DNA from: a virus | Strand: one strand, 5' to 3' | Virus record (IMG/VR): IMGVR_UViG_3300045988_073563 | Length of the DNA stretch: 64,000 nt | In this document: in pieces, positions 1 to 64,000 of the stretch | How the letters are laid out: each line of letters begins with the position of its first letter | Numbering within the stretch: the first letter of the stretch is position 1 | Translations under genes and position numbers: made by a program | Notes under the pieces: generated by a model | The model's database searches: none | What the model saw: the letters and a program-made list of their open reading frames with translations, nothing else | What the model was told of the DNA's origin: nothing

Positions 1-2949
1 TCTGTTGATGCTATCCATGTAGATAAGAAAGGTGTATCTGATGTAGTATTTATCACTTGTGGTATTAAGAAAACACAGGGTGCTAACACAGTAGAGTTAT
101 CTCAATTACCAAATGGTTATGCATTTAAATATGTAATTGATGAAGAGCTTGCTGAGAACTATACTATAGATCAAAACATATCTACTTCTTCAATTAAGAA
201 GAAAATAATATTTATGCTTACTAATGGTGGATAGTTAGTAGATAAAGAAACTATCTATAAGATTAGTGATGGTAAAGACGGAGTAGATGGTGTAGGAGGT
301 TTGGTTACAGACTTTGATAACGACATGATAGCTGTAGCGTGTGACTCTGAAGGTAATGTAGTTAGTGGATTACCTGTAACATCTACAGTAAGTATGTACT
401 ATGGAACTACTAAACTTACATTATATGAGAACCCAACATTGGGTGAAGTAGCGGGAGTAACAGCTACGTCGTCTGTATTAGGTACTATTACTATAACTGC
501 TATTGATAAGTCAGCTCCTGAAGTAATAAGACTACCAGTATCCGTTAAAGCAGTATATCAAGGTAATACTTACATAAGAGACGTCACCTTGACAATTACT
601 AAAGTTAAACCTGGTGCTGATGGTCAAACTCCTAAGATATATCAGTTAGCTCCATCTGTAAGTGCTATCCATGTGAATAAGAATGGTACACCTTCTGTAT
701 CTACTGTATCTTGTGGTATAAGACTGTTTGAAGGAGATTCTACTACTTCAGTAGAAGGTACTCCATATGGTTATTACTTTGCTTATAAGATTGATAATGC
801 TAGTGAAATGAGATACTATGCTAATAATACTATTAATACTAGTGGTATAGTGGCTTATATTACATTCTCGTTATACGACCAAAGGAATAGTAACAGTATA
901 CTTGTAGACCAAGAGACACTATATGTATTGAAAGATGGTGAGGACGGAGAATCTGGATCTGTACCTAACTGGAGTACTTATGTATATAAGAAATCTAATT
1001 CTAGACCTGCTAAACCAACATTTAAGAATCCTAGACCCGGTACTACTGGTATAGACGGGTGGTTAGATTATCCTACTACTTCAGACGGTCAATGGTGGCA
1101 ATGCGTTGGTATGGTAGATGGACCTAAAGATGAAGTACAAACATGGTCTGAAGTTATACAGTTAAATGGTAAAAATGGTGAAGCTTTAGATGGTAAACAT
1201 ACAGAGTTTAGATTTATGTCTATGACTAAAGGTTATGCTCCTAGTATTGCTACTACTGTTAGAAATCCGGCAGGTTGGACTACTACTGTACCAGTAGTTA
1301 ATAGCTACGAATACTTGTGGATGTCACATGCTGAGATAGCTGCTAATGATGAACTGATTGGAGTATGGGATCAACCTGTTAGAATTAGTGGTGAAGATGG
1401 AGCTGCAGGTGAACCGGGTGTTAGTCTATATACTTGGATTAAGTACTCTGATGATCAGCCTACATCTGATTCACAGATATATGATAAACCTAATATGTAC
1501 ACTAAGTATATCGGTTTAGCTTATAATCAAACTAGTTCAGTAGAAAGTACTCGTTATACTGATTATGAATGGGTTAAATGGGTAGGTAATGATGGTGTAA
1601 ATGGTACTAATGGTTTAAGAGGAAGACTTGTATATCCAGCAGGAACTTATATCCATAATAAGACATACGAAGCTACTGATACTCAAGCACCATTTGTATT
1701 ACAAGGTGAAGCATTCTATGTAATGAATAAAACTACTACATGGAATGGTCAAAATCTAGGAGTTACTCCAGAACAAGATTGGAATTCTAATGGAATAAAT
1801 GCTACTTGGATATTGATGGATGACTTTGAAGCAGTATATACTAAGTTACTGATTGCAGACAATGGTACACTTGGAGATTTTGTGTTCAATAAAGAGTACA
1901 TGTTTAGTAAACAAGGTACTGATGCACTTGGACAAGAATCTACTGATTATCAGAACTTTAATAGTACTGTTAAACCATTTTCATTTACAGATACATCTAT
2001 ATGGGCATATAATTTTAAAAGTAGCAGTAGTAATTACAATGGAACTATAACAAGTGATACTATAACTATTACTGGTAAGACATCGTCTTCTTCCGCAACG
2101 GATTATTTAATATGGACTCAAAGTAGTCATAAAGATCTTCCAGAATTTAATATAAATGTGAAAGGCGTTTCTAACAATTCCAACATATATCTATTATATA
2201 ACTATATGACAGAAGGTGGAGTAAGAGAATCTATAAGAATGGATTACGATGGAGTTTATGCTCTACCTAAAAGTTTTATACAAAGTGGTACTCTAAAGTA
2301 TGGTTTATAGTTGGTAGTAAATCTTGCAAGTACCTATTTAAGTGAGAATGTTATAGTTACTTTATTACCTAATAAATTCAATCCAAATTTCTAGGTAAAT
2401 GGGATTACTGGCGAAGTAACAATGAATAAAGCAACAGTAAAGGGAAGATTTAGTACTAATGCTGTAATTCATAAAGTTACTTCATTTACTACTACACATT
2501 CTCTAACTATACCTAATGATTATTCTTTTAAAACTTTATATATAGTTAGATAGAGAGACGATGTAACTGTAACCAATAATACTATAGACCTATACACAGC
2601 TGCTTTTGCAACTCCGGATCCTGAATTCTACCCAGATGAATATTAGGCAGATCAAATGGTATAGGCTTAGCTAAATATAGTAAACTTAACTAGTTATAAT
2701 GTAGATATACACAAAGGACCTAGTAGACTAGATCCAGGTTTTGTATTACCTAATTCGGGCGGTTTTGGAAGTTGTGATACTATTCGACTATACAATGGGG
2801 GTAATGTTACTATAGACTTTATATATTTTAAGAATGAGTTATACGCCATGGGTAGTTAGACTAATGAATTAAGAGTAGTAAAAAATTCTGGAGATTTTGT
2901 GAAGACTACAATAGGAAGTTATACATATGCTGTTAATAAATCATTCTAA
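1..2949 (+). CDS. Tail fibre / receptor-binding protein, 5'-truncated at the window edge (TAG read as sense)
   Basis: Frame 1 is open from nt 1 to TAA 2947-2949 if 8 in-frame TAGs are read through (e.g. 232-234, 2308-2310); there is no TAA or TGA. It contains two copies of a ~95-aa domain (VDAIHVDKKG...KDGVDG and SAIHVNKNG...KDGEDG), as in repeat-built phage fibres. Confidence 0.7.
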
Positions 2950-2951
2950 AA

Positions 2952-3209
2952 ATGACAAACAAAGTAGACAATAAATTAAGATATAGTGCTATCATAGACA
3001 ATAGGTCTGTGGTAGCAGCTATATGTATAAATGAATTAGAGTTTCTAATAACACAAACTGATTTCGTACAGGACAGATAGATACTACAATCTATGATTTG
3101 TGGTTGTGGTAGATAGATTGATACTGATAATCCGTTGAAGTTAGAAACACTGTGTAATATTATAGATTGTAAAGTTTGTAATTCATGTAAGACATGTAAC
3201 ACTTTTTAA
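2952..3209 (+). CDS. Small Cys-rich hypothetical protein (85 aa, 2 in-frame TAG)
   Basis: ATG 2952 to TAA 3207-3209, with TAG at 3078 and 3114 as the only interruptions. The C-terminus is CGCG...CNIIDCKVCNSCKTCN. The gene is invisible in the standard-code ORF track. Confidence 0.4.
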
Positions 3210-3245
3210 CGTTAATAAATATTATTAATTTTAAAACTAAATATT

Positions 3246-3563
3246 ATGTTGATTGATTTTAGAAACATTACAATTAAGAACATTGAGGGAGAAGAATCTA
3301 CAGTTGATATTTCTAAAGATTTAGGAAATCTATTGTATAATTCTGCAGTAAGTCAAGAAGGTTTAGAAATATCTAGAGAACTGTATCATAATGGTGAAAT
3401 GGATGTTACTAAAGAAAATGTAGAAGTACTTAAAGGCATTATAGCTGGTAACTTCTTAGCAGTTATACAAGAATCTTTGAACCCTATTTTTGATAAGATC
3501 ATGAACACTGAAGAAATCGAAACTAGTGCGGAGGAGATTAAGGATGAACAAACAACTTGCTAA
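3246..3563 (+). CDS. Hypothetical acidic protein
   Basis: Track ORF of 105 aa with ATG start, TAA stop and no TAG. Confidence 0.5.
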   Translation: MLIDFRNITIKNIEGEESTVDISKDLGNLLYNSAVSQEGLEISRELYHNGEMDVTKENVEVLKGIIAGNFLAVIQESLNPIFDKIMNTEEIETSAEEIKDEQTTC

Positions 3564-3735
3564 ATATACTGATAGAGAATTGTTAGAGTGGATCTACTTA
3601 TTGTAGATCCATATTCTATCCAAAGTAAACGAGATAGATAACGACGATAAACAGTTTGGAATGAACTTAGCTGCAGATTTATTAGGTAGTGTAGTATATG
3701 ATGCTCAACCAAGAACCACAAGATACGCAAATTAA
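3544..3735 (+). CDS. Small hypothetical protein (63 aa, 1 in-frame TAG)
   Basis: ATG 3544 to TAA 3733-3735 with a single TAG. It overlaps the preceding gene by 20 nt. Confidence 0.3.
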
Positions 3736-3828
3736 AAAGATATATGTTGGATTATATTTATGAAATATTTCATATAAACAAGAACTTAGATATACTTTTC
3801 CCGTTTCAGTATAAAAAAACTGAACAAT

Positions 3829-4356
3829 ATGTGGAAAGATATTAAAGATTACGAAGGTTTATATGAAATAAATTCATCTGGACATATTAGGAGAAAAGGC
3901 AGTGCAAAGCTGTTAAAACAAGCTAAAGGAAAAGATTATATGCAAGTTAGTTTATGTAAATGCAATCATAAAGTCACTAAAACAGTTCATAGACTAGTAG
4001 CAGAAACTTTCTTAGAAAACCCTAATGAACTACGTTGTGTTAATCATAAAGATGAAAACAAGTTAAATAATAATGTAGAAAACCTTGAGTGGTGCAGCGC
4101 AAAATACAATACTAGTTATGGTGACTGTATACAGAGAAGAGCAAACTCTCATAGAGGGAAGAAACATAGATATTCAGAACATGTTAAATGTAGAAAAATA
4201 ACCCAACAATTTGACAATAATATGAATTTAATAAAAGAATTTAACAGCTTAACAGAAGCATCCAAAAGTACAGGTATTGCTATACAAAATATTTCAGCTT
4301 CTTGTTTAGGTAAAACAAAAGAATCCGGTGGATTCATATGGAGGTATAAGACATGA
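3829..4356 (+). CDS. HNH-family homing endonuclease (NUMOD4-like N-terminus plus HNH_3-like core)
   Basis: The N-terminus WKDIKDYEGLYEINSSGHIRR, then HRLVAETFLENPNELRCVNHKDENKLNNNVENLEW, is typical of phage HNH homing endonucleases. The gene has no TAG codons. Its TGA stop overlaps the next start (ATGA). Confidence 0.75.
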   Translation: MWKDIKDYEGLYEINSSGHIRRKGSAKLLKQAKGKDYMQVSLCKCNHKVTKTVHRLVAETFLENPNELRCVNHKDENKLNNNVENLEWCSAKYNTSYGDCIQRRANSHRGKKHRYSEHVKCRKITQQFDNNMNLIKEFNSLTEASKSTGIAIQNISASCLGKTKESGGFIWRYKT

Positions 4357-4754
4357 AATATTTTTCTATCGCAGAATTAACAAAATCTACTACAGCTACA
4401 GCTAAGAAATTAGATAATACTCCTACAGAGTAGGCAGAGAAGAATCTAATTACTCTAGTAGAAAAGGTACTTGATCCACTTAGAGAATTGTATGGTAAAC
4501 CTATTATAGTTAATTCAGGTTATCGCAGTCCAGAAGTAAATAAAGCAGTTAAAGGAGCTAAGACAAGTCAACATGTATTAGGAGAAGCTGCTGATATAAC
4601 AGCAGGTAGCAAAGAAGAGAATAAGAAGTTATTTGAGTTAATCAGAGATAACTTTGAGTTTGATCAACTTATTAATGAGAATGACTACTCATGGATACAT
4701 GTATCATATAGAGAAGGAAGACTTAGAAAACAAATATTAAAGCTTGGTAAATAA
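4353..4754 (+). CDS. Peptidase M15-type cell-wall hydrolase (endolysin candidate)
   Basis: ATG 4353 to TAA 4752-4754 with one in-frame TAG (4431-4433). It carries Zn-ligand-like motifs SQHVLGEAADI and WIHVS, as in the Peptidase_M15_3 / VanY-like fold. Confidence 0.7.
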
Positions 4755-4756
4755 AG

Positions 4757-7700
4757 ATGGTAAGATTTGTTAATTTTAGAGCAAGTGATATATAGCCCAA
4801 TCCTGATGAAGTAATGTACTGGGTTGACCTTAATACTGATCCACTTGGTGGTAGTATAAAGGTATGGAATGCAGAAGGATATTGGGAGACTATAAAAGTA
4901 CTTCAAGGAACTCTACCTGAATTTGAAAACAGAATAAAGAAGTGGGTAGAACAACAATTAAAGAACTTTGATGAGCATCTGAATGAAGAGATACGTCAAT
5001 TTGACGGTAGGATTGCTATCATAAGTTAGGATATAGAGACATTAAAACTAACTAAATAGGATAAACTTATTGCTGGTTCAGGCATAGATATTACTGATAA
5101 TGTAGTATCATGTGTACTGGATCTTACTCTGTATAAGATAGTATCAGAATTACCCACTGAAGACATTGATACTACAAAGATATACTTAGTAGTTGATAGT
5201 GAAGGTACTCATGGTAATCTCTATAAAGAGTATATCTATGTAGATGGAGAGTGGGAACTATTGGGTGAATATAAAGCAGATATAGACTTATCCCCATATC
5301 TTACTAAGGTAGAAGCTGCTGATACTTATGCTACTAAACTAGAACTGCAACAAGAAGTAAATCGTGCAACACAAGCAGAGGTTACTGAGAAGAATAGAGC
5401 ATTAGCTGCAGAGGAACAACTGTCTAAAGACATTGATGCAGAAAAGGATAGAGCTCTTATTGCAGAAAGAGATAACTTCAACCGTATTATAAATGAAATT
5501 GCACGTGCAGAAGCTGCAGAAAAAGCTAATGCTAAAGCAATAGAAGATGAGGCAAAGCGTGCTATAGAAATTGAAACAGCTCTTGCTTCAGGAATGGTAG
5601 AAGAACAGAACAGAGCAATTGAAGCGGAAGAACAGTTACAAGGTGAAATATGGGCTGTAGATGCTAAAATGTCTGAACAGGGTGGTTCTTTAACTGATGC
5701 TATAAATTCTAATACACAAGCTATAGCTGATGAAACTGCTAGAGCTACTCAAGCTGAAGATAATAATAGGAATCTTATTAATGCAATGGATACAGCTTAT
5801 AAGGCTGCTGATACTGCAACTAACACTAAATTAGACAATGAGATTACTAGAGCTAAAGCAGCTGAGAAAACAAATGCAGATGCTATAGTAGTAGAAGCGG
5901 ATCGTAATGATGCACAAGATACTTTAATCAGCAATCTGCAATCAAGCAAAGTTTCTACTGTTAACTTAGTATAGGATCCTGATAATGAGTTACATTATAC
6001 ATTGATGGTAGACTCTACTAATGCTGGTGAAATAAGCATACCTAAGGATAGATTCTTAAAGCAAGCTTATTACGATCCACAGAAGAAGAGCCTTATTTTT
6101 ATATTTGTAACTGAGGATGGTGAACAAACTGTACCTGTAGATATTAGCGATCTAGTAGATACATATACTGCCGGTAATGGTTTAAGTCTAGCGAATAATA
6201 AGTTTAGCATTACTATTGATAGTACTTCTGATTCTTACTTAACTGTAGGAGCTAATGGCATCAAATTATCTGGTGTAGCAGCAGCTATTAACAAACTAGA
6301 TACTGATTACAAAGCAGCAGATACTGCAACTCTTAACTCAGCTAAAGCATATACAGATACTAAAGCATCTGATATAACCGATACAGTTACACAACTACAA
6401 TCAGATATAGAAGCTGAAGAAATCAGAGCTACAGATGTAGAGAATAGATTAGCAGGACAAATATTTGCATTAGACGCTGCAAAACAAGAAAGATTAGTTA
6501 GTGGTGAAACTATTAAGACTGTCAATGGCAGTTCATTACTAGGAGCTGGCAACATTGTTATTGAAGGTGGCAGTGGTGGAGGAATTGATGATGCTCCGTC
6601 TGATAGTAAAGAATACGTTAGAAAGAATGCAGCATGGTCAGCATTACCTACTAGATCTGTAACTCCAGTTGCTGATTCGTTAGTATAGAGAGACGGTTCA
6701 GGTAATCTGATAATTAATAAAGGCTCCATTAATTTCAACAATAACATGGAATGGTGGATGCAGGTTAATTCTGATGGTAACTTCATACTTAACAGTACTG
6801 GTAATGCAAATAAGTTCTTATATAAAGATTATGAAGTAGGAAATTTAAACAATTTATATGTACTTAGGGAAACTGTGATAGATGCTGGAACTCTAGACGA
6901 AAATACATACTATCCTGTTACTATACGTATGGATAGTAAGTACAACAATAGAATAGAAGTGCATACCACATTGGGAGTATCTAGAAAGCCAAGTTGGTCA
7001 ACACATGAACAAGGATTTTCGGTTCATTTTGTAGAAGAAGTTTATCCTTTAGCTTGGGGAATAAACAGTACTACACATAGAAGAATATTATCTTTTAATT
7101 ATAATTGGACGAAAGATAAAGCAGTATATCCTATAGGTAGGGTAACATAGATGGAAAACGGTGGGTCAGAGGTAATATATGTTAGAGGTGGAGGAAGATA
7201 TTATTTTTATACTACTAAAAATGCTTTACCAGTATTAAGGACCTCTGATTATACAGATAGTAGTCAAACTGTATCTCCTAAAGCAGCTAGTGATATGACA
7301 GATGCTGACTATGCTACTTTTAAAAGAACTATGGTTGAAACTGCTGATACTTCTTATGAACCTACTGCAAATAGTATAGTAAAAAGGAATGCGGACGGTT
7401 ATATAAAAGCTAGTTATATAAACACAACTGCAAGTAGGTAGAATGGATATGCTGATACAATGAGTGATGTATTCTTCATGTCCAATGAAGATGGTTACAT
7501 TCGTCGTTGTTCCAAAGCAAAGTTCAAAGAACAAATATCAGGTACAGGTTTAGATGCAGATACATTAGATGGTCAATAGGATGATGCTTATTTGAGATAC
7601 AGAAGTACTACAACAACACATGATGATAACACACTGTGGGATAAGATAGGTATTAAAGAATATTCTTCAGCTAATCCAGACCAACTAGATACTCCGTTTA

Positions 7701-9613
7701 ATTATGGAGCAGCTATATCATTACCTGCGGGTTCAAGAAGATTTGACATATGGTATTCTGACAGCTCATCGACTAATTCTACTTAGAGGGGAGTATTCTA
7801 TAGAACTGGTTGGAATGTAACTAAAAATCCATGGGTTAGATTTTTAGATGCCAATGATATGAGTGCTACAAATGTAGCAAGCAAGATTCCAGTTAGAGAC
7901 GCTAACAAACAGATACTAACTAGTGGTTATAAGAAAGAAGGATCTAGTGATTCATATGTGTTGCTTGGTGCTGGTGGTCACGTAATGTTAGCAAAAGGAG
8001 CTACTGGAAATACCATTGTGCAAAGAGACAATGATGGAATAGTATATGGTAAGTACTTCTATACAGAACAAGAAGACGAACCTTCTAGTGCTACTATATC
8101 TTCAGTATATATAAAAACAACAGATAAAATTATAAGAAGAGTATCATTCGCTAACTTTAAATCAGCATTAAACATTCCTTCTGCATACACATTACCAACT
8201 GCATCTAGTACTACTTTAGGAGGTATCAAGGTAGGAGCAGGATTATCTATTAGTAATGGAGTGTTATCTGCTAATGGAGGTGGCACAGCTGATTCAGTAG
8301 CGTGGGCAAATGTAACAGGTAAGCCAACATGGATAGGAACTGCTAAACCAACTTATAGATTAGATGAAATAGCATCATCAACTAACCAAACTGTAGATGC
8401 TAGTACTACACCTGTATCTAGAAAGAAAATAGTCTATGTAGGTAAATCAGGTAATGGTTGGATAAGTGCAGTTGCATTAGGTATACGAAATGTAAATGGA
8501 TCATTTGGTCCAGCTGTATTATCATTGGGTACTAAAGATACACCGTCAGATACAGCAGCTATTGATGATGGATGGGTAGATTATCAATTCTAGACTAGTG
8601 GTAGAATTGCATCTAAGGCAGGTACATTTGCTGTTACTTCTGATATTCCTACTTCATTAAAGAACCCTAATGCTATTAAGTTTACAGGAGCAGTTACTGG
8701 TACTTATGATGGTTCATCTGCTGTTACTTTGAATATCCCAACTATTGCCGGACCAAAAGGTGATACTGGTGAGAAGGGAGAAAAAGGTGATTAGGGTCCG
8801 TAGGGTTTGAAAGGTGACACTGGGGATCAAGGACCTAGAGGATATGCTGGTTCAGATGGAGCTAATGGTAAATCGTTAGAGTTTGTATGGAGTGGTTATA
8901 CTCTTGGTGTAAGACAAGAAGGTACTACATCATATACTTATTCAACTAGTTTACGTGGAGCAACTGGAGCGAAGGGTGATAAAGGAGATAAGGGTGATAC
9001 AGGTCCAGCTGGTACTACAACGTGGTCTGGTATTACTGGAAAACCATCATGGATTGGTAGTAGCAAACCAACGTATACATGGTCGGAAATCACAAGTAAG
9101 CCATCATGGATCGGTTCAAGTAAACCTTCCTATTCATATTCAGAAATATCTGGTACTCCATCTCTTGCTGATGTAGCCACATCTGGATTATATAATGATC
9201 TAAGTAATAAACCAGTTATTGATACTGCTCTATCTTCTACTAGTACAAATGCAGTTCAGAACAAAGTAATATATGAATAGTTAGTAAAGAAGGCTGAGAT
9301 AGTAGGATATTAGGCAGGTTAGAATGGTTACATAAAGTTTGACAATGGTTTATTAATGCAATGGGGGTATAAAACAGCAAGTTCTACTGGTACTAATACT
9401 ATTTATACACCTATAGCTTTTTATAATGCTACTTATTGTCCTATTATTACTTATCGTGAACCAGGGTAGGGCATGAACATTGTTATAGGCTTAGTTACAC
9501 TTGTACAAAATAGTTATTTTACAATAAGAAGTAGATACACAGTGGGAGATTCGAATGGTACTGGCGCGGGAATCAATGATTTTTATTGGGTAGCCGTTGG
9601 TAGATGGAAATAA
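4757..9613 (+). CDS. Very long tail fibre (1618 codons) with coiled-coil, collagen-like and tandem-repeat segments
   Basis: Track ORFs 4814, 5261, 6002, 6746, 7151, 7592, 7859 and 8807 all share one frame. I read every gap and found only TAG (16 in total) until TAA 9611-9613. The N-terminal motif is YWVDLNTDPLGGSIKVWNAEGYWETI. Long Ala/Glu-rich heptad-like stretches follow, then Gly-X-Y runs. Confidence 0.75.
8750..9013 (+). repeat. Collagen-like Gly-X-Y tracts inside the fibre gene
   Basis: The tracts read GPKGDTGEKGEKGD(TAG)GP(TAG)GLKGDTGDQGPRGYAGSDGANGK and GATGAKGDKGDKGDTGPAG. The two TAGs occupy X/Y positions next to a CAA-encoded GDQ triplet. Confidence 0.8.
9032..9145 (+). repeat. Tandem 19-aa repeat ITGKPSWIGSSKPTYTWSE / ITSKPSWIGSSKPSYSYSE
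   Basis: Two adjacent copies at 9032-9145. A diverged third copy (VTGKPTWIGTAKPTYRLDE) lies at about 8312-8368. Confidence 0.8.
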
Positions 9614-9626
9614 AAAATTAACTGTT

Positions 9627-10157
9627 ATGAAATATTGGAAATAGGGATTCTATGATGAATTTCAAGAAGGTTCGGTTGAAATAACCGAAGAATATTGGCA
9701 GAAACTATTAGTCGGGTAGTCATCAGGAAAAGAAATAAAAGAAAACGAAGTTGGATATCCCATATTGGTCGATTATCAGTATACTATTGATGAATTAAAA
9801 GAAATGAAAATAGCTGACATTAATGCTTATGATAAATCAGATGCGGTAAATTCATTTTATCTTTCAGGAAAAAAAATGTGGTTAGATAAAGAAGACCGAG
9901 TAGGGCTTGTTAACTCAATTAATATTGAGAAACATACTGGTAAACTAGATACAGTTTTATGGTTTGATACAATAAAATATACTATACCTATAACAGATGC
10001 TATATCTATGCTAAATTCATTAGAGTTATATGCACTTAATTGCTATAATACTACCCAACAACACATTTCGGCAATCTATAAATTACAAACAAAAGAGGAA
10101 ATAGAGTCTTATAACTATAAGACAGGTTATCCAGATAAGCTATAGTTTACATTATAA
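9627..10157 (+). CDS. Tail-fibre assembly / chaperone-like protein (DUF4376-like C-terminus)
   Basis: ATG 9627 to TAA 10155-10157 with 3 in-frame TAG. Its position directly after the fibre gene, together with a C-terminal segment (WFDTIKYTIPITDAISMLNSLELYALNCYN...YNYKTGYP), resembles fibre-assembly domains. Confidence 0.5.
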
Positions 10158-10184
10158 ACATATAAAATTAAATAATTTTTTCAT

Positions 10185-10715
10185 ATGAAAGAGAAAATAA
10201 TATTTCTAGCCCAAACGTATGCTCCAAATCCATCGGAGTGTACTTATTGGATTGATTTAAAAGAAGACCCTACAGGGGCTATTATTAAAGTGTGGAATGG
10301 CGCTACATGGAAACCTATTAGTGGAGACACTGAAGTGGTAGCTATGTTACAGGAAGAGATTAAAAAGAAAGCTACTAAGGCTACTACTTTATCTGGTTAT
10401 GGCATTCAAGATGCATATACTAAAGAACAAGTAGATGCAAAAGTAGCATCAGTATATAGAGTAAAAGGATCAGTTGCTGATTTTGATTCATTGCCAAGTA
10501 TTGCATCAATAGGAGATGTGTACAACTTGGATGATACAGGAGCTAATTATGTATGTATTACAGCTAGTCCTGCAGAATGGGATAAATTATCTGAAACTGT
10601 AGATTTAACTAATTGTATTGCATCTGAAGTAGTATCCAATGTAGTTTATCTTACTCAAGCACAATACGAAGCATTATCAGTTAAAGATTCCAAAACATTA
10701 TATTTAATTTACTAA
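10185..10715 (+). CDS. Short fibre-like protein sharing the N-terminal anchor motif of the 4757 fibre
   Basis: NPSECTYWIDLKEDPTGAIIKVWNGATWKPI is paralogous to NPDEVMYWVDLNTDPLGGSIKVWNAEGYWETI at 4796-4890. No TAG; TAA stop. Confidence 0.6.
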   Translation: MKEKIIFLAQTYAPNPSECTYWIDLKEDPTGAIIKVWNGATWKPISGDTEVVAMLQEEIKKKATKATTLSGYGIQDAYTKEQVDAKVASVYRVKGSVADFDSLPSIASIGDVYNLDDTGANYVCITASPAEWDKLSETVDLTNCIASEVVSNVVYLTQAQYEALSVKDSKTLYLIY

Positions 10716-10719
10716 TAAT

Positions 10720-11988
10720 ATGAAATTACAGAATAATGACATAATAGCAGCTTATCTAGGTGCTTAGACTATTTCTGATATTAATTTGGGAGATAACAAT
10801 GTCCTCTCTAATTACTATGGAGTTAGCTTTCCATTAGAACCTCAGAATACTCTTATGACTAGAATAGGTTATATGCCTTGGCATAAGTCATTACCTATTC
10901 AATCTAAAATGAAAACATGTACTATTACTTCTGATGGTACTGTTAAATATATCAATGCATCTGATAGAACTAAGTATGAAGATGGAACTGACAGAGATAT
11001 GACGCTTAATACTATGGTAGAAATACCTGAATTCTGGTATAAGTGTATGAAGAATGAAACAGACGTTTTCCTTAACTTGTATGTTAATGATCCTAAACTA
11101 GCAGACGTGGAACATGTAACTAAATTCTATATTTCAGCATATGAGGCTACTACAGTAGATGATAAGTTGATGTCAGTTAATAATGGTTCTACCCCTACAG
11201 TATCTATCCCCAGAACTACTATGCAATCTAGAGCTAGAGCAAATGGTAGTGAGAAATGGAATATGTATACTTATAAGGCACATAGAATCCTTACTATCCT
11301 TTACTTAGTAGAATACGCATGTACTAATAGTCAAGCAACTTACAATGCTACATTAACTTCAGAAGGATATAGACAAGGCGGACTTGGCGCAGGTGTAACT
11401 GGTGCAGGTCAACCAGTTAAGAATGGTTCTAATATATACTCAATTGTTCCATGTGGTACTACAGATTCACTAGGAAATGCTACAGGTGTAGTTTCATTTA
11501 CTTGGAATAATACTAATGCAGAAGGTGCTACTATATCTACATTCAATTATAATGTACCTAGTTATAGAGGCGTTGAGAATCCATTTGGACACTTATGGAA
11601 GAATGTAATAGATGCATTGGTACACTTTAACTCTACTGATAATTGTAATGATGTAATGTTGAATAATAATCTCGCTACATTTGGTTCAACCACAATAGGT
11701 GATTATACGTTACAGGGACAGACATCAATTAGAGAAGGATATAAGAAGCAGTTGATATATAACTCTGCCTTTGATTTATTCCCATCTAAAGACGAAGCAT
11801 TTGGAGGAAATACTACAACGTATTGGTGCGACTATAATTATACTAATAATAGTACGTCAGACAGAACTTTCCTTTTGGGTGGTCACTCGGCTAGCGGCGG
11901 TGGTGCTGGGTTGCTCTATGTGGGTTCTTACGGTGGGCTTGGTGCTTCCTCTGCTTCTGTCGGTACTCGGTTAATCTATATACCGTAA
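10720..11988 (+). CDS. DGR target protein (putative receptor-binding protein with a C-terminal variable region)
   Basis: ATG 10720 to TAA 11986-11988 with one TAG at 10765-10767. The C-terminus ...YWCDYNYTNNSTSDRTFLLGGHSASGGGAGLLYVGSYGGLGASSASVGTRLIYIP contains the VR, in the C-terminal position typical of lectin-fold DGR targets. Confidence 0.85.
11872..11972 (+). repeat. DGR variable region (VR)
   Basis: This 101-bp segment aligns with 12028-12128 at a fixed offset of 156. Of 66 non-adenine TR positions, 65 are identical. Of 35 TR adenines, 30 are substituted in VR (hand alignment). Confidence 0.9.
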
Positions 11989-12027
11989 AAATATAGAATT
12001 TTGTAAAATAATTAGGTTGTTCTCTTG

Positions 12028-12128
12028 CATTTAGGTAGTAACACGACTAACAGCAGTAATGCTAGGTTACTCAATGTGAATTCTAACAATGAGCTTAGTA
12101 ATTCCAATGCTAATGTCAGTACACTGAT
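12028..12128 (+). repeat. DGR template region (TR), non-coding
   Basis: This is the A-rich copy of VR. In the VR frame it reads H L G S N T T N S S N A R L L N V N S N N E L S N S N A N V S T L I. Its AAY and AGY codons cannot mutate to stop codons by A-substitution. Confidence 0.9.
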
Positions 12129-12248
12129 CCCCAAAACAGAAAAAATATTTAAAAAGCACTGTCAGAGAAGACCTTACCTCTTGGTAAAAAACGACATTTT
12201 AAAACACTGTATTAGTAGCGTAAGCGAAAGTTCGGTATGGGATTTCAG

Positions 12249-13271
12249 ATGAAAAGATATAATAATTTATTTGAACAGATTGTTAGCTTAGACAATCTAC
12301 GTCTAGCTGAAAAGAAAGCTAGAAAAAACAAGACTCACAGACCAGAAGTTATTGAGTTCGATAAGAATAAAGAACAACTTCTGTTAGAGTTATAGAAAAT
12401 GTTAATCGAAGGTACATATGTAACATCTCCGTATTATGTCTATAAGATATATGAACCTAAAGAAAGAGAAATCTTTAAGTTACCTTATTATCCAGATAGA
12501 ATAGTACATCATGCTATAATGAATATTATGGAACCTATATGGGTATCAACCTTTGTAAAAGGAACATATAGTTGTATTAAGAAACGTGGTATCCATAAAG
12601 CAATGAAAGATGTTAAAGAATCTTTGAAAGACATATAGGGAACTCAATATTGTCTAAAGTTAGATATTAGAAAGTTCTATCCTTCAATAGACAATGATAT
12701 ACTTAAACAAGTAATAAGAAGGAAGATAAAAGATACTAAGCTATTGAACTTGTTAGATGGTATAATAGATTCTGCGCAAGGAGTTCCTATCGGTAATTAC
12801 TTATCACAATTCTTTGCTAATCTGTATTTAACTTATCTAGATCATTATATTAAAGAAGTTCATAAGATAAAACACTATTTCAGATATGCAGATGATATTG
12901 TAATATTACACAGTGATAAGAAGTATCTTAGATATCTGTATGAAGATATTAAAAGTTATCTAGAGAATCAACTTAATCTAAGGTTCAAAGATAATTGGCA
13001 GATATTTAAAGTAGATTCTAGAGGAATAGATTTTGTAGGTTACAGATTGTTTCATACACATATACTTCTTAGAAAGAGAATCAAACAAAGCTTCTGCAGA
13101 AAGATAACAAAACTAAATAAAAAAGATATTGATAAGGATGATTATAAACAAAAAATATGTAGTTATATAGGTTGGATTAAACATTGTAATGGAAGGAATT
13201 TATTCAGTAAAATGTTGAAATATAAAGAGCTATTAGAATACGTTAACATCCATAGACCAAGTAAAACATAA
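12249..13271 (+). CDS. DGR-type reverse transcriptase (340 codons, 2 in-frame TAG)
   Basis: ATG 12249 to TAA 13269-13271, with TAG at 12393-12395 and 12636-12638. The motifs are [38 protein letters not shown] (the DGR-characteristic I/LGxxxSQ) and RYADDIVIL (YxDD). Confidence 0.9.
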
Positions 13272-13366
13272 CATACTTATATACGTTTTATAGTTATATC
13301 TCAAAACGATTATCAGCCCTAGCAGATCAAGTTCAGCCGGGGTTTTTACTTTTAAACTATTATCAA

Positions 13367-13990
13367 ATGTTTTTAGAATTCTTGCCACAAATACTTACAG
13401 GAGTAGCTTCAATTTTGGCTTTATGGTTCACTTATAATCAGTACACAAAGAATAAGATAACTGACTATAAGATTGAAAAATGGAAAAAGCAAGAGCATGT
13501 TAACAATGTTAAGAATGCTGGAAATATAGCTACTATTTATGGAGAACTATGGGAACTCCTATACTTCTTAAAAGCTGACAGGGTATATCTTATCCAACCA
13601 CATCCTCTATATAGAGAGATGTACATATCTGCTACACTAGAAGTAAAACAATATGGAGTATCTTCAGTAAGAGATAGTTTGTCCGATATCAAGATTGAAA
13701 CAATCTCTAAGTTCGTATCTGATTTGGCAAATACTGAATATACATTTATAAACGATATAGATTCATCAGACTTTCTGGATAACAAGATTAAGTCAATCAT
13801 GACAGGTAATGGTTGTCACTCAGTTGCTATCAGAAGATTAAGTGATGAAAAGAATAATTGGATTGGATCTATAGTAATAGGTTACATACATACTTTTGAT
13901 GATAACGTAGATCCACAACTTATCGAAAAAATGTCTAGGTCAAGTGCACTTTCGATCTAGTACATATTACCAGAATTCAAAACAGAATAA
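13367..13990 (+). CDS. Membrane-anchored hypothetical protein
   Basis: The track ORF extends through TAG 13958-13960 to TAA 13988-13990. The N-terminus has a hydrophobic helix (FLPQILTGVASILALWF). Confidence 0.5.
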
Positions 13991-13991
13991 C

Positions 13992-14603
13992 ATGTTATTA
14001 AAAAGCTTTTTCAACAAATTGGCAGTCACTATCATAATTGGTTTGACTGCCTTTTGTTTTTTTTAGAGATAGAAAATAAAGACACTAGATAAAAGTCTAG
14101 GTCAAGTAACAAACAATTACAAGTATTATCAGGAATTAAATAGCAAACTAAAAGAAGATAATAGAACTTTACAACTTACTATAGGTGATTTGAATAATAG
14201 TAAAGATAGTTTAATTACTGAAGTAAAGAAGGTTTAGAAAGAACTTAAAATCAAAGATAAGAATCTCTAGTAGGTACAAGTAATCAATACAGAAATGAAA
14301 GACTCAGCATCAGTTGAAATAAAAACTAAGAATGTTGACTTTAGTGAAAAACTAAAGCTAAATGAATTAACTACTATCACAGTAAATAGAAAAGACTCAA
14401 TCTTAACAGCCATACTAGATTTAAGAAATTCCTAGATACTATTTGTAGAAGAAAAAAAAGAATATCGTAATTAGTATAAAAATGGCTTCTAGAGATTCTT
14501 GCACTTTGATTGGAAGAAAGATCGTGTCAGAAAGTATCAAATACATAATAGCAACAAACTTATAAAGGTAACTGATACTAGAATCGTAGAAGTTACTAAA
14601 TAA
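13992..14603 (+). CDS. N-terminal TM plus coiled-coil protein (lysis or spanin-like candidate), hidden by 8 TAG codons
   Basis: ATG 13992 to TAA 14601-14603. The frame has 8 in-frame TAG and no TAA or TGA in 203 codons. The sequence reads MLLKSFFNKLAVTIIIGLTAFCFF, followed by a K/E/L-rich heptad-like stretch. Confidence 0.55.
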
Positions 14604-14641
14604 AAATAAATCAATCTATTAATATATTAATCAATAATAAT

Positions 14642-15238
14642 ATGCATAGAATAATCCGTATAAAAGCTTATGAAGCTGAACACGGTCCTCACTTCAATGA
14701 TGAGCATGCTCGCAAAGCTGTAAGCAAGATGGAGAATGAAGACGGAACAAGAGGTCAGCATTGGTCACTTGAGGAAACTACAGCATTAGCTAATCAGTAT
14801 GGTATTCGTTTAGATGAAAAGATAAACAAATACGACTGGTATGTAGCATTGAATATGGTATACTCAGATTACTACCGTGTAGTTGTTAGCATGACAGGCT
14901 CTAATAACACGAAGTATTTCGTAGAATTAGCTAAAGCATGGATGCACGACAAAGACATAGATGAAGGTAAAATGTGGTTTTACTATATTTATGTAATGTG
15001 TGATAAGATTAGAAATGCTGAAGAAGATCTTTTCGAAAGACATTACAGCAAATATGAAGATGACGACGAAGAGGAACGTTACGGTAACTACCGTAGAATG
15101 GGCAGATCTTCATATGGTAGACGTAAAGAGTACGACAGAGAATACGATGAAAGAGACTTTGAAAGGGAAAGAGAGAAATTTTTTCCTATGGAAGAAGAAT
15201 CCAAACGTGGTCGTTCTGTGCGCTACATTAGATATTAA
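14642..15238 (+). CDS. Hypothetical protein with a highly charged R/E/D/Y-rich C-terminus
   Basis: Track ORF of 198 aa with ATG start, TAA stop and no TAG. Confidence 0.5.
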   Translation: MHRIIRIKAYEAEHGPHFNDEHARKAVSKMENEDGTRGQHWSLEETTALANQYGIRLDEKINKYDWYVALNMVYSDYYRVVVSMTGSNNTKYFVELAKAWMHDKDIDEGKMWFYYIYVMCDKIRNAEEDLFERHYSKYEDDDEEERYGNYRRMGRSSYGRRKEYDREYDERDFEREREKFFPMEEESKRGRSVRYIRY

Positions 15239-15270
15239 TCAAATTAAATCAATCCTAAATAAAATCAATT

Positions 15271-16131
15271 ATGTTAGAAGATAAAATTATCGTTCAAGAT
15301 CGCGGTTTTGACGCTGGTCTAGCTGCTTTAATGCAGAATGCAAACAAAGGTAATATGGACCCTGCAGCTCTCATGGCTATGATGAATAACAATGGTATGG
15401 GTGGCAATGGTTGTTGGTGGATTTGGATCATCTTACTGTTCTTTGTATGGGGCGGTTGGGGTGGAAACGGCTTTGGAAACAGATGCGGTGAAGCTTCACA
15501 ATTGGCTTCTCAACTGAACACAGATGCTAACACTAACCTATTGATGCAGGCAATCAATGGTAACAAAGAAGCTATCAGCACATTATCTAATACTTTGAAT
15601 TGCGATATCAACTCAGTACAGTCTGCATTAAACACTATTAATACTAGTGTAAGTCAGATCGCTTGTGACACTAAACTTTCTGGTGCTCAGGTAATAAATG
15701 CTATCCAGAGTGGTAACGCTAGCCTTGCATCACAATTGGCTTCTTGCTGCTGTGATGTACGTAACGCTATAACTACTCAGGGTTATGAGAGCCAATTAGC
15801 TATTGTAAATCAGACTAATACTCTGACAAGCAACGCTAATACTCAGTTCAACATCTTGGGTGCTAAAATAGACGCTTAGACTCAAATAATTAATGACAAA
15901 TTCTGTCAACTTGAAATGCGTGAAATGCAGAACAAGATTGACTCATTACGTCAAGAAAACAATCAGTTAGCTTTGGCTGCTTCTCAGCAAGCTCAAACTG
16001 CTAACATTGTTAATCAGTTAAGACCTACTCCGGTTCCTGCATATCTGACTTGTAACCCATATGGATGTAACGGTGGCTTTACAGGCTATGGTTACAATGG
16101 TTACTCTGATGGATGTGGCTGTGGATGCTAA
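15271..16131 (+). CDS. Gly/Trp/Cys-rich membrane protein (286 aa)
   Basis: Track ORFs 15271 and 15916 share a frame and are joined by TAG 15877-15879; the stop is TAA. The sequence contains GGNGCWWIWIILLFFVWGGWGGNGFGN, a Q/N/S/T/A-rich helical middle and a C-terminal YGCNGGFTGYGYNGYSDGCGCGC. Confidence 0.55.
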
Positions 16132-16145
16132 GAAAGGAGGTAATT

Positions 16146-16577
16146 ATGTTTTTTAATTTTAATCCTTATACATTTAATAGAAGTAGAGTAAGAACTATAG
16201 ATAACTTTGGTATACCTTCATTGAGAACAATATATGTTACCACTGATACTACCAATAATACTGTTACTTATGGTATCTGTCCTAGAATCTGGAGACAACT
16301 TCCTTGTGAGGGAATGTTTTTACTTAATATAGTAAATACTCCTGCTACAACAGTAACTGCAGCTTCTTTAGTAAGTATAGATACTACTAGAACAGCTAAT
16401 CAAGTAAGTCCTACAACTACTACTTCTACAGGAGCTAGAGCTCTTATAAATGGCTCAGGTGATCAAATGGTTACAGAAGAAATATCAACAGGTAATAGAT
16501 ATCTTATTTACTATAATAAATCAAATGGTACTTTCTAGACTGTAAATCATATTATACCACCTACTGCTGCTGCGTAA
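16146..16577 (+). CDS. Hypothetical structural protein
   Basis: ATG 16146 is preceded by AAGGAGG (16133-16139). One TAG lies at 16536-16538 and the stop is TAA 16575-16577. A strong hairpin follows. Confidence 0.5.
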
Positions 16578-16589
16578 TTTTTTAATCAA

Positions 16590-16613
16590 AAAGGGCTCTT
16601 ATTAGAGCCCTTT
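16590..16613 (+). terminator. Hairpin (10-bp stem aaagggctct / agagcccttt, loop tatt)
   Basis: A perfect inverted repeat 13 nt after the stop of the 16146 gene. Only a short T tract follows. Confidence 0.5.
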
Positions 16614-16627
16614 AACAAATACTTATT

Positions 16628-17194
16628 ATGATAACATTTGCACAATTAAATATAGGAGATCCTATACATGTATTAGAAATAACTGGAACGTTTAAGAAAA
16701 GTACTACTTATTATAAAGGTACTGTAATGAATGTATCCAAGGTTTATGATGAACTCCTTCCTCCTCAATAGTTTCCTCTACCGAATTAGAATAGAAAGAA
16801 ACTAGTTGATATAACAATAGGGTGTGACGGTGAATAGAAGAAATTATCTGTAGAAGAGAATAAATCTATTGTAACGGATGGAGCTGTAGGCTTAACTATA
16901 GCAACAGATAAACAACAGATAATAACAATGGTAAAGAATAATTATAATGAATACAAAGCAAAGAAGGAGGCTTTAGCTAAGTATGAAGAAGAAATGAATA
17001 AGTGCGACGCAATACTCAAGTAGTTGGATTATTAGGAGGAAAACTTGAAACAAGAAGATCCTAGAATAAAAGAATTACAAGAACAAGTTGCAGAATTAAA
17101 AGGATTAATAAAGCAAGCAGGTAATATGGTTCCACCTTAGATGAAATAGATGTTACCATAGAATATGCAAAAAGCAATGAATGAGGCTAGTTAA
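16628..17194 (+). CDS. Hypothetical coiled-coil protein (188 codons, 8 in-frame TAG)
   Basis: ATG 16628 to TAA 17192-17194. I read it codon by codon and TAGs are the only interruptions. Confidence 0.5.
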
Positions 17195-17208
17195 TACTAG
17201 CCTTTTTT
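17185..17208 (+). terminator. Rho-independent terminator (ggctagt / actagcc, loop taat, then TTTTTT)
   Basis: A 7-bp stem overlaps the stop codon and is followed by a T6 run at 17203-17208. Confidence 0.7.
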
Positions 17209-17327
17209 CATTTATAGCCCCAAGAACAAACGCTATTAGTTCATATGGTCTATTGTATTACTTACTACGTAAAGTGGCTAGAAACGCCTTAAAATACGTT
17301 ATTATTATATTTAATAAATAATGCATT

Positions 17328-17984
17328 ATGAAATTAAACACATTGAATACTATTATTGATGATATTCTACTTGAATTGCGCAACAGTTCTATTGCCGAAT
17401 CAGAACATATAAGTAGAATACAAATCGAGCAATGGATTCACAACTACAGAGCTATGTTAATTAAATAGGACATTGATAAAGGAAGAGATATCAATCCTAT
17501 GTATGTATAGACTCTGCCTTGTATTCATTTAGATCGTGTTGAGTGCACTCCCGGTCATATCGAATATGTAAGTAATATTGAATTACCAAAGCTTATAGAC
17601 TTTCACTTTAGAACTGGATTAGTATCTGTAAAAGATATGTTCGGCAATTTAATCTAGTTAGGAAGTGAAACAAAAAACAAATATCAAAAGTATAGGAAAT
17701 ATACATGCAAAGACTACACAGCATACCTGAAAGGTAATAGAATATATGTAGATGGTGGTAACCATCAGTTAGAATACATTGAGGCAGATGTTATATTAGA
17801 GAATCCAGCTGATGCAAATGAATGCTTTGATCCAGATATGCCTTATCCAGCACCAGCTCATATAATACCAACTATTAAAGATTTAATCTTTAGTAAAGAG
17901 TTAAATATAATGCCAAAAATGCCTACTGATGAGACCAATAATTCTAGAGATGATATGTAGAACATTTATAAACAGCAGAAATGA
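17328..17984 (+). CDS. Conserved-looking virion or hypothetical protein (218 codons, 4 TAG)
   Basis: ATG 17328 to TGA 17982-17984, verified codon by codon. Confidence 0.5.
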
Positions 17985-18430
17985 CACACAGAAAATCTTA
18001 CACAATAAGTGACTTCTATTAGTTCTACTTATCTAATATCGAAAGAGATACTGTATATGATATTGATTATAAAGTGTACAGACAAATAATAGAAGACTAT
18101 TTTAAATTTATAGCAGATTAGGTTATTGAACATAGTAGAGAATTTAAACTACCATGCAGATTAGGTAATCTAAGTATAGTAAAGCGCAGACCTAAGAACT
18201 TTGATAATAAGAGCCTAAGGATTGATTATCATGAAAGTGCCATACAAGGTAAAGCAGTATACTTTATCAATGAACATTCCAATTTTTTTAAATTCAGATT
18301 TTTGTGGTCAAAAAAAGACAGTCTTCTAAAAAATAAAACCAGATATTAGTTTGTTGCCACCAGAGCAAACAAGAGAAGATTAGCACAAATAATAAAAAAT
18401 AGAGAGCATGATTACGTGGAGATTCGCTGA
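17981..18430 (+). CDS. Basic hypothetical protein (149 codons, 3 TAG)
   Basis: ATG 17981 overlaps the previous TGA (ATGA). The gene ends at TGA 18428-18430. Confidence 0.45.
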
Positions 18431-19163
18431 TGTTAACAAATTACCTGAGGAATCTGGTATTTATATGATATTGAATATATTAAACAATCATAAATACGTA
18501 GGTAGCACCAATAACTTTAAGAGAAGACTAACCAGACATCGCGGAGAATTACGTAAGGATAAACATCATTCCACTTACTTGTAGAGGGCGTATAATAAAT
18601 ATGGTGAAGACAAATTCATAATATATATACTAGAGAGATGTTAGCCTATAAAAGATACTTTGATATATTTAGAGTAGAAGTATTTGGATTTAAATCCAGA
18701 ATATAATATCGAGAAAGTAGCAGATAGAAGATTTACTAAATAGGCAAAGATAAAAACAAATAAGGTAAAGCATCCAATACAACAATATAGTTTAGACGGT
18801 AATTTTATCAGAGAATTTGACAGTATAACACAGGCAGCCAAATGGTGTGGAAATAAAAACAAACACCCTCAAATATCTTTGTGTTGTTAGGGTAAATTGA
18901 TCCAAGCGTGCGGGTATCTATGGAAATATAAGAATGATGATAGAAGCATTATGCAAGTAACAAAACAACCTTGTGATAAAGGAATAAAAGTTGATCAATT
19001 AGACATAAACGGGAACTATATTAAAACTTATGATAATATGAGAATAGCTGCAGAATCAAATGGATCAATACAAAATAGATCTGCTATAAATAGAGTATGT
19101 AGAGGATAGAAGAAAACAGCTTTTGGGTATAAGTGGAGATACCATACAAATAATATATTATGA
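18408..19163 (+). CDS. GIY-YIG homing endonuclease with NUMOD/IENR-like DNA-binding repeats (6 in-frame TAG)
   Basis: The catalytic region reads SGIYMILNILNNHKYVGSTNNFKRRLTRHRGELRKDKHHSTYL(TAG)RAYNKYGEDKF. C-terminal repeats are YSLDGNFIREFDSITQAAKWCG and LDINGNYIKTYDNMRIAAESNG. The gene ends at TGA 19161-19163. Confidence 0.8.
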
Positions 19164-20071
19164 TAGACAATAATATGATATCATCTAAAGCAGTTATAGC
19201 CAAAATAATTGCTGATTTAGATTTAAAAGAAGATGAAGTTAAAATAACCGATATAAGAGAATATATTGGTGAGGCTATGGAAAAGATAGGTGCTATATAG
19301 CAACTAGAACATAAAGTAGAAAATATTCCTGTAATAGGTTACTAGGCAAAGTTGCCATGTGATCTATACAGATTAAATTAGGTAGCATTTTCATTTGATA
19401 ATAGTTGTGGTTGGTTACCCATGAGAAAGGTTACCAACTCTTTTGGTGTTTATACCAAATGTGATAAATGTGATCCTAATATGATAATAGGTGATAATGC
19501 TCTTATACCTTTAGTAAAGAATCTATATAACCTTATAGATGATAGATCTGCATTAGATATCATTAACTCCGATCCTAATGTTAAAAAGACATTAAGTGCT
19601 TTAGTAAACCAATATACTATACCTAGTGTAAATGGTAGACTTATAGTAGGTAATCCTGCATCATTAAATGGATCATTGCAATACTCTACTAAACCGGGTT
19701 ATATTACAGTAAATGTTCCTTGTGGTTGGGTTAAGATATCTTATCATGCCATCATTACTGATGAAGATAGTATGCCTATGATACCAGATAATCCTTCTTA
19801 TTTCGAAGCCATATTTTGGTATGTAGCTATGAAGTTATCTTATCCTAAGTACCTAAAAGGACAACTGAATCAAAACATATACTATGATATGAAGAACTCA
19901 TGGAACTTCTATCGTAGACAGGCTTACGCAGAAGCTATGATGCCGGGTGTAGATGAAATAGAATCTATCAAGAATGATTGGCATAAGTTATATACAGAGT
20001 TTGATGATCATGATACGTTCTTTGCTACTACTGGAGATGAACAAATAATATATAATTAGAATAGATTATGA
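19160..20071 (+). CDS. Virion or hypothetical protein (303 codons, 4 TAG)
   Basis: ATG 19160 overlaps the previous stop. It is in frame with track ORF 19421 and ends at TGA 20069-20071. Confidence 0.5.
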
Positions 20072-23000
20072 CAAATACTTTACAAACTAACAGTTTCGTA
20101 GGTGGTATGAATATGGATATTGATATTCATGCAATACCTGAGAATCAGTATAGATATGCTGAGAACATCAGAATCATTACTGATACTGAAGGTACTAGTG
20201 GAGTATTATAGAATATTCAAAACATTCATACTGTAGATGGCGGTGACTTTATATCAGAAGATGAAGTAGTACTATATGTCGTTACTGTAGATAAGTATGC
20301 TGTCATTCTTACTGTAGATAGTAAAAATATAAATAGAGTATATAGAGTATCTGATTATAACAATTTACCATTAAAACACACCGTAGTAATAAAAGGTAAA
20401 CTGCAATATAGTAAAACTAATAGGGTTAAAATAGTAGCTAACTATGAGGCTGAGAATAACATTAAGATATACATAACAGATGGTAATACTCCTATTAGAG
20501 TATTAAATATCATGGATAATAAATATGTATATGAACCAGGTGTTACAAATGATCTGTTAGATAGTGAAGGCAATATTAAGGATCTTAGTATCCTTGACTT
20601 AACCCCTAGCTCTTTACTTAGCCCTCCTAAAATAGTAGATTTAGGTTCTGGTAATCTATAGTCTGGTACTGTACAGTATGCCTATCAGTTATTTAATGTC
20701 AGAGGATCAAATACTATTATGTCTCCTTGTAGTGGATTAGTACATCTAACAGATAGTAATACCTCTAGTAGTTTGAATGAATATCACGGTTTAGATAAAG
20801 AAGTATCTACTGGCAAATCAGTTAAGATGTCTATTGATCTAGTAGATAAAACTACTGGTATAAACTATAATAGCTTCTATAATAACTGTAGAATATTTAG
20901 AATATTCTATAATGATAATACTGAACTACCTACAGTAGATGTTATAGCTGAGATCAAATCATCTGGTAGTTCAACTAGTATTGAATATGAGGATTTAGGT
21001 GGAGCGCCTATTAATACTATTACTTTAGAAGAATTGAATTCTTTAACAAATAATTCGTTTGTAGCTTCTACTATTGAAAAGAAGGATAATAGATTATTTG
21101 CTGCTGGTATTAAAGAAAATACTTGGAGAACTGACTATGATGCTAGAGCTTATAGATGTACTAAAGAAGGTAGATTAATACTCAAATCAGCTAGTGGTCA
21201 GAATGATATTGATGTAATGTTACCAGAGTATGGTTCTGCAGCATGGAAGAATATATTATCAGATATAGATCCTGAACACGATTGTATCAATCCATATAAC
21301 TCTGTGAAGGGGCAGCCAACTGCTAATGATAATCTACAGTATAGTAATAAGGTTGAAAGAGGTGCTAGAATACTAGGTGGTAGTGGTATAAATGTAAACT
21401 ATAGATTTGTTTATACTGAGCTTACTATGGATACCATGTAGTCTATGAATACATCTGCAACAGAAGGTCATGACTATGCTAAGATTCAAGTACTTCCTCA
21501 GACTACATCTTCTATGACATTCTATTTCCTAGATGGACTGAAGGATACATCAATAAATCGTAGTATTCCAGAGTATTCTAGATAGATGAATTATGCAGAT
21601 CCATATATTGATGCTAATTTCAGAGGATATTAGAGAGATGAAATATATAGATTTGGTATTGTATTCTATAACAATAAGAGTATTCCATCTAATGTTAGTT
21701 GGATTGGAGATATTAGAATGCCTAACGCTCATGAGTACCCAACCTTCTTTGCAGGAGAAAATCTTATTGGTAAAGCATTAGGATTACAATTTGAAGTATC
21801 TAATGTACCAGAAGGAGCTGTAGCGTATGAAATAGTAAGATGTAGACGTACAGTTGATGATAGAACTGTATTAATGCAAGGAGTTATATCAGAGATAACT
21901 AACTATCCATATAAGTATATAAACAAAGGTGATGAGCCAGATAATAGTTATAGACCTAGGATACCACTTGGATATACAGATCAGGATATACCAGTTAAGT
22001 ATACTAAAGCTGGTAGAATGACAGAAATATATGCTGAGCAATCTTCTACATTCTTTAATGATAGAGTAACAAAGTATTATGTCACATTCATAAGTCCTGA
22101 ATTGGATATAACTGGTGAAAGTTTGGTTGGCAAACTTAAGAATGCTCATGCTGAATTATTATATTACTTACACCCAATAGCAAGTAAAGGATATTGGTAC
22201 AGAGCAGCTAATGGAGCAAATATATATTCAAATAAATATTTTATAACTCCTAATAATACAAACTGGGGATTCTCATCAGATAGAGTAACAGAATCAAAAC
22301 TCATAGGTTGTTATAATAGTGATGTGAATGGTTTTGTAATAGCATCTGAAGAATTTGCTACAGAACAAACAGTACACTCTATATCTAACTTGATAGGTAA
22401 AAGATACATACTACATAATACTGCAATATCTGAAAGTAGATTAACTGTTGATATTAATAATAACTCAATATTTCCACCAATTATGGCAGGAGGAAATATC
22501 ATGGCAGAGAAGATGCAGTACTATAGAACTATTGGTGATATCAACTATTTGAACTTAGGTCATATCCACAATAGTGATGGAGATAACAATGGAGCACGTA
22601 GAGCAGGTCCGTTTGGTTATTGTGCAGTATTGAATGGAGATTTTACCAAGATACCTAAGTTTCATAGAGTAGATGGTGTAATACAAGCTAATTACAATAT
22701 AACAAGTGTAATAGGTTCTTAGGATATATTCTTGAATAAGGCATGGTTTGAATTACCAGTAGTAAATATAAAACTTAGTAACATACCATATGGTGGTAAT
22801 AGTTACATAGCTAGAACTAACTCTACATATATTAGTACTAATTCATTTACTACAATAGGACCCAGTGGTGGTCAATCTTTAGTATATGGTGGTGATACTT
22901 TTATTGGCGTTCATGATCATAGGACTGCCAACGCATTCCCAGATCCGGGTAATGGAGATTATAGAGCATCGTTGATAAGTTGCACAGACTATATACCAGT

Positions 23001-24234
23001 AGAAAGTAGTATTAATCTTGCACTACAATATGGTGAAACTACTAGTCGCAGCTGTGAAGGTATGGATGATTATACTAATCCATATTTAGGTACTACTATA
23101 GATGGAGGTACACTGGGTAATTATAATAAGCAAACCAAACCATATTATGCATATAATGATGCATATTCTGTTCAAGGAGATGCAAAGAAATATGTTACTG
23201 AATCTGCTTACGCAATAACTAATGCTAATAATATAAATAGAATTGTATATTCACAAGCTAAGATTAATAATGAAGTAACAGATAGTTGGTTACAGTTTAA
23301 GTTTGCAGATTACCTAGATGTAGATAATCAGTATGGTAAGATAACGAATCTTAAATCATTTAATGATAAACTATTCTTTTGGCAAGATAGCGCATTTGGA
23401 ATAGCATCTGTAAATGATAGATCTCTTATTACTGATAATAATATTAGTGAGCTTACTTTAGGTACTGGTGGTATATTAACAAGGTATGATTATATTACTA
23501 CTGGTAATGGATCATCTGTTATAAACGACAATAGTATAACTAATTCTGACTTTGCATTATATTGGCATGATAGAGATAAAAATGAGTTATGCCAATTCTC
23601 TGATACTATACATAAGTTGTCTAAAGAGAAAGGAGTATAGACTTATTTGAACGCAAATCCCAACTTTGTAGTTCATGACTCATTCTATGATAATGAATTC
23701 AACGAAGTTAGATTTTGTTTCAATACTAAGACACTAGTATATAATGAATATACCCAAAGTTTTACTTCATTCTATACTGAGAATCCTGCTGGTCACTTGA
23801 AATTTTCTGACAAGTTGTTATATATCAAAGACAATAAAGTGATGCAAACCGAAGATCGTGCGTTAAATGTAATGGAGTGTAAGATACAGTATATTATTAA
23901 TAAAGATATACTATATACTAAGACATTTGACAATGTATTCTTTAGTGGTTAGTTTAGAGACATAAAGAGAATGCTTACTGATGCTACATTTAGAACTACA
24001 GATCAAGTAGGTACTATTACTTAGGATTATGTAAATGGTGGTTATGCTATAGATCATAGAGAAAATACATATAGATTTGCTATAGGTAGAGAATAGAATA
24101 GTGATGATACGTTATCGTATCCGGGTAGATTAAGAGGTAAGTACTTAATATGTGATCTTACTTTGAATTGTGGAGAACAACACAACTTTACTCTCCCTAA
24201 TATTAATACAACATATAGATACTCATTAGTATAA
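20068..24234 (+). CDS. Large tail/structural protein (1388 codons)
   Basis: Track ORFs 20719, 21718, 22732 and 23647 are in one frame with ATG 20068. The gaps contain only TAG (10 in total), and the stop is TAA 24232-24234. The size and position before the cargo and RNAP genes match crAss-like tail-hub or muzzle-type proteins; this assignment is an inference. Confidence 0.6.
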
Positions 24235-25811
24235 TGAAAAAGAAGAATAAGATAAATAAATACCAAACGGGCGGGTATAATTTTAATAGTGACTATATAA
24301 AGTCAAGATACTAGAATATAACTAGCAATCCTTTGCAACCTATTAGTCCTGCAATGTCTGCTCAAGTTCCATAGAAATTATCTGGAAATCCTATACAAAC
24401 ACAACCGTATAATCCTAGTACAAGTCCTAATATAATGGGAGTAGCAGGTAATATGATAGGTGGAGCAGGTGATATGTTAACTCTAGTAGGAGGTAATTCT
24501 AATGCTACTACTGGAGGTGAGGCGGCTAAAGAATCTGTATAGAGTGTATTTAAGGGAGCAGCTACCGGAGCTAAAATGGGAGCAGCGTTAGGACCTGTTG
24601 GAGCCGTTGTTGGTGGAATAGGTGGAGCTGTAGTTGGTTCCATAGGTAAAAGTGGTAAAGTACAAGTAAACGGATTCTATGAAGATCCTACTCTTACATT
24701 AGGTACTGGATTTAAAGGAGCTGTATAGAACAAAGGTCTTAGAGAAAAGTACAGAAGAGAAAAAGAAAGAGTACTGGGTAATAGATTTGCATTACAGAAT
24801 AGTGCACTGTTAAATGCAGATTGGAATGAGACATACGATCAATCTGTAGATACGATGGCATACGGTGGTACTACTTCTAGTCTAGCTTATGTAGACGATG
24901 GTGAACTTATTAATACTCCAGATGGTAGTATATTAGAAGTACCAGAAGAAGGTAAACCTACAGATAGTAATTTAGTAAATATTCCGGAAGGCAGTAGAAT
25001 ATTAAGTGATACTTTGAAAGTGCCCGGAAGTAAAGAAACATTTGCACAAATGGGTAAAAGAATGATGTCTAAAAAGAAAAGCAAAGGCAAAGATAAATAT
25101 GCTGAGAATTCAGCCAAATTGAATTAGATGAATGACCAAATGATTCATGATCAATTATTTAATTTATAGGAATCTATGAAAGGTTCTAATAAACAGTCTA
25201 AAAATAAATTTAGAAATGGTGGTAAACTGGCATAGGGATTGACAGACTTAGCTGCTTTAACTCCAGTATTATCTAACCTAGGAACTACTGCTGAAAGTTT
25301 TGATACGGTATACAATCCATATTCTAGTCAAATACTTAGTACTATGGCTGGTAGAAAGTACGATATTACTCCAGTTAGAAGAGCTATCAGAGAGAATAGA
25401 GCTATATCAAATTACAATGCTTCTCAATCTAATACAAATACAGGAGCTAATATGGCTTATAGATTACAAAGTCAAGTAGCGGCAGATAAAGCTATAGCAG
25501 ATTTATATTCACAGAAGAGTAATATTGAGAATCAATATAAAGGAGAATACGCAAATACTCTCAATAACTTAGGACAGCAATTTGTATCTGCTCGTAACAT
25601 GTCTACTGATTTGAATGCTAGAAGTAGAGCAGCAGCTAGAAATATTAACAGAGAAGCTTTATCACAGATAAGTAATTATGCACAAAACAGAAGGTTAATG
25701 AATAATCAAAGATCTAGAGATATGGCTATGTTGGATGCATATGCTCCTTTCTTAGAGTCTGTATATACTACAGCAGATTATTCTAACTTAATGAACAAAT
25801 TTAGAAGATAA
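24234..25811 (+). CDS. Gly-rich internal virion/ejection-type protein (525 codons)
   Basis: ATG 24234 is in frame with ORFs 24855 and 25239 and ends at TAA 25809-25811. It contains a GAATGAKMGAALGPVGAVVGGIGGAVVGSIG segment. Confidence 0.5.
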
Positions 25812-25812
25812 T

Positions 25813-27600
25813 ATGGCAGCAAATATGTACGATCAAGCCGCATAGGCTTAGTTTATTAATACTTATGCTCCAATTAATTTTGGAGAATTGTTTAGAATTG
25901 GTGCAGCGCAGAAAGAAGAAATGGATAGAGCTGCTCAACAATTTGGAGCATAGTTACAGAAATTTGGAGAATTTAGATCACCATCTGCAGTAGATACTCA
26001 AAGTTATTATAATCTTACTACTGGTAGACAGGATATACAGGATGCTATAAATCAAATGGTATCTAACCCAGATGCTTTGAAAGATGCTTCTTTTAGGTCT
26101 AGTTTACAATCATTAATAAATAATATAGATTATTCTTCATTAAGTTTGCTTAAAGAAAGTGCAGATAACCTAAGACTTGGATTACAAACAAGATCTAAAA
26201 TGATGGCTGAAGGAAGGTATAATAAAGAATGGGATGATTCTGACATACCTAACTATAATACATTAGATAAAAGAAGAGTGTTTGATGATATTACTCCTGT
26301 AGCATTTATGAATGCAAATGAGTTGAGTACTCCATACTTTAATGATTTAAAACGAGGATTCTTAGGTACTAAATACATTAATGGAACTAGATATATAGTT
26401 AGTGGTAATAACATGGATGACTTGTATTAGGTTGCATCAGCTAAGTTTAATGACCTTATAGACACTCCTCAGGGTAGAAAATATTATGAAAGTTTTATTA
26501 GAAGAAATGGAGGAGATGTAGAAGCGGCTAAAAGTCAATTTGTTGATATGATAGCATAGTCACAAATTGATAGAACTATTAGACCAGACTATGAAGTAGA
26601 TCCGTCATACATACAAGAGTTGAAAAATGCAGGAAGAGGCGGTTCGGGTAGTACAGTTCCTCAAGGTTTACCAGATTTAACCACCATAGTAGAATCTACT
26701 ACCAATAGAAATATGCTAGCTAAATTTGGAGGATTGTCGGCAGAAGAAAGAGAATAGATTAGAAATGGTAGTATAACTCCAGATGTAATAGAAAAAGCAA
26801 TGCAGAATATGACTGTCAATGTTGATAAAATATTTAATTCTGCAAAAGGTATGCCAAGACAGAAATCCAAAACAGTATTAGATAATATACAGAGTCCTTT
26901 ATCTCCAAATGCTGGTGAAATATTCTTGTCAGAAGGAGGGGAAGGCACTATGAATAAGGGATTTAAAGTATCCAATGAAACAGGTAATATGGTGCTCGGG
27001 GATGATTTTGTTACTGGAATAATTGGGTATGATATGGGTGCTCCACAGTATATTAAACAAGCACTACTCGATCCGGCTGCAAAGAAAGGAAGTAAAAGTG
27101 CAAATACATTTGAAAAATCTCTAATTAACAATGTAAGATTTCAAGAAGCTTGGTATAGTAATAAGTTTAGAGATGTTATTATAAAAGATGCAGGAAGTAC
27201 TGTAGGAGATATAGCTGATATTTATCATAGAAGAAAAGTTTATGTATCTATGAAAGATCTACGCAATATTGGAATGAATATAGAAAATGTAGCATCAATT
27301 GGTAAAGTAGTACCATTCGGAGATATATCTGATTAGGAAGAAATTACAATTAAACAAGAATATGATCCAGAAACTGGTGAAGTGTTAAGCGGTACTACAG
27401 AAAAAGGTTTGAAAAGAAAAAAAATAGACAAATCTGACTTATACGTTGAAGTTGAAGGTCTATATCCTATAGAGACTGGCAGTAGTGAAGCTACAGTTAG
27501 TAGAAATGCGATATATGAAGATAAAGTAAGAAAATTAGGTTCTAAAGAAAGATACCAACAGGCTGTAGAGTCTGCATATAAATACCTTGGTTACAATTGA
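25813..27600 (+). CDS. Virion/cargo protein (595 codons)
   Basis: ATG 25813 is in frame with ORFs 26056, 26800 and 27382 and ends at TGA 27598-27600. Confidence 0.5.
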
Positions 27601-27601
27601 T

Positions 27602-30600
27602 ATGGAAGATAACAGATTAAGATTAGGAGCTCGTAAATTAACTAGTTCTACATTTAATGTAAGAGACAGTGTAACTACTAATGATGGAGCGTCAGATAGA
27701 AAGTAGAAAGCTGCAGAATATAACCAGTATGTTCAAGAAAAGGGGTATACCGATCTTTACAATAAAGATGCAGTTAAATATCAGTATCAGCAGCAAGAAG
27801 AAACTAAAGATAAGGATACTTCTTGGTGGAATAAGGGCGCAAGATTTATGAGTATTGCTGCCAATCCTGTGTTAGGTTCATTGGCTAATAATATACAAGA
27901 TTTGTATAGAACCCCGTTAATACAATCTACTATAGAAAAAGCTGTAGAAACCAATATAAGTTCTCTGAAAGGTAATATAATAAAAAACGAAGTAAAGAAT
28001 CTAAATGATTTTGCCTTTGTTAAAGATTATGAAACCAGAAGACAACAAGCTTATGAATTAGCTAAGTAGGGAGATGAGGAAGGAGCTCAAAAAATATGGG
28101 ACACACTATCATAGGATTTCGCTAAATTTGATTAGATAACTAAATCAAATAAAGATCTTATATCTATGTACTACAAAGTTCCTAAAGTTGGAGGAGCTAC
28201 GTATAGTGAAAAAAAATATCGCGGTATCAACTTATTAGGTGAATTAACAGATAGATCCTTAGCTCTTACCAATAGTAATATTAGATTGGCTGAAAAAGCG
28301 GAAGCTCCAAAAGACGTAACTTCAGTTAATGTAAGCAATATTCCTTTATGGAATAGATTTACTATAGCTTTAGACAATATTTTATCTTTTAATAATAGTG
28401 CAGAAGAAATAAGCGAATATGTTAATAAAGGATATGGTGATGCTGTGAATTTTGTTAGAAATGAAGAAGTATCTAATAATCCAGATAGAAGTGGCATAAT
28501 AGCTAAACTTAATCAGTTAGAAGAAGATAATAATACCAGTCATAATGTAAAAACTCAAAAACTTAGAGATAAACAAGAAACCTTACGTAATGGTAGTTGG
28601 TTCTTTGATCCTGATGCTATTGACCCAGTATTTAGAGAAAAAGTAAATAATAACGAGTTTCAATGGACTGAACCAAGATCTTACTTATATGCTCTTCCAC
28701 AAATAGGATCATCAATGGGAGAGTTTGCTACTACTATAGAAACTGCTACTCTTGGTAGATTAGCTGGATTAACAGCTAAAGCATTAGGTAAAAGAGGTAT
28801 TCCATATGCTTCAGCTGCAGTTACTTTGACTGAAGCTGCTATCAATGCTGGGAATCAGTACTATCAAAGAACATAGGAAACAAATGCTGAAATCTTTGAC
28901 TCATATCTATCTAACTTGGTTGGTTAGATGGAAAAAGGAGATATTAATCCAGAAACCATATTAACCAAAGGAGCTTAGGGGTTAGAAGCTAGGGGAATAA
29001 ATGTACAAGAATTAACTGTTCCACAGATATTAGAGGAAATGTTAGTGTACAATATCAATACAGATGACCCTAGTTTTGAGAAAGCCAAGTATGATGCTTA
29101 CTTAGGATTGCGTGATGTAGAACAATCTAATATGGCGTTAGGTCTATGGGATTTAATGGATATGGGCTTGTATTCTTATGGAGGCAAACTGGCAATAAAG
29201 TCTGCAAAAGAAGGTTTTAAAGACGTAGCTAAAGGAATTTCTAAAGCAACTGGAGTAACAAAAGCCTTAAACTTAGGAGGTAAGTTTATAGATAATAGAA
29301 TAAATAAAGCTCTTTATACCATAGCTGGAAAAGATGTTTTCAAAGCTAATAAGTATAAAGACTTATTTAATACTATGGGCAAAATGAGCGGTAAACTAGG
29401 TATAACAGCTTTTTCAGAAGGAACTGAAGAAGGTCAGCAGTATCTTATACAAAAAGATTATCAGTTATAGAATTCATATAATAGCGGAGAATTAACTTTA
29501 ATAGATGCTTTTTTAAAGAATTTTAAATACGGTGCTGAAGCCAACTTAGCTCTTATGGGGTTACATCCAGACGATGCTTTAAATAATGATAAAGAACTTG
29601 AGCAGAACATGAAAATTGGAGCTTTAATAGGCTTAGTAATGGGAGGTCCTGCTACAGCTATTTCTGACGGATACCAAATGATACGTAATGTGAAGTCAAA
29701 TAACATGCTTCGCAATATGGCTGCATATGATATATCTAACAGAGAAAACGATGTTAAGGTAGATAGATGGTTTGATGCAGTAAAGAAAGGGTATACAGAT
29801 GATATATTGAATAATCTAGTAGATATAAAAGATAGATTTACTCCGGAAGGTCTTACACAAGAAGATATAGATGAAGATATAGTTAAAGCAAAAACTATAG
29901 AATCTATTTATTATAATCCATCCGTTAATACTAATCTAGAAGATTTAAATATAAATAGAGGATCTGATAAACATAAAATTTTCGTTAAAAATGCGATTAA
30001 AGCATATGATAATGAGAGAATATACAATGAAAAAACAAAAGAGGCAGACGCTAATTTGTAGAATTTACTAAAGATTAATGATGAAGAAAATGCAACTGCA
30101 TTTAATTCTAATGTAGATGAATACTGGAATGGGTTAACAGAAGAGCAAAAGTTATCTTGGAACAATAGTAAAGACGAACTGGTAGCAGCTATAAAGAAGG
30201 TTAGAAACCTGACTGCCACTTAGACTGTATATAGTAGGTTGAGAAGGTAGTTAAAGGATATGGACAAATTTGTTAGTGAAGCTAAAAAGAATGGTTTAGA
30301 TGTAACTAATGAGAATATAGCAGCTATAGCTTCTTACATAAATAAAATTTCTAAATCTTTAGAAAAAGAGGTAAAGAATATTCCTAATGCCAAAGCTATG
30401 GTAGATATATTTGGTTTATCTACCAATAAAGAAATAGATCAAGCTATTGCAGATAAGGCTATACTTACTGGTTTGTTACATAAAGCTGTTAATAGAAGAT
30501 CTGCATATTAGAATGGTATTGTGGTAAAAGATAATCAGAACAGGCAGATAGATTTTAATATCAGAAATTGGAATCAACTTACTCCAGAAGAGCAACAAAC

Positions 30601-33600
30601 TATAATAGATAAGTAGACTAGTGAAGCAGAGCAGAATGGGAAAGATGCTCCATCGTTAGCTAGTATTATAGCTAGATATAATTAGAACGTACAACTGCAG
30701 ATAAAAATTCAGGGTGAAACTGTAAGAGCTGCTAGGGATTATGCTAATGAGATAATTAAAGCAGATATGGACAGATATGAACAAAATGATAGGTCATATA
30801 CTGAACAAGATGTAGCTTTAAATGCAGAAGTAGAGAATGCCCTTAACTAGGATACTGAACAAGATACATCAGAAGTTGATTTTACTCCTACTGGTAATGC
30901 TGACAGTTCTTCTCCTTTACAAGGCACAGATATTAGTGTAAAGACAAAAGAGAAGAGAAAAGACAAAGACATCTATACTCAAACAGATGAAGATAAATTA
31001 ACTAAAGCTAAAGAAGAAGTAGATACAGAAGAATTAGATGTAACTGATTTAGTTTCAACTGAGGATGCTCCAGACATTAGTGATGAACAGGAATCTATTA
31101 GGGAAAGAGCAATCAGGGAAGTAGAAAATCCATCTGAAAAAAAACCCAAAGACGATACTCAAGATAAAATTACAGAAGAAAATATAATGGATGCCAAGAA
31201 CTGGGCAGATCCTGAAGATGATTTAGGTCTAACCAGAGATGATAATCCTGATATTGAAAGAGATCTTACTTAGATTGAAGATCTTACTCCAAAGGAATTA
31301 GACGCCAAAATACAAGAAGCAGAATCTACAGATAGTCGTAGTGACAATCCGTAGGCTGGAGATTTCTTTGTTTCTAATGATGGTAAAATGTTTCTTAACG
31401 GGGTGGAGATTACAGATGAACAATTAGCCAAAGAAAATTCGTACGATGAGTATGCAAATGATCCAGAACACACATTATCTGAAAAAGCTAATAAACTAGC
31501 AAAAGAAGGTGAAAAAGTTCCCGGGTTATCTACATCTGAAACTATACGAAATAATTGGTTAGTTGGTAGAACTTTATTCTATAGACCTGACGCTACACAA
31601 CCTATGTAGCTTCCATTTAAAGTAAAAGGAGCTAAAAAAATACACAGTGGCAAAGAACTTGGAGAGGCTATGGGTAAACCGGGATTCTTAGATGGTGCTA
31701 AATTGTATTTAGTGCCCGGTCCTACGTTCGATAAATCAGAAACATAGTTTGATCCTAATGATCCTAGAACCTATGAGAATGCAGCTGTATATGTTATAAT
31801 TGACAAAGACGGAGATATATACGCTGCAGCATATAGAAGTCAGAAAAAGGCTACTTTAGATTATCAACGTAGATTGGGGGCTGAAAACATTGGTCCCGGT
31901 ACTAAAGCTAATGAAGATCTTGAAGTACTAAGGGAACAGAAACAAAAAGTAGTTAGAGCCTATCTGCAGCAATGTCCAAAAGATAAGAACGGAAAATATG
32001 TATTACCAGATGAAGCCCTAACCCATGTAGTGCCTACTCAAGTAAATGTATCTAATGGGGTGTTTAATAATCAGAAAGACGGTAACAAGCCTAAATTGAG
32101 GAAACTGTCAGAATGTAAGACATTTGAGATTCCTCATAATCCATTAGACATATTCACAGAATGTACATTTGGATATGGAACCGGTGGAATGAGTGATGCA
32201 AACCCATACTTTATTAAACATATGGGTAATGATGAAGCACTATATACTAGTGGTGGTTTCTCTGGTAAAATAGTAATAGTACCTAAACCATCTGCCACTC
32301 CTAGAGGTAGATATTCTTTGCCTATATATTTGAGTGAAAAGTTCTTTAGAGATGATAAAGTAACTAAACCATCGCAGATAGTATTAAAGAGTCATGATGA
32401 AAATGGAAACCCAGCATCAGATAGACACTATACTAATTTTATGGAATATGTTTTAGATCTTATTACAGACGGAGACCCATATGGAGTACTGCCATTGATA
32501 GTAAATCAAGGAGCTAAAACTAGATTATCTTCAAAGAAACAAGAAGCTGCTCAATATCTTGCAAAGAAACAATTAGGATTTGATCCAGATACTAACAGAT
32601 TCTATATAGCATTACCAAATAGTCAAAGAGGTGGTTTGTATTTTAGAACAGAAATACCATTAGAACAAATAAAGACAGAGCCTAATGTCAGAAAGATGGT
32701 CATATGGTTTATGATGCAAAACTTCCACTGGAACACTGATAAAAATGTATTAACCAGTTCGCTTCCAGAACAGCTTAGAGATTTGGCTATACGTTTGAAT
32801 CCAAAAAATGATAAGATAGTACTATTCCCCGGAGAACTGGAATTTACGTTACAACAACTAGGTATTTCTAGAGTGGATGGTAAACTTGTAAAAGATAAAG
32901 TTGCCCCTCCTGCTATGGCTTGGACTATTGACAGTGGCAAGTTACTTACAGATATGGGTGATTATGCATTTAAAGATGGGTTTATATACATAGAAGATAT
33001 AACTACAGATCAAACTGAAACTGCTGTAAGTGCGTCTACGTATCCTATAAGTAAAAAATCCTCTAAACAAGAGGAAACAAAAGAGATCAAAGAAAAAGGT
33101 ACTAAGTTTTTTGGAAAGAAACAACTTAGAGACGTATTGTAGAAGTATAGACAACAAGTAGATAGCACTTAGGTTGAAGATTGGGGTATAGAGCAAATAG
33201 CAGAATTTGAAGAATATCTTGGTAAACATATCAGTACAAACAGAATGGAGGAGAACGGTAATACCATTACCAAATCTACATTTGAAAGAGGAAGTATCGT
33301 ACATGTTACTAACAAGTAGTCAGATTATATAACCCAATTCTTTGATAATTCAGATAATCCTATAGGAGAACCGATGGTAAATCTATCTATGAACTCTAAG
33401 TTGGCAATGGACTTATTAAAGAAAGATAGTAATGGATTTTTAAGTTTATCTGATGAATCTATCCGTAAGATATTCACATATAATGCTACTGAAGAAACAG
33501 GAACTAGAGAAACAGAAGTAAAGCCTGTTGCTAAGGTTAATAGAAGAGCTAAAGCTCAAGAATTAGCTAGAACTATAAAACCATCAGATGCAAATGCTCC

Positions 33601-36600
33601 TAAAGTAGGAAGATTTATGACTTCTGATGAGATAAAAGAATATGCAGATGGCTTGAATCAAAAAGTAGCTACTGACAGTTTCGTATATCTGTATGATTAG
33701 GATGGTAAACCTCAAATGTTTATCAGAAGTATGATGGAAAAGCTTTTCCACGAGGTTGGAAGAGAAGTGAACGGATTATATTCTATAGAAAGTAACGAAA
33801 TAGGGCGTGAAGAACAAGATCTTAAAGCTGCTAAGCAATGGTTGATGGATAAACTTGGTCTTGCTGTAGATCAGGTTAGAATATTCAATGGAGTAATGAG
33901 ATCTGCTTCCAATGGTCCTAGAGTGTATGGTGTTACAAGAATGTCTGTTGGTAATGTAGCTAATATATTATTAGGTAAAGGAGCAGGTTTGGGTATATAG
34001 TATCATGAGGCTTGGCATTATATAAATATGCTTGTACATTCTGCTGCTGAAAGATAGATAATATATGAAGATTTCATTAAACATAATCCAGAGTATAAAA
34101 ATAGAACAGTAAATGAGATAGAAGAAGCTATGGCTGAGGATTTCCGTAATTGGGCTATAGTAGAGAATGCTAAATGGTTTCAATTAGGTTATCAAACAAT
34201 AAAAGCTTTTAGAGCTATAAAAGGATTCGTAAAATCATTATTTGGTATATCTAATAATTTGACTACTAATATATATAGAAATATCAATAAAGGTAAGTAC
34301 AAAGAATATTAGATGAATCAATCTTCTGTTGATGAATTTAATAAAGCTTATACAAAAAAAGGAGTGTATTTCTCAATACCGGGAGTAGATCAAGATAGGT
34401 TAAAAGATATGCCCTCTATTATTAATCCGGATGTATTCTATAATGTAGTAGATTCTCTTACCAGTACTTTATTATCTATATTCAACATACGTAAGGCACA
34501 AGATATAGATAATTTAAGCTAGAATTTAGATTATTTACCTTCTATAATTGAAAGTAATATGATGGCAGGTATAACTCCAGAAGAGAATGATCAGCTTATA
34601 GAAGAAGTATTAGATAATTGGGACATATTCAAACAGTCTTTGGTAGAACAATTGAGTTCTCTTAACATAAAAGCTGTAGAAGTTGAAGAAAAATCTGATT
34701 ATGATACTGGAGAAAAGAGACCTGATGAGAAATATGATAGGGTATCTTATGAATTTTCTAAGAAACTTAACATGTCCTTCAATGCTAAACTATTCTTCTA
34801 TTCTATACCTAAAATGGAATATGATAAATCTAGAAAACTAGTACCAGTAACTGATCCTATTTTTGGTCTTAATATGACAGAATCTTTTGATGTTACTTGG
34901 AATAAGATCATGGAGAATTTGTGGGACATTGAAAGATGGGAGGATTTAGAAAGCAGATGTGCTAGATTAGGCAAAGCTGACCCGTTCTTCATATCATTAC
35001 TTAATTATATAAGTGGTGCTAATAAACCTGACGAGAATACATGTACTCAAATTCTCACTACCATTAAGAGTGCAAAAAATGAAATGACTACTGTACAGTT
35101 CTAGGATGCATTTTAGAAAGTAAAAACTAGTGCTGGACTAGAAGAATTTGTAAAAGATATTAAGACTACAGTTAGAGCTAAGTCTGGAGAATGGAGAGTA
35201 ATTGATTCAGCAGTATTCAGATATCAGAATAAGTATCCTAGGCAATGGGGTAGATTATTTTATGTATCTGGAATGATAGATAAAAGCGATGTAAACAATT
35301 TTGTAATAGACTCTGAAAAGTTAAACAACTTAGAGATAAGATTAGAAATAATAGCTGACGAATTGTCTGAAATAGCTCAACCTTTCATAAATAAAAAAAT
35401 GAAAGGGTCTAATAAATTATCAGAAGATCAGATAAGACAAACTACAGTAAAAGCAAAATAGGATTTTGTAGAGATACTTAATAGTATTGGTATTGATGTA
35501 GATACTAAAACTATAGATTATCTGTTATATGGTACTGAAAGTTTAGATAAAAAACTACCTACAATAGAATCATTTGATAAATTATATACCATATTGAGAT
35601 CTACTAAGAAAGGAAGTGCTAGAAACCAAATAATAGGTAATCTAAATAAGTTACAAGAAGGAGAATCTAAAGATTTGAAATTAGACAATCCTTTTCCAGC
35701 TGCAGAAGGTAGTTTCATACAAAAATTAGCTATAGCACACGGTAAATCTCATCCTAATCCTACTGAATTTAGTGTAACTGGACCTAATAACACTACTATT
35801 TATCCTATTACTCAAAATAACTATATGTCAGACAGAGTTAGATGGTTTAATCAAGATGCTTCTGAAGTTGATAAAACACTACTAGCCACTTATAATAAAC
35901 ACTCTTTATTATTAGGGGCACTGAAATAGGGTTCTAAATTAAGCCTCAGTACTCTTATTGCTGTGCGTAATGCTGATAATAGAGACAGTAGAGACTATTT
36001 CTAGATATCACCTACTGAGGACTACATTGCTAAACTTACATTAGCTCATCAGAATAGAATCGTTATGCCAACTATGGCAGATAAAAAAACATGGTATTCT
36101 ATAACTGGAGTTAATCTATTTCATGATTTATTAAGCAGATCTAGAATGACAGAAATACAAACAGAGAATGGTATTCAACAAATGTTTGTAGAAGATGATA
36201 TGTATAGGTATTCTGATAATACTCTACAAGCCATATCGGATTATCTGCTAGATGAATTCAATGCTGTATACGATTACTATATACACAAATCTGAAGTAGA
36301 AGAAAACCCTAATTTACGTATTGATAATTATCATGGTAAAATAAAGAATGGGGTTATGGACAACTCTGGTAATGGTGGTTATTTTAGGTATTTCTCTTCA
36401 CTTAAGATGAGACAACAAGATGGTACATATAAATATGTTCCTTTAAATCAGATGTTGTGGGCTTGGTCTAAATTTGATTATGATAATGGTGGTAATTAGA
36501 TGGAGACAAGATTAAAACAACTCCGAAATACTTTATTTGGAGACAAAGAAGCTCTATTTGATGCGATAAATGCAACATTATAGGATAAAGTCCAAGAGGA

Positions 36601-39600
36601 GATAACATTCCTAGTAGATAAAGGAATAGTAAGAAGAGATGGTACAGAACTTGAAAATGTATTACTACCTACAAATATAGTGAAAGAGTATACAGATAGA
36701 TCTAAAAATCTAACCTCTGGTGATACATCTAGGAATAACAAGTCTGCTGCCGTTTATTCTATTATCGCAAATCATGTAGTAAATGAAATAGTATCTATAA
36801 ATGAAATTGAAAAAGCATTCGTAGGAGATCCTGCTTACTATAAATGGAAGAGAGATAAAAACAAACCATGGATAATAGTAGAAAGATCTGTAGATAAAAT
36901 TAAACGTCTTGGTTCTGTATTGTCTACTGGGGATAATCTTAGAACTTTTTGGGGAGATGGAGATGTAAGAAATAATTCTAAATTTACTGTATTACACATG
37001 AGTGATAATATGGTCAAATCTGTAAAATTCGATGAATACAAAAAGATGTTTACATCTGCTGAAGTAATGAAATATTTACAAAGGAAGAACCCTAACATTA
37101 GTCAGAGGCAACTTATTAATATGGTAAGTAAGGATAGTATTAATAAGACATTAAAAACTATTGACGCTAAATCAAGAAAATCAATTGAAGATTCTGTGGA
37201 AAGACAAATCGCAGCATATGGGGTTAACAACAGAGGAGAAGGTAATATAAATTAGGCGGATGCTGCAGTTTATATTAGACCAGCCTTATATAAGAGAATT
37301 ATCCAAGCTGTAGGAGAATGGTCACCAGAAGTTGAAACGGCTTTTGAGCTTTTAGAAAGTGATAATCAAGAGTGGTTGTCTGATCCAAAACAGTATGCTC
37401 AAGCTTTGGAAACGCTTATTAAACCATTGAAGATGGTGTACTTCGGAAATCACAACTTGACTAAGTTAGGTTTGAATGTTCCAGTATTTGATAAGATGGC
37501 AATATTCCCATTATTTAAAGTAATGGCAAAAGCTGATAACTATCATTTATATCAAAGAATGAACAATGATGAGCTGGGAACCATAGATATGCTTACGTTT
37601 GAATCAGCAGTTAAAGTGGGAGGTAGATAGAAATTTGCTCCATATAAAGATGCAGATAATTCTAGATTTAATATAGAAGATTTAAATAGACCTTCTACAT
37701 CTACAGTAGTTGAAGAAACTAATTTCGAAGGTTTAGATACTGATAATTCTAAGTTACCTACATATATACAAGATCTTAGAAATTTACGTCTGTAGATGAA
37801 CACAGATCCTCATGAAAGCGTAGATAGATCTCTAGGTACGCAGTTTGCCAAAGTAGCCTTAAGTAATTTAATAAAAGATAGACCATATGGTTTAAATAAA
37901 GATGTAGAATACACCGGTAGATAGATTATAGATAATATATTTGGAGCTATAAATAGATTATCTGACATTGGAGCTCAAAAAATATATGATGAATTCTTAG
38001 AAGATGGTAAACCTTCTGAATAGAAACTATCTAAGTTCTTAATATCTCAAGGAAAATCTAGTGGTTTATCAAGAGATGCTTTATCTTCATTTGAAATAGA
38101 CAAAACTACTAGACAAATCAAGGTACCTTTGTCAGCCCAAAGTAATAGAAGATTTGTAGAAAGTAGAATAATATCAAGAGTAGGAAAAACTGCCATTGAT
38201 ATTAATACTCCCGGTGGATCCGCTATCCAACATGCATTCTTTGGATTTAAAGATACTACTGGAGTATAGAAGCAATATCAAGTAGGTAGAGCTTTTAATG
38301 ATGGTAAGCCTTTAAATCCTCTTAATAGCGATGGTAGTATGGATTGCATGTTGAGTACTAATTTCTTTAAACATATAGTTCCTAAGAAATATGCTTCTGA
38401 TTATACTGCTATGAGAGACTGGTTGTTAGATAAGAAGATAATTGGGCAAGATGCTAAACCTTTTGCATTAGGTTATCGTATTCCAACTCAGGGTCTTTCT
38501 TCTACATGTTCATTAAGAGTTACAGATGTGTTACCAGAATCTATGGGGGATGTTATAGTAGTTCCAGATGATTTTACTGCTATGACAGGATCTGACTTTG
38601 ATATTGATAAGCTATATATAGCTACAGGTTATTATGATAAAGATGGAAATTATTTGCAATGTAATTGGGACGATTTATCTAGTAATTCTGAAAAATAGCT
38701 TGTTAATGGTCTGATAGACATGTATAGAGTTGCCATATCAGATGATAGTAACATTGATCAAAGTAGAGCACCTCTGGATAATCTTACAACTAAAGTAAAA
38801 GAAGAAATAGTTCCTTTAGTTATGGGTAAATCTAAAGAGGAATGCAAGCCTATGTATGAACTCCTTCCTTCTTATTAGTTATTTAAGAAATTTGAATATA
38901 CTGGAGGTAAAGATGGTATTGCTCCGTTTGCTCTTGCATCAACCAATCATGCTCTTACTCAAGCTCTAAACTTAAAAATGGATCTTGGATCAGTAGGAGA
39001 TACATATAATTTAGGGAATATAAATGATGTATTGTCACAAGATGGTGAGAGAATATTGGATTGGTTATCTGCAATGATTAACGCCCATGTAGACGTTGCA
39101 AAAGATCCATACATTATTAATCTTAATGTTAATTCTGTTACATATAGTATGACAGAGTTCTTGTTAAGGACTGGAAAAGGTGAAGTAACATTTTATTTCT
39201 TATCCCAACCAATACTTAAGGATTTTGCCAATACGTTGATAAAGCTTAATGGGCAATATGGAGTAGATCCTAGTGATGTTAGTTATTCTGAGCTCATGGA
39301 TGATACTTTATTTGAGTTGAAAAAATAGTATAAAGAAGAAGCGGAAGAATACATAAGTACTCTACCTAAAGAAGAACAGAAGAAGTTGCTAAATATATTG
39401 GATAATTGGGACGATAAAGATAAAGGAGTTGACAAATCATTAGCAGTAGATCCTTTAAAACTTGAAAAATCTTTGAACAGCAATATAAAAGGAGAGAGAA
39501 ATCTTGATTTCTATATTCAACAACTATTAGTAGCAGACGCTTATTCTAAAATGTTGCCATATGCTGAAAGACTAGCAAAACTAGTAAGATTATCTCAGAT

Positions 39601-41365
39601 AGATACTAAAAAATATGGTAATACTCTATCACAACAGGCTAACTATAGCAAATAGGTATTTGACTTTATAAGAAAAGAAGGAGAATAGTTTTATCAGGTA
39701 GATGATAAAGGTTCTGTTATAGAAGGAGATGATGTAAATGCTTTAATGAACTACTATGTTGACAGTTTTCTAATGAAGAAACTTACTAATGCAGTAGATA
39801 TTCCAAGAAACATACTATCAAGTTCGTTCTTACAAGCTACAGATATGTACAGTGGAATGTTCGTAAGTCTTGCAAATGTTATAACAGGAGATAGATCTAA
39901 TATGAACAAACAAGTTGCTACTAAATTAGATTCTATCATAGATAGTATTATAAGATCTAGAATAGCAAATAGTATAGAAGAAATGCATCTTGACGATGGA
40001 GAATATGCTAGAATGGTATTAGGTGATTGGACTGTTCCTAAAAGACTGTTTCAATTTAAAGCAGCTATTAGAAAGAATGATAATGGTAAATATAGTAGCA
40101 TGTTAACAGGAGATGGAACTATTAATAATTCATTCTTAAATTACTTAGTTCCTACTGTAGCTACTGATCTTACAGATACGGATTCAATAACTTTGTTGAA
40201 CAACTCTATGAGTAACAGTGCTAATTTCGAAAATAGACTTATAGCATACTTTAGTGATTTATTACAAAGTGACAATGAAGCTGTTAGAAAGTTCTCAAAG
40301 AGATTGGCTAAATACGCATTCTACACTTCTTACGATAATAAGAGTCCAAATTCCTTTGCTCATTTAATATCTAGTCAATATAGATTAGATACAGGGTATG
40401 CTGATGAAGTGAGAAGAACTATTCATGACATGAATAATGGTAGTTGGTTAAACAACATACTTAGCGATATTGATGAACCTACGTTAAGTAAGTATACTTC
40501 TTTAGCTATGATAATAGCTCGTAACAACGCTCATGATCATGAAATAGTTAAGAATGTAACTAGACCAAAATCAAATTCTGGTAATTCATCTGCATTTATA
40601 TATGAAACAGCTCCTTGGAATGATGAATCTCAATATTTAGTTAGTTTCGCTACTAAGTCAAGGAAAGATGAAAGAGATTTCTTAGCCATTGATTATCCAC
40701 AAGGTAATAGTAGAAATACTGTTTTATATGTTAAAGCTGGTAAAGTAGAAGCATACGATAAGAAGAAAGCTAAGAAATTAGGTCAAGCTACACAAACTAT
40801 ATATGTAGCAATACCAAGATTAGGTAGAACTAAAGGTAGTGTCAACTTAAGTGAATACTTCAAAGATTACAATCAATTATCAGACTTTTCAGAAAACAAT
40901 ATTAATACAATGACTGGCGAATAGATTATAGAGTATTTTGGTGATCATGAAAAGTTTAGATTAGCTGTGAAAGGATCTAATTTTAGCGATGTGGATATTA
41001 CATTCCTACCAAGTCAGTATATAACGGAAGATTTTGTATTTACTAAAGATCCATACAATCAAGAGGTGAACAATAATGAACCTACTCTTGAAAGTAATAC
41101 TCCTAAAACTGTAGCTATGGAAAGCAAGAAAATAGATAAAGAAGTTGCAGCAGAATCTGGTTTACTTAATAGAGATAATTTAATGAATAAAGTACAACAA
41201 CAATTATTAATAACTCAAGCATTGTCGGAAGCTGATATTCAATCAGATCCGTTATCTGGAGTAGAATCATCTGGACTTGATATTACAGGCATGTTTACAA
41301 CAGAAGATGATTTAAGTAAAGATAATTTTTCAGACGAAGCATTTAACATTTGTAAAAGTAAATAA
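27602..41365 (+). CDS. Giant reading frame (4587 codons) containing a crAss-type two-barrel virion RNA polymerase domain and an HExxH motif
   Basis: From ATG 27602, 22 track ORFs (27848...40967) all share one frame. I read every gap and found 46 TAG and no TAA or TGA until TAA 41363-41365. GYRIPTQGLSS...GSDFDIDKLY (DFDID at 38594-38608) resembles the DxDxD metal-binding loop of crAss-like gp66-type RNAPs. YHEAWHY lies at 34001-34021. Confidence 0.7.
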
Positions 41366-41367
41366 TT

Positions 41368-44300
41368 ATGGCAAAAGGAATATGTCCAATTTTGAGTGAC
41401 CCAAAAGTAAAAGCAGAATTTGAAGAATTAGTAGATGCATTGGGTGAAGTATAGGCTTACGCTGTGTGGGATTAGAATGGTGGGTACAGTTTAGATAAGG
41501 CTCCTAATGGGGAGCCTTCTATACTGTTTGAAACATTATTGCAACACAATAATGGTAATAGAGTAAATGCTATATAGGCTAAAGCTAAAGTATACACAAA
41601 TAGTTTTAAAGCTTGGTTTGGAGATTGGGTGAATGATCCTAAAAATTCTTCAAAAGTAGTAGACGAAAATGGCGAACCATTAATAGTATATCATGGAACC
41701 AAATAGGAATTTGAACAATTTTCCCCTGAAGAAACAGCCAGAGCAGATGTTGGTTTTTTCTTTACTTCAGATATACACTATGCTAATCAGTATGGTAAGT
41801 TTATAATACCTGTATATTTATCTATAAAAAATCCTTTTCAGTCACAAGAAGAATTAAATTTTGACACTGTAGAAACAATAATGACTAATGAAGATACTAT
41901 ACGAAATACGGATGGTATAATTGGTCACGATTAGAAATTAGATCTTAATCAGTCACAAGGTGTTGAGTATGTAACTTATACTAACAAATAGATAAAATCT
42001 GTAGATAATAGTGGGTCCTTTAATCCAAATTCTGCAAATATATTTGATAGAGAAACATCTCCGTTACAACAACAAACTATTTATCAAATAGACGAAGCTA
42101 TGTAGAGATTTCGTGCTCAAAGATACGATTTTGACTCTACATTAGATTCTATAAGACAATTAATTACCAATGCTGTATAGGCTCGTATAAAAGCTATCTA
42201 GGGGCGTAATATTTAGAATAAAACTGCTTTATTAGTTCCGTTGGAACAATAGCTGGCGTCTTTAAAAAATCCCAATATTACATCATTACAAACTATAGTA
42301 TTCTGTTTATATGATATAAATAGGACTATGACCGCTCCAGTTAATGCTATATTACAGGCACAGAAGAATCTTAGAGAAGGTAGAGATAGTGGGTTTAGTA
42401 ATCTAGCATTAGTTCAACTCTAGTAGGATTACTTTGGCATGTACAATAATGTGTTAGAAGAAATAGCTAAGAACATATTTGATTCGAATATATATCAAGA
42501 TCTATTAGGTAAAGAGAGCTTTGACTAGTTAAAAACTATGATAAGTAATATGCGTACACAGTTTGCTGCAGCAAAACAAGGTATAACGGAACTTACTACA
42601 GATTTAGCTCAAAAGACATTACTTCAATATGGTATAAAAGATGAACTTAGCAGAACAGAACTTGAAGAATATGTTAGTTCTGAATTAATAACTACTGAAA
42701 ATGACGTAACTACTTTAATGCGTTGGATCTCTGCCGGAGATAAAATGAATGATAAGGCGGCTCGTGTTATATTTGACATGGTAGCAAATGCTAATAATAG
42801 AGTAAGATTCAATACTCATAAATTTGGTAACAGAATGCTACGTCTGTAGTAGAATGTAGCAATTGGTGAATAGATGAAATTATTTGAGTATGATTCCGAT
42901 GGAAAAAAGACAGGATATTTTATTAGAGATAGAAAGTATGGAGAGTTTATGAACAACTTGGAAAATGAAAGAAAAAGATTGAAAACCAAGTATAATGTTC
43001 CGGAAGGTTAGAAGCTACCTTTAGATAAAGAAGCTCGAACTAACTTTAATAAAGAAATGAATGAATGGCTAAGTAATAATTGTGAAAGAAGATACACAAA
43101 GAAGTATTATGACGCTTTTAATTCTTTAAGTCAAGAAGCAAGAGATGCCAGAGATGCTATCCAATTTAAGATATACAAACTCCTTGATGATGTAAGAGAT
43201 AATAAAGGTAGAGTACATATGGAAAATTTGACAGAATCCCAATGGAATCAATACCTAGATTATAATACTTAGAAAAAGCAATTAATGTCTAGATACTATG
43301 AAAATGGTACTCCTAAGACAGATATGGATTTACAAATTGCATAGGAGTTAACGGATCTTAATAAAACTCTTCACGAAGGTATGCATTATGTAACCAATAT
43401 GGAGAAATTTAACGAAGCTAAGGCAGAAGCTAAAAAGAATTTAACTTCAGAAGAGTATGAAAAATGGAAAAAAAGATATACAAGAGAAGAGATAAGTGAG
43501 AAGTTTTATAAGCAATTAGCACAGTTAAATAAAAAAACATACGGAGATGAATATGCCCAATTACAAGAAATGAGAGAAGACCTAACCAAACCTTATAGAA
43601 ATGAATATACTGGAGGTTTGGATGTTAGGAGAATGTCTTCTCAATTATTGGGTACATTAAAATCTATAGACAGATAGATGCGTAAAATCCGTAAAAATAC
43701 TCCAAAAGTTAAAAAGCAACAGTAGGCTGTAGAATTCGAAGATATAGCAGAGGTAATACCGACTGAACAATATAAAATAGATAAAGCTAATGCTCTTAAA
43801 CGCGGAATAGAGTTTTATGAAGCTTGGGAACTTACGCATCATATAGTATATTATGTTGGAGATCAAGAAGTTAGAAGACCAAATTGGTATTATACTAGAG
43901 TAGTTCCAAAAGACAAAACCCTAATAAATACAGAAGCTCCAACAAGAGAATTCAGTGAGATAGATCCAAATTCTGAGTATTTTAATAATGATTTTGATAC
44001 TAACATTGATGAATATTATCAGCCAAAATCGACTATCTATACCAACAAAGAGTACTATAGCCTGTTTAAACCTGTAAAAGATAAAAATGGTGAAGACGTT
44101 GCTACTAAGAATAAAGCTTTATGGGAGTTATATAAAGGATTGTTAGGTGGTATGGAAGAATCTAACGACAAAGTTACTTATCTTACAAGAAACAACCCAT
44201 ACAGACTTCCATAGATGAGTGGTAGCATGTATTAGTATATGAAAAATGATGGTGTTATCAAAGGATTCTTACAATAGACAAAACAAGGTATTGTAAAAGA

Positions 44301-46035
44301 AACTGATGATGTAGGATTTGTTGATGCTCCAACAAGTAGACCAGATGGATCTGAACAAAGATTAATACCAACATATTTTATTGACCCCATTAGGAATGAA
44401 AAAGGAGAACCTGATCCAAATAGAATAACTAATGACCTTGTAGGAGCTGTTATTGCATATTATAAGATGGCTGAAAATTTCAAATAGAAAACAGAGATAC
44501 AACCAGATTTAGAAGTTATTAAAATGCAATTAGCAAATAGAACTTTTACAGGAAAACCTATAGGAGTAGATGCCACTGGTAAAAAAGTATACAAGCAAAG
44601 TAATAGAAAAGAAGGTAAGGATACTAACGTATATAAGTTTGTAAGTAAGTTTATAGACATGCAAGAGTATGGAGAAGAAGTTAAAGCTCATTTACAAAAA
44701 ATAAGTAGTGATAGTAGAATAGGAAAGTTCTTTGGCTTAGCTGGAACTGAAATCAACTGGAGTAAAATAGCATTATCTGTTAAAAATTTCGGTCAATTAA
44801 TAGGTTTAGGATTGAATTTAGCAGTAGGCGCTACTGGTATGGCTACAGCTTTTTTACAGCAGTTAGGATTTGTTGCTAATGGAAGATATTTTGATTTTTC
44901 TTCTTTTTCTAAAGCATATTTCAATATGGTTAGTAACATACTAGGTATAATGCATTATATGCATAGTACTACTACGGATAATAAATACGTAGCTTGTATG
45001 CAACATTTTGAAATAGGTACTGAATTCTAGAACGCTTACCGTAATTCTAACAGAATAGGTATCATAAATACTATTTCTAGAAATTGGGCTTTTGGAATTT
45101 TCTCATTTTCAGATTTCGTGATTAAAGGTACACTATTAAATTCGATTATGAATAACTATAGATACTACAATGGAAAATTCTATAATAAGGAATAGTTCAT
45201 TAATATCATAGGAAATAAAGAAGATGCTAATAATATATGGAAATCACTTCATAGCACATATGATATTATAGAAATAAAAGATGGTAATATTCATATTGAA
45301 AATAAAGCGTATGCAAAAGCATTTGCAGAAGTAGAAAATCAAATAAGTAATGCTGCTAGATCTTTAGCTGCTACTGCAGATGGACAATTAACAGAAGAAC
45401 AAAAAGCACAATTTACTAATAATGCTTTAGGTTCTATAATAATGATGTTTCGTAATTATATACCTAATCTTATTAATGAAAGAGTAACTATGAAAAAATA
45501 GTATGACTATGATTTAGGTATGAAACGAGAAGCATTATATAGAACAGTAGGTAGAGTAATACCTATGCTAATTAGAGATTGGAACAGTAGAAAATCTTTA
45601 GATTCATCTGATATAGGTAATCTCAAACAATTTGGCTTTGAAATGTCTACTATTATGTTATTATCAATGGTAATAAAACCATTATTAATACAAGCGGCAG
45701 ATGATGATAAAGATAGTTGGGTTATAAATTTCTTAGCTTTATTAGTTACTAGAACTGGCTTCGAGTATTCTAATCAATATAATCCTTTAGATTTGCTTAA
45801 TACTTTAACTTCTGTAAGTTCATTAATTAACATAGTTAACCCATTTACAAACATAATGTCTTTGAATGAGATGTATAATATGTTTAATGACAATAAACGT
45901 ATTAAATATGGTCCTTACAAAGGAGATACTAAAGTAGAAAGATGGTTATGGAAAATGACTCCATTTAAAAACATTAAAGAGATTCAAGATCCAGCACTTA
46001 AAAGGAAGTATTACGAATAGTTATACAATAAATAA
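41368..46035 (+). CDS. Large virion/cargo protein (1555 codons) with an N-terminal ART-like segment and C-terminal hydrophobic helices
   Basis: ATG 41368 to TAA 46033-46035, read codon by codon: 30 TAG and no other stops. It contains VVDENGEPLIVYHGTK(TAG)EFEQFS...FFFTS. Hydrophobic segments are IGLGLNLAVGATGMATAFL and TIMLLSMVIKPLLI. Confidence 0.6.
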
Positions 46036-46040
46036 AAATA

Positions 46041-46064
46041 AAGGCTACCTAATAAGGTAGCCTT
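46041..46064. terminator. Bidirectional hairpin at the junction of the convergent modules
   Basis: aaggctacc (46041-46049) pairs with ggtagcctt (46056-46064), giving a 9-bp stem with loop taataa. It sits between the TAA of the + block (46035) and the TAA of the - block (46095). Confidence 0.7.
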
Positions 46065-46094
46065 CTTTGTGTATGAAAATTGGAGGTTTTCACA

Positions 46095-46565
46095 TTATTC
46101 TAGAATAGGATCTTCTAATACATCACCTACAGGAATAATCTCTTTAATTTCGTGAAAATTATTAGTAAATATAATATCACCTATATTACTATCAATTCCA
46201 CTGAATAGATTCCAAATAGTCTTATAATCAGAATTAGTAAGTCCAGCAGGACCGTTACTAATAATATTATCATATCTATGTTTAATTTCATTAGGAAGTG
46301 TAAACACAGCTATTTCATACCAAACATCGTTTATACGAATTTGTCTTAGACTATGAAAGAATTTGTTCTTTTTTAACTCGAACTCTAGATTTAATAAATC
46401 TGCAACTGTATTTTCTTTATACATTATGAATACATGATTATCAAAATATGGTTCATCAGGATATTCTGTATATACATTTATAAAGTTCTTGTTAATTAGT
46501 TTTTTGTTATCTACAATTAACTGCAGTAGACATGCAGATGCTTCATTCAAGTTCTTCAGTTCCAT
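46095..46565 (-). CDS. Hypothetical protein
   Basis: Intact 156-aa ORF with a TAA stop. Confidence 0.5.
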   Translation of the reverse strand: MELKNLNEASACLLQLIVDNKKLINKNFINVYTEYPDEPYFDNHVFIMYKENTVADLLNLEFELKKNKFFHSLRQIRINDVWYEIAVFTLPNEIKHRYDNIISNGPAGLTNSDYKTIWNLFSGIDSNIGDIIFTNNFHEIKEIIPVGDVLEDPILE

Positions 46566-47529
46566 CTTCTTCGTAATATTTACGAGTATGGTCCCAATTA
46601 CCTGTCTGATAATGATATGATATTTCTGTTAATGCTTCTGCTATTAGGTCTTTGCGATCCAACAACTCTTTTTCATTTAACATATTAAAAACGCGTACTT
46701 CATTATTACCATTACTCTGAATAGCAATAATATACGCTTCTAAATCATATTCTTCTATATCATAGCCTTCTTCCTTAAAATACCAAGTAAGAGCTAATAT
46801 ATAGAATGCAATTTGTCTATAATAATCATATTCCTCTACAGAATGTTTAAAATTATAGACATCTGCTGTTGTTTTTAAGTCAATTAATGTAATCCTTCTA
46901 TTACAATGATCAATCTTAACTCTATCTAATAGTGACTTACAGGATACATTTGCTTTTTCATATTCCCAATTTATATGAAACTCATTGTTACATTCTAAAC
47001 CGGGCTGGTTTGTTAGTAATTCATTTGCTTTCTTATGATTCTCTATGTTCTCCTTAATATGTTTAAGCATAGTTATATCAGCAAATGAAATTACTTTTTT
47101 GTTATTCTTTTCGAGCTTAAGGTATACAATATATTCTGCGAATGTTTCAATAATTTGCTTAGCTTCTTCTAGCTTTTTATCATCTGATTTACTATTGCTA
47201 TAAGCTTTGTTATAACTTTTAAGCAATAACTTGTCAGTATCCTCTAGAGGGTTTACTACTAGTTCTTGAACATATTCTATACATAATGTTTTTTGCTGAT
47301 TTACTTTAGGTACTACAAAGTCTAACACTTCATAGTTATCCCAAAATTCATCAGGTTGAAGTAGGTACATATGTATCATAGTTCCTTTATCAAGATACTT
47401 TCCACTAATACCTTCTTCTTTACCATCAAGCATATCCTTGAGGTAACGTGGTCCCTTCTTCAAGAACCAACCTATTGCTGAATTTGATATTCGCGTGTTA
47501 TCTTCATAATACGGAATTTCTATTTTCAT
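46543..47529 (-). CDS. PD-(D/E)XK nuclease (RecB/Cas4-like exonuclease)
   Basis: ITLIDLKT followed by EEYDYYRQIAFY matches the D-x(n)-(D/E)xK and QxxxY pattern of phage RecB-family nucleases. Confidence 0.55.
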   Translation of the reverse strand: MKIEIPYYEDNTRISNSAIGWFLKKGPRYLKDMLDGKEEGISGKYLDKGTMIHMYLLQPDEFWDNYEVLDFVVPKVNQQKTLCIEYVQELVVNPLEDTDKLLLKSYNKAYSNSKSDDKKLEEAKQIIETFAEYIVYLKLEKNNKKVISFADITMLKHIKENIENHKKANELLTNQPGLECNNEFHINWEYEKANVSCKSLLDRVKIDHCNRRITLIDLKTTADVYNFKHSVEEYDYYRQIAFYILALTWYFKEEGYDIEEYDLEAYIIAIQSNGNNEVRVFNMLNEKELLDRKDLIAEALTEISYHYQTGNWDHTRKYYEEDGTEELE

Positions 47530-48428
47530 GCTGCTGTTTTTGTTTCTTCAAATACGTTACTATCTACAATGAAATCTTCTTCTATTATATTAGTGTCAGT
47601 AACAAAGTTTCCTGAAGTATCCCATTCAACTTCATCTTCCTTTACAGGAATTTCTGTACGTAGTTCTTTTAAATACTCTTGTATAATATTATCCAATTTA
47701 TTTAAAGAAATTTCTACATCTTGTGTGAAATTAGATATTGTTTGTAATCGTAGAAGAATCTCATCTATGATTTCTTGTCTTTTGTCTTCAGTCATAATAT
47801 CTATTGTTACTATTTTTAAGCCTTTTTTAAAGTTATACCAATCATCTAGTATAGAGCAATTATGTTGCCCTAGATGTCCGTATGATATACCATCATGCCA
47901 ATGTCCAAACAAATGATGTTTGTACTTTCCATAACTATAATAATATAGTTTATCATTATAATTAGGATTATCATGAGTAAGTAGTATATCACATTTAGGT
48001 ATTTTTTCGAATGGATTATCATCTATTTCATCAGTAGGATATTCAAATGCCCATCTACCTTCTTGAAACTCAATAGGTTGTATCCAAGGAGTTCCATAGA
48101 AGGTTATACCTTCATATGTATATGACTCATCCACTAAGAATCTTACTTTTCCATTAGTATAAAGTTCGTAGTCTTCTACAAAACTTTCCCATTCATCACC
48201 TAACTTACTTTCTATGTAAAAGTCATGATTACCGGGCACTACTAATATTTTTTTACAAGGTAGTTTATCTACCCATTTTGCAAATCGTGTCTGCCACCAC
48301 TTTAGTGAAGCATCCATAGATCTTTGTTCATTTAATGGAATTATATCTCCACAAATGCACAAAACATCACACTCAGGAATATTATTGTAAAGATTCCCGT
48401 GTATATCACTAATTCCACATATTTTCAT
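47526..48428 (-). CDS. Calcineurin-like metallophosphoesterase
   Basis: Motifs present: ISDIHGN, CGDI, PGNHD, LTHD, GHWH. Confidence 0.7.
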   Translation of the reverse strand: MKICGISDIHGNLYNNIPECDVLCICGDIIPLNEQRSMDASLKWWQTRFAKWVDKLPCKKILVVPGNHDFYIESKLGDEWESFVEDYELYTNGKVRFLVDESYTYEGITFYGTPWIQPIEFQEGRWAFEYPTDEIDDNPFEKIPKCDILLTHDNPNYNDKLYYYSYGKYKHHLFGHWHDGISYGHLGQHNCSILDDWYNFKKGLKIVTIDIMTEDKRQEIIDEILLRLQTISNFTQDVEISLNKLDNIIQEYLKELRTEIPVKEDEVEWDTSGNFVTDTNIIEEDFIVDSNVFEETKTAA

Positions 48429-48479
48429 ACTGTAGAAATTTAGTAAGTTTATAAATAAGTATTGAATAAAATAGTATCA

Positions 48480-49319
48480 TTAGATTATATCTTCATCTAT
48501 TTCATCCTCATCAGAACTATTAGTTCCTGTTCTTATTACTCCATTTAAGCTAAGATTCATATCTTTAGCTAGTTTATCTAACGGAATATCTTCGAAGAGA
48601 ACAACTTCATCTAAGAATGCTGAAATATTATCAAATGATTTAACTTCCATATGTTCGATGATGAAGTTCACAACTTCATCTATGTTCTTTATTCCTTTAT
48701 CTTCTGCCATATAGCGTACAAATACAGAATTAGAATTTGCTTCATATTCTTTAAAATAACGAACACGTGAACAACGATCAAAGAAGTTATCATCTATTTC
48801 ATCTGTTTTATTACAGGTCATCAATACTAGTTTCTTTGATGTAGCTTCTACACCATCTAAGAATCCTAACAGATCCTTAGTTTCCCACCAATAACTATTC
48901 TTCTCAATTTCGTCAAACATAACTACTACAGGAGTAGTAAAATGTTTAAAGAAACTAGTGAGTTTATTAGCAGGATAGTCGTTTGCGACTATAATAATAG
49001 GTAAATTACTTTCTAAGGCAATACGTTTAGAGAGCATTGTTTTGCCTGTACCTTTAGTACCAGCAAGTAATATACCTGTTGTCTTTCCAGAATTTTCGGA
49101 ATTAAAATAATTAAGTACGCGTTTGATAAATTTATTATCTTCTTCTAGTTCATATAATTTCTTTGGCATGTTCAAATCTCCATTCTCTTTGAGATAAGAT
49201 CTTCCCTGCATTCTATCATACTCTAGATCGTATACTTTATTATTTATGAGCTCATAAGAAATACCTTCTAACTTAGGTTTAACTGTAATCTCATTTCCTA
49301 TTTTAATAAATTCTGCCAT
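48480..49319 (-). CDS. AAA+ ATPase
   Basis: Walker A is LAGTKGTGKT and Walker B is VVMFDEIE. Confidence 0.7.
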   Translation of the reverse strand: MAEFIKIGNEITVKPKLEGISYELINNKVYDLEYDRMQGRSYLKENGDLNMPKKLYELEEDNKFIKRVLNYFNSENSGKTTGILLAGTKGTGKTMLSKRIALESNLPIIIVANDYPANKLTSFFKHFTTPVVVMFDEIEKNSYWWETKDLLGFLDGVEATSKKLVLMTCNKTDEIDDNFFDRCSRVRYFKEYEANSNSVFVRYMAEDKGIKNIDEVVNFIIEHMEVKSFDNISAFLDEVVLFEDIPLDKLAKDMNLSLNGVIRTGTNSSDEDEIDEDII

Positions 49320-49331
49320 AACTGTAATTTT

Positions 49332-49724
49332 TTATGTTTTTAACTTGTTGACCAATTCATCAACTTGTTTTTGCGTATGTACTATATAATAATCTATATC
49401 TAGATTATTTATATACAAATAATACTTAAAAAGTTTTTCACGCAAAGCCCATGCATCATTTGGATAGCCTTTGCATTCAATAATAAACTTATCACCTACA
49501 AAATCAGGTTTATAAGTTATTGCTCTATATTTCTTATCACCAAAAGTAAAAGCTGGAAGCAGTTCGTATCGTTGAGTTTCATACTCAGCTTTGATATTCG
49601 ACTCTTCCAGCTTCTTATATGTATATGTCTCAAGTTTGCTTTTAAACTTAATACCATTATACTCATTTGGTGTTGCGTTACGAATTTTACTTTCGCTAGG
49701 TTTATTTCTTTTCCTCTACATCAT
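49332..49724 (-). CDS. DUF1064-like PD-(D/E)XK nuclease / Holliday-junction-resolvase-like protein, starting ATG-ATG-TAG
   Basis: Not in the ORF track. The - strand frame from ATG 49724 reads M M (TAG) RKRNKPSESKIRNATPNEYNGIKFKSKLETYTYKKLEE...ITYKPDFVGDKFIIECKGYPND... to TAA 49332-49334. There is no ATG, GTG or TTG near the 5' end downstream of the TAG at 49716-49718. Confidence 0.55.
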
Positions 49725-49853
49725 TAGTAATATTAGATTTTCTGGAAATAGTTTTCCTTTTATGTCCAAAGGTAATGAAAAAATTACTATTTACTAATTT
49801 AAATGGAAAAGCTAATATATTCCACAATCCTTTAGAAACATAATTAAAGATAT

Positions 49854-50426
49854 TCATTGTTTTATGTAGTTTTTTATGAAATTTGCTAGTTTATCAATAG
49901 ATACAAAATCATAATTTGCAAAACTGCTATCAATACCGACATCTATACGAATGTGATCAGGAAGTTCTGCTGAATTTTGTAAATCTACTGAACCATGGCA
50001 ATGACCATGAAGCATTATACTACCTTTTTCAATGTGTTCCCAAGAGAACATAGGAAAATGGCACATAATTACTTCAATATCTTTTGGTAATGATGGGAAC
50101 ACAGTTTTCTTAAATCTCATATTCTTTATCTGAGTAATATGATTGAAGAAACATCTGTGATTATCTGATACTTTATCGTGGTTTCCTAAGATAAGTATTT
50201 TATTACCATTTAATCTTTGGAATAATTTTCTCTTTTCATCCGCCGTTCCGAATGCAAGATCTCCTAGGATATATACAGTATCATATTTATCAATTCTACT
50301 GTTCCACTTTTGTATCATCTTTTCTGTTACTTCTTTCATATTATTACCAAATATTTCTTTCCGTTTAGGATGAAAATCTAGTATTCTATCATGAAAGAAA
50401 TGCCAATCTGCTGTGAACCATATCAT
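49854..50426 (-). CDS. Metallophosphoesterase (second copy, shorter)
   Basis: Motifs present: ADWHFFHD, LGDLAFG, LGNHD, HGHCHG. Confidence 0.7.
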   Translation of the reverse strand: MIWFTADWHFFHDRILDFHPKRKEIFGNNMKEVTEKMIQKWNSRIDKYDTVYILGDLAFGTADEKRKLFQRLNGNKILILGNHDKVSDNHRCFFNHITQIKNMRFKKTVFPSLPKDIEVIMCHFPMFSWEHIEKGSIMLHGHCHGSVDLQNSAELPDHIRIDVGIDSSFANYDFVSIDKLANFIKNYIKQ

Positions 50427-51394
50427 TTGTTAATATTTTTAGTTAACCAATTTTTCACTTTATCAAATCCATTAGCTTTTATAGCATCAGACACATCTTT
50501 TGCTCTAAACTTTTTATGGATTAGCATACCTTCTAAGCCTGTTTTCTGGCTCATTTTACGGAGATATTTCACTCCAGCTTCATCTCTATCAAACAATATA
50601 ATAATGCGTTTAAAACGCTTCTTAAGTTGTTCTAGAACTCTATCAGGTATGAATGTAGATTCAGATGAAGGTGAGATAGCTGGTATACCCATCTCATATA
50701 GGCACATAACATCTTTCATACTTTTGGTTATAACAAGTATATCTCCTGTTTTAGGTAATTGTTTATAACCCTGAATGTCTAATTCAGTTAAGTTGTTACG
50801 CCATTTTGTATATTTGTCTGCATATGGTTTATATATCTTAAAGTGATTATATACCTTATATGCATACATAGGATTTTCTTCTTTGTAAACGCTTTTTACT
50901 ATGCCGTTACATAGGTAGTACTTTATACTACTTACTCCAAACTTCTTTAATGTTTCTACCTGTATATTAAACTGCTTCCAGTAATTGATGTCAGTATCAG
51001 TAAATTCCTGACGTACTACACCAATTACTGTTTCAGTTGACGGTATATATTGCTTAGAGCTATCGAGATGCGTACTACTAGTAATTTTAAGTTTGTTAAC
51101 TATATCATTTAGAATATCTGAATAATTAGTTAAACCTGTTATTAAGGATACGAATTTGATAACATTACCACATTCTCCTGTACCATGATCTTTAAATAAC
51201 AACTGTTTAGTCTTTCTACTATAGAAACAACCAAACGATGGTGTTTTATCTTTTCTCAATGGAGAATTATAAATCATGCCAACTTTAAAATTGCCAATAT
51301 ACGCTGCATATATATCATACTCACTTACTCTAGATAGTATATAATCTAAAGTAATAGTAACTTCTTTTTTTATTTTGTTAGTATCAAAAACCAT
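50423..51394 (-). CDS. DNA primase (Zn-binding N-terminus plus Toprim)
   Basis: It contains PSFGCFYSRKTKQLLFKDHGTGECGNVIKFV and the Toprim-like segment ILVITKSMKDVMCL...IIILFDRDEAG. Confidence 0.65.
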   Translation of the reverse strand: MVFDTNKIKKEVTITLDYILSRVSEYDIYAAYIGNFKVGMIYNSPLRKDKTPSFGCFYSRKTKQLLFKDHGTGECGNVIKFVSLITGLTNYSDILNDIVNKLKITSSTHLDSSKQYIPSTETVIGVVRQEFTDTDINYWKQFNIQVETLKKFGVSSIKYYLCNGIVKSVYKEENPMYAYKVYNHFKIYKPYADKYTKWRNNLTELDIQGYKQLPKTGDILVITKSMKDVMCLYEMGIPAISPSSESTFIPDRVLEQLKKRFKRIIILFDRDEAGVKYLRKMSQKTGLEGMLIHKKFRAKDVSDAIKANGFDKVKNWLTKNINK

Positions 51395-51409
51395 ACGATA
51401 TATTGTTAG

Positions 51410-51531
51410 TGGAAGCTGCAGGATTCGAACCTAAATGTTATTAAACATTTGCTCCTTAGAGCGCATCTATCAATTTTCAAACTGATCGTATTTACCTTTT
51501 CAGAGTCGTACGCCTCATATGCTAAGCTTCC
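51410..51531 (-). tRNA. Non-canonical tRNA-like gene (~122 nt); anticodon not assignable by eye
   Basis: There is a perfect 7-bp acceptor pairing (51411-51417 ggaagct with 51525-51531 agcttcc). A T-arm lies at 51418-51434, and its loop reads TTCGAAT on the - strand. TA occupies positions 8-9. About 45 nt are in excess of a normal tRNA. An internal heptad CTCTAAG lies at 51455-51461 on the - strand. Confidence 0.45.
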
Positions 51532-51650
51532 TTATATTAAACGTAGGTTGTGTACTATTCGTAATCACTCATTTTTCATAGTGCGGTACACTAACCTACG
51601 TGTTCGTCGTATTATGCCCGACGTGGCGACTTTATATAAATCCTAACAGA

Positions 51651-52277
51651 TTAGAAAGGTAGATCGTCAGACGGAGCTTCCTGTTTGACTTCTAGAGGAT
51701 TAACTTCTACAGTCTCTTTGTCAGATACTACCGGCTTAACGAACAAATCTATACCTGTTATTTCTCGTATCATGCTTTCATTTTTGCCTTCTTCATAGAA
51801 TCCCATAGGGATATTCATAGGCTCAATTGCTGCAAATTTTACATAACTTGGAAGTGTAGTATATCCATCTTTATTATAGACAACTTTCACTTTCAACAAT
51901 GTATCTTTATTTGCTGCATTCAGCATAGCAACTACCCAGTTAGTGAATTCTTTATAAGAACTACCAGTGAAGTTTAATACTTCTTTAGGATAGAAACATC
52001 TCAAGATACGATTAATTCTTGTAACTTGATTCGTTGCTTTATTCTGATTTTGTTCTTCAGTATCTTCTACACGTTCTTTAGGTTCCCATTCTGTATGAAC
52101 AAGTTCCTTACCATCTTTCTCGAATCTAAATTCAATGAAATTCTTCCCTGTTGGAGATACTGCAGTTTTCACTGACGTAAATTTAACATTATCGTGAATA
52201 CCTGCTTCAAGGTATTTAGTATTATTACTATTATTAGTTAATGTTACTTGGTTTGCTAAATCTGTACTATAAATCAT
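51651..52277 (-). CDS. Single-stranded DNA-binding protein candidate
   Basis: The acidic C-terminal tip ...EAPSDDLPF resembles the SSB tail (DDDIPF-like). The gene sits inside the replication block. Confidence 0.5.
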   Translation of the reverse strand: MIYSTDLANQVTLTNNSNNTKYLEAGIHDNVKFTSVKTAVSPTGKNFIEFRFEKDGKELVHTEWEPKERVEDTEEQNQNKATNQVTRINRILRCFYPKEVLNFTGSSYKEFTNWVVAMLNAANKDTLLKVKVVYNKDGYTTLPSYVKFAAIEPMNIPMGFYEEGKNESMIREITGIDLFVKPVVSDKETVEVNPLEVKQEAPSDDLPF

Positions 52278-52298
52278 AACTATTTGTTTTGTGTTTTT

Positions 52299-53039
52299 TT
52301 ATTCAGGTAAATATATCTTATCCCAATAAGTAGTGATTTCATTGTTTTCATCACTCTCTGCTACTACTATATTCTTTCCTCTCAAGTGAGGAGCTCTAGC
52401 TTCTATGACGGAATTATCTCCACCTTCAAAAGAAATATGAGTTTCATTTTTCTTTCTATATACATAGCCAACAGCATCTGCTTCACCACATATAATATTT
52501 GCTAGTGCACCTACTAGATCAAGAGACATTTCAGACATTTCTTCGCCATTCTTATTAATCAACTTATCTCTAGTATGACCAATAAGAATAAAGTTATCAC
52601 ATAATCCTCGGAACATGTCAATAACTTTTCTTACAGCTTGTCTTATATATAAATAACCAGATCCATTAGGCAAAGTTCTGAGGTCTGTACCTTCATACTT
52701 CTTGCCCATTGGAGTAGCTTTATATAACTGTATAGCAAAGCTCATACACATCTCTTCTAGTCTTGATGCATTATCAATAGTAATATACTTATAGGGTTTC
52801 TTACCTTCTTTCTTAATTTCTTCTCTTATTGCATTTGCAATTTCACCTAAATCATTTACTGATCTAGCTTGAATAGCTAATGCCTCTAAGAATTCAGAAC
52901 CACCTTCTAGATCGACAATAAGATTACTATCCAATCTAGATGCTAAGGTAGTTTTACCTGACTTTGGTTTGCCAAATAATATCAAGAATCTAGGATTCTC
53001 AACTCTGGCTTTTAATTTCTCTTTTGGTAATACAATCAT
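52299..53039 (-). CDS. RecA-fold P-loop ATPase (Sak4-like candidate)
   Basis: Walker A is FGKPKSGKTT and the Walker B-like motif is FILIGH. Confidence 0.5.
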   Translation of the reverse strand: MIVLPKEKLKARVENPRFLILFGKPKSGKTTLASRLDSNLIVDLEGGSEFLEALAIQARSVNDLGEIANAIREEIKKEGKKPYKYITIDNASRLEEMCMSFAIQLYKATPMGKKYEGTDLRTLPNGSGYLYIRQAVRKVIDMFRGLCDNFILIGHTRDKLINKNGEEMSEMSLDLVGALANIICGEADAVGYVYRKKNETHISFEGGDNSVIEARAPHLRGKNIVVAESDENNEITTYWDKIYLPE

Positions 53040-53072
53040 AAAGCTAGTTTATTTTATGTATCCCTCTGATAA

Positions 53073-53083
53073 ATATCTGATAA
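53073..53083 (-). promoter_or_regulatory. TTATCAGATAT motif, copy 1 (with a TTATCAGAG half-copy at 53064-53073)
   Basis: This exact 11-mer is shared with 55208-55218 and 61114-61124. It lies 34 nt upstream of the ATG at 53039. Confidence 0.35.
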
Positions 53084-53112
53084 TTTCTGCTAGTTATGGG
53101 ATTTATATGTTA

Positions 53113-53628
53113 TTAGAACCAACCATTATTCTTTACTTTAATAGTAAGATTAATAATTGTTTTCTTTGTTTCTGGTTTCAAATAATTCAATGAACCCGGA
53201 GCGATTGGAATGATATCGTATCCAATCTGTACGAAATTGTGGAAAATTTTAATCGGTGTACCGTAGATATCTTCGAAATCATAATCCAAATTAAATGGAT
53301 AATTTTTCTTAGCATATGCATCAAGTGCGTCTAATGCTTTAAAGAACTCTGTTTCAAGGTTATAGTTGTCGATTTTGTAGCACTTTGAGGCAAGCGGACA
53401 ATTAGCACAAGTCTTAGGTAACCAGCTTACATTGTGTTTCTTACTCAAACCTAATGTAATAGTATCACCTGCACCTGCATATTCGATTCCAAAATTAGAT
53501 TTCGGATAATCAAATGAACTGTCAATAGTCAGCCACGGATATGCTGTAATAATGCGTTCCATCAACGCATCTTTATAAATCTTTGCACTATTTTCTTTCT
53601 TCGGTAATGTAAATGTATATGTTTTCAT
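53113..53628 (-). CDS. Hypothetical protein
   Basis: Intact 171-aa ORF with a TAA stop. Confidence 0.45.
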   Translation of the reverse strand: MKTYTFTLPKKENSAKIYKDALMERIITAYPWLTIDSSFDYPKSNFGIEYAGAGDTITLGLSKKHNVSWLPKTCANCPLASKCYKIDNYNLETEFFKALDALDAYAKKNYPFNLDYDFEDIYGTPIKIFHNFVQIGYDIIPIAPGSLNYLKPETKKTIINLTIKVKNNGWF

Positions 53629-53654
53629 AAATTCAGCCTTTTTAATTGTTATTA

Positions 53655-54623
53655 CTAAAACGAAATCTTCTTTGCTGGTTCTTCATTTCGTATAGTTTCA
53701 ATTAAATTATTGTATTTCAGATCGTTGTCGAATTCTAATATCGAGCATTGTCCAGCATCTCTATTCTTTATAAGATGCAGATAGACTTTGTTATTAACTG
53801 GTAAACGATTCGGTCCATACTGTTGGATATTTAGTAATTCTGGTCTGTGAATACAAATAACATAATCGGATGCATGAAATATTGTATCAGCAGAAGAAAT
53901 ATCACTACGCATTGGATAATGCATAGAAGGATTATTAATTCTATCAGGAGTTTCAATGTTACGATTCATCTGTGATAACTGTATTACAGTGGTATTAGGT
54001 AATTTCTTTACCTTAATAAACAGTTTCTGTAAATCGGAAATCACTTGCAGTGCTGACTCGCGAGATTGACCTTCAACAAGCAAAGTATGGTCAAGTATGA
54101 CTATAAATTTCTTGCCTTTAGCTTTATTCTCATAGAAGTAGTCTATAGTAGAAGCTATATCTTCAACTGTACCCGGTGTATCTACATAATATATCGGATA
54201 TGACTTTATTTGTTGAGAAGTCTCTTCGACTTTGGCTAACGATTCATTATCTAAGTCATTGTTAGCACTATATAGCTCAGCAGTAGTTAGCCTTAACTTA
54301 CTACTCAATTTTCTACCAACCTGCCTAGAACTTAACATCTCAAATGAGAAATTAAGTACTATAACATCCTGATCAGAATTTAGGTCTATTAAATCATTTT
54401 CTAACGTATTAACAAATGATGATTTACCACTACCTGATATACCCACTATTGTATATACAGTATTAGGTTCAATGCCGCCCATACAGGCAGCATTAAACTT
54501 ATTCCATCTTGTTTTAAGAGACTTTACCTCGTGGTTCTTTCTCTTCTTAATATACTCAGTAGCTTCTTTTGTAGCTGCTGATATATGCTGGAATTGTAGT
54601 ATTTTAGTAGAGATCTGTTCCAT
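53655..54623 (-). CDS. DnaB-like replicative helicase (RecA-type core)
   Basis: Walker A is GISGSGKSS and Walker B is FIVILDHTLL. The gene ends in TAG (53655-53657), immediately followed by TAA (53652-53654). Confidence 0.65.
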   Translation of the reverse strand: MEQISTKILQFQHISAATKEATEYIKKRKNHEVKSLKTRWNKFNAACMGGIEPNTVYTIVGISGSGKSSFVNTLENDLIDLNSDQDVIVLNFSFEMLSSRQVGRKLSSKLRLTTAELYSANNDLDNESLAKVEETSQQIKSYPIYYVDTPGTVEDIASTIDYFYENKAKGKKFIVILDHTLLVEGQSRESALQVISDLQKLFIKVKKLPNTTVIQLSQMNRNIETPDRINNPSMHYPMRSDISSADTIFHASDYVICIHRPELLNIQQYGPNRLPVNNKVYLHLIKNRDAGQCSILEFDNDLKYNNLIETIRNEEPAKKISF

Positions 54624-55170
54624 AACTATTTGTCATAATCGGTTCTTCTACTTTCATCTGTTCCTCGTAAGTCTCCCACTCATGCTGAGTGAGCCATTTC
54701 CACATAGTTTTCATATAACCTAATTTGCCAGTTAGCATTTTGTTATCTATCTCATACTTAAGACAGTTACAGATATGCTGATGCATAGCTTTGCTTTTAC
54801 CGACTATTCTGTTATATTCCTTCCTACATTTGTTTACATTTGCTCTAAGGAAACCTTTAGTTCCATCAGGGCGTATAACATAAACTGGAAATAGGTCATA
54901 GAATTCATCAAACATAGATTTATCTTCTTTTAGAAGTTCTTCTAGTTCTTTTGTTTTCTTTATGACTGTGGTATCATCTACTACTTTGGTAGTGATTAGT
55001 TTACGAGACTCTAACTCTTGTATTTCTTCTTCATTAACTAGGCTGAGAAGTTTCTGAATGTCTTGATTGATGGTTTGATTATCACTCAATACAAGTGTTA
55101 GGAATACTAATTGATTCATAGATAAATCTGAAATTCTATCTAAGATAGAAGTGTCTATTTCTAAAATCAT
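54604..55170 (-). CDS. Hypothetical protein
   Basis: Intact 188-aa ORF with a TAA stop. Confidence 0.45.
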   Translation of the reverse strand: MILEIDTSILDRISDLSMNQLVFLTLVLSDNQTINQDIQKLLSLVNEEEIQELESRKLITTKVVDDTTVIKKTKELEELLKEDKSMFDEFYDLFPVYVIRPDGTKGFLRANVNKCRKEYNRIVGKSKAMHQHICNCLKYEIDNKMLTGKLGYMKTMWKWLTQHEWETYEEQMKVEEPIMTNSYGTDLY

Positions 55171-55207
55171 ATTCTCATATTATTATATGAGCTATGGTCT
55201 CTGAAAT

Positions 55208-55218
55208 ATATCTGATAA
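55208..55218 (-). promoter_or_regulatory. TTATCAGATAT motif, copy 2
   Basis: Exact 11-mer, 38 nt upstream of the ATG at 55170. Confidence 0.35.
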
Positions 55219-55225
55219 GCCTCTG

Positions 55226-57175
55226 TTAATCCCATAGGCTCATTTGTAACGGTTTTAATTCTCTGATTATCTTATAGGCTTCCATAATGTAATACCTATA
55301 ATTAATCTTTCTCTCTTCAATTGGTTTATCGTCTAAGTAATTTAATAAAGTAACACCAGATGCAGTAAGCATATTCTGATACTGTTTTTCTGTAGGACAT
55401 GGAATACTTATATCAAAACGATTAGTATCCTTCTCTTTCCATTTCCATAAATAAGCACCATTAGTACTTGCATAGAAACGATTAGTTCTTTGTTGTTCTT
55501 TATTATTATACTCAACATGCCATTGTTTACCAGTTTTTTCAGACATTAGAAAATCTCTAATATCTTGGCAACCTTTTATAGTTTCCTCTACTGATACTCC
55601 GTTCTTAAAAAAGTTTATTACTGCTTTCGGTATGATCTTCGGAGTTAGACCTTTCCCTAATTTCACAGTAGTAATAAACATACCCTTCTCTTTTACCTTA
55701 TCATCTTCAGTAATAGCGAAGTAGTCATTTATAGCATATTGATACATAGCTTTAAAACGTTCTTCCTCAAGCGTTAGCCTAGTAAGTTGTTCCCATTCTC
55801 TGCAAACATTGTTAACTTTTGAATATACGTCTTTCTTAAGTAAGACAAATAATCCATCCGTGTTTGCTTGGACGATTCGACATCCTAACTGGGTTAGTTT
55901 CTCTGCTAGCATTAGTAATAGTAACTGTCCATTTATTCTGATTTGCATTACAGCGAACGGACTATAACAGAAGTTATGTTCATTCTGTAAGTTACCAGAC
56001 AATCCATTGAGAGCAAGCTTTAAGGTTTCATTTTTAACCTTATTGCCATTGTGTTTAGCTTCAATTCGCTCATCTTTAATTTGTTTATATACTTCTAGGA
56101 ATTCAGGACCTAAATGTTTAGGATAGAATTCATATTCTATTAGCATACTTGGATATAGAGATGCAACATCTATATCAATGAGCATTTCATCTTCTTTCGG
56201 AATAATTATTTCAGGTTTATTCACTGAGTGAATTCCTCCAACTCCTACAGAATACTGTAATCCTTCAAATACGAATTTATTTTCGTATCCTTTTCTACCC
56301 GGAGATACTATTTGACTTTTCATGTCATTTAGTACTCTAGTTAGTATAGGACTATCATATTTAATAAAAGGTAGTATAACACTATTTAATGGTATTACTG
56401 ACATAGGAGATCTTAAATCTTTAATATCCCACCATGTTTGACCTGTTTTCTCAAGATACTTCTGAGTCAAGATCTTCATACCAATGTTTACACCATCTTT
56501 ACTAAGTACACGTACTCCATATTCATCTTCAATAGCTATTCTTAAGTCGATGTCTTTTTTACATCTATTGAGTAATTCCTCAGTAGAATTAACATCATTA
56601 ATATTATAATCAATCATTGAATCAATTTGATCTTCGGGCAAGTCTGCCTGCCAATCAGCAACAAATTCTTGTACATTCTTGTACTGCATTGTTACTTGAA
56701 TTTCCTTCAAACCTACTCTTAACTTATTGCTATAAAGCATAGTAAGAATATCAAATGAATCAAAACAAATCATATACTTCCATTTTCTCCAAGCAGAGTT
56801 ATCATCCTCACTTGAAGTAGTAATTACTTTACTTAGGTTAAATACAGATCTACAAATGTCTCTATAACCTTTATATTTCATTATATTGTAACAATCTATT
56901 ATATAGTTTATAATAGCATTATCATAATGAAGATTATTATAACCACAAAATAATATGTTAGTATCTAACTTAATATCTGTAGTATATAAATCTCCGAAAG
57001 TATATTTTGTATTAACTGTATGAAAGAATTCAACTAATTCATCTAATTGATTTCTTCTGCAAGATATTTCAAATTTATGCAATTCACCTGTTTCTGTATT
57101 TTTTACAGTACAATGGAAGACATTGGGGAATACCTCAATATCATATACATAAACAATCTTATCTCGTATAATCAT
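55226..57175 (-). CDS. Family B DNA polymerase
   Basis: The motifs are Exo I (VYDIEVFPN), Exo II (YNNLHYDNAII), motif A (DVASLYPS), a motif B-like segment (KLALNGLSGN) and motif C (QANTDGLFV). Confidence 0.85.
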   Translation of the reverse strand: MIIRDKIVYVYDIEVFPNVFHCTVKNTETGELHKFEISCRRNQLDELVEFFHTVNTKYTFGDLYTTDIKLDTNILFCGYNNLHYDNAIINYIIDCYNIMKYKGYRDICRSVFNLSKVITTSSEDDNSAWRKWKYMICFDSFDILTMLYSNKLRVGLKEIQVTMQYKNVQEFVADWQADLPEDQIDSMIDYNINDVNSTEELLNRCKKDIDLRIAIEDEYGVRVLSKDGVNIGMKILTQKYLEKTGQTWWDIKDLRSPMSVIPLNSVILPFIKYDSPILTRVLNDMKSQIVSPGRKGYENKFVFEGLQYSVGVGGIHSVNKPEIIIPKEDEMLIDIDVASLYPSMLIEYEFYPKHLGPEFLEVYKQIKDERIEAKHNGNKVKNETLKLALNGLSGNLQNEHNFCYSPFAVMQIRINGQLLLLMLAEKLTQLGCRIVQANTDGLFVLLKKDVYSKVNNVCREWEQLTRLTLEEERFKAMYQYAINDYFAITEDDKVKEKGMFITTVKLGKGLTPKIIPKAVINFFKNGVSVEETIKGCQDIRDFLMSEKTGKQWHVEYNNKEQQRTNRFYASTNGAYLWKWKEKDTNRFDISIPCPTEKQYQNMLTASGVTLLNYLDDKPIEERKINYRYYIMEAYKIIRELKPLQMSLWD

Positions 57176-57194
57176 AATATAATAATGTTAGTTT

Positions 57195-57317
57195 GAGTCC
57201 ATGAGAAGATTCGAACTTCTAACTTAGGCATTTATTATCAGGCTCTACAGTCTGTTTATTATGATGCCAGAGGTCGTTGGAACCCCACTTTTTGTTTTGC
57301 CTATTAAACTACATGAA
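57195..57317 (-). tRNA. Second non-canonical tRNA-like gene (~123 nt)
   Basis: The acceptor pairs 57196-57202 (gtccatg) with 57311-57317 (catgaac): 7 bp including one G-U. A perfect T-arm at 57203-57219 (agaag attcgaa cttct) has a loop that reads TTCGAAT on the - strand. TA at positions 8-9 is followed by a D-arm-like GTTT-AATAGGC-AAAC. An internal hairpin ggggt-tccaacg-acctc is also present. Confidence 0.45.
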
Positions 57318-57383
57318 CAACCGGTGTTATTACCGACATTGCAATTAAAGAATCATATAATTATTGTATTTTGCTAGCAGATT

Positions 57384-57887
57384 TTAGGCGGCTAGCTTTA
57401 CCTTTTTTATTTGGTATATCTTAGCTGTACTCTTTCGAGCAAAACCTCGATTTTTCTTTTGTCGATGACAATTTGTATGATCAACGGGTTCAGTATTATA
57501 CGTACGTTTGTACGTTTCTTTGAACGCTACAAGGGAAGCTTTGTGCTTAGCCTTGTCTTCTTTGCTCTGCTTAGCAGATGCAATTTTGGCTTGTTTCATA
57601 TGAATAATCATCATATTGAATTTAGCCTGAGCAGTTGTTAACTTATTATCCTTATTGAATTGAGGATAATTAGGAGTTTGCAACTTAAAATGTTCTTTTC
57701 TAGCTTCTGCTAGTACTTTTAAGTGAGCTTTTCTTTTAGCTCTCTTCTCCTGCAATTTAGGATCATCCCACATCGGATATGTGTTCTCTCCTTTTACTTC
57801 AGGCTTTCTTCCTGAGATAGCTCTTGCAGCTTTCTTATAAGCATTCTTTGCTTTTACTATAGCTTCTATTTGTTCTTTTGTCTTCAT
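57384..57887 (-). CDS. Lys-rich basic hypothetical protein
   Basis: Intact 167-aa ORF with a TAA stop. Confidence 0.45.
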   Translation of the reverse strand: MKTKEQIEAIVKAKNAYKKAARAISGRKPEVKGENTYPMWDDPKLQEKRAKRKAHLKVLAEARKEHFKLQTPNYPQFNKDNKLTTAQAKFNMMIIHMKQAKIASAKQSKEDKAKHKASLVAFKETYKRTYNTEPVDHTNCHRQKKNRGFARKSTAKIYQIKKVKLAA

Positions 57888-57912
57888 ATCTTGATAATTT
57901 AATAGTTAATTA

Positions 57913-58764
57913 CTATGCTGCTGCTGCAACATTTGAATATTTCTCCTTTAACTCTTCAGGACTAGTCCATGAGAGAATAGTATCTTTAGGATAATAAGAA
58001 CTTTGTTTAGTATCTAAAGGAGTAACGGACAAACCCGTTAAACTGTCTTTATCTTTACTGTTCTTATACATACTACGGAATTTAGCTTGAGCTATCTCTA
58101 CTGCTTCTGTGTTACTTTTAGCAGTAATATAATCAGTAAGTAAATCTATCTCCTTATGTGGAGCTTCTTTACTTTGTTGTTTGATTATATATTGGTACTT
58201 CTTGCTTTCTTCCTTCTTAGAAGGGGATTTCATTTTTGCTAGTGCTTTCTTATTTTTAGTAAGAAAATCTACGACAGAGCTTTTTATCTCATTTTTATGA
58301 GGTCTCTCTTTAAGAAGTTCAACTTTACGTTTCTTTTCTTCTACAAAACGCATTTTGATCTCCTCATCAGTCAAATTAACTAATTTTGGTTGAACAAACA
58401 GGTTCTTTTTTACAGCACGAGTGAATTTCTTCTTCTCCGCTCTAGTATACTTAACTGTAGGATCATATCCTACTTTCTCAAGTATCTGTTTAATTTGTTC
58501 TTTCTTGGCTATCTTAGCAGCTTTATTGTCTGCCATAGCCTTCTTTGCTACATCAGTTAAATGGTCAGCTAGATGTACTTTCTTGCTGTTACTGATGAAA
58601 CCTATTACTTTCCCATCTTTATCGTATTCAATATACTTTGACGGACCCAGTTCAACTTTAGTAAGATACTCTACTTTCTTCGATCTACGAAGCTTACTTT
58701 TGTTGGTGGTTGATAATTTAACTCCTGTTCGTTTTCCTTTTTTATTTGCTAATATCTTTTTCAT
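57913..58764 (-). CDS. Lys-rich basic hypothetical protein
   Basis: Intact 283-aa ORF. It ends in TAG (57913-57915), immediately followed by TAA (57910-57912). Confidence 0.45.
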   Translation of the reverse strand: MKKILANKKGKRTGVKLSTTNKSKLRRSKKVEYLTKVELGPSKYIEYDKDGKVIGFISNSKKVHLADHLTDVAKKAMADNKAAKIAKKEQIKQILEKVGYDPTVKYTRAEKKKFTRAVKKNLFVQPKLVNLTDEEIKMRFVEEKKRKVELLKERPHKNEIKSSVVDFLTKNKKALAKMKSPSKKEESKKYQYIIKQQSKEAPHKEIDLLTDYITAKSNTEAVEIAQAKFRSMYKNSKDKDSLTGLSVTPLDTKQSSYYPKDTILSWTSPEELKEKYSNVAAAA

Positions 58765-58785
58765 CTTGATAATTTTAAAAGTTAT

Positions 58786-58992
58786 TTACTTGCTAAAACC
58801 TTTTATAACTTGTTTGGTTTCAGCGTTTGTATTCTCTGTATAATATATGACTAGATTCTTATCTTCATAAGTTATCTGTGCTAATTCTCCAGAGGAGTAA
58901 GCACTTGCGATAGCTTTGTTTACTCGCTTTTCGTAGTGCTTACTAGTCTCTAGAAAATGTTTCCTTAGAAATACTGCATTCCTTTTTATCAT
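58786..58992 (-). CDS. Small hypothetical protein
   Basis: 68-aa ORF whose start overlaps the upstream gene's stop. Confidence 0.35.
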   Translation of the reverse strand: MIKRNAVFLRKHFLETSKHYEKRVNKAIASAYSSGELAQITYEDKNLVIYYTENTNAETKQVIKGFSK

Positions 58993-59498
58993 GCTACTAA
59001 CGCTAACGGAGCAGATTCAATATCTAACTCTGCTTTATCATTAAACTCTTCAAGATCCTTGTTGAGTTTGTTTATTTCTAATTGAATTTTGTTCTTAATA
59101 GTGTTAAGATAAGCTGAAGTCAGCTCTTCTGTAACCTTTAAGTTCTTCTTACCTTTTGCTCGTTTGATCTTCGGATCAATTGTACGAATCTTATTAAGAT
59201 GGAACAACTGTTCTGTCTTTTCACTTAGAGCAAAGATAGTATAATAATTATTATTTACTGGAAGCTCTGAGAACTTCTTGTATCCCATATTGATGCACTG
59301 TAAATACAGTTTCATCAACAAACGCTCTTCTGACATCTCAGAGATCTTTGTAAGCATTACTTTCAGATCAAAGTTACGCTTAGCCTCTGTTGAGATTACA
59401 TTCTCATTTTTAATAATATTCCAGTATTTAGTAATTTCCTTACTTAACTCGTCACGACGAGTTTTTGCATATTTAGATGTAATTGATTTCATATTCAA
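58989..59498 (-). CDS. Hypothetical protein
   Basis: Intact 169-aa ORF with a TGA stop. Confidence 0.45.
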   Translation of the reverse strand: MNMKSITSKYAKTRRDELSKEITKYWNIIKNENVISTEAKRNFDLKVMLTKISEMSEERLLMKLYLQCINMGYKKFSELPVNNNYYTIFALSEKTEQLFHLNKIRTIDPKIKRAKGKKNLKVTEELTSAYLNTIKNKIQLEINKLNKDLEEFNDKAELDIESAPLALVA

Positions 59499-59548
59499 GT
59501 GATTTGTTTTTTAAATTAATACTTGACCGAAATACATCTACCAGTTTG

Positions 59549-59612
59549 TGGTATGTAGTGGAATCAAACCACTGTCTCCTTAAAGGCAATTCTATCACTA
59601 AACTAACATACC
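59549..59612 (-). ncRNA. Short tRNA-like element (~64 nt)
   Basis: A perfect 7-bp pairing (59550-59556 ggtatgt with 59606-59612 acatacc) flanks the hairpin agtgg-aatcaaa-ccact (59557-59573). TA lies at positions 8-9 on the - strand. The element is too short for a full cloverleaf, and its T-loop reads TTTGATT, which is non-canonical. Confidence 0.2.
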
Positions 59613-59704
59613 GAATATAGAAACTGCCCATCCAGCAGCCTCTATTATAATAGTACCCGTCCAGTACTATAAAGAATAGAAGAGTTGTATCCAATCCAAC
59701 ACAA

Positions 59705-60277
59705 CTAATTTCTTATTATTTTGTTTTTGACTTGACCCACAACATTCGCTATGCGTCCGCCACCTAAGTCAATACCAAGAGTTGCTAATAGAGGTCCCTC
59801 TATAGTAATCTCTTCTTTGGTACGATGTCCATTTTCTTTAGCATACTTCTGTATAGCTTCTTGATTGATATATTTTGAATGTAAAGCTCCGTCCGAGCAA
59901 TTTCTCATACTATCAAACAAAATATCTACTACACAGTCATAGTCTTTTTTCTTTATAGCTTCATCTAAAATACTTTTAGTAATTCCATCAAAAGCTAATT
60001 CATTACGAGTTCCATGAGAACCTGTAATAACATCTGCTACACGTAAAGCGACGTCTACAATGCTTACCAGTTCATAATCATTGCAACATCTCTGCCACCA
60101 TAAAGGTCCTTTTCCACAGTAAAAGATGACCGTTCCATCCTCTCTTACTTGTAGTTTTTTACCTGTTTTTCTTCCACTTCCATCCTGAAAGGATATCTTT
60201 GAAAGGATTGCTGGTTCGCAACTAATAAGTATTCGCAGAAGTTCTACCCGTACAGGGTCAATTCTGCACGTAGCCAT
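59705..60277 (-). CDS. Hypothetical protein
   Basis: Intact 190-aa ORF. It ends in TAG (59705-59707) with no adjacent back-up stop. Confidence 0.45.
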   Translation of the reverse strand: MATCRIDPVRVELLRILISCEPAILSKISFQDGSGRKTGKKLQVREDGTVIFYCGKGPLWWQRCCNDYELVSIVDVALRVADVITGSHGTRNELAFDGITKSILDEAIKKKDYDCVVDILFDSMRNCSDGALHSKYINQEAIQKYAKENGHRTKEEITIEGPLLATLGIDLGGGRIANVVGQVKNKIIRN

Positions 60278-60279
60278 AC

Positions 60280-60927
60280 TTATTGTTGTTCGATGTTAAT
60301 GTTAAGGTTTACTTCCTCGCTGTTCTGCGGTTCTACACCACACTGGCGAGCATACTCAATCTGCATACGTTCCTGCTCTTCCTGCATGCTCCGAACAGTA
60401 CCACTAAGTTTAGTATACTTACGAGCAAGCTCTTCATAGAACGTGCATACACTTGTGTTATGAAGTGCTAGCAATTCATTGAGTGTTGGTAGTTCTTCAG
60501 CTGAGAAGAATACTGGCTTACCACCTTTCTTTCCAATCCGGCTAATACAATCAGCGATTGTATCACGAGTTGCCTTAGCAAGTTGGGGCGGAACAAGGTT
60601 AAATACCAAATTCGGATCGTTACTTTCCGGATTCAGCATGATCTTTGGTTCACCGTCAAAATCTTTCGGTAAGAACTTCAAACCGGTAATGTCGATAGGT
60701 TTAATCAAGAACACAGTTACTTCTTTCCGTAACGTATTCTTATCGTTAAGTACGTCTTCTTTGTACTTAAGATCCGGATTTGTACCTACGATAGTATAGA
60801 TCTGTTCTGAGAAGAAACGACCATACTGTTTTGCTACAGCCCGGTAACGAGCAAGAATCTGAGAAGCAATATTAGCTTCAGGATTTGTCTGAGCACCATT
60901 TGTGCTAGCAGTTACTTGTACTTCCAT
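60280..60927 (-). CDS. Hypothetical protein
   Basis: The track ORF starts at TTG 60966. I prefer the first ATG at 60925-60927 (MEVQVTAS...). The stop is TAA. Confidence 0.45.
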   Translation of the reverse strand: MEVQVTASTNGAQTNPEANIASQILARYRAVAKQYGRFFSEQIYTIVGTNPDLKYKEDVLNDKNTLRKEVTVFLIKPIDITGLKFLPKDFDGEPKIMLNPESNDPNLVFNLVPPQLAKATRDTIADCISRIGKKGGKPVFFSAEELPTLNELLALHNTSVCTFYEELARKYTKLSGTVRSMQEEQERMQIEYARQCGVEPQNSEEVNLNINIEQQ

Positions 60928-60966
60928 AAAAATGTTTCCTTTCTGAGTCCGTACTTGATATACCAA

Positions 60967-63004
60967 TACGAACCATTTTTATACTCTTAGTTAATAATTA
61001 ATTTTAAGCTCTCCACCTTTCGATTATTTAATAGCACTACAGTAATGGTAGTGGTGAATTCAATCACATAATCTACTCAGCATAAAAAATAATAAATGTT
61101 AATTTATTTGAAAATATCTGATAATGATAAGATCTCTGATAATTTTCTGTTAAATATCGTTTTAACGTCCCGTTTCGACGGTTAAGATTCAACTCCTTCG
61201 ATGCTTAACGCACCTCTCACCGTTATTTCATATCGCGATTAGTTGCAATATGAAAGACTTTATCATCAGTTCACGATGAACCTACTTAGTATTTCCGGAT
61301 TTATCGAAATTCATTGAATTACGGTCGTTTATCTAACGTTACCAACTCACAAGCTCATTACATATAGTATGACCCACTTGTACCTCTCGGATTTCTTATT
61401 TATACTGCACGAACACGAGGATTTCCACCTCTCATCGTCTCCTTGCTTGCTTAGCTGCTATTGCTACTAAGTGTACTCTCCCTTAAATCTACCGAGACAG
61501 GGTGATAGGAGGCAGGTCATTGACGAATCAGCGTTCTCTTTACATATATACTTGCGGTATATACTTTATGAGTTTCTAATGTCAGCGATAACGGTTGGCA
61601 GTCTGGGGTGACTCGTACTCCATGCGGTCTATCTTACAACTGATAATTTGCTACTTCTGTACTATCATTGAACTTCCCAATTTCATATATCAGGTTATCA
61701 GCCTAATACGAGATTAAACAATTGAAAACACATTTTACCATTAGCTGGTTTTCTTCAGCTTTTACTGTTTCAGATTAAGAATATGTCTGTCATCACATCT
61801 ATATTCACTACCTTCTGGTTGTAGGATTCCAACCCTACAGCAGCTGTATTCTTACTTTAGTAAACTTAGTTTAAAGTACTTCTACTATATAGTTATTACT
61901 TCTCTTCAACTCAGGAGTGAGGCGATGCTTGTAATTAACCAGTCTTTACATATCTTGAAAGACATAAGCTCTGCTGTTTTTTAGTAGGAGTCCCTAGCGT
62001 CTCCTTAAAATCATTTTATATCATAATCATACTTGCTAAAGGTATGTGATAACTAGAATCAGGGTTATCGCGCCCTCAAACCGCTTAGACACTCTGGGTC
62101 TATTCATTCCTCATTCAATTATACTCACACGAACGAATAAGCACGTGAGTCACCTTAGACTTGAAAGACGGTATCAATCTCATATACCTCATCCCTTATA
62201 CGTAAGTTCTTTTTCGGCACGCTAGTTACGGTAGCGCACAGGATTGGCTCCTGCTCCCTGGTAATCAGTCTATTTTCACCACAGTTTAGCATGGTTACTT
62301 AGGATCATTGCATGTCCAGCCTTCATATCCTTACTTTGTATAAGTATGTACCATAACACGGTTATCCTTACATTAGTATTAGTTATTTACTCCCTTTATA
62401 TTACGAACCAATTATCGTAAAAACACTAGAGTTAGCCTATTTTTCCAATCAGGACGCATAGTTACGCTTTTGTATGAAGCGAGGTTGGAACCCGCTTGTT
62501 GCGTTAGTCAGCCTTAATATTGTTCAACAATCCTTTTCCAAGGGATTGTTCAAGAACACTTTGTTCTTGTCTCAGCATCGTGTTTATATTCCTTTTTGAG
62601 TCACATCTTGATAGTGCATACGAATATAGGGATTTCGTTCCCTTTGAGCTGTTTGTAATTCAGTGTGTCTTCTCTTAAATTACGAGTCTTTAATTAATCA
62701 AATCACCAATCGGTTCTCATTATCATAATCTTATTTGAAGGTTGCTCACTCTCACCTCCTCTTACACAGGTTTCACGTGTGTAAGCTAACATCTTACCTT
62801 TTGTTATCTCAACTGTTTTAGCAGTATACATATTCTCAGATCATGTACTTTTCGGACCATGTGTAAATGAACACAAGCTTCCTGACACAGTGCGTATTGT
62901 CTTATTTTAGACACCGCATGCCTTCTGCCGGAGTGATTTACGCTACAGTTTTACTCCTCTCGAACTATGACATAATTTTAGTATTTATAAAGCGGCTATT
63001 GTCA
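60967..63004. other. About 2 kb with no ORF of 60 aa or more in any frame; hairpin-rich; candidate large non-coding RNA or regulatory region
   Basis: The ORF track is empty here. My translations of - strand sections hit all three stop codons. Perfect hairpins lie at 61820-61839, 62526-62550, 62551-62569 and 62761-62785. Confidence 0.4.
61114..61124 (-). promoter_or_regulatory. TTATCAGATAT motif, copy 3 (with TTATCAGAG at 61133-61142)
   Basis: Exact 11-mer in the AT-rich stretch upstream of the 60280 gene. Confidence 0.35.
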
Positions 63005-63430
63005 TTAACTTTTTTCCGCTGAGGATTTATCTTCTCCTGCATCTAATGTCTCTGGTTTTACTGAGAAAATTTTTCCAGATGATAGGTTGATGTTTGCAAC
63101 TACCTTCCCACCACGGCATATATCAACTATGCCATCAGTTACATCTCTACTACAGATGTAATCAATTGGATCCATTTTACCCGGATCAAAACCATCCAAG
63201 CATTTACATAGATACCCTACAGACGAACGTAGGTACTGCTCTAAGTATAAGGTATTATCTATACTTTGTTTCGTTTTAACTTCAAGAGTGTTACTTGATT
63301 CTCCTTGAATAATGAAATACTCAGTTTGAACTATGACTTGATTTAACTCACGTCTAGCATTCTTGAAGTTACGAATAATTCGAGATAATCTTATCATCGA
63401 ATTAAGTGTAGAAATATTCTTATTCTTCAT
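63005..63430 (-). CDS. Hypothetical protein
   Basis: Intact 141-aa ORF with a TAA stop. Confidence 0.45.
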   Translation of the reverse strand: MKNKNISTLNSMIRLSRIIRNFKNARRELNQVIVQTEYFIIQGESSNTLEVKTKQSIDNTLYLEQYLRSSVGYLCKCLDGFDPGKMDPIDYICSRDVTDGIVDICRGGKVVANINLSSGKIFSVKPETLDAGEDKSSAEKS

Positions 63431-63821
63431 TATTAGAATCTTTAGTAAAAGGAGAAAGTGGTTTTACATCCTCTGGTAGATTAGCTATGCTACTTACTTT
63501 TGGAAATCCTGTATTTACTTCTTTTACTTTAGTTCTCCACTTAACAACCGGTTTAACTTCACCTGTTGTTGTTACATTGACGACTGCGTCTGTTGTTCCT
63601 TTTATGGATACTTCCTGAGTGTTTACATCGACAGCGATATTAATTGTGTCGATACTCACAGACGATTTCTCTTTAATTTGAGGCTTTGTCATAGACATTA
63701 GCTCCAAATATGAGGGAATCACAGGCTGTGCCTGCACTTTTTCAGTTGTACCTATTAGATTCCAGCCAACAAAAATACTGGCAAGGAACACTACTAGAAC
63801 TGATAAAACTCTACTAGTCAT
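63420..63821 (-). CDS. Hypothetical protein with an N-terminal signal/TM segment
   Basis: The N-terminus reads MTSRVLSVLVVFLASIFVGWNLIG, followed by a T/V/K-rich region. Confidence 0.45.
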   Translation of the reverse strand: MTSRVLSVLVVFLASIFVGWNLIGTTEKVQAQPVIPSYLELMSMTKPQIKEKSSVSIDTINIAVDVNTQEVSIKGTTDAVVNVTTTGEVKPVVKWRTKVKEVNTGFPKVSSIANLPEDVKPLSPFTKDSNNEE

Positions 63822-63898
63822 ATTGATTATGATTTAATTAGAGTGAAAGATTCTTCTCCATGTGAGAATACGCTTCCACGCACTAAGAATCCACAGCG

Positions 63899-64000
63899 TT
63901 AATTTTTTTTTTCAGCTGGTTTCTCCTCTTCTGCGGGTTTCTGTTCAGTAACAGGATATTCGCCGGATACAACGATATCTTTAGCTACTTCGTATTCTGC
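63899..64000 (-). CDS. 3' end of a gene truncated by the window edge
   Basis: The - strand frame reads ...AEYEVAKDIVVSGEYPVTEQKPAEEEKPAEKKN and ends at TAA 63899-63901. Confidence 0.35.
   Translation of the reverse strand, partial: AEYEVAKDIVVSGEYPVTEQKPAEEEKPAEKKN

Follow-up and report, generated by a model that had tools for sequence, protein, structure and literature searches.

Late-gene recoding of TAG to glutamine is established in crAss-like phages (NCBI code 15; Yutin et al. 2021, PMC7886860; Borges et al., 10.1101/2021.08.26.457843; Peters et al. 2022, PMC9523058), and the block-wise TAG pattern was described in these three studies and in 10.1101/2022.06.29.495998. The window analysed here, a 64-kb stretch of viral DNA taken at its whole length, shares with the published phages the confinement of in-frame TAG to a single uninterrupted unit of structural, lysis and virion-RNA-polymerase genes, the TAG-free replication genes, the Gln signal, the tRNA(CUA) (here seen in relatives), the genome size of ~100 kb and the flip of GC skew at the block boundary. 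There was no substantive difference; the sequence is new (97–98% identical to an IMG/VR contig) and the behaviour is not. As in the dual-coded blocks of the Mgcod 'soft switch' (10.1101/2022.06.29.495998), one block needs the alternative code and the other is near-identical under both, and the window adds to this only a weakly suggested tendency for a nearby backup TAA or TGA after TAG-terminated early genes. The TGA-recoded Jade and the RF2-carrying Lak/Agate phages (10.1101/2021.08.26.457843) follow the same logic, with a suppressor tRNA heading the recoded late genes, whereas here the codon is TAG, not TGA, and neither a release factor nor an aminoacyl-tRNA synthetase was found in a Pfam scan of 20 − strand and 8 + strand window proteins.

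Judged from its sequence, the phage is crAss-like (Crassvirales, Suoliviridae) and near the genus Buchavirus, and the window covers about two thirds of its genome. The hallmark virion proteins were present (CrAss_Ring_1, CrAss_Ring_2 and a virion RNA polymerase that matches PDB code 6VR4), and identity to the Buchavirus RefSeq genomes was 80–86% over 47–69% of the replication block and 75–82% over 14–32% of the first 20 kb. Buchavirus cr52_1 (NC_055888) and cr56_1 (NC_055890) (Suoliviridae, Loutivirinae) have the same gene order as the window at a nucleotide identity of 75–86%. Their CDS annotations cross in-frame TAG, as in a 1382-aa structural protein with 22 TAG, the annotated 'tRNA-Gln' of cr56_1 has the anticodon CUA by ARAGORN, and no RF1/RF2 or aminoacyl-tRNA synthetase gene is annotated in cr56_1. 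The window belongs to a different species-level lineage, and its mobile genes differ from those of both genomes (HNH endonuclease at 3829–4356; presence or absence of GIY-YIG). The original prediction had noted that late-gene TAG recoding is known in crAss-like phages, in agreement with the publications and with close RefSeq relatives annotated through TAG; the recoding in the window is real, was correctly interpreted and is already known.

An exact recount of five + strand frames gave 46 in-frame TAG in 27602–41365, 30 in 41368–46035, 16 in 4757–9613, 10 in 20068–24234 and 8 in 13992–14603, identical to the earlier hand counts, and, as also claimed, no TAA or TGA apart from the terminal TAA. 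The 27 + strand genes delimited in 1–46035 amounted to 15,187 codons with 172 in-frame TAG (11.3 per 1000). They had been predicted to end in TAA or TGA, often with ATGA or TAATG overlaps, and their stops were 21 TAA, 6 TGA and 0 TAG, with several such junctions. Counted as Gln, TAG represented about a quarter of the Gln codons of the block (26%; block mean 0.26). The main features of the block were the following.

1..46035, + strand: TAG-recoded late block (virion, lysis, virion RNA polymerase), 27 genes, extending past the left end of the window.
1..2949, + strand: 3' part of a large tail-fibre or receptor-binding-like gene, 8 TAG; the cr52_1 homologue is labelled 'internalin-like protein'.
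3829-4356, + strand: HNH endonuclease, zero TAG; a mobile gene that differs from the Buchavirus RefSeq genomes.
4353..4754, + strand: endolysin (Peptidase_M15_3), full-length Pfam match across a TAG at codon 27.
4757..9613, + strand: fibre-like protein, 1618 aa, 16 TAG.
12237..13271, + strand: reverse transcriptase of a diversity-generating retroelement, 2 TAG, one of them covered by RVT_1.
13992..14603, + strand: lysis-regulator or spanin-like membrane protein, 8 TAG in 203 codons.
16628..17194, + strand: 188-aa protein, 8 TAG, which are 8 of 17 Gln codons (47%).
17328..17984, + strand: tail ring protein 2, 4 TAG; CrAss_Ring_2, E = 1.6e-76, the profile match covering three TAG.
18408..19163, + strand: GIY-YIG/NUMOD homing endonuclease, 6 TAG.
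19160..20071, + strand: tail ring protein 1, 4 TAG; CrAss_Ring_1, E = 1.5e-115, full-length match.
20068..24234, + strand: virion structural protein, 1388 aa, 10 TAG.
27602..41365, + strand: giant 4587-aa ORF, 46 TAG, the C-terminal part being the crAss-type virion RNA polymerase.
41368..46035, + strand: 1555-aa protein, 30 TAG, the last gene of the recoded block.

With TAG read as a sense codon, open frames ≥100 codons long covered 95.0% of the window versus 73.9% under code 11, and the longest open frame extended from 692 to 4612 codons. TGA and TAA as sense codons were rejected, with coverages of 78.8% and 87.4%, respectively, and no longer longest frame. In this comparison of coding density with code 11, which had been proposed together with the recoding, only TAG as sense restored the long frames. 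Off-frame TAA and TGA occurred in the + strand genes at ~85 per 1000 codons, and therefore a 4587-codon frame free of both did not arise by chance. The + strand genes with zero TAG (3246–3563, 3829–4356, 10185–10715, 14642–15238 and 17181–17321) were rejected as 'early' genes because ~3–4 such genes are expected by chance, as estimated from gene lengths at 1.13% TAG per codon.

The Pfam profiles CrAss_Ring_1, CrAss_Ring_2 and Peptidase_M15_3 matched the recoded proteins at full length across TAG positions, and TAG was likewise spanned by the GIY-YIG and RVT_1 domain matches. If the TAGs were real stops and the + strand frames were pseudogenes, assembly errors or many short genes, the many short ORFs that standard gene callers yield in the + block would be explained; this shredding of the virion block under code 11 had been foreseen. 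However, the TAG positions and frames were conserved in 40 relatives, single Pfam and PDB homologues covered several TAGs, and thousands of codons lacked TAA and TGA against an off-frame density of 85 per 1000. The homology spans already refute such a reading, and its probability is negligible. These observations support a sense reading of TAG in the late block on the + strand.

The remaining block lies on the − strand and contains the replication genes and three genes terminated by TAG.

46095..63833, − strand: early/replication block of 21 genes, among them those for DNA polymerase, a DnaB-like helicase, primase, an AAA_24 ATPase and metallophosphoesterases.
53652..53657, − strand: TAG stop (at 53655) of the DnaB-like helicase gene with TAA directly after it (tandem stop).
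57910..57915, − strand: TAG stop (at 57913) followed directly by TAA; the homologous stop in relatives is TAG in 6 loci and TAA in 1 locus.
59705..59707, − strand: TAG stop of a 190-aa gene, with the next in-frame TAA or TGA 20 codons downstream.

The statement that the − strand genes are intact in the standard code held, and beyond it the stops were 13 TAA, 5 TGA and 3 TAG. A constitutive code 15 throughout the genome, supplied by the host or by an ever-present suppressor, would leave the − strand proteins almost unchanged (extensions of 1, 1 and 20 codons), and the lack of TAG on this strand would then be a codon-usage bias. However, the 21 genes contained no in-frame TAG in 4,776 codons, against an expectation of 54 from the + strand frequency (Fisher p = 6e-21). 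The homologous early-gene stops in relatives interchanged TAG with TAA and TGA (for example TAA 30, TAG 22 and TGA 5), TAG formed ~11% of the unique early-gene ends in relatives, no + strand gene ended in TAG, and the reported hosts of such phages use the standard code (10.1101/2021.08.26.457843), all of which makes a genome-wide code 15 very improbable. In the early block of 81 related loci, only 11 in-frame TAG were found in 282,605 aligned codons. TAG was avoided internally in the − strand replication block, yet it still served as a terminator.

An immediate backup stop followed 2 of the 3 TAG stops and 4 of the 18 other stops in the window. Across relatives, a backup stop was present after 19% of TAG stops versus 9.7% otherwise (one-sided p = 0.015), and the median distance to the next stop was 7 codons after TAG versus 12 (p = 0.003), but these contexts are homologous and dependent, and the tendency of TAG-terminated early genes to have a nearby TAA or TGA is therefore only suggestive.

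The amino acid inserted at TAG was assessed by a codon-level comparison of the window with 40 related phage contigs or loci. The codons opposite window TAG were TAG in 46%, CAA in 15% and CAG in 6%, and the sense residues were Gln in 41%, Lys in 10% and Glu in 9%, so the alignment of homologues, which had been named as a check, showed the Gln enrichment expected by the original prediction. At TAG positions, ~59% of the relatives' sense residues were not Gln, as expected at variable positions, and the assignment is therefore statistical. Over 1,320 observations, an empirical substitution profile for Gln fitted better than that of any other amino acid, with a margin above 1.1 nat per observation. 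In the opposite direction, TAG of the relatives stood opposite window Gln at 9.5% and opposite any other residue at no more than 1.05%, a ninefold preference.

Individual positions agreed with this assignment. The TAG at 18582–18584, which had been placed at the conserved Gln of GIY-YIG endonucleases, was aligned opposite the Q of KLQRSFNKHG in I-TevI (PDB codes 1MK0/1LN0). The TGSDFDIDKLY motif of the 27602..41365 product aligned with phi14:2 gp66 (PDB code 6VR4, E = 2e-35), and the alignment ran across TAG positions, two of which lay opposite Q of phi14:2, a standard-code phage. The two TAGs noted in collagen triplets were both located at the Y position of the G-X-Y run at 8750–8875, which reads GDq GPq ... 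GDQ (q = TAG) and adjoins the CAA-encoded GDQ. Decoding as another amino acid, such as Lys, Glu, Tyr, Trp or pyrrolysine, is hardly credible against the fit of the Gln profile, the ninefold pairing with Gln, the Q residues of I-TevI and phi14:2 gp66, and the peptides with Gln at TAG positions reported for two other crAss-like phages (PMC9523058). It could draw on Lys and Glu as the next commonest residues opposite TAG, on acceptor stems of some suppressor tRNAs that are not Gln-like, and on the name 'Pyl' that ARAGORN gives to a CUA tRNA, which is an anticodon convention; no pyrrolysine genes were found among the scanned proteins. Taken across the relatives, I-TevI and phi14:2 gp66, the comparative evidence points to glutamine.

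The tRNA scan of the 64-kb window found no tRNA and the Rfam scan of the window gave no match. The tRNA scan of the 40 related loci around the ring-protein gene also found none, as the suppressor tRNA gene lies elsewhere in the genome. In cr56_1, tRNA(CUA) was located at 92120–92199, adjoining the terminase gene, and in 20 of 22 relatives, including L105 and L116, it lay 0.1–2 kb upstream of the terminase gene. L105 is a contig 97–98% identical to the window (same species) whose tRNA(CUA) lies shortly before the terminase gene, and we infer from it a suppressor tRNA(CUA) for the exact genome of the window. An exact-match scan with the cr56_1 anticodon arm returned 31 viral contigs, from which the same-species contigs were absent because their suppressor scaffold differs. 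The scaffolds at this fixed spot differed strongly even between close relatives. The G3:C70 pair used by E. coli GlnRS was missing in the suppressor tRNA of the same-species contig, and with such divergent scaffolds Gln charging is therefore not readable from the tRNA. The cr56_1 tRNA has the acceptor stem start UGGGGUA, as typical of bacterial tRNA-Gln (cf. E. coli supE). A single base change turns the Gln anticodon CUG into CUA, and the E. coli supE-type tRNA is charged with Gln. Compared with supE, the tRNA here is phage-encoded and variable in scaffold among relatives, and it serves at least 172 sense positions rather than leaky suppression.

Read-through by a host-encoded suppressor, or inefficient natural read-through, would require no phage tRNA, which is compatible with the lack of a tRNA within the 64-kb window and with recoded crAss-like genomes without a detectable suppressor (PMC7886860; 10.64898/2026.08.21.746148). 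The fixed position of tRNA(CUA) beside the terminase gene in the same-species contig, cr56_1 and most relatives argues for a phage-encoded source, and 46 TAG in one ORF would be impassable at low efficiency; read-through without a phage tRNA is very unlikely. In the complete cr56_1 genome, recoding begins at the terminase gene and stops at the strand switch. The terminase and portal genes of L105 contain 8 TAG each, and the small same-strand genes upstream of the recoded operon are nearly TAG-free in relatives. As a refinement, the recoded unit is the late operon, whose start lies outside the window at about the suppressor tRNA and the terminase gene.

The published two-phase coding, with TAG-free early genes, late genes carrying TAG as Gln and a switch by the phage tRNA(CUA), is given a probability of about 0.93. 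The proposal that recoding is module-specific stood in that TAG is sense in the late block and absent inside the replication-block genes; the code itself is not read per module, because the ribosome cannot tell modules apart. A temporal switch through late suppressor tRNA is likely, with early genes kept free of internal TAG and hence compatible with both codes. The early genes (− strand, 46095–63833) would be translatable by the unmodified host machinery, with RF1 stopping at TAG. The switch would be the phage tRNA with anticodon CUA, encoded ahead of the terminase gene where the late operon begins. Probably expressed late and presumably charged with Gln by the host glutaminyl-tRNA synthetase, it would decode TAG in competition with RF1. 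Before it accumulates, late transcripts would yield truncated fragments, which presumably keeps lysis and virion proteins from being made too early. Once the switch has occurred, the TAG-ending early genes would be extended by 1, 1 and 20 codons only.

Within the standard-code early block, an ORF-free element of ~1.8–2.0 kb was observed at about 60950–63000 on the − strand. Its secondary structure was conserved with more than 100 compensatory base-pair changes and strong covariation support, and an invariant 20-mer of the element occurred in more than 119 IMG/VR contigs. Seven RefSeq crAss-like genomes carry it with little or no annotation. A hidden ORF was rejected, as no reassignment of a single stop codon opened a consistent frame in 20 relatives. 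Nothing in Rfam matched at E ≤ 1, promoter and terminator scans gave no informative signal, and literature searches found no description. The element may be new, while the recoding itself is not. If it is real and has not been described before, phages with amber recoding would express from their early block a new class of giant non-coding RNA, two to three times as large as GOLLD, ROOL or OLE; the odds for this are put at somewhat less than even. 'Novel types of RNA molecules' were speculated on for the code switch by Borges et al. (10.1101/2021.08.26.457843); a role of this RNA in host takeover or the code switch is conceivable, and a functional link is pure speculation.

Code 11 fragments the virion block; its products, such as the endolysin, the ring proteins and the 4587-aa virion-RNA-polymerase protein, appear whole only when TAG is translated as Gln. 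Biologically, the phage is one more member of a well-described class, reproducing the restriction to the late block, the suppressor tRNA where the late operon starts (via relatives) and the TAG enrichment in the lysis-regulator or spanin-like gene reported for crAss-like phages (10.1101/2021.08.26.457843); at 13992–14603, TAG formed about half of the Gln codons, among the most TAG-rich genes of the block. It makes two small additions, namely that TAG is still a terminator in the early block, interchanging with TAA and TGA across relatives, and that the scaffold of the suppressor tRNA varies strongly between close relatives at a fixed pre-terminase position. The ~2-kb unannotated structured RNA is the item of the window that deserves its own follow-up.

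The nearest megablast records were crAss-like phages from human faeces (cr56_1, cr109_1, cr52_1, and cr113_1), with identities of 80–86% across the replication block and 75–82% in parts of the first 20 kb. The closest records belong to Crassvirales, Suoliviridae (the present name of the crAss-like Delta group), Loutivirinae, Buchavirus. The IMG/VR contig UViG_3300045988_040416 (97,637 bp) was 97–98% identical to the window, and the two represent one species. Roughly 35 kb of the phage genome lies outside the window, and the host is probably a Prevotella/Segatella or Bacteroides species. Pfam matches in the window comprised crAss tail ring proteins 1 and 2, an M15 endolysin, GIY-YIG and HNH homing endonucleases, and a reverse transcriptase. 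A single ORF of 4587 aa (27602–41365, + strand) contained 46 TAG codons, and its C-terminal third matched the virion RNA polymerase of phi14:2 (PDB 6VR4; E = 2e-35), in a match that took in the catalytic TGSDFDIDK motif (DFDID at residue 3665); its homologue is labelled 'nuclear pore complex protein-like' in RefSeq relatives. The – strand block encoded a DnaB-like helicase, a primase, an AAA_24 ATPase, and metallophosphoesterases, together with a DNA polymerase as annotated in relatives.

The original prediction held that TAG is a sense codon, probably for Gln, throughout the virion block (here the late block, 1–46035, + strand) and not in the replication block (here the early block, 46095–63833, – strand). 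When open frames were called with each stop codon in turn read as sense, TAG gave the highest coverage and the longest frame.

Open frames of at least 100 codons in the window under each code
Code 11 (standard bacterial code): 73.9% of the window; longest frame, 692 codons
TAG as sense: 95.0% of the window; longest frame, 4612 codons
TGA as sense: 78.8% of the window; longest frame, 692 codons
TAA as sense: 87.4% of the window; longest frame, 692 codons

The hand counts of in-frame TAG in the original prediction were exact in all five frames, none of which contained TAA or TGA ahead of the terminal TAA. With TAA and TGA as the sole stops, 27 + strand genes were delimited in 1–46035, and these held 172 in-frame TAG in 15,187 codons. 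The off-frame density of TAA and TGA in these genes was approximately 85 per 1000 codons, and therefore stop-free frames over thousands of codons cannot be due to chance. As had been claimed, the genes terminated in TAA (21) or TGA (6) and never in TAG; several junctions were of the ATGA or TAATG type. TAG accounted for 26% of the late-block Gln codons. The 21 genes of the – strand contained no in-frame TAG in 4,776 codons, whereas the + strand rate predicts 54 (Fisher p = 6e-21). The two blocks converge at ~46035–46095; both GC skew and AT skew reversed sign at exactly this junction, and the maximum of the cumulative GC skew at ~46 kb was consistent with a replication terminus there.

The – strand genes were intact in the standard code, as predicted, with the refinement that TAG was the stop codon of three of them (at 53655, 57913, and 59705). 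In two of the three, TAA followed directly (53652–53657 and 57910–57915), and read-through would lengthen the three genes by only 1, 1, and 20 codons. In the replication block of 81 related loci, 282,605 aligned codons included 11 in-frame TAG and 22 in-frame TAA; the former were no more frequent than the latter and were thus regarded as alignment noise. Homologous stop positions varied between TAG, TAA, and TGA (in one example TAA 30, TAG 22, and TGA 5; in another TAA 64, TGA 7, and TAG 4), indicating that TAG acts as a terminator in the early genes. The early block is an instance of what Pfennig et al. (10.1101/2022.06.29.495998) call a 'dual-coded block'. Among the unique early-gene ends of relatives (loci L155–L234), an immediate TAA or TGA backup was found after 19% of TAG stops and 9.7% of other stops (one-sided p = 0.015), and the median distance to the next stop was 7 and 12 codons, respectively. 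As these contexts are homologous and not independent, they only hint that backup stops are favoured behind TAG-ended early genes.

Translation through TAG and the residue inserted there were examined by profile matches and by comparison of codons. The GIY-YIG domain match covered three TAG positions, the CrAss_Ring_1 match was near full-length across all four TAGs of its gene, the CrAss_Ring_2 match crossed three, and the Peptidase_M15_3 and RVT_1 matches crossed one each. Two local arguments for Gln were borne out: the TAG at 18582–18584 aligned with the Q of KLQRSFNKHG in I-TevI, and the collagen run at 8750–8875 read GDq GPq ... GDQ (q = TAG). In the RNA polymerase region, moreover, the standard-code phage phi14:2 had Q at two positions aligned with TAG. 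When the + strand proteins were compared by tblastn with 40 related loci (ring protein 70–97% identical), the codons opposite window TAG were TAG (46%), CAA (15%), and CAG (6%), with the remainder scattered. The 1,320 sense codons at these positions encoded mainly Gln (41%), followed by Lys (10%), Glu (9%), and Ala (7%), an enrichment in the direction proposed, in counts that come from related sequences and are not independent. Gln was the commonest sense residue in relatives at 36 of 83 TAG sites; Lys was next, at 10 sites. Against per-amino-acid substitution profiles derived from the same alignments, the TAG columns fitted the Gln profile best (–2.42 nat per observation), followed by Glu (–3.60). 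In the reverse comparison, relatives carried TAG opposite 9.5% of window Gln codons and at most 1.05% of the codons for any other residue. The direction of these comparative counts is unambiguous and points to decoding of TAG as Gln.

No tRNA and no Rfam match was found in the 64-kb window. The putative suppressor, tRNA(CUA), for which a search of the remaining genome had been proposed, was absent from the window and present in 20 of 22 terminase loci of relatives, where it lay 0.1–2 kb upstream of the terminase gene. These included locus L105 (5205–5280), from the same-species contig, and L116 (4922–4996), and the tRNA had this position also in L043, L075, L085, L097, L120, and L131. The complete cr56_1 genome (locus L043) has a single tRNA on the late strand (92120–92199; L043:42120–42199), which is annotated in RefSeq as tRNA-Gln and was given the anticodon CUA by ARAGORN. 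A homing-endonuclease gene separates it from the terminase gene, which follows just downstream. The in-frame TAGs of cr56_1 started at the terminase gene and extended to the strand switch, with only two TAG in ~12 small same-strand genes upstream of the tRNA; the pattern in L105 was alike. The cr56_1 terminase large subunit (L043:38223–41297; 1024 aa) also carried an intein-like insert (CLDGDT...VHNC) with its own TAG codons, and the L105 terminase ORF was only 685 aa; a TAG-containing insert of this type is likewise described in Delta-group phages by Yutin et al. (PMC7886860).

The suppressor tRNAs of relatives were 73–91 nt in length and often adjoined a tRNA-Met(CAU). Their acceptor stems started with UGGGGUA in cr56_1 and L120, like bacterial tRNA-Gln, with UGCCCUC in L105, with UCCCCUA in L075, and elsewhere with CGGCGUA. 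The kept position and varied scaffold in close relatives suggest repeated replacement or fast evolution. Because the scaffolds differ so strongly, the TAG amino acid cannot be read from the tRNA, and the assignment to Gln therefore rests on the comparative data and published peptides. No release factor or aminoacyl-tRNA synthetase was found in the Pfam scan of 20 – strand and 8 + strand proteins.

The published two-phase account was the best supported, with its timing, charging enzyme, and the way in which RF1 is outcompeted being presumed. The early genes would be translated first by the unmodified host machinery; the phage tRNA(CUA) would then build up, presumably charged by host GlnRS, and its accumulation would allow translation of the late genes. 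CUA-anticodon tRNAs of this kind are charged with Gln in E. coli, which is also mentioned by Borges et al. (10.1101/2021.08.26.457843). The densest TAG was found in a lysis-regulator or spanin-like gene (13992–14603; 8 in 203 codons) and in 16628–17194 (8 in 188 codons). These agree with the report that a spanin and adjacent genes are preferentially recoded in ~105 kb crAss-like phages (10.1101/2021.08.26.457843).

Mobile elements were also located in the late block. The GIY-YIG/NUMOD homing endonuclease (18408–19163, + strand) was missing in the same-species contig, whose locus L002 joins window 18414 to 19159, and is thus a presence/absence polymorphism. This gene held six in-frame TAG and, to judge from its codons, is a mobile gene adapted to the late code. 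The HNH/NUMOD4 homing endonuclease (3829–4356, + strand), just ahead of the endolysin, had no TAG in 175 codons, which is within chance expectation and could reflect recent arrival. A further element was the following.

10720–13271, + strand, diversity-generating retroelement: VR ~11869–11965, TR ~12025–12120, RT 12237–13271

The VR was the 3' end of a tail-protein gene (10720–11988) and matched the TR upstream of the reverse transcriptase, with nearly all mismatches at template adenines.

Inside the early block, an ORF-free stretch of ~1.8–2.0 kb (~60950–63000, – strand) was flanked by genes at 63005–63430 and 60280–60927. All six frames were closed under the standard code and any single stop reassignment, and no consistent ORF was found across 20 diverse relatives. 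The element had a G+C content of 0.37–0.38 compared with ~0.31 nearby, and was conserved along its full length (74–82% identity) in 62 related loci. In seven RefSeq crAss-like genomes the corresponding stretch was without annotation or contained just the edge of a flanking gene. The invariant 20-mer GGAGCAGRAGCCAATYCTGT occurred in more than 119 IMG/VR contigs. The element was also present, at 70–82% identity, in four contigs assigned to bacterial MAG bins: L239 and L243 (rabbit-gut 'Bacilli' bins, ~98.7–98.9 kb), L240 ('Sphaerochaeta' bin, 100.1 kb), and L241. They are probably mis-binned phage genomes, because three of the four have the crAss genome size (~100 kb). The 2-kb region was 99.6% identical to contig 074447 (L163) and ~97% to contig 040416, and the structural block matched contig 040416 best, which suggests a mosaic genome and recombination among co-circulating strains.

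The RNAalifold consensus of a 20-sequence alignment contained 250 pairs, with 97.9% of cells paired and compensatory double changes at 100 pairs, compared with 34–42% and 13–21 when the partners were slid by 1–3 columns. As this structure was fitted to the alignment on which it was scored, it was also predicted from nine sequences and scored on 11 held-out sequences. In the held-out set 83% of cells were paired (37–41% in slid controls), with double changes at 121 pairs (19–35 in slid controls). In this set G-U pairs (507) exceeded A-C mismatches (183), supporting the – strand as the RNA strand. No Rfam match to the element was obtained even at E ≤ 1, and the literature searched contained no account of it.

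That late-gene TAG recoding is known in crAss-like phages, as the original prediction stated, is confirmed by Borges et al., who described one recoded structural and lysis unit and proposed a role in lysis timing (10.1101/2021.08.26.457843), and by Peters et al. (PMC9523058), in whose study Gln was seen at TAG in peptides of two crAss-like phages, and no such peptides came from early proteins. RefSeq coding sequences of cr52_1 already cross TAG (for example, a 1382-aa protein with 22 TAG). Since these descriptions and annotations match, the recoding in the window is real, correctly read, and already known, and its practical value lies in the annotation of the window. The ~2-kb element, whose extensive secondary structure has strong support from covariation, is a strong candidate for a structured phage RNA that is both new and very large.

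Follow-up and report, generated by a model that had tools for sequence, protein, structure and literature searches.

On the + strand of a 64-kb stretch of viral DNA (the whole stretch analyzed, hereafter the window), a gene for a fibre adaptor is followed directly by one for a tail-fibre protein and, after a non-coding interval, by one for a reverse transcriptase (RT). The 3' end of the second gene is repeated imperfectly in the interval, as in a diversity-generating retroelement (DGR) with a variable repeat (VR) and a template repeat (TR). The genes and DNA elements are as follows.

10185–10715, + strand: fibre adaptor/anchor protein, 176 aa, whose stop codon lies 4 nt before the target start codon
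10720–11988, + strand: DGR target gene, 422 aa, putative distal/receptor-binding module of the tail fibre, with an in-frame TAG at 10765–10767 read as Gln
11872–11966, + strand: VR, the tract receiving TR information, encoding LLGGHSASGGGAGLLYVGSYGGLGASSASVGT
11967–11972, + strand: 3' end of the repeat beyond the copied tract, VR TCGGTT opposite TR ACTGAT
11975–11997, no strand assigned: inverted repeat TCTATAT (11975–11981)/ATATAGA (11991–11997), with a 9-nt loop that contains the target stop codon
12028–12122, + strand: TR, non-coding, 33 adenines
12249–13271, + strand: DGR RT, 340 aa, with two in-frame TAGs (12393 and 12636) read as Gln and the motifs IGNYLSQ and YADD

The repeat pair and the limits of the copied tract

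As first drawn, VR (11872–11972) and TR (12028–12128) align without gaps at a constant offset of 156. A recount returned exactly the figures given in a previous reading of the sequence alone (the sequence-only reading), with 65/66 non-adenine TR positions identical in VR and 30 of the 35 TR adenines changed (A>G 18, A>T 8, A>C 4). Nearly every mismatch falls on a TR adenine (30/31; Fisher p = 2e-19), and the chance of at least 30/31 mismatches falling on the 35 adenines is 2.2e-19. The single non-adenine mismatch, T12125/G11969, is close to the 3' end, and the core (VR 11872–11961) has 0/59 non-adenine mismatches to TR. VR covers residues 385–416 of the 422-aa target, and its hypervariable positions lie between 11884 and 11957. 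The spacing reported earlier also held, with the target stop codon ending at 11988, TR beginning 39 nt past it at 12028, and 120 nt (12129–12248) between TR and the RT gene. A second, remote VR target was rejected, as no other VR-like copy was found on either strand of the 64 kb, the best other match having 28/59 non-adenine mismatches.

In the VR frame, the TR codons comprise 7 AAT, 3 AAC, 4 AGT, 1 AGC, 1 AGG and 1 GAG, along with 2 TTA, CAT, ACG and ACT. Enumeration of all A>N outcomes gave zero stop codons, in agreement with the earlier argument that mostly AAY and AGY codons keep adenine mutagenesis stop-free. The 10 AAY codons are the truly randomized ones and by themselves allow ~6e11 variants.

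The coordinates of the repeat were retained in part: the copied tract extends to VR 11966/TR 12122, and the last 6 nt of the pair as first drawn (VR 11967–11972/TR 12123–12128) fall outside it. This 3' limit was set by TR changes at 12120 and 12121, which are mirrored in VR in four lineages, and by a change at 12123, which is not. VR 11967–11972 carries three differences from TR that are fixed in 12/12 close genomes, and it is constant even where TR changes at the same place; by analogy, the two versions may correspond to IMH-like and IMH*-like sequences. The position of the inverted repeat further downstream is conserved among relatives; one compensatory change (ATCTATAT/ATATAGAT to ACCTATAT/ATATAGGT) occurred in the cr52 lineage, and a different 5-bp stem lies at the same offset in another lineage (L077). 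The repeat may form a DNA hairpin or cruciform beside VR, with a function suggested by that of its counterpart in phage BPP-1 (PMC3240598). The window thus has a short VR-specific 3' flank and an inverted repeat, and lacks a GC-rich 14-bp element of BPP-1 type.

Reverse transcriptase and probable TAG recoding

The RT adjoining TR contains both motifs previously noted, IGNYLSQ and YADD, which conform to the [LIV]GxxxSQ and YxDD patterns of DGR RTs. Its best match among solved structures was 8ub7_A, a 328-aa chain deposited as "Reverse transcriptase" (E = 3.4e-51, residues 2–322 of 340), followed by group II-intron-like and retron-type RTs at ~1e-17. IGNYLSQ aligns to IGSLTSQ of 8ub7_A and YADD to YMDD; from these motifs and the chain length, we take 8ub7 to be the DGR RT of the Bordetella phage BPP-1 (bRT). 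The RT also matched Pfam RVT_1 and phrog_1423 (E = 1.4e-126), and in NCBIfam, a database without a DGR RT model, its hits to group II, retron and DRT models scored far under the cut-offs. An upstream in-frame ATG at 12237 was rejected as the RT start, being absent in the relatives, all of which start at MKRYNNLF.

Under the standard code, the TAGs at 12393 and 12636 split the RT into three ORFs of 52, 79 and 175 aa, and a further TAG at 10765 interrupts the target; both genes are intact only if in-frame TAG is a sense codon. The sequence-only reading had described the DGR as complete, which holds only under TAG-to-Gln recoding, a condition that had been overlooked. All + strand late genes are affected by in-frame TAGs (48 in a 4611-aa ORF), and the − strand genes have almost none. 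The TAGs of the window align mostly with CAG or CAA in relatives, and most often with CAG; codon 10 of the RT is CAG here and TAG in close relatives, and the RT and target are recoded in the same way in RefSeq relatives. A tRNA search across the 64-kb window found none, including no TAG-suppressor tRNA; the relative cr60_1 encodes a tRNA with anticodon CTA (tRNA(CUA), annotated as tRNA-Gln) upstream of terL. Of the features of genetic code 15, in-frame TAG in late genes and TAG/CAR alternation were seen in the window and the tRNA(CUA) in cr60_1.

The window encodes proteins matching Pfam CrAss_Ring_1 (E = 2e-115) and CrAss_Ring_2 (E = 2e-77), its replication genes are 80–86% identical to those of cr56_1, cr109_1, cr52_1 and cr113_1, and the records nearest to it belong to Suoliviridae/Loutivirinae/Buchavirus. 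On these hallmark ring genes, the giant 4611-aa ORF and nucleotide relatives (terL and MCP lie outside the window), the phage is classified as a crAss-like phage (Crassvirales) nearest to Suoliviridae/Loutivirinae, with probable TAG recoding.

Target protein and fibre context

The target belongs to phrog_5302 "tail protein" (E = 1.4e-74), and its homologues in RefSeq carry the annotation "similar to sulfatase, major tropism determinant". Neither PDB chains nor Pfam gave a match in single-sequence or profile searches, and only fold comparison was informative. An initial structure prediction with 73 close homologues (≥68% identity) had a pLDDT of 32; the final AF2 model, obtained with 45 representatives that are ~35–45% identical, reached a pLDDT of 93 and a pTM of 0.92. 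In Foldseek searches of the PDB with this model, TaqVP (5vf4, E = 9e-9) ranked first, then Mtd (1yu0–1yu4, 3e-3 to 6e-2), at a sequence identity of only 10–14% and TM-scores of 0.27–0.47; TvpA was also among the top PDB folds, and the best viral folds were crAss-like and "tail collar fiber" proteins. The predicted fold of the target is that of the C-type-lectin-type DGR variable proteins, and VR occupies the 3' end of the ORF and hence the C-terminal end of the model, as the sequence-only reading had anticipated.

The adaptor encoded directly upstream, which has a same-position counterpart in cr60_1 and cr52_1, contains Pfam Phage_tail_C (PF24243) at residues 152–176 (E = 3.8e-12). Its residues 7–61 share 41% identity (E = 3e-11) with the N-terminus of a large collagen-like fibre of 1620 aa encoded at 4751–9613. 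The fibre context proposed for the target is thus supported by Phage_tail_C and by an N-terminal segment of ~55 residues common to the adaptor and the large fibre; programmed host-range or receptor switching, proposed along with it, was overstated and is a possible consequence of this setting.

A structured RNA between TR and the RT gene

Folding of the spacer between TR and the RT gene, which had been suggested as the site of an RNA element priming cDNA synthesis, revealed a structured RNA with covarying helices that match the template:primer and stop duplexes of Bordetella. Its elements are as follows.

12020–12025, + strand: 5' arm UUCUCU of a long-range RNA helix bracketing TR, pairing with 12164–12169
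12124–12131, + strand: TR-proximal arm CUGA-UCCC of the candidate template:primer duplex (RNAalifold), pairing with 12239–12248
12164–12191, + strand: 3' arm AGAGAA (12164–12169), hairpin UUACC-UCUU-GGUAA (12174–12187) and A-run (12188–12191)
12170–12252, + strand: structured 3' spacer RNA resembling Rfam RT-17 (RF03020), with a GNRA-capped stem at 12206–12236
12239–12249, + strand: distal arm GGGA-uu-UCAG and the invariant A12249, candidate priming strand and adenosine

Over the covarying helices, 11/24 pairs were changed on both sides and 96% of cells were paired, against 35–45% with slid partners. Among 18 distinct relatives, all 6 pairs of the helix 12020–12025:12164–12169 were changed on both sides, again with 96% of cells paired; helices 1 and 3 were 96–100% paired, and helices 4 and 5 covary. 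In a cmscan against RT-17, the window RNA matched the full-length model at 34.6 bits (E = 3.6e-5), short of the 40.4-bit gathering score, and the homologous RNA of one relative (L041) scored 40.8 bits.

The second long-range pairing, the candidate template:primer duplex, gave RNAduplex energies of −9 to −12 kcal/mol in 18/18 lineage representatives as compared with −5.0 ± 2.6 for shuffles, and its arms covary (UCCC/GGGA, AACCC/GGGUU, AAUCC/GGAUU, AAAUAC/GUAUUU). In this lineage, the RT start codon begins with A12249, and "CAGA" is invariant in the 18 representatives, including a lineage in which the RT starts 14 nt further downstream. A12249 is a candidate priming adenosine by analogy with Sp A56 of BPP-1, and covariation and analogy are likewise the grounds on which the template:primer duplex is put forward. 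A non-coding TR beside the RT gene and a structured spacer RNA are hence both present, and a priming role for the latter is suggested by analogy. The duplex 12124–12131:12239–12248 would bury the 10 nt preceding the RT AUG. A 75-aa ORF predicted mechanically at 12025–12252 was rejected as a hidden accessory gene because the indels among relatives (1, 2, 5, 7 and 8 nt) are not multiples of three.

Variation among closely related phages

Diversification was assessed at the population level on assembled relatives (12 near-identical genomes) instead of reads. In these genomes, VR varies at 24/35 TR-adenine positions, with up to 4 bases per site, and is hypervariable at the adenines of the AAY codons, TR being nearly invariant among the same genomes. 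VRs differ even between genomes with 93–97% identical target proteins. This concentration of variation on TR-adenine positions is the VR-specific heterogeneity expected in the sequence-only reading. Non-adenine TR substitutions in L006, L007/L008 and L009/L012, amounting to at least three independent changes, reappear in the VR of the same genome, and information therefore flows from TR to VR. Among target-anchored relatives, 25/25 have a VR and a downstream TR at an offset of 144–186 nt, and the 90%-identity cluster of the target holds 2469 distinct member sequences. As judged indirectly from these sequences, mutagenic retrohoming is evidently ongoing in the population.

Some 10 isolated TR adenines (in AGY, AGG, GAG, TTA, CAT and ACA codons) are represented by the same base in every close VR, which is G at seven of these sites, and are therefore not randomized in practice. 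A dislocation (slippage) model for the change of AG to GG was rejected, since the outcome for an isolated A followed by C is likewise G and not C.

Proposed mechanism and alternative explanations

In all likelihood, the locus is an Avd-less DGR with the order target gene-VR, TR, spacer RNA and RT, situated among the late tail-fibre genes of a crAss-like phage with TAG recoding. By analogy with BPP-1, a transcript of ~12016–12252 would fold such that 12124–12131, just 3' of TR, pairs with 12239–12248, which would bring the invariant A12249 next to the base at which templating starts (~C12122) and let the RNA prime its own cDNA. The helix 12020–12025:12164–12169, together with the stem-loop and A-run that follow it, would bracket TR and limit the length of the cDNA. 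The RT would misincorporate opposite adenines, and the cDNA would take the place of VR, with the 3' flank specific to VR and the inverted repeat (11975–11997) as guides. The TAG codons in the RT and target genes make both translatable only when a TAG-reading tRNA(CUA) is available, a dependence that would restrict mutagenesis to late infection. The outcome would be a virion population with different fibre tips, which could track variable host surface receptors. Counting against this model are the VR 3' flank, which is not a GC-rich IMH of BPP-1 type, the absence of Avd, needed by the BPP-1 bRT, the lack of a suppressor tRNA in the 64 kb, and the ~10 isolated TR adenines that are not randomized in practice.

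If the RT start region is part of the priming duplex, as proposed, one transcript could serve as RT mRNA or as cDNA template, not both. Such dual use, along with copying of isolated TR adenines nearly always as G and randomization of AA dinucleotides only, is a speculative and rather improbable extension of the model. If isolated adenines were converted to G, the TR codons AGY, ACN and TTA could specify scaffold positions that are "soft-fixed" as Gly, Ala and Leu.

The stop codons of the standard code raise the question of whether the VR/TR pattern is a relic of past activity, the RT now being a pseudogene with two stop codons and fragments of 52, 79 and 175 aa, in a window devoid of a TAG-suppressor tRNA. 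This is very improbable given that TAG is in frame throughout the + strand late genes, as in the 4611-aa ORF with its 48 TAGs, and nearly absent from the − strand, that it aligns mostly to CAG or CAA in relatives, and that the RefSeq relatives share the recoding of RT and target, with a tRNA(CUA) in cr60_1. The differences between VRs of genomes 93–97% identical in the target protein, at a constant TR, likewise argue for an active element. An active DGR might still not be self-sufficient and depend on an unrecognized phage or host factor encoded elsewhere that replaces Avd. No match to the Avd family was found in the 7 neighbouring proteins or in the 27 ORFs of 120–420 aa scanned in the window up to its final ~2 kb, in keeping with the Avd-less organization reported earlier. 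Avd is a frequent but not universal DGR component, and lineage 3 and crAss-like DGRs normally lack it (PMC7290462). The BPP-1 bRT requires Avd to position the template:primer duplex, and the window covers 64 kb of a ~97–101 kb genome, which leaves room for such a factor. On balance this is possible but somewhat doubtful, as the avd-less order target-TR-RT is the rule in "lineage 3" and alpha crAss-like DGRs (PMC7290462), the TR directly follows the VR in all 25 target-anchored relatives (offset 144–186 nt), and an A-rich linker lies 3' of TR where BPP-1 has the Avd-binding stem-loop.

The function of the diversified protein may also differ from host-range determination, with the variable tip adapting the phage to the phase-variable capsules of one host, or to mucus or glycan binding. 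The target is a stand-alone 422-aa module apart from the large collagen-like fibre, and the crAss literature sees such DGRs as a response to variable Bacteroides surfaces (PMC12386605). This alternative is possible but not the favoured one, given the location of the target in the tail-fibre cluster directly behind the fibre adaptor and its fold relatives (Mtd and proteins of tail fibres or tail collar fibres). The fibre-cluster and fold evidence does not separate host switching from tracking of the variable surface of one host.

Significance

The locus is a genuine, complete and evidently active DGR of a crAss-like gut phage, in which it rewrites a tail-fibre protein at its tip. Cassettes of this type had been known and annotated before in related crAss-like phages, and the present case is a documented example rather than a new kind of system; it leaves the general picture of DGRs unchanged, and its value is that of a well-characterized reference case. 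The crAss-like phages are the most abundant human gut phages, and how they keep pace with variable Bacteroidales surfaces is of practical interest. The locus is a clean case, with strong population support, of a compact Avd-less and TAG-recoded DGR acting on a stand-alone fibre-tip protein. The analysis adds the explicit placement of such a cassette in a Suoliviridae-like lineage and a 3' limit of information transfer pinned to within 2 nt. It also adds a covariation-supported RNA model for an Avd-less DGR, which can be mapped onto the elements seen by cryo-EM in Bordetella and points to a likely role for Rfam RT-17. An RT with an RNA of ~240 nt could possibly serve as a minimal DGR for engineering.

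Comparison with known systems

The DGR of BPP-1 (order mtd-VR, avd, TR, Sp RNA, brt) and that of the window both show adenine-specific TR-to-VR mismatches, a tail-fibre protein of DGR variable-protein fold (predicted for the window) that has VR at its C-terminal end, and an inverted repeat just 3' of VR. In both, the RNA between TR and RT is structured, and the stretch just 3' of TR pairs with a strand whose end is a conserved adenosine (a candidate duplex in the window); the two RTs align over their full length, GxxxSQ included, provided that 8ub7 is bRT as we recognized it. Unlike BPP-1, the window has no avd and no Avd-binding stem-loop after TR, with an A-rich linker instead, and its TR comes directly after VR, 39 nt past the stop codon. 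It has no GC-rich IMH but an AT-rich inverted repeat whose 9-nt loop contains the stop codon, and its RT and target genes are TAG-recoded. The window phage is a lytic crAss-like phage of podovirus type, whereas BPP-1 is a temperate Bordetella phage.

Close counterparts are found in the Suoliviridae members Buchavirus cr60_1 (NC_055891) and cr52_1 (NC_055888), which share with the window the gene order adaptor, target, TR, RT and lysis genes, ~74–76% nucleotide identity over target and RT, and in-frame TAG in both genes. Their VRs have a downstream TR at an offset of 149 or 154, and the annotations read "tail protein; similar to ... major tropism determinant" and "Reverse transcriptase". With target proteins ~69% identical, they are different species from the window phage, whose near-identical counterparts occur only in IMG/VR and other metagenome assemblies; one of them is IMGVR_UViG_3300045988_040416 (97.6 kb). 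A literature search found no paper describing the Suoliviridae cassettes as DGRs.

Other crAss-like DGRs share parts of this organization. Those of crAssphage LMMB and other alpha phages (Intestiviridae), assigned to "lineage 3" by Wu et al. (PMC7290462), resemble the window in the order target-VR(IMH)-TR(IMH*)-RT without avd, in the tail-collar-fibre-type target and in the position of the cassette at the end of the structural gene cluster. They belong to another crAss family, and IMH and IMH* are identical there and divergent in the window; the text of that paper does not contain "stop codon", and recoding is apparently not discussed in it (PMC7290462). In zeta crAss-like phages, the DGRs have, like the window, RT genes with amber codons that need suppression, and tail fibre targets with a C-type lectin domain, mostly without Avd; their RTs were reported to be similar to those of Suoliviridae (PMC12386605). 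The zeta phages differ from the window phage in genomes about twice as large and in other targets, and two members have Avd and several TRs (PMC12386605).

The RT-17 RNA (RF03020) was published by Weinberg et al. in 2017 as a motif with no assigned role (PMC5737381). Over its full length, the model can be aligned to the 3' two-thirds of the spacer (12170–12252), with a GCC/GGC-type hairpin followed by A's, a UAGUAG...CGAAA stem and a 3' CAGA in common. In the window, the RT-17-like RNA lies between TR and the DGR RT gene, the same placement as that of RT-10 in BPP-1.

The repeat pair and its structure

The region 10600-13500 was reread and the repeat mismatches recounted by script, giving exactly the coordinates, offset and counts of the sequence-only reading. 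The non-coding template repeat (TR, 12028-12128) aligns without gaps at an offset of 156 with the variable repeat (VR, 11872-11972) in the target gene; 65 of 66 non-adenine TR positions are identical in VR, and VR differs at 30 of the 35 TR adenines (A>G 18, A>T 8, A>C 4). For 30 or more of the 31 mismatches to land on the 35 adenines by chance, the probability is 2.2e-19, and in the core (11872-11961) none of the 59 non-adenine positions is mismatched. In the VR frame, the TR codons are AAT (seven), AAC (three), AGT (four), AGC, AGG, GAG, TTA (two), CAT, ACG and ACT; when every A>N outcome was enumerated, no stop codon arose, in agreement with the claim that adenine mutagenesis cannot create stops. 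The distances claimed between the target stop codon and TR and between TR and the reverse transcriptase (RT) gene were also correct, at 39 nt and 120 nt. There is a single target, since no second TR-like sequence was found in the 64 kb with adenines masked.

Genes of the cassette and its surroundings
upstream of target: truncated 982-aa tail protein
4751-9613 (+): 1620-aa collagen-like, coiled-coil fibre matching several PHROG tail-fibre families
9528-10157: DUF4376/tail-fibre-like gene, upstream of target
10185-10715 (+): 176-aa protein with a Phage_tail_C domain, directly before target
10720-11988 (+): target, tail-fibre tip protein
12249-13271 (+): RT
downstream of RT: probable lysis cassette

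Transfer from TR to VR in related genomes

The 90%-identity cluster of the target holds 2469 distinct members, and in an alignment of 11 of these with the window protein, nearly all differences fell within one fixed group of VR positions. At the DNA level, the window was compared with 11 IMG/VR genomes of 93-97% identity in the target protein: TR was nearly invariant and VR varied at 24 of the 35 TR-adenine positions, single sites showing as many as four bases. Thirteen non-adenine VR positions also varied, and at most of them the TR of the same genome had the identical change. Specifically, the relatives L007 and L008 had eight non-adenine TR substitutions, each of which recurred in their own VRs, L006 had one, which recurred likewise, and in L009 and L012 TR A12100 was T, as were the VRs. 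Because TR changes are mirrored in the VR of the same genome, these genomes document a natural transfer of information from TR to VR. In the target-anchored relatives, which extend to 31% protein identity, VR was followed by a downstream TR in 25 of 25. The observation made from the sequence was thus confirmed and its interpretation as a diversity-generating retroelement (DGR) supported: this is a complete element, and evidently an active one, and we are highly confident that a DGR is at work on the tail-fibre tip, or was until very recently. The mechanistic steps past the TR-to-VR transfer would be those of the DGR of Bordetella phage BPP-1. In another relative, L045, VR appears shorter at its 3' end than its own TR ("...GGCTATGCTACTCGGTTAATC"), just before the target stop, perhaps through a deletion that arose in homing.

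The RT, the target protein and their neighbourhood

The RT matches Pfam RVT_1 and phrog_1423 (E = 1e-126). Among solved structures it comes closest to 8ub7_A (E = 3.4e-51, residues 2-322), whose 328-aa chain is labelled "Reverse transcriptase" and which we take to be the Bordetella phage bRT, a name that the entry does not give; group II-intron-like/retron-type RTs reached only ~1e-17. The RT motifs IGNYLSQ and YADD aligned to IGSLTSQ and YMDD of 8ub7_A, respectively. No Avd-family match was found among the neighbouring proteins or 27 window ORFs of 120-420 aa, scanned up to ~2 kb from the window's end, as the sequence-only reading had it.

The target protein gave no sequence-level match in Pfam or the PDB, and matched phrog_5302 "tail protein" with E = 1e-74. 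AlphaFold modelling with close homologues gave a pLDDT of 32, and with 45 diverse representatives a pLDDT of 93 and a pTM of 0.92. In a Foldseek search of the PDB with this predicted fold, the DGR variable protein TaqVP ranked first (E = 9e-9), followed by five Mtd entries and, lower, TvpA, in line with the C-type-lectin-like fold that the sequence-only reading suggested looking for. Among predicted viral structures, it came nearest to proteins of crAss-like phages and to numerous "tail collar fiber" proteins.

With Pfam matches to CrAss_Ring_1 (E = 2e-115) and CrAss_Ring_2 (E = 2e-77), the window is DNA of a crAss-like phage. Its replication genes share 80-86% identity with those of the RefSeq crAss-like phages cr56_1, cr109_1, cr52_1 and cr113_1, and the DGR region shows a 74-76% match to cr60_1 and cr52_1 (Crassvirales; Suoliviridae; Loutivirinae; Buchavirus). 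The 176-aa protein and the large fibre (in the latter at 4751-4920) have in common an N-terminal region of ~55 residues (41% identity, E = 3e-11), probably a common attachment domain, which the target lacks. Together with the Phage_tail_C domain and the PHROG fibre matches, this makes the proposed fibre cluster with a short fibre-anchor gene sound. The ~400-aa target module is usually C-terminal in proteins of 500-1600 aa (~1500 representative homologues); in the window it stands alone behind a separate adaptor gene. As the module is elsewhere fused to the C-terminus of long fibres, the fibre here seems to be split into adaptor and tip.

Two homing-endonuclease-type genes sit inside the structural region. 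An HNH/NUMOD4 gene (3778-4356) lies just before a Peptidase_M15 gene (4350-4754), and a GIY-YIG/NUMOD1 gene (18396-19163) lies between the genes for crAss tail ring protein 2 (17322-17984) and ring protein 1 (19154-20071), as does a 152-aa ORF (17972-18430).

Probable TAG recoding

The sequence-only reading did not mention that the DGR genes appear to be TAG-recoded. Read with the standard code, the RT falls into three ORFs and the target start is shifted late; in-frame TAGs occur at 10765 in the target and at 12393 and 12636 in the RT, and with TAG read as Gln the two proteins measure 422 aa and 340 aa, respectively. The pattern is a property of the whole window, not of the DGR genes alone: with TAG as sense, the summed length of ORFs >=100 aa rises from 17,512 to 26,371 codons and a 4611-aa ORF with 48 internal TAGs appears at 27530-41365. 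The stretch 41362-46035 has a further 30 in-frame TAGs, and the fibre gene (4751-9613) has 16; they are abundant in the + strand late/structural genes (1-46035), every one of which has them, and almost absent from the - strand replication genes (46095-64000). Across six genes, window TAGs were partnered most often by CAG (18 cases) and in 3 cases by CAA, and RT codon 10 is CAG in the window and TAG in close relatives. No tRNA genes were found in the 64-kb window; in cr60_1, a tRNA gene annotated tRNA-Gln, whose anticodon is CTA, lies shortly before the terminase gene terL.

Spacer RNA, proposed priming and the 3' limit of the copied tract

A cmscan search gave an Rfam RT-17 match at 12170-12252 (34.6 bits, E = 3.6e-5) that did not reach the gathering score of 40.4; the homologous spacer RNA of the relative L041, at 40.8 bits, is above it. 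RT-1 to RT-19 are motifs adjoining RT genes, of which RT-10 is the BPP-1 spacer, and their authors guessed that others serve DGRs (PMC5737381). A defined RNA structure was tested on 18 distinct upstream regions drawn from 77 RT-anchored relatives. Paired cells amounted to 96%, vs 35-45% with partners slid, and both-side changes occurred in 11 of 24 pairs, the controls overstating support somewhat because the helices were partly derived from the same 18 sequences.

RNA and DNA elements around the repeats
11975-81 / 11991-97: inverted repeat TCTATAT/ATATAGA, stop codon in the loop, 2 nt downstream of the IMH-like flank
12020-25 : 12164-69: TR-bracketing helix, UUCUCU (just upstream of TR) with AGAGAA, 6/6 pairs covary
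12124-31 : 12239-48: candidate template:primer duplex, first arm just 3' of TR; arms vary between lineages and stay complementary
12174-87: hairpin UUACC-UCUU-GGUAA, then an A-run
12206-36: GNRA-capped stem

The energy of the candidate duplex was -9 to -12 kcal/mol in 18 of 18 regions, vs -5.0 +/- 2.6 for shuffles. The spacer RNA elements match those seen by cryo-EM in BPP-1, where a TR:Sp template:primer duplex lies directly against the first template base, with the priming adenosine at its end (preprint 10.1101/2023.10.23.563531). Here the duplex begins 2 nt past the last transferred base and is followed directly by the invariant A12249, by analogy a candidate priming adenosine. In the window lineage, A12249 is the A of the RT's AUG and the distal arm covers the 10 nt before the start codon, an overlap specific to this lineage, since in the L077 lineage the RT starts 14 nt further downstream.

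In four independent lineages (L039, L036, L077 and L096), VR shared the TR changes equivalent to 12120 and 12121, an A to G change at 12123 was not mirrored, and the three sites differing from TR within VR 11967-11972 were fixed in every genome compared; the copied tract therefore ends at 12121-12122. The VR/TR pair and its counts stood, but the last 6 nt of the repeat as first delimited (VR 11967-11972) lie beyond the transferred tract and would act as a divergent flank like IMH/IMH*, the 3' elements of the BPP-1 VR and TR. The inverted repeat at 11975-11997 is kept in relatives; the cr52 lineage shows one compensatory change, and at this offset the L077 lineage has another stem. The repeat may have a retrohoming role as in BPP-1, where a hairpin/cruciform adjoining VR is needed for efficient retrohoming (PMC3240598).

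Adenine context and adenine-depleted TRs

In a set of 59 unique VRs, true randomisation was confined to adenines in AAY codons, and isolated TR adenines before G (AGY, AGG, GAG) had become G in 95% of 376 cases. As isolated adenines are nearly always G, all VRs have a scaffold Gly where TR encodes Ser, Arg or Glu. In the window, the isolated TR adenines (AGY, AGG, GAG and TTA codons) are 12037, 12052, 12064, 12069, 12092, 12097 and 12118. Selection alone is one reading of this bias; that the synonymous TTA-to-TTG site shows it too (G in 33 of 36) hints instead at a context-dependent error spectrum of the RT. Bearing on this are three of the 77 relatives (L038, L054 and L057) whose TR slot, some 100-200 nt before the RT start (at 2501), is adenine-depleted, G-rich and unlike the VR of the same genome (A fraction 0.15, 0.01 and 0.03, respectively, vs 0.33-0.38 in the rest). 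Two of the three have 2- or 3-nt insertions, and in L038 conversion is limited to the 3' ~70 nt of TR. Such slots could be an assembly artefact or chimera; they look like mutagenised cDNA homed into TR, leaving the element burned out. In these non-coding slots, isolated adenines had become G in 23 of 23 cases, vs G 33, C 17, T 5 and still A 2 for AA adenines (p = 8e-5). Since the bias persists where TR is non-coding, a context-dependent RT error spectrum is favoured over selection alone. Context dependence of DGR RT errors was recently reported for the BPP-1 enzyme (preprint 10.64898/2026.06.12.731847).

Comparison with known crAss-like DGRs

No paper treating Suoliviridae cassettes as DGRs was found in a literature search; of the homologous pair in the RefSeq Buchavirus genomes, one member is already annotated as an Mtd-like tail protein, the other as a reverse transcriptase. 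DGRs have been described in the epsilon and zeta crAss-like groups, the zeta phages having amber codons inside seven RT genes and RTs similar to Suoliviridae proteins (PMC12386605). Earlier, in 2020, DGRs of alpha-group crAss-like phages were described with a target-VR-TR-RT order without avd, "lineage 3" of Wu et al. (PMC7290462). The window cassette has exactly the same avd-less layout; the cassette type is thus already known from crAss-like phages, and the window element is another example of it.

Follow-up and report, generated by a model that had tools for sequence, protein, structure and literature searches.

The 64,000-nucleotide stretch of viral DNA analyzed here (hereafter, the window) holds a transcription block in which one giant gene sits between a gp44-like gene upstream and a gp49-like gene downstream. 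Similarity and gene order identify its source as a gut crAss-like phage of the Suoliviridae (Crassvirales, former delta group): the window shares 75% nucleotide identity over 5.5 kb with Buchavirus cr52_1 and cr56_1, and a synteny of five genes with classified Suoliviridae. The features of the locus are:

20068-24234, + strand: crAss001 gp44-like muzzle protein, syntenic with the cr52_1 block gp31-gp33
24234-25811 and 25813-27600, + strand: proteins of ~525 and ~595 aa, within the block syntenic with cr52_1 gp31-gp33
27602-41365, + strand: giant late gene of 4587 codons and a terminal TAA, 46 of the codons being TAG (Gln); encodes a protein of 519.9 kDa, pI 5.3
27602-30850, + strand: N-terminal region (aa 1-1083), conserved only within Suoliviridae, the first ~300 aa most divergent
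30851-31351, + strand: acidic low-complexity linker (aa 1084-1250), 32% D+E, net charge ~-31
31469-33031, + strand: conserved middle domain (~aa 1290-1810), 25-37% identity across the family
33101-33448, + strand: strain-variable insert (aa 1834-1949, 116 aa), within an indel hot spot just upstream of the zincin domain
33806-34306, + strand: predicted zincin-like metallopeptidase domain (~aa 2069-2235), homologous to the C-terminal part of crAss001 gp47
34307-34429, + strand: seam (aa 2236-2276) joining the gp47-like to the gp66/gp50-like part, where gp47 similarity stops and gp66 residue 107 aligns at aa 2276
34427-41362, + strand: virion RNA polymerase module (aa 2276-4587), a homologue of phi14:2 gp66 and crAss001 gp50
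41351-41353, + strand: Cys4584 in ...AFNICKSK, a single conserved cysteine at the very C-terminal end
41368-46035, + strand: TAG-recoded downstream gene (1555 aa), homologue of crAss001 gp49 and of the C-terminal part of phi14:2 gp65 (RNAP-associated virion protein)

The giant gene runs from ATG to TAA over 13,764 nt. A recount of its 4587 sense codons bore out the preliminary description of a single frame interrupted by TAG alone: it holds 46 TAG and no TGA, and TAA occurs only as the last codon. Base composition predicts ~296 TAA or TGA by chance in as many codons (ln P of none = -306), and the remaining two plus-strand frames of the same interval contain 236 and 578. No other TAA/TGA-free run in the window comes close: the second longest measures 1620 codons. 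The earlier argument that independent genes would drift between frames agrees with the neighbours starting at 25813 and 41368, both of which use a different frame. The frame stays open 5' of the ATG as far as 27530; ATG 27602 is nevertheless the start: the TAA of the preceding gene lies at 27598-27600 and the N-terminus (MEDN...) is kept in relatives. dN/dS is 0.06-0.17 overall and below 0.45 in every computable 300-codon bin, including the seam. The interval is one real gene, coding throughout. An artefact of assembly or sequencing that masks frameshifts or a gene boundary has a negligible probability as the source of the uninterrupted frame: no point was found in its support, whereas three complete IMG/VR strains, near-identical (98% aa identity) but assembled independently, show the identical frame and ends, and 16 cr52_1-like complete copies are also intact, their length differences from the window keeping the frame.

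Comparison with relatives identifies TAG as a glutamine codon in this gene. In-frame TAG is abundant in all plus-strand late ORFs (up to 48 per ORF, positions 1-46035), and nearly absent from the minus-strand block at 46095-64000, where most ORFs have none. In the standard-code relatives cr118_1, cr10_1 and cr55_1, 6-8 of 37 window TAG columns are Gln, compared to a background of 3-4% (P = 6e-4 to 5e-5), and TAG codons 3218, 3398 and 3759 lie opposite CAA or CAG in nearly all relatives, i.e., at near-invariant Gln positions. The same reassignment has been proven by proteomics in crAss-like phages (PMC9523058). If TAG were instead a genuine stop under the standard code, the region would comprise ~47 short genes, or several, sharing a frame by coincidence. 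Table 11 does break the frame into fragments of ≤465 aa, and no suppressor tRNA(CUA) was found within the 64-kb window, outside which the TerL region falls. However, cr52_1 carries such a tRNA upstream of TerL, standard-code relatives encode the same protein without stops, TAG columns match Gln codons, homology to gp66 continues straight through many TAGs, dN/dS is low throughout, and coding density collapses without recoding. The chance that these TAGs terminate genes is vanishingly small; the string of TAG-terminated genes is already refuted by comparative data.

The last ~2300 aa of the product are, by homology, a crAss-type virion RNA polymerase with a DFDID catalytic loop. This loop (aa 3665-3669, nt 38594-38608) aligns with gp66 1361-1365 and follows GYRIPTQG (aa 3624-3631, nt 38471-38494). 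The preliminary description had read the pair as the two-barrel RNAP of crAss-like phages; its coordinates were exact, and the homology to gp66 of Cellulophaga phage phi14:2 (PDB 6VR4), which has DFDID and GYRIP(T/N)QG as in the window, is significant. The window protein matched 6VR4 by phmmer at E=5e-36, and a Suoliviridae family HMM matched gp66 at 2.7e-98 (covering gp66 108-2087) and gp50 at 1.7e-63. The module also matched 140 phage records annotated as RNAP by tblastn, as well as PHROG 16227 (profile length 4401). DFD[IV]D is invariant in 10 RefSeq-level and 22 representative giants, and from the collinear homology to 6VR4 we infer that the window polymerase adopts the two double-psi beta-barrel fold.

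Two further observations concern this part of the protein. The DFDxD motif is interrupted in about one third of related lineages, which is not the case in the window. As for the terminal cysteine, 21 of 22 complete giant homologues have a Cys in their last 6 residues (1.4% expected), and a C-terminal Cys is also present in phi14:2 gp66 and gp67, crAss001 gp47 and gp50, and the p-crAss zincin protein.

The ~170 aa directly before the polymerase constitute a predicted zincin-like HExxH...EExxAExF domain. HEAWH, already described as a zincin-like motif at exactly these coordinates (nt 34004-34018, aa 2135-2139), has a TAG codon on either side in the window; all 10 sequences compared, crAss001 gp47 among them, have HEAxH. 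A second zincin motif, EEAMAEDF, is present, and IEEAMAEDFRNW at 34118-34153 contains the candidate third zinc ligand; at the sequence level, E..A..F within (E/D)ExxAExF is invariant in the same number of sequences (n=10), 35-36 residues past the second His. By blastp and HMM, the domain matches gp47 at 2094-2213, and a GKY motif of the window protein matches gp47 at ~2278-2294. The best PDB profile match was PPEP-1/Zmp1 (M34) at a sub-threshold E=0.054, with HExxH and EExxAExF aligned, such that PPEP-1 EEFFAESF lines up with the candidate third-ligand motif. Pfam ATLF matched 1 of 10 members, below the gathering score (E=0.0023).

The seam that follows is conserved, varies less in length than any other part of the protein (sd 2.7-5.8), and contains no linker and no recognisable cleavage motif over aa 2236-2276. 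Being conserved, indel-free and devoid of such elements, it speaks somewhat against cleavage exactly there. It does contain a TAG (34310) followed directly by an ATG (34313), which could act as a leaky stop and restart, yielding a gp47-like protein and a separately initiated polymerase besides the fusion. That this pair falls inside a 41-residue seam mapped independently from the gp47 and gp66 alignments favours such an arrangement. Yet 25 TAGs precede 34310, the first at codon 35, so that a suppressor-short ribosome would stop long before; in relatives, the TAG position reads GAA, AAA, CAA, AAC, ACT, CCA or AAG, and Met occurs there in only 2 of 10, so neither is conserved; and the gene has no TAG at all in three relatives. 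We thus regard two products arising from this pair as highly improbable, and equally so their appearance when suppressor tRNA is limiting; from sequence comparison, initiation at seam codon 2238 is unlikely.

No relative outside Suoliviridae was detected for the N-terminal 2060 aa, which precede the zincin domain. Over aa 1-1083, tblastn matched Suoliviridae giants only, no Pfam or PHROG match was obtained, and no HMM similarity was detected to crAss001 gp45, gp46 or the gp47 N-terminus, to phi14:2 gp67 or to the p-crAss protein. The region had earlier been called cargo-like, which holds only loosely, as crAss001 gp47 is a virion cargo protein; for the N-terminal 2060 aa, no similarity to gp45, gp46 or the gp47 N-terminus was detected. 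The acidic stretch first placed at about 30850-31350 was confirmed at 30851-31351, with 53 D+E against 22 K+R in 167 residues; in relatives it is of similar length and poorly conserved (13-17% identity to distant ones), yet against close relatives it is still under purifying selection. The middle domain was found in 57 clusters among 1.84 billion representatives, 33 of them giants of 3127-6282 aa; its single-sequence AlphaFold model was unusable (pLDDT 33). The insert at aa 1834-1949 has no Pfam match and is absent from cr52_1-like genomes, while strain L017 has 28+109 aa more at this position, and length variation at this hot spot is high (sd 47 aa per 100-aa bin).

The same fusion is found in all Suoliviridae members examined. 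In nine RefSeq genomes (cr52_1, cr56_1, cr60_1, cr53_1, cr113_1, cr118_1, cr10_1, cr273_1 and cr55_1), the gene is annotated as one CDS of 4328-5794 aa, with which the window protein is collinear end to end, as it is with 19 complete IMG/VR copies (the complete assemblies with an intact giant gene). The gene is TAG-recoded in six of the nine and lacks any in-frame stop in cr118_1 (4946 aa), cr10_1 (4460 aa) and cr55_1 (4551 aa). Identity to the window protein is 65% for the giant CDS of Buchavirus copri cr52_1 (NC_055888, YP_010112106.1, 4464 aa), relative to which the window protein has the extra 116-aa module and a diverged first 300 aa, and 27-34% for the other aligned RefSeq giants, which are collinear over their full length. 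The RefSeq giants occupy the same site, between the muzzle/cargo genes and the gp49-like gene, and carry the same HEA[WFY]H and DFD[IV]D, 1444-1876 aa apart; both motifs occur in one chain in 22 unrelated, divergent clusters. Their C-termini differ: cr118_1 has an SF1 helicase C-terminal accessory domain, and cr113_1, cr10_1 and L035 have SLOG/DprA-like C-terminal domains (named from motifs), all of which are absent from the window protein. Product names such as 'nuclear pore complex protein-like', 'exonuclease V' and 'DprA-like' do not reflect the polymerase. The suggestion that a single 4.6k-aa frame would be unusual was therefore not borne out: all four Suoliviridae subfamilies carry the fused gene. 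Likewise, the proposed comparison of gene boundaries across Crassvirales, once run, showed that Suoliviridae relatives keep one frame. The giant fusion is ordinary because it is standard in the family and already described; a review gives crAss RNAP genes of 'up to ~6000 aa' (PMC10136315), and published work already treats these proteins as fused "polyproteins", possibly processed by their zincin domain.

Relatives were also expected to split this region into several genes. They do so in crAss001 and phi14:2 (Steigviridae) and partly in p-crAssphage, but not in Suoliviridae, the closest described relatives. In crAss001, the block is divided into gp47, gp50 and gp49, all found in virions by mass spectrometry (PMC10172136); the C-terminal zincin region of gp47 corresponds to window aa 2069-2235, gp50 to the polymerase module and gp49 to the downstream gene, for a total of 6102 aa compared to 6142 aa in the window. 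The crAss001 genes differ in that gp50-gp49 are inverted onto the other strand, whereas the window has all on the same strand, and in that the N-terminal 2000 aa of gp47 have no detectable similarity to the window protein. The downstream gene of the window, separate and in another frame than the giant gene, matched gp49 (1e-24) and gp65 (8e-12) by blastp and is 71% identical to cr52_1 gp35. The gene block of phi14:2 likewise includes a zincin HExxH domain and a gp49-like module, but is made up of three separate genes (gp67, gp66 and the zincin plus gp49-like gp65; 1797, 2180 and 1421 aa) rather than one fused gene plus a gp49-like gene. Its HExxH is N-terminal in gp65, downstream of the polymerase gene, whereas that of the window precedes the polymerase, and phi14:2 uses the standard genetic code. 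p-crAssphage (Carjivirus; CrAssphage LMMB MT006214) shares both the modules and their order, and the HExxH of its first protein is close to the C-terminus, but it breaks between the zincin domain and the polymerase and fuses the latter to the downstream gp49-like module instead. Its products are annotated as 'RNAP associated protein/zincin protease fusion' (1957 aa) and 'RNAP catalytic subunit/RNAP subunit fusion' (4070 aa), and by BLAST the DFDxD region alone is alignable with the window. The gene boundaries of this block thus shift between families, and fusions are already annotated.

Taken together, these results make it very probable that the locus is a TAG-recoded Suoliviridae late gene joining an N-terminal region, a zincin-like domain and a virion RNA polymerase. 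Judging from its phi14:2 and crAss001 homologues, the gene would be transcribed late, and its product carried as cargo in the capsid until ejection alongside the DNA, after which the polymerase part would transcribe the early genes on the opposite strand. Translation would proceed only once the phage amber-suppressor tRNA(CUA), encoded next to TerL in relatives, is available. We propose that the protein is made and packaged as one chain, and that the zincin domain, located ~100-200 aa upstream of the region equivalent to the cleft-blocking domain of gp66, may act in cis at or after ejection, freeing or activating the polymerase. Proteolytic processing of the chain at some stage is, in our estimate, an even bet, and putative autoprocessing by the HExxH region is a reasonable proposal.

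Almost as plausible, though slightly short of even, is that the chain is never cleaved and works as one multi-domain ejection-and-transcription protein, as does the 3500-aa N4 virion RNA polymerase; at the same near-even level, the zincin domain would in that case serve a structural or regulatory purpose or be directed at host targets, e.g., peptidoglycan, a digesting role that Drobysheva et al. also propose. N4 gp50 and the polyvalent proteins are giant, packaged and ejected proteins that combine an RNAP with a zincin-like HExxH domain akin to anthrax lethal factor, and for which autoprocessing has been proposed (PMC5512222; PMC13434306); N4 vRNAP, an uncleaved giant, retains within a single polypeptide an N-terminal domain, the polymerase and a C-terminal domain with HExxH (PMC13434306; PMC5512222). 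An uncleaved chain would also fit the fixation of the fusion throughout the family and in 22 or more divergent clusters, and a seam that is the least length-variable part of the protein and has no linker. The likeness to N4 has its limits: N4 gp50 has no sequence homology to the window protein, its polymerase is T7-like and single-barrel-free whereas that of the window is predicted to be of the two-barrel type, and its HExxH domain is C-terminal rather than N-terminal to the polymerase. Moreover, the same modules are separate polypeptides in three other families, and therefore covalent linkage is not required for function; published opinion leans to cleavage of fused forms; and the zincin domains of polyvalent proteins, in which variable accessory domains occur, are proposed autoprocessing hubs (Iyer et al. 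2017), P1 DdrB being processed (PMC5512222). A more specific version, an uncleaved 520-kDa two-barrel machine resembling N4 vRNAP, with a functional C-terminal Cys and two insertion hot spots for loading effectors, appears unlikely. If true, the Cys in the last 6 residues could mark the protein for packaging or tethering, or control the zincin domain as a cysteine switch, and at the hot spots (aa ~1820-1950 and the C-terminal tail) strains would be able to equip the polymerase with different effector modules for injection.

The giant gene adds nothing new in kind, as fused zincin-polymerase polyproteins are a documented hallmark of crAss-like phages. It is nevertheless a clear example for annotation: standard-code gene callers shatter it into dozens of fragments and the RefSeq names of its homologues mislead, while code 15 and comparison with standard-code relatives recover the 4587-aa gene. 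For work on possible cleavage of the chain and on the role of the zincin domain, a topic that concerns the whole order, concrete experimental targets are provided by the seam at aa 2236-2276, the zinc-site residues, which are invariant, and the C-terminal cysteine conserved among the homologues.

The giant gene (27602-41365, + strand) runs for 13,764 nt from ATG to TAA, and its frame contains 46 in-frame TAGs, no TGA, and TAA as the last codon only. Base composition predicts ~296 TAA/TGA codons over its 4587 codons, and the other two + strand frames across the same interval contain 236 and 578 of them; the giant frame is the longest TAA/TGA-free run of the window, almost threefold beyond the next. 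The uninterrupted frame proposed in the preliminary description was thus borne out, and the other features it reported here are real as well: the acidic stretch occupies aa 1084-1250 (D+E, 32%), and HEAWH, GYRIPTQG and DFDID were found at or beside the positions proposed for them. Opposite the acidic stretch lies an antisense ORF (31270-31839, - strand, 190 codons), in which two TAGs must be sense; it was not counted as a gene.

We compared this frame with those of related phages. Megablast retrieved two Buchavirus (Suoliviridae) genomes at 75% identity, in each of which the homologous region is one RefSeq CDS (4464 and 4461 aa). Seven more RefSeq Suoliviridae, spanning all four subfamilies, have a single CDS at the equivalent position (4328-5794 aa), and in three of these seven the giant gene has no in-frame stop of any type, indicating that the reading frame is independent of recoding. 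Ten giant proteins align end to end and are collinear, such that the comparison of gene boundaries suggested in the preliminary description came out in favor of a single gene, with all nine RefSeq Suoliviridae keeping one collinear CDS. A scan of IMG/VR yielded 22 loci. The gene is complete in 19 of them, at 4444-4724 codons, and in these copies the frame contains 29-55 TAGs and neither TAA nor TGA; three of the 19 are strains 98% identical to the window. Relative to the window gene, dN/dS was 0.06-0.09 in close strains and 0.14-0.17 in the group of the phage cr52_1, and was below 0.45 in all computable 300-codon bins, those over the acidic stretch and the domain junction among them. Moreover, the TAG-free middle domain of the giant protein, searched exhaustively against 1.84 billion representative proteins, returned 57 clusters; 33 of these are proteins of 3127-6282 aa, and HExxH and DFDxD occur in one chain in 22.

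Taken together, the RefSeq, IMG/VR, dN/dS and cluster evidence excludes two other readings of the frame. A sequencing or assembly artefact is excluded by the same complete frame in IMG/VR copies and RefSeq relatives, and a series of many short TAG-ended genes by the stop-free relatives, the collinear giants and the low dN/dS. These results show that the giant gene is one coding frame and that the fusion is family-wide. Of note, a second protein collection (5.8 billion), queried with a 762-aa junction-spanning sequence, gave no match at E<=1e-5, not even fragments; the family can escape word-indexed searches entirely (0 there, 57 clusters among the 1.84 billion representatives). In a separate comparison with one 98%-identical strain (L018), dS stayed near 0.02 over aa 1-1800 and again over aa 3900-4587, whereas aa 1801-3000 (~33000-36600) gave 0.6-1.2, a jump that indicates recombination within the gene and makes it a mosaic between strains.

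Allowing TAG as a sense codon turns + strand positions 1-46035 into closely packed long ORFs, each with many in-frame TAGs. On the - strand, the block 46095-64000 needs no recoding: it is whole under the standard code, and in-frame TAG is almost absent from it. This distribution corresponds to the late/early split described, with confirmation by proteomics, in TAG-recoded crAss-like phages (PMC9523058; PMC7886860). TAG was shown to encode Gln in the giant gene by examining the columns under the window TAGs in cr118_1, cr10_1 and cr55_1, relatives whose homologous genes have zero TAG: 6-8 of 37 are Gln, where the background is 3-4% (P = 6e-4 to 5e-5), and nearly every relative has CAA or CAG where the window gene has TAG at aa 3218, 3398 and 3759. 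ARAGORN found no tRNA in the 64-kb window, from which tmRNA is also absent; the TerL region of this phage lies outside the 64 kb. In the cr52_1 record (L014), a tRNA with anticodon CTA (an amber suppressor, annotated tRNA-Gln) sits directly upstream of TerL (27288-27363; record 93287-93362). A tmRNA is encoded there too (15172-15552; record 81171-81551).

The C-terminal half of the giant protein matches the phi14:2 virion RNA polymerase gp66 (6VR4 sequence) with E=5e-36, and a family profile reaches 2.7e-98 over gp66 residues 108-2087; further matches are crAss001 gp50 and 140 phage records that carry an RNAP annotation. The full-length protein had no meaningful match in Pfam and PHROGs, and a PHROG match appeared only when the polymerase core was searched alone. 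Upstream, aa 2069-2235 are similar to the C-terminal part of crAss001 gp47, whose HExxH is covered by the match, and in an alignment of nine Suoliviridae with gp47, HEAxH and the downstream E..A..F (in EExxAExF) are invariant. Against PDB, the best match of this alignment's profile was the M34 zinc protease PPEP-1/Zmp1 (E=0.054, weak), with the HExxH and the EEFFAESF helix aligned. In PPEP-1/Zmp1, this helix carries the third zinc ligand. One family member matched Pfam ATLF (anthrax lethal factor; E=0.0023), and the HExxH domain of N4 vRNAP was related to lethal factor by Iyer et al. 2017 (PMC5512222). The putative zincin-like domain agrees with the published 'zincin-like' label, though the profile match itself is not significant. 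As for the first ~2000 aa, relatives are confined to Suoliviridae giants, and an HMM of the N-terminal 2060 aa showed no similarity to crAss001 gp44-50, phi14:2 gp65-68 or p-crAss proteins; the name 'gp47-like' is therefore justified for the last ~210 aa only, plus position and size. One TAG-free segment modelled alone gave a pLDDT of 33.

The gp47 similarity ends at a GKY motif (aa 2231-2235) and gp66 residue 107 aligns at aa 2276, placing the seam between the two parts at aa 2236-2276 (nt 34307-34429). It is conserved, with the smallest length variation of the whole giant protein, and the alignment of relatives revealed neither a linker nor a conserved internal Met. A TAG-ATG pair (34310-34315) lies inside the seam, yet neither codon is kept in relatives; the pair is thus probably a coincidence, and a stop-restart at the seam was rejected. 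We give even chances to proteolytic processing of the giant chain at some stage. The modules act as separate proteins in other phages, zincin hubs are proposed autoprocessing domains, and no more than 100-200 aa separate the zincin domain from the downstream segment (aa ~2343-2410) aligned with the gp66 cleft-blocking region (~184-253). However, N4 vRNAP remains intact, and strong conservation and the missing linker argue against the seam as the cleavage site.

Eleven of the 33 large clusters (P0002, P0004, P0013, P0014, P0015, P0017, P0024, P0026, P0031, P0037 and P0038) stop exactly within the catalytic motif, at ...TGSD or ...TGSDFD, and in some a similar read-through sequence (NQYNIKNxxNCW) follows. 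This pattern suggests that, in roughly one lineage in three, the DFDxD codons are interrupted by an inserted element, perhaps a self-splicing intron. In the window, DFDID (38594-38608) is uninterrupted, and Rfam found no family over the whole window and no intron signal in the giant gene. Two insertion hot spots were found (listed loci: L017, L035, L005, L006 and L008). At the first (aa ~1820-1950), the window carries a 116-aa module (aa 1834-1949; 33101-33448) missing in cr52_1-like phages, and L017 a further 137 aa. The second is the C-terminal tail from ~40500, which in relatives holds an SF1 helicase (cr118_1) or SLOG/DprA-like GGxxGxD motifs (cr113_1, cr10_1, L035); these accessory domains are the likely source of product names like 'exonuclease V' and 'DprA-like' in RefSeq. 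Three strain-specific insert modules had no match in Pfam. A length difference was also seen two genes upstream of the giant gene (24234-25811; ~525 aa, versus 680 aa in cr52_1), where tblastn gave two blocks with a ~430-nt gap in cr52_1, i.e., an internal insertion/deletion difference.

In 21 of 22 complete giant homologues, one of the last six residues is Cys (expected 1.4% at the overall Cys frequency of 0.24%); in the window it is Cys4584 (41351-41353; ...AFNICKSK). Unfused proteins also have it, namely phi14:2 gp66 (..QECK) and gp67 (..TIC), crAss001 gp47 (..RCNS) and gp50, and the p-crAss zincin protein (..SCM), and it is absent from gp49/gp65-type proteins. The literature examined on these proteins makes no mention of it.

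Bayfield et al. identified gp47, gp49 and gp50 as cargo in crAss001 virions (PMC10172136), and Iyer et al. 2017 defined 'polyvalent proteins' as giant chains that virions deliver and that contain a zincin hub, N4 vRNAP included (PMC5512222). By homology, the giant protein would be expressed late, dependent on a suppressor tRNA, packed as capsid cargo and ejected either before the DNA or together with it, and its polymerase module would transcribe the opposite-strand early genes. The gene directly downstream (41368-46035) is homologous to crAss001 gp49 and to the C-terminal portion of phi14:2 gp65, and the block is arranged as follows.

Arrangement of the block in four groups
Suoliviridae (window): N-terminal region, zincin and RNAP in one gene, followed by gp49-like
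crAss001: gp47 (N-terminal region and zincin), followed by gp50 (RNAP) and gp49, inverted
p-crAssphage: associated protein with zincin, followed by RNAP with gp49-like
phi14:2: gp67, followed by gp66 (RNAP), followed by gp65 (zincin and gp49-like)

The window phage represents an undescribed lineage, its nearest named species being at 65% aa identity, with near-identical copies in IMG/VR. The preliminary description had considered a single frame of this size unusual, which is wrong for Suoliviridae, given the one CDS of 4328-5794 aa in nine RefSeq genomes; its interpretation was otherwise essentially the published one. In Suoliviridae, the virion RNA polymerase gene ordinarily takes this giant form, for which annotation and discussion already exist. 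Yutin et al. 2021 wrote of 'several large, multidomain proteins' with variable boundaries in their description of the transcription block (PMC7886860). Summed block lengths are alike across the four groups (about 5400-6140 aa), which, together with the shared modules, indicates that the families cut the same modules into genes at different points.

Follow-up and report, generated by a model that had tools for sequence, protein, structure and literature searches.

Besides rRNA, we know of very few prokaryotic or phage RNAs that exceed 500 nt and possess a conserved fold. RNase P RNA, group II introns, OLE, GOLLD and ROOL are each mechanistically unusual; GOLLD measures about 800 nt and ROOL about 580 nt. 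On a smaller scale, the leaders of the ribosomal proteins L1, S8, L20 and S15 mimic the proteins' own rRNA sites as autoregulatory operators, and the nut sites of phage lambda and the put sites of HK022 (30–70 nt, two per genome) modify transcription. Members of the Suoliviridae are abundant human-gut phages, and the family ranks among the most abundant phage families there. GOLLD and ROOL, giant 'ornate' RNAs of bacteria and phages, constitute Rfam families whose structures have been determined by cryo-EM (PMC12286853). Here we analyzed a window of 64,000 nt (IMG/VR record IMGVR_UViG_3300045988_073563) from a crAss-like phage of the Suoliviridae, subfamily Loutivirinae. With a probability that we put at roughly 0.65, an extended interval in this window represents the gene for a very large (~1.95–2.05 kb) structured ncRNA, a core syntenic feature of the Suoliviridae. 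Its position and parts are collected in Table 1.

The initial annotation had reported that ORFs of 60 aa or more were missing over about 2 kb. Indeed, none overlapped positions 60967–63004 in any of the six frames, the longest being 59 aa (62046–62225, plus strand). TAA, TAG and TGA were each frequent in all six frames of the interval, with 27–32 TAA, 7–13 TAG and 19–23 TGA per minus-strand frame. The longest open stretch comprised 79 codons under the standard code and 96, 117 or 175 codons when TAG, TGA or TAA, respectively, was read as sense. Neither single nor double stop reassignment opened a long ORF, in agreement with the earlier remark that all three stops are frequent and that recoding of a single codon would not rescue a gene. 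Furthermore, substitutions showed no codon periodicity (per-phase ratio 1.08–1.39). Since ORFs are missing, stops occur in every frame under any single-stop recoding and third-position periodicity is absent, the interval is non-coding for protein; existing genome annotations leave it blank or fill it with spurious ORFs. TAG is read as sense in this phage's late genes, which could have hinted at a protein-coding gene masked by recoding, frameshifts or assembly errors, or at a recent pseudogene. This explanation is already contradicted and its chance is practically negligible: the 96-codon stretch falls on the wrong strand, 46–60 TAA and TGA codons interrupt each minus-strand frame, the same frames are closed throughout 132 independent assemblies as well as in every subfamily sampled, and conservation exceeds that of the real neighboring genes. 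The downstream gene (dn) most likely starts at ATG 60927 and not at TTG 60966, and the true non-coding interval is probably longer than 60967–63004, i.e., 60928–63004.

Comparison with the related genome cr60_1 revealed 80.7% nucleotide identity over 99% of the stretch; the flanking proteins were 45% and 68% identical at the amino-acid level. A total of 132 distinct full-length homologues was obtained, which were of nearly constant length (2,025–2,225 nt) and in which indels were concentrated in a few variable stretches. The alignments indicate purifying selection on the nucleotide sequence, stronger than that on the neighboring genes. Together with the presence of the element in every subfamily sampled, this spoke against the decayed acquisition that had been among the initial suggestions. 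Each of the five subfamilies sampled (Loutivirinae, Bearivirinae, Uncouvirinae, Boorivirinae and Oafivirinae) possessed a syntenic gap of 1.85–2.5 kb, and the element occupied one fixed syntenic site in every genome examined, with no patchiness. A profile search detected two collinear homologous blocks in the four subfamilies besides Loutivirinae; of eight genomes tested, two remained without a match. The Loutivirinae nhmmer profile matched Block A (E 5e-25 to 1e-12) as well as Block B (E 2e-21 to 1e-5) in cr1, cr6, cr7, cr55, cr114 and cr272. The putative structured RNA is a core gene of the crAss-like delta group. A scan of bacterial genomes with the pattern GGTGGAADTCCN{5,7}TTCGTGC proved too unspecific, yielding at least 120 matches; among the matches listed, nhmmer recognized one true homologue, located on a MAG contig (L313) and representing a phage-like copy of full length.

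No known RNA family accounted for the interval. The Rfam check proposed in the initial annotation, with GOLLD, ROOL and group I/II introns among its targets, matched no family at gathering thresholds in the window or in seven relatives. At E ≤ 10, the region 60500–63500 gave chance matches only (mir-1322, saliva-tongue-1 and sR46), far below threshold. Even at this level, no match was obtained with the covariance models of GOLLD, ROOL, OLE, raiA and HEARO, nor with those of group I and group II introns (Intron_gpI, Intron_gpII, D1–D4) and small ribozymes. ARAGORN found no tRNA in the window or inside any gap of 12 related loci, and neither ARAGORN nor Rfam models detected tmRNA, RNase P RNA, 6S RNA or rRNA. 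A literature search retrieved no description of this element. By these comparisons, the predicted RNA is new, matching no Rfam family. Group I introns have been described in core genes of delta-group crAss-like phages (PMC7886860), and GNRA-type loops are numerous in the interval. Both observations would suit one or more self-splicing introns, or another ORF-less mobile ribozyme, between two gene halves. The initial annotation had likewise listed ribozymes or intron-like RNAs. We consider such an origin highly improbable, since none of the intron and ribozyme models responded, the upstream gene (up) has its own stop and dn its own conserved leader and ATG, the two genes belong to different protein families, and the site is fixed.

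Covariation provided strong evidence for a structured RNA. The consensus fold comprised 430 pairs and was 94.4% paired, compared with 85.4% after shuffling and 36–41% after sliding. Compensatory double changes were found in 179 of the 430 pairs (shuffled, 123.7 ± 4.2, with 0 of 500 shuffles as high; slid, 37–62), and the covariation score amounted to 0.283 (shuffled, 0.135; slid, 0.05–0.07); these values describe a consensus fold scored on the same alignment that produced it, a circularity that clade cross-validation answers in part. When the fold was derived from clade A only, 168 of 522 pairs were compensated in clade B, as opposed to 73–89 after sliding and at most 80 after permutation. Stems were compensated across subfamilies too, and many hairpin loops were invariant above covarying stems. 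In the alignments, compensatory base changes preserve about 90 helices. The folding energy of single sequences was unexceptional relative to shuffles (z = −1.1 and −1.3), so that it is covariation, not stability, that lifts the stems beyond chance. The four perfect stems that had been noticed at first sight were all present where described, and all of them covary in relatives. Conservation above that of the flanking genes, absence of coding periodicity, strong covariation and the lack of an Rfam match also lend support to the early suggestion of a large structured ncRNA that belongs to none of the known families.

In supported helices, G-U combinations made up 8.5% of cells and A-C combinations 1.2%; a symmetric strand test, limited to pairs common to the predictions for both strands, was weak (2.2% versus 1.4%). 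Because G-U exceeds A-C and all neighboring genes lie on the minus strand, we infer a minus-strand RNA, which would be transcribed jointly with the early/middle genes of the replication block or shortly after them. On the plus strand, GC skew and AT skew of the interval were both negative, as in the flanking minus-strand genes, which bears out the pyrimidine richness described initially. The G+C content of the interval was 0.37, compared with 0.31–0.36 in most neighboring sequence and 0.39–0.43 in the adjacent downstream gene. The claim that the interval is less A+T-rich than its surroundings was thus right with respect to most neighbors and failed for dn, which is equally G+C-rich. Location within the replication gene block and an A+T-rich patch with the short direct repeat ATTATCAGA (61150–61090) would be compatible with an element acting as DNA, e.g., an origin of replication or a packaging signal, with hairpins forming when the DNA is single-stranded or supercoiled. 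This is very unlikely, given about 90 helices over 2 kb, the far better tolerance of G-U than of A-C, and a G+C content above, not below, that of most neighbors. Moreover, the interval contained neither iterons nor tandem repeats and the cumulative GC skew had no turning point there. A search for internal repeats or modules in the interval returned short chance matches only.

Table 1. Features of the proposed RNA locus and adjoining genes (positions in the window)
Feature	Position	Strand	Description
Whole non-coding interval, 2,077 nt	60928..63004	−	Stop of the 141-aa upstream gene to probable downstream ATG; locus of the proposed large structured RNA
Gene up, 141 aa	63005..63430	−	Always directly 5′ of the RNA in Loutivirinae
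Hairpin across stop codon of up	62991..63020	−	Helix 1; AGCGG/CCGCU, followed by UUUAUAAAU
RNA body	61013..62970	−	Enclosed by predicted 10-bp long-range closing helix (62970-62960 with 61023-61013)
Block A, cross-subfamily 5′ core	62573..62870	−	GAUCUGAGAAUAUGU, CAAAAGGUA, UGAGAACCG, GGAACGAAAUCC hairpin, UAAACACGAUG
Hairpin CUUACACA/UGUGUAAG	62761..62785	−	Noted initially; stem 62785-62778/62768-61; 6 of 8 pairs compensated
Motif copy A	62587..62626	−	Outer stem UAUUC/GGAAUA around CGUAU, 4-bp hairpin with AUCAA loop, ACUCAAAAAGG
Two adjoining hairpins	62526..62569	−	Noted initially; helices 27-29
18-nt run UAACCGUGUUAUGGUACA	62347..62364	−	Invariant in 11-genome comparison
Domain	62195..62344	−	Closed by mid-range helix 40, CUUAUAC/GUAUAAG (62344-62338 with 62201-62195)
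Variable region	61700..61960	−	Lineage-specific indels; conservation down to 0.45-0.6
Block B, cross-subfamily 3′ core	61220..61800	−	GCCAACCG, CGCAA-loop hairpin 61564-61544, ACGCUGA, hairpin GGUGGAAAUCC 61431-61417, UUCGUGCAGUAUAAA
Two 3′ hairpins	61035..61067	−	GUGA-UUGAAU-UCAC (invariant); CACUAC/GUAGUG (helix 95)
Motif copy B	60936..60973	−	5′UTR of downstream gene; two-stem fold as in copy A
Gene dn, 215 aa	60280..60927	−	Downstream, always adjoining the RNA

The hairpin across the upstream stop codon probably serves in termination or processing and delimits the RNA at its 5′ side. Three of its five pairs were compensated (AGCGG/CCGCU, UACGG/CCGUA, AGUGG/CCACU) and 97.6% of cells were paired. 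The closing helix (helix 3) was 92.9% paired; four pairs changed from U-G to C-G and one from C-G to U-A, the latter being the one true compensatory pair among otherwise wobble-compatible changes. Support for this predicted helix, which would join the ends of the RNA, is moderate. Other predicted long-range helices connect 62886-82 with 61585-81 and 62085-80 with 61595-90. The sarcin-ricin-like segment GUUCGAGAGGAG was set aside as a motif, since it is predicted to form part of the closing helix. Block A stems were compensated across subfamilies. Further downstream, 4 of 7 pairs were compensated in the hairpin 62569-63/62557-51 and 7 of 10 in its neighbor 62550-40/62535-26, which carries a GGAA loop. 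The run UAACCGUGUUAUGGUACA occurred exactly in at least 119 IMG/VR contigs, and a predicted helix connects its CGUGUU to AACACG at 62584-62579 (helix 26, 99.4% paired); since this helix is nearly invariant, covariation speaks neither for nor against it. Helix 40, spanning 140 nt, was 99.5% paired with five of seven closing pairs compensated, and the hairpins of its domain exposed the conserved loops AGCCAAU and CCGUAAC. Within the variable region, the initially noted hairpin 61841-61818 (stem 61841-34/61825-18, loop GUUGGAAU) had 4 of 7 pairs compensated; 12 of 68 sequences lacked it altogether, and the loop sequence was not conserved. In Block B, the stem of the CGCAA hairpin was fully swapped between subfamilies, and at the 3′ end, five of the six CACUAC/GUAGUG pairs were compensated.

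The loop motif GTTGGAA(Y)CC, which had been pointed out at 61825-61834 and 62480-62490, was present at both places; its proposed tie to a tRNA-like locus found no support, and no tRNA was detected in the window. A kissing interaction between UUCCAAC (62490-84) and GUUGGAA (61833-27), perfectly complementary in the window, was rejected because most relatives have UCCAAAA and UUAGAAU, respectively, and some do not possess the second hairpin. Lack of conservation of CCUAAG likewise led us to discard UAUGG/CCUAAG, a candidate resembling the 11-nt tetraloop receptor.

A two-stem motif of Block A recurred in front of dn. With copy A as the sole input, a covariance model found copy B in six genomes (best E 8.5e-4), and in cr6, cr1, cr55, cr7, cr272 and cr114 copy B preceded the orthologous gene. 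When both copies were pooled, 13 of 13 pairs were compensated and 93.2% of cells were paired, compared with 69.2% after shuffling. The composite motif pattern returned only these two copies in the 64 kb, searched on both strands. Copy B contains AAGGAA 9 nt before ATG 60927, within the outer stem, and hence covers the ribosome-binding region of dn; an AAGGAA-type sequence does not precede other genes of the block. The occurrence of a 40-nt motif with the same fold in the RNA and in the downstream 5′UTR points to a shared binding factor, and most likely one factor would bind both copies. Translation of dn may be coupled to the amount of free RNA, in analogy to ribosomal-protein operators that mimic rRNA sites. 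A point against such coupling is that the dn product is acidic (pI 4.9–6.0), without a recognizable RNA-binding fold. Orthologues of dn, linked by a phmmer chain, were present in all five subfamilies; Pfam and PHROG gave no match and a PDB profile search was empty. A first AF2 model of the protein was poor (pLDDT 55.5); a second was acceptable (75.5) and matched nothing in the PDB by Foldseek (best E 1.1). The up product had no match in Pfam, PHROG or PDB.

Most well-supported helices were local hairpins, and the long-range helices 3, 9, 26, 56 and 72 showed little covariation. The poorly conserved region 61960-61700 parts two blocks that were detected separately in other subfamilies, and copy B is clearly part of the downstream mRNA leader. 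These features could be explained by a cluster of independent smaller RNAs and cis-regulatory leaders, for instance two or three sRNAs plus a long dn 5′UTR, in place of one giant molecule. We regard this as unlikely: the total length is held at 1.85–2.5 kb in all subfamilies, compensated pairs occur in the long-range helix 50, 62085-83/61592-90 (two; 13 versus 13 and 21 versus 13 sequences) as well as in helix 40, and the closing helix tolerates wobble-compatible changes only. In a sigma-70 and terminator scan, uninformative as a whole, no internal promoter- or terminator-like signal stood out on the minus strand. The conserved TAAATACTAWAATTAT upstream of the RNA, considered as a repeated promoter motif, matched at chance frequency.

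According to the preferred reading of a single large ncRNA, the transcript would be one molecule whose ends are joined by the long-range helix. It may act as a folded scaffold with invariant loops contacting proteins or other RNA, comparable to GOLLD and ROOL or to a small rRNA-like particle. A bolder reading, which we consider less probable than not, is that one ~2-kb RNA, made during infection, folds up compactly into a particle, either by itself or joined by proteins of its fast-evolving neighbors, and that it would regulate its partner gene via an rRNA-style operator mimic. No larger non-ribosomal structured RNA or RNP would then be known from a bacterial virus; possible roles would include translation or replication take-over and anti-defence. 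With ~2 kb and well over 100 covarying pairs, the crAss-like RNA would be one of the largest non-ribosomal structured RNAs. If confirmed, it would give RNA structural biology an accessible new object for which a deep alignment of natural sequences already exists, and it would point to a step of crAss-like phage infection that relies on RNA and has so far been overlooked. The operator-like motif, being duplicated, would then allow direct experimental access to the partners of the RNA.

Among known systems, the lambda nut and HK022 put sites resemble the locus in that a short structured RNA motif occurs twice in the same transcription direction. They cannot explain 2 kb of conserved structure, however, and the scan revealed no sign of terminators beyond either motif copy. 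OLE, raiA and HEARO/omega RNA are likewise long, highly structured and conserved ncRNAs with probable protein partners encoded nearby. They differ in host range, their models do not match, the crAss-like RNA is much larger, and Pfam and PHROG searches revealed no IscB/TnpB-type or OLE-associated protein gene near it. Homology to rRNA is absent too, and the adjacent protein is acidic and devoid of a known RNA-binding fold. Nevertheless, rRNA and ribosomal-protein operators have a parallel here in that the start region of an adjacent gene carries a second, similarly folded copy of a motif from the large RNA. In addition, the predicted closing helix would link both ends of the RNA much as rRNA processing stems do, and length varies mainly in a few variable stretches. 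GOLLD and ROOL form multimeric cages; neither covariance model matched the crAss-like RNA in sequence or structure. It would be about 2.5–3.5 times longer than these RNAs and resides at a fixed core-genome position, whereas GOLLD and ROOL are found beside tRNA clusters. What it appears to share with both is the nature of a very large phage- or prophage-encoded ncRNA with a covariation-backed, intricate fold, numerous GNRA-type loops and invariant loops.

The ORF desert singled out in the initial annotation held up in all six frames: no ORF of at least 60 aa overlapped it, and the longest that did (59 aa) lay on the plus strand. Likewise borne out was the claim that all three stop codons are frequent and that single-codon recoding rescues no gene. 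Each minus-strand frame of the desert contained 27-32 TAA, 7-13 TAG and 19-23 TGA codons; no single stop reassignment opened a hidden gene, and reading TAG as sense left open stretches of at most 96 codons. The downstream gene, termed dn, most probably starts at ATG 60927 rather than at TTG 60966, the mechanical ORF start, as judged from the resulting protein length, which matches the 210-215 aa of its relatives, and from a conserved AAGGAA 9 nt before the ATG. With this start the non-coding interval would comprise 2,077 nt. Its G+C content of 0.37 was somewhat higher than that of most neighbouring sequence, as had been noted by eye, but not higher than that of the adjacent dn gene. Three short hypothetical RefSeq CDSs within the corresponding region of relatives, of which two run against the presumed RNA strand and none has an ORF conserved among relatives, are probably spurious.

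The region matched crAss-like phages of the subfamily Loutivirinae (family Suoliviridae, 'delta' group). Nucleotide identity of the gap region was 80.7% to cr60_1 (across 99% of the query), 83% to cr109_1, cr113_1 and cr56_1, 76% to cr52_1, 74% to cr53_1 and a patchy 77% to cr4_1, and all seven genomes contained an unannotated gap of ~2.1 kb flanked by the same two small-gene orthologues. IMG/VR and RefSeq yielded 132 distinct full-length copies (2,025-2,225 nt), and no fewer than 119 IMG/VR contigs carried exact copies of one invariant 18-mer. The other four Suoliviridae subfamilies also had a gap of 1.85-2.5 kb at the syntenic place, flanked on one side by genes for a sigma factor, a small protein and proteins of about 470 and about 130 aa, and on the other by a block running from a gene of about 190 aa to that of the DNA polymerase. 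These subfamilies were represented by eight genomes: cr6_1 (Bearivirinae), cr114_1 and cr118_1 (Uncouvirinae), cr10_1, cr1_1 and cr55_1 (Boorivirinae), and cr7_1 and cr272_1 (Oafivirinae). In six of the eight gaps, a Loutivirinae nhmmer profile found two collinear blocks of similarity (E 5e-25 to 1e-5). It detected no similarity in cr10_1 and cr118_1, whose same-sized gaps hold sequence that is either replaced or strongly diverged.

The window and cr60_1 were 81% identical in the DNA of the gap, compared with 45% and 68% for the flanking proteins. Per-column variability was 0.29 in the gap versus 0.47-0.74 in the flanking genes, the latter taken from short gene ends. The gap exhibited no third-position periodicity of variability (phase ratio 1.08-1.39 in every 300-nt window). 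Selection acts on the nucleotides of the interval rather than on an encoded protein.

Coordinates of features in the window and in loci (L-numbers) of crAss-like phage genomes
Feature	Sequence	Position	Strand
ORF desert	window	60967-63004	
Non-coding interval	window	60928-63004	
dn gene	window	60280-60927	-
Family-wide block A (nhmmer)	window	62870-62573	-
Family-wide block B (nhmmer)	window	61800-61220	-
Composite pattern, copy A	window	62612-62591	-
Composite pattern, copy B	window	60959-60938	-
Mid-range helix	window	62344-38/62201-195	
Long-range helix	window	62085-83/61592-90	
5'-3' closing helix	window	62970-60/61023-13	
Variable stretch	window	61960-61700	
A+T-rich patch	window	61090-61150	-
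T-arm-like locus	window	about 57176-57220	-
DNA polymerase start	window	57175	
Late genes	window	1-46,000	+
Gap without profile match	L209 (cr10_1)	2582-4657	
Gap without profile match	L210 (cr118_1)	2545-4464	
CDS gp34	L002 (cr109_1)	4279-4716	
CDS gp52	L212 (cr7_1)	3350-3832	
CDS gp096	L208 (cr114_1)	3790-3951	

RNAalifold analysis of 34 sequences sharing <98% identity yielded a consensus fold of 430 pairs in 96 helices. Standard pairs were formed by 94.4% of cells, versus 85.4% after column shuffling and 36-41% with slid partners. Changes on both sides affected 179 pairs (shuffled, 123.7±4.2; slid, 37-62) and 1,356 cells (447; 102-198), and the covariation score was 0.283 (0.135; 0.05-0.07); none of 500 column shuffles reached the observed values. 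Since this fold was scored on the alignment it was derived from, we cross-validated between clades. A fold obtained only from the 24 sequences nearest the window was evaluated on the 44 more remote sequences (65-74% identity). There, 168 of 522 pairs were compensated, compared with 73-89 for slid partners and a maximum of 80 when partners were permuted, and 2,472 cells were doubly changed versus 700-1,000 with slid partners. Between subfamilies, stems were exchanged wholesale while loops were kept, e.g., GUAUAUAC-CGCAA-GUAUAUAU versus CUAAUAUG-CGCAA-CAUAUUAG. Numerous hairpin loops were invariant in all 34 sequences, among them AACGAAAU, GGUAC, UAUGAGAUUGA, UUAGCA and GUGGAAAUC; several loops are GNRA-like, and indels clustered in a few variable stretches. 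The single-sequence folding energy was unremarkable (z = -1.1 and -1.3). All four perfect stems listed in the initial annotation were recovered among the covariation-supported helices.

The genes neighbouring the interval all lie on the minus strand. When helices were defined by Watson-Crick compensation only, G-U accounted for 8.5% and A-C for 1.2% of cells in minus-strand helices, versus 5.1% and 2.2% in the plus-strand prediction and 2.2% and 1.4% in pairs common to both; these wobble figures favour a minus-strand RNA only modestly. An origin acting at the DNA level is unlikely, because the interval contains no iterons, GC skew has no turning point there, and ~90 wobble-tolerant helices do not fit such a role. 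As for the extent of the putative RNA, the mid-range helix contained five compensated pairs, the long-range helix two, and the helix closing the 5' and 3' parts one compensated pair in addition to four wobble-compatible changes; the remaining predicted long-range helices were invariant and hence uninformative for or against pairing. Our preferred reading is a single ~2-kb molecule. Several smaller RNAs in a cluster, which would accommodate the variable stretch that parts the two family-wide blocks, are a less probable but serious alternative. An A+T-rich patch close to the interval's 3' part carries a short direct repeat (AUUAUCAGAGAUCUU / AUUAUCAGAUAUUUU) and might serve in regulation or processing, or as an internal promoter of dn.

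When built solely on 78 nt of block A from Loutivirinae, a covariance model also recognised another site in six genomes (best E 8.5e-4), namely the leader of dn, the gene directly 3' of the RNA. The motif opens with one outer-stem strand (YYC, paired to GGR), continues with CGU-AU and a 4-bp hairpin whose loop is AUCAA, and ends in [A/C]UCA-R-R-AAGG, which provides the opposite strand of the outer stem. Only two sites in the 64-kb window fit the composite pattern, with an estimated chance expectation of about 0.02 matches. Copy B, in the dn leader, places AAGGAA 9 nt upstream of the ATG, and no AAGGAA-type sequence precedes other genes of the block. Both copies occur in cr6_1, cr1_1/cr55_1 and cr114_1, and the leader copy was also found in cr7_1 and cr272_1. 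Lineage-specific variants were common to both copies, the window having CUCA, cr6 and cr1 having AUCAAG or AUCAAA, and cr114 having AUCAC. With both copies pooled, 13 of 13 motif pairs showed compensatory changes and 93.2% of cells were paired versus 69.2% after shuffling (0 of 500 shuffles as high). The simplest reading would be that a single factor recognises copies A and B, which would tie dn translation to the large RNA. The same logic applies to ribosomal-protein operators, which mimic rRNA sites; this functional model is speculative. The dn protein, which is acidic (pI 4.9-6.0) and conserved across the five subfamilies, had no relatives in Pfam, PHROG or PDB, and its AF2 model (pLDDT 75.5) matched no solved fold.

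Elsewhere in the window, the late genes are open only with TAG as sense (10,843 codons within ORFs of at least 300, versus 2,943 under the standard code). ARAGORN and Rfam detected no TAG suppressor tRNA and no tRNA of any kind across the 64 kb. Directly upstream of the DNA polymerase start lies a T-arm-like AGAAGTTCGAATCTTCT, at a site occupied by a tRNA gene in relatives (tRNA-Val in cr1_1, tRNA-His in cr53_1). Because neither program called a tRNA there, the locus may represent a tRNA that has decayed or is non-canonical, and it may correspond to the 'tRNA-like locus' of the initial annotation. The DNA polymerase gene of cr53_1 (L004) is interrupted by an HNH endonuclease gene, which fits the group I introns described in core genes of delta-group crAss-like phages (PMC7886860).

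At the gathering score, Rfam 15 matched neither the window nor any of seven relatives, and at E<=10 it returned chance hits only, in line with the earlier failure to name a known family; neither tRNA nor tmRNA was found inside the gaps of the window and relatives. Full-text search of the crAss literature, including Yutin et al. 2021 (PMC7886860) and the 2023 Crassvirales review (PMC10136315), revealed no mention of the element. Covariation, the family-wide gap and the lack of an Rfam match support the leading reading proposed initially, a large structured ncRNA of no known family. From comparative sequence evidence, the interval represents a locus for a very large structured non-coding RNA that occurs family-wide, is supported by covariation and falls outside the known families, with strand, ends and single-molecule nature as the main uncertainties. 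We class it with the 'giant ornate' RNAs, to which GOLLD and ROOL belong, as a far larger variant. The present locus is a fixed core-genome feature of an abundant family of gut phages and is coupled to an operator-like mimic.
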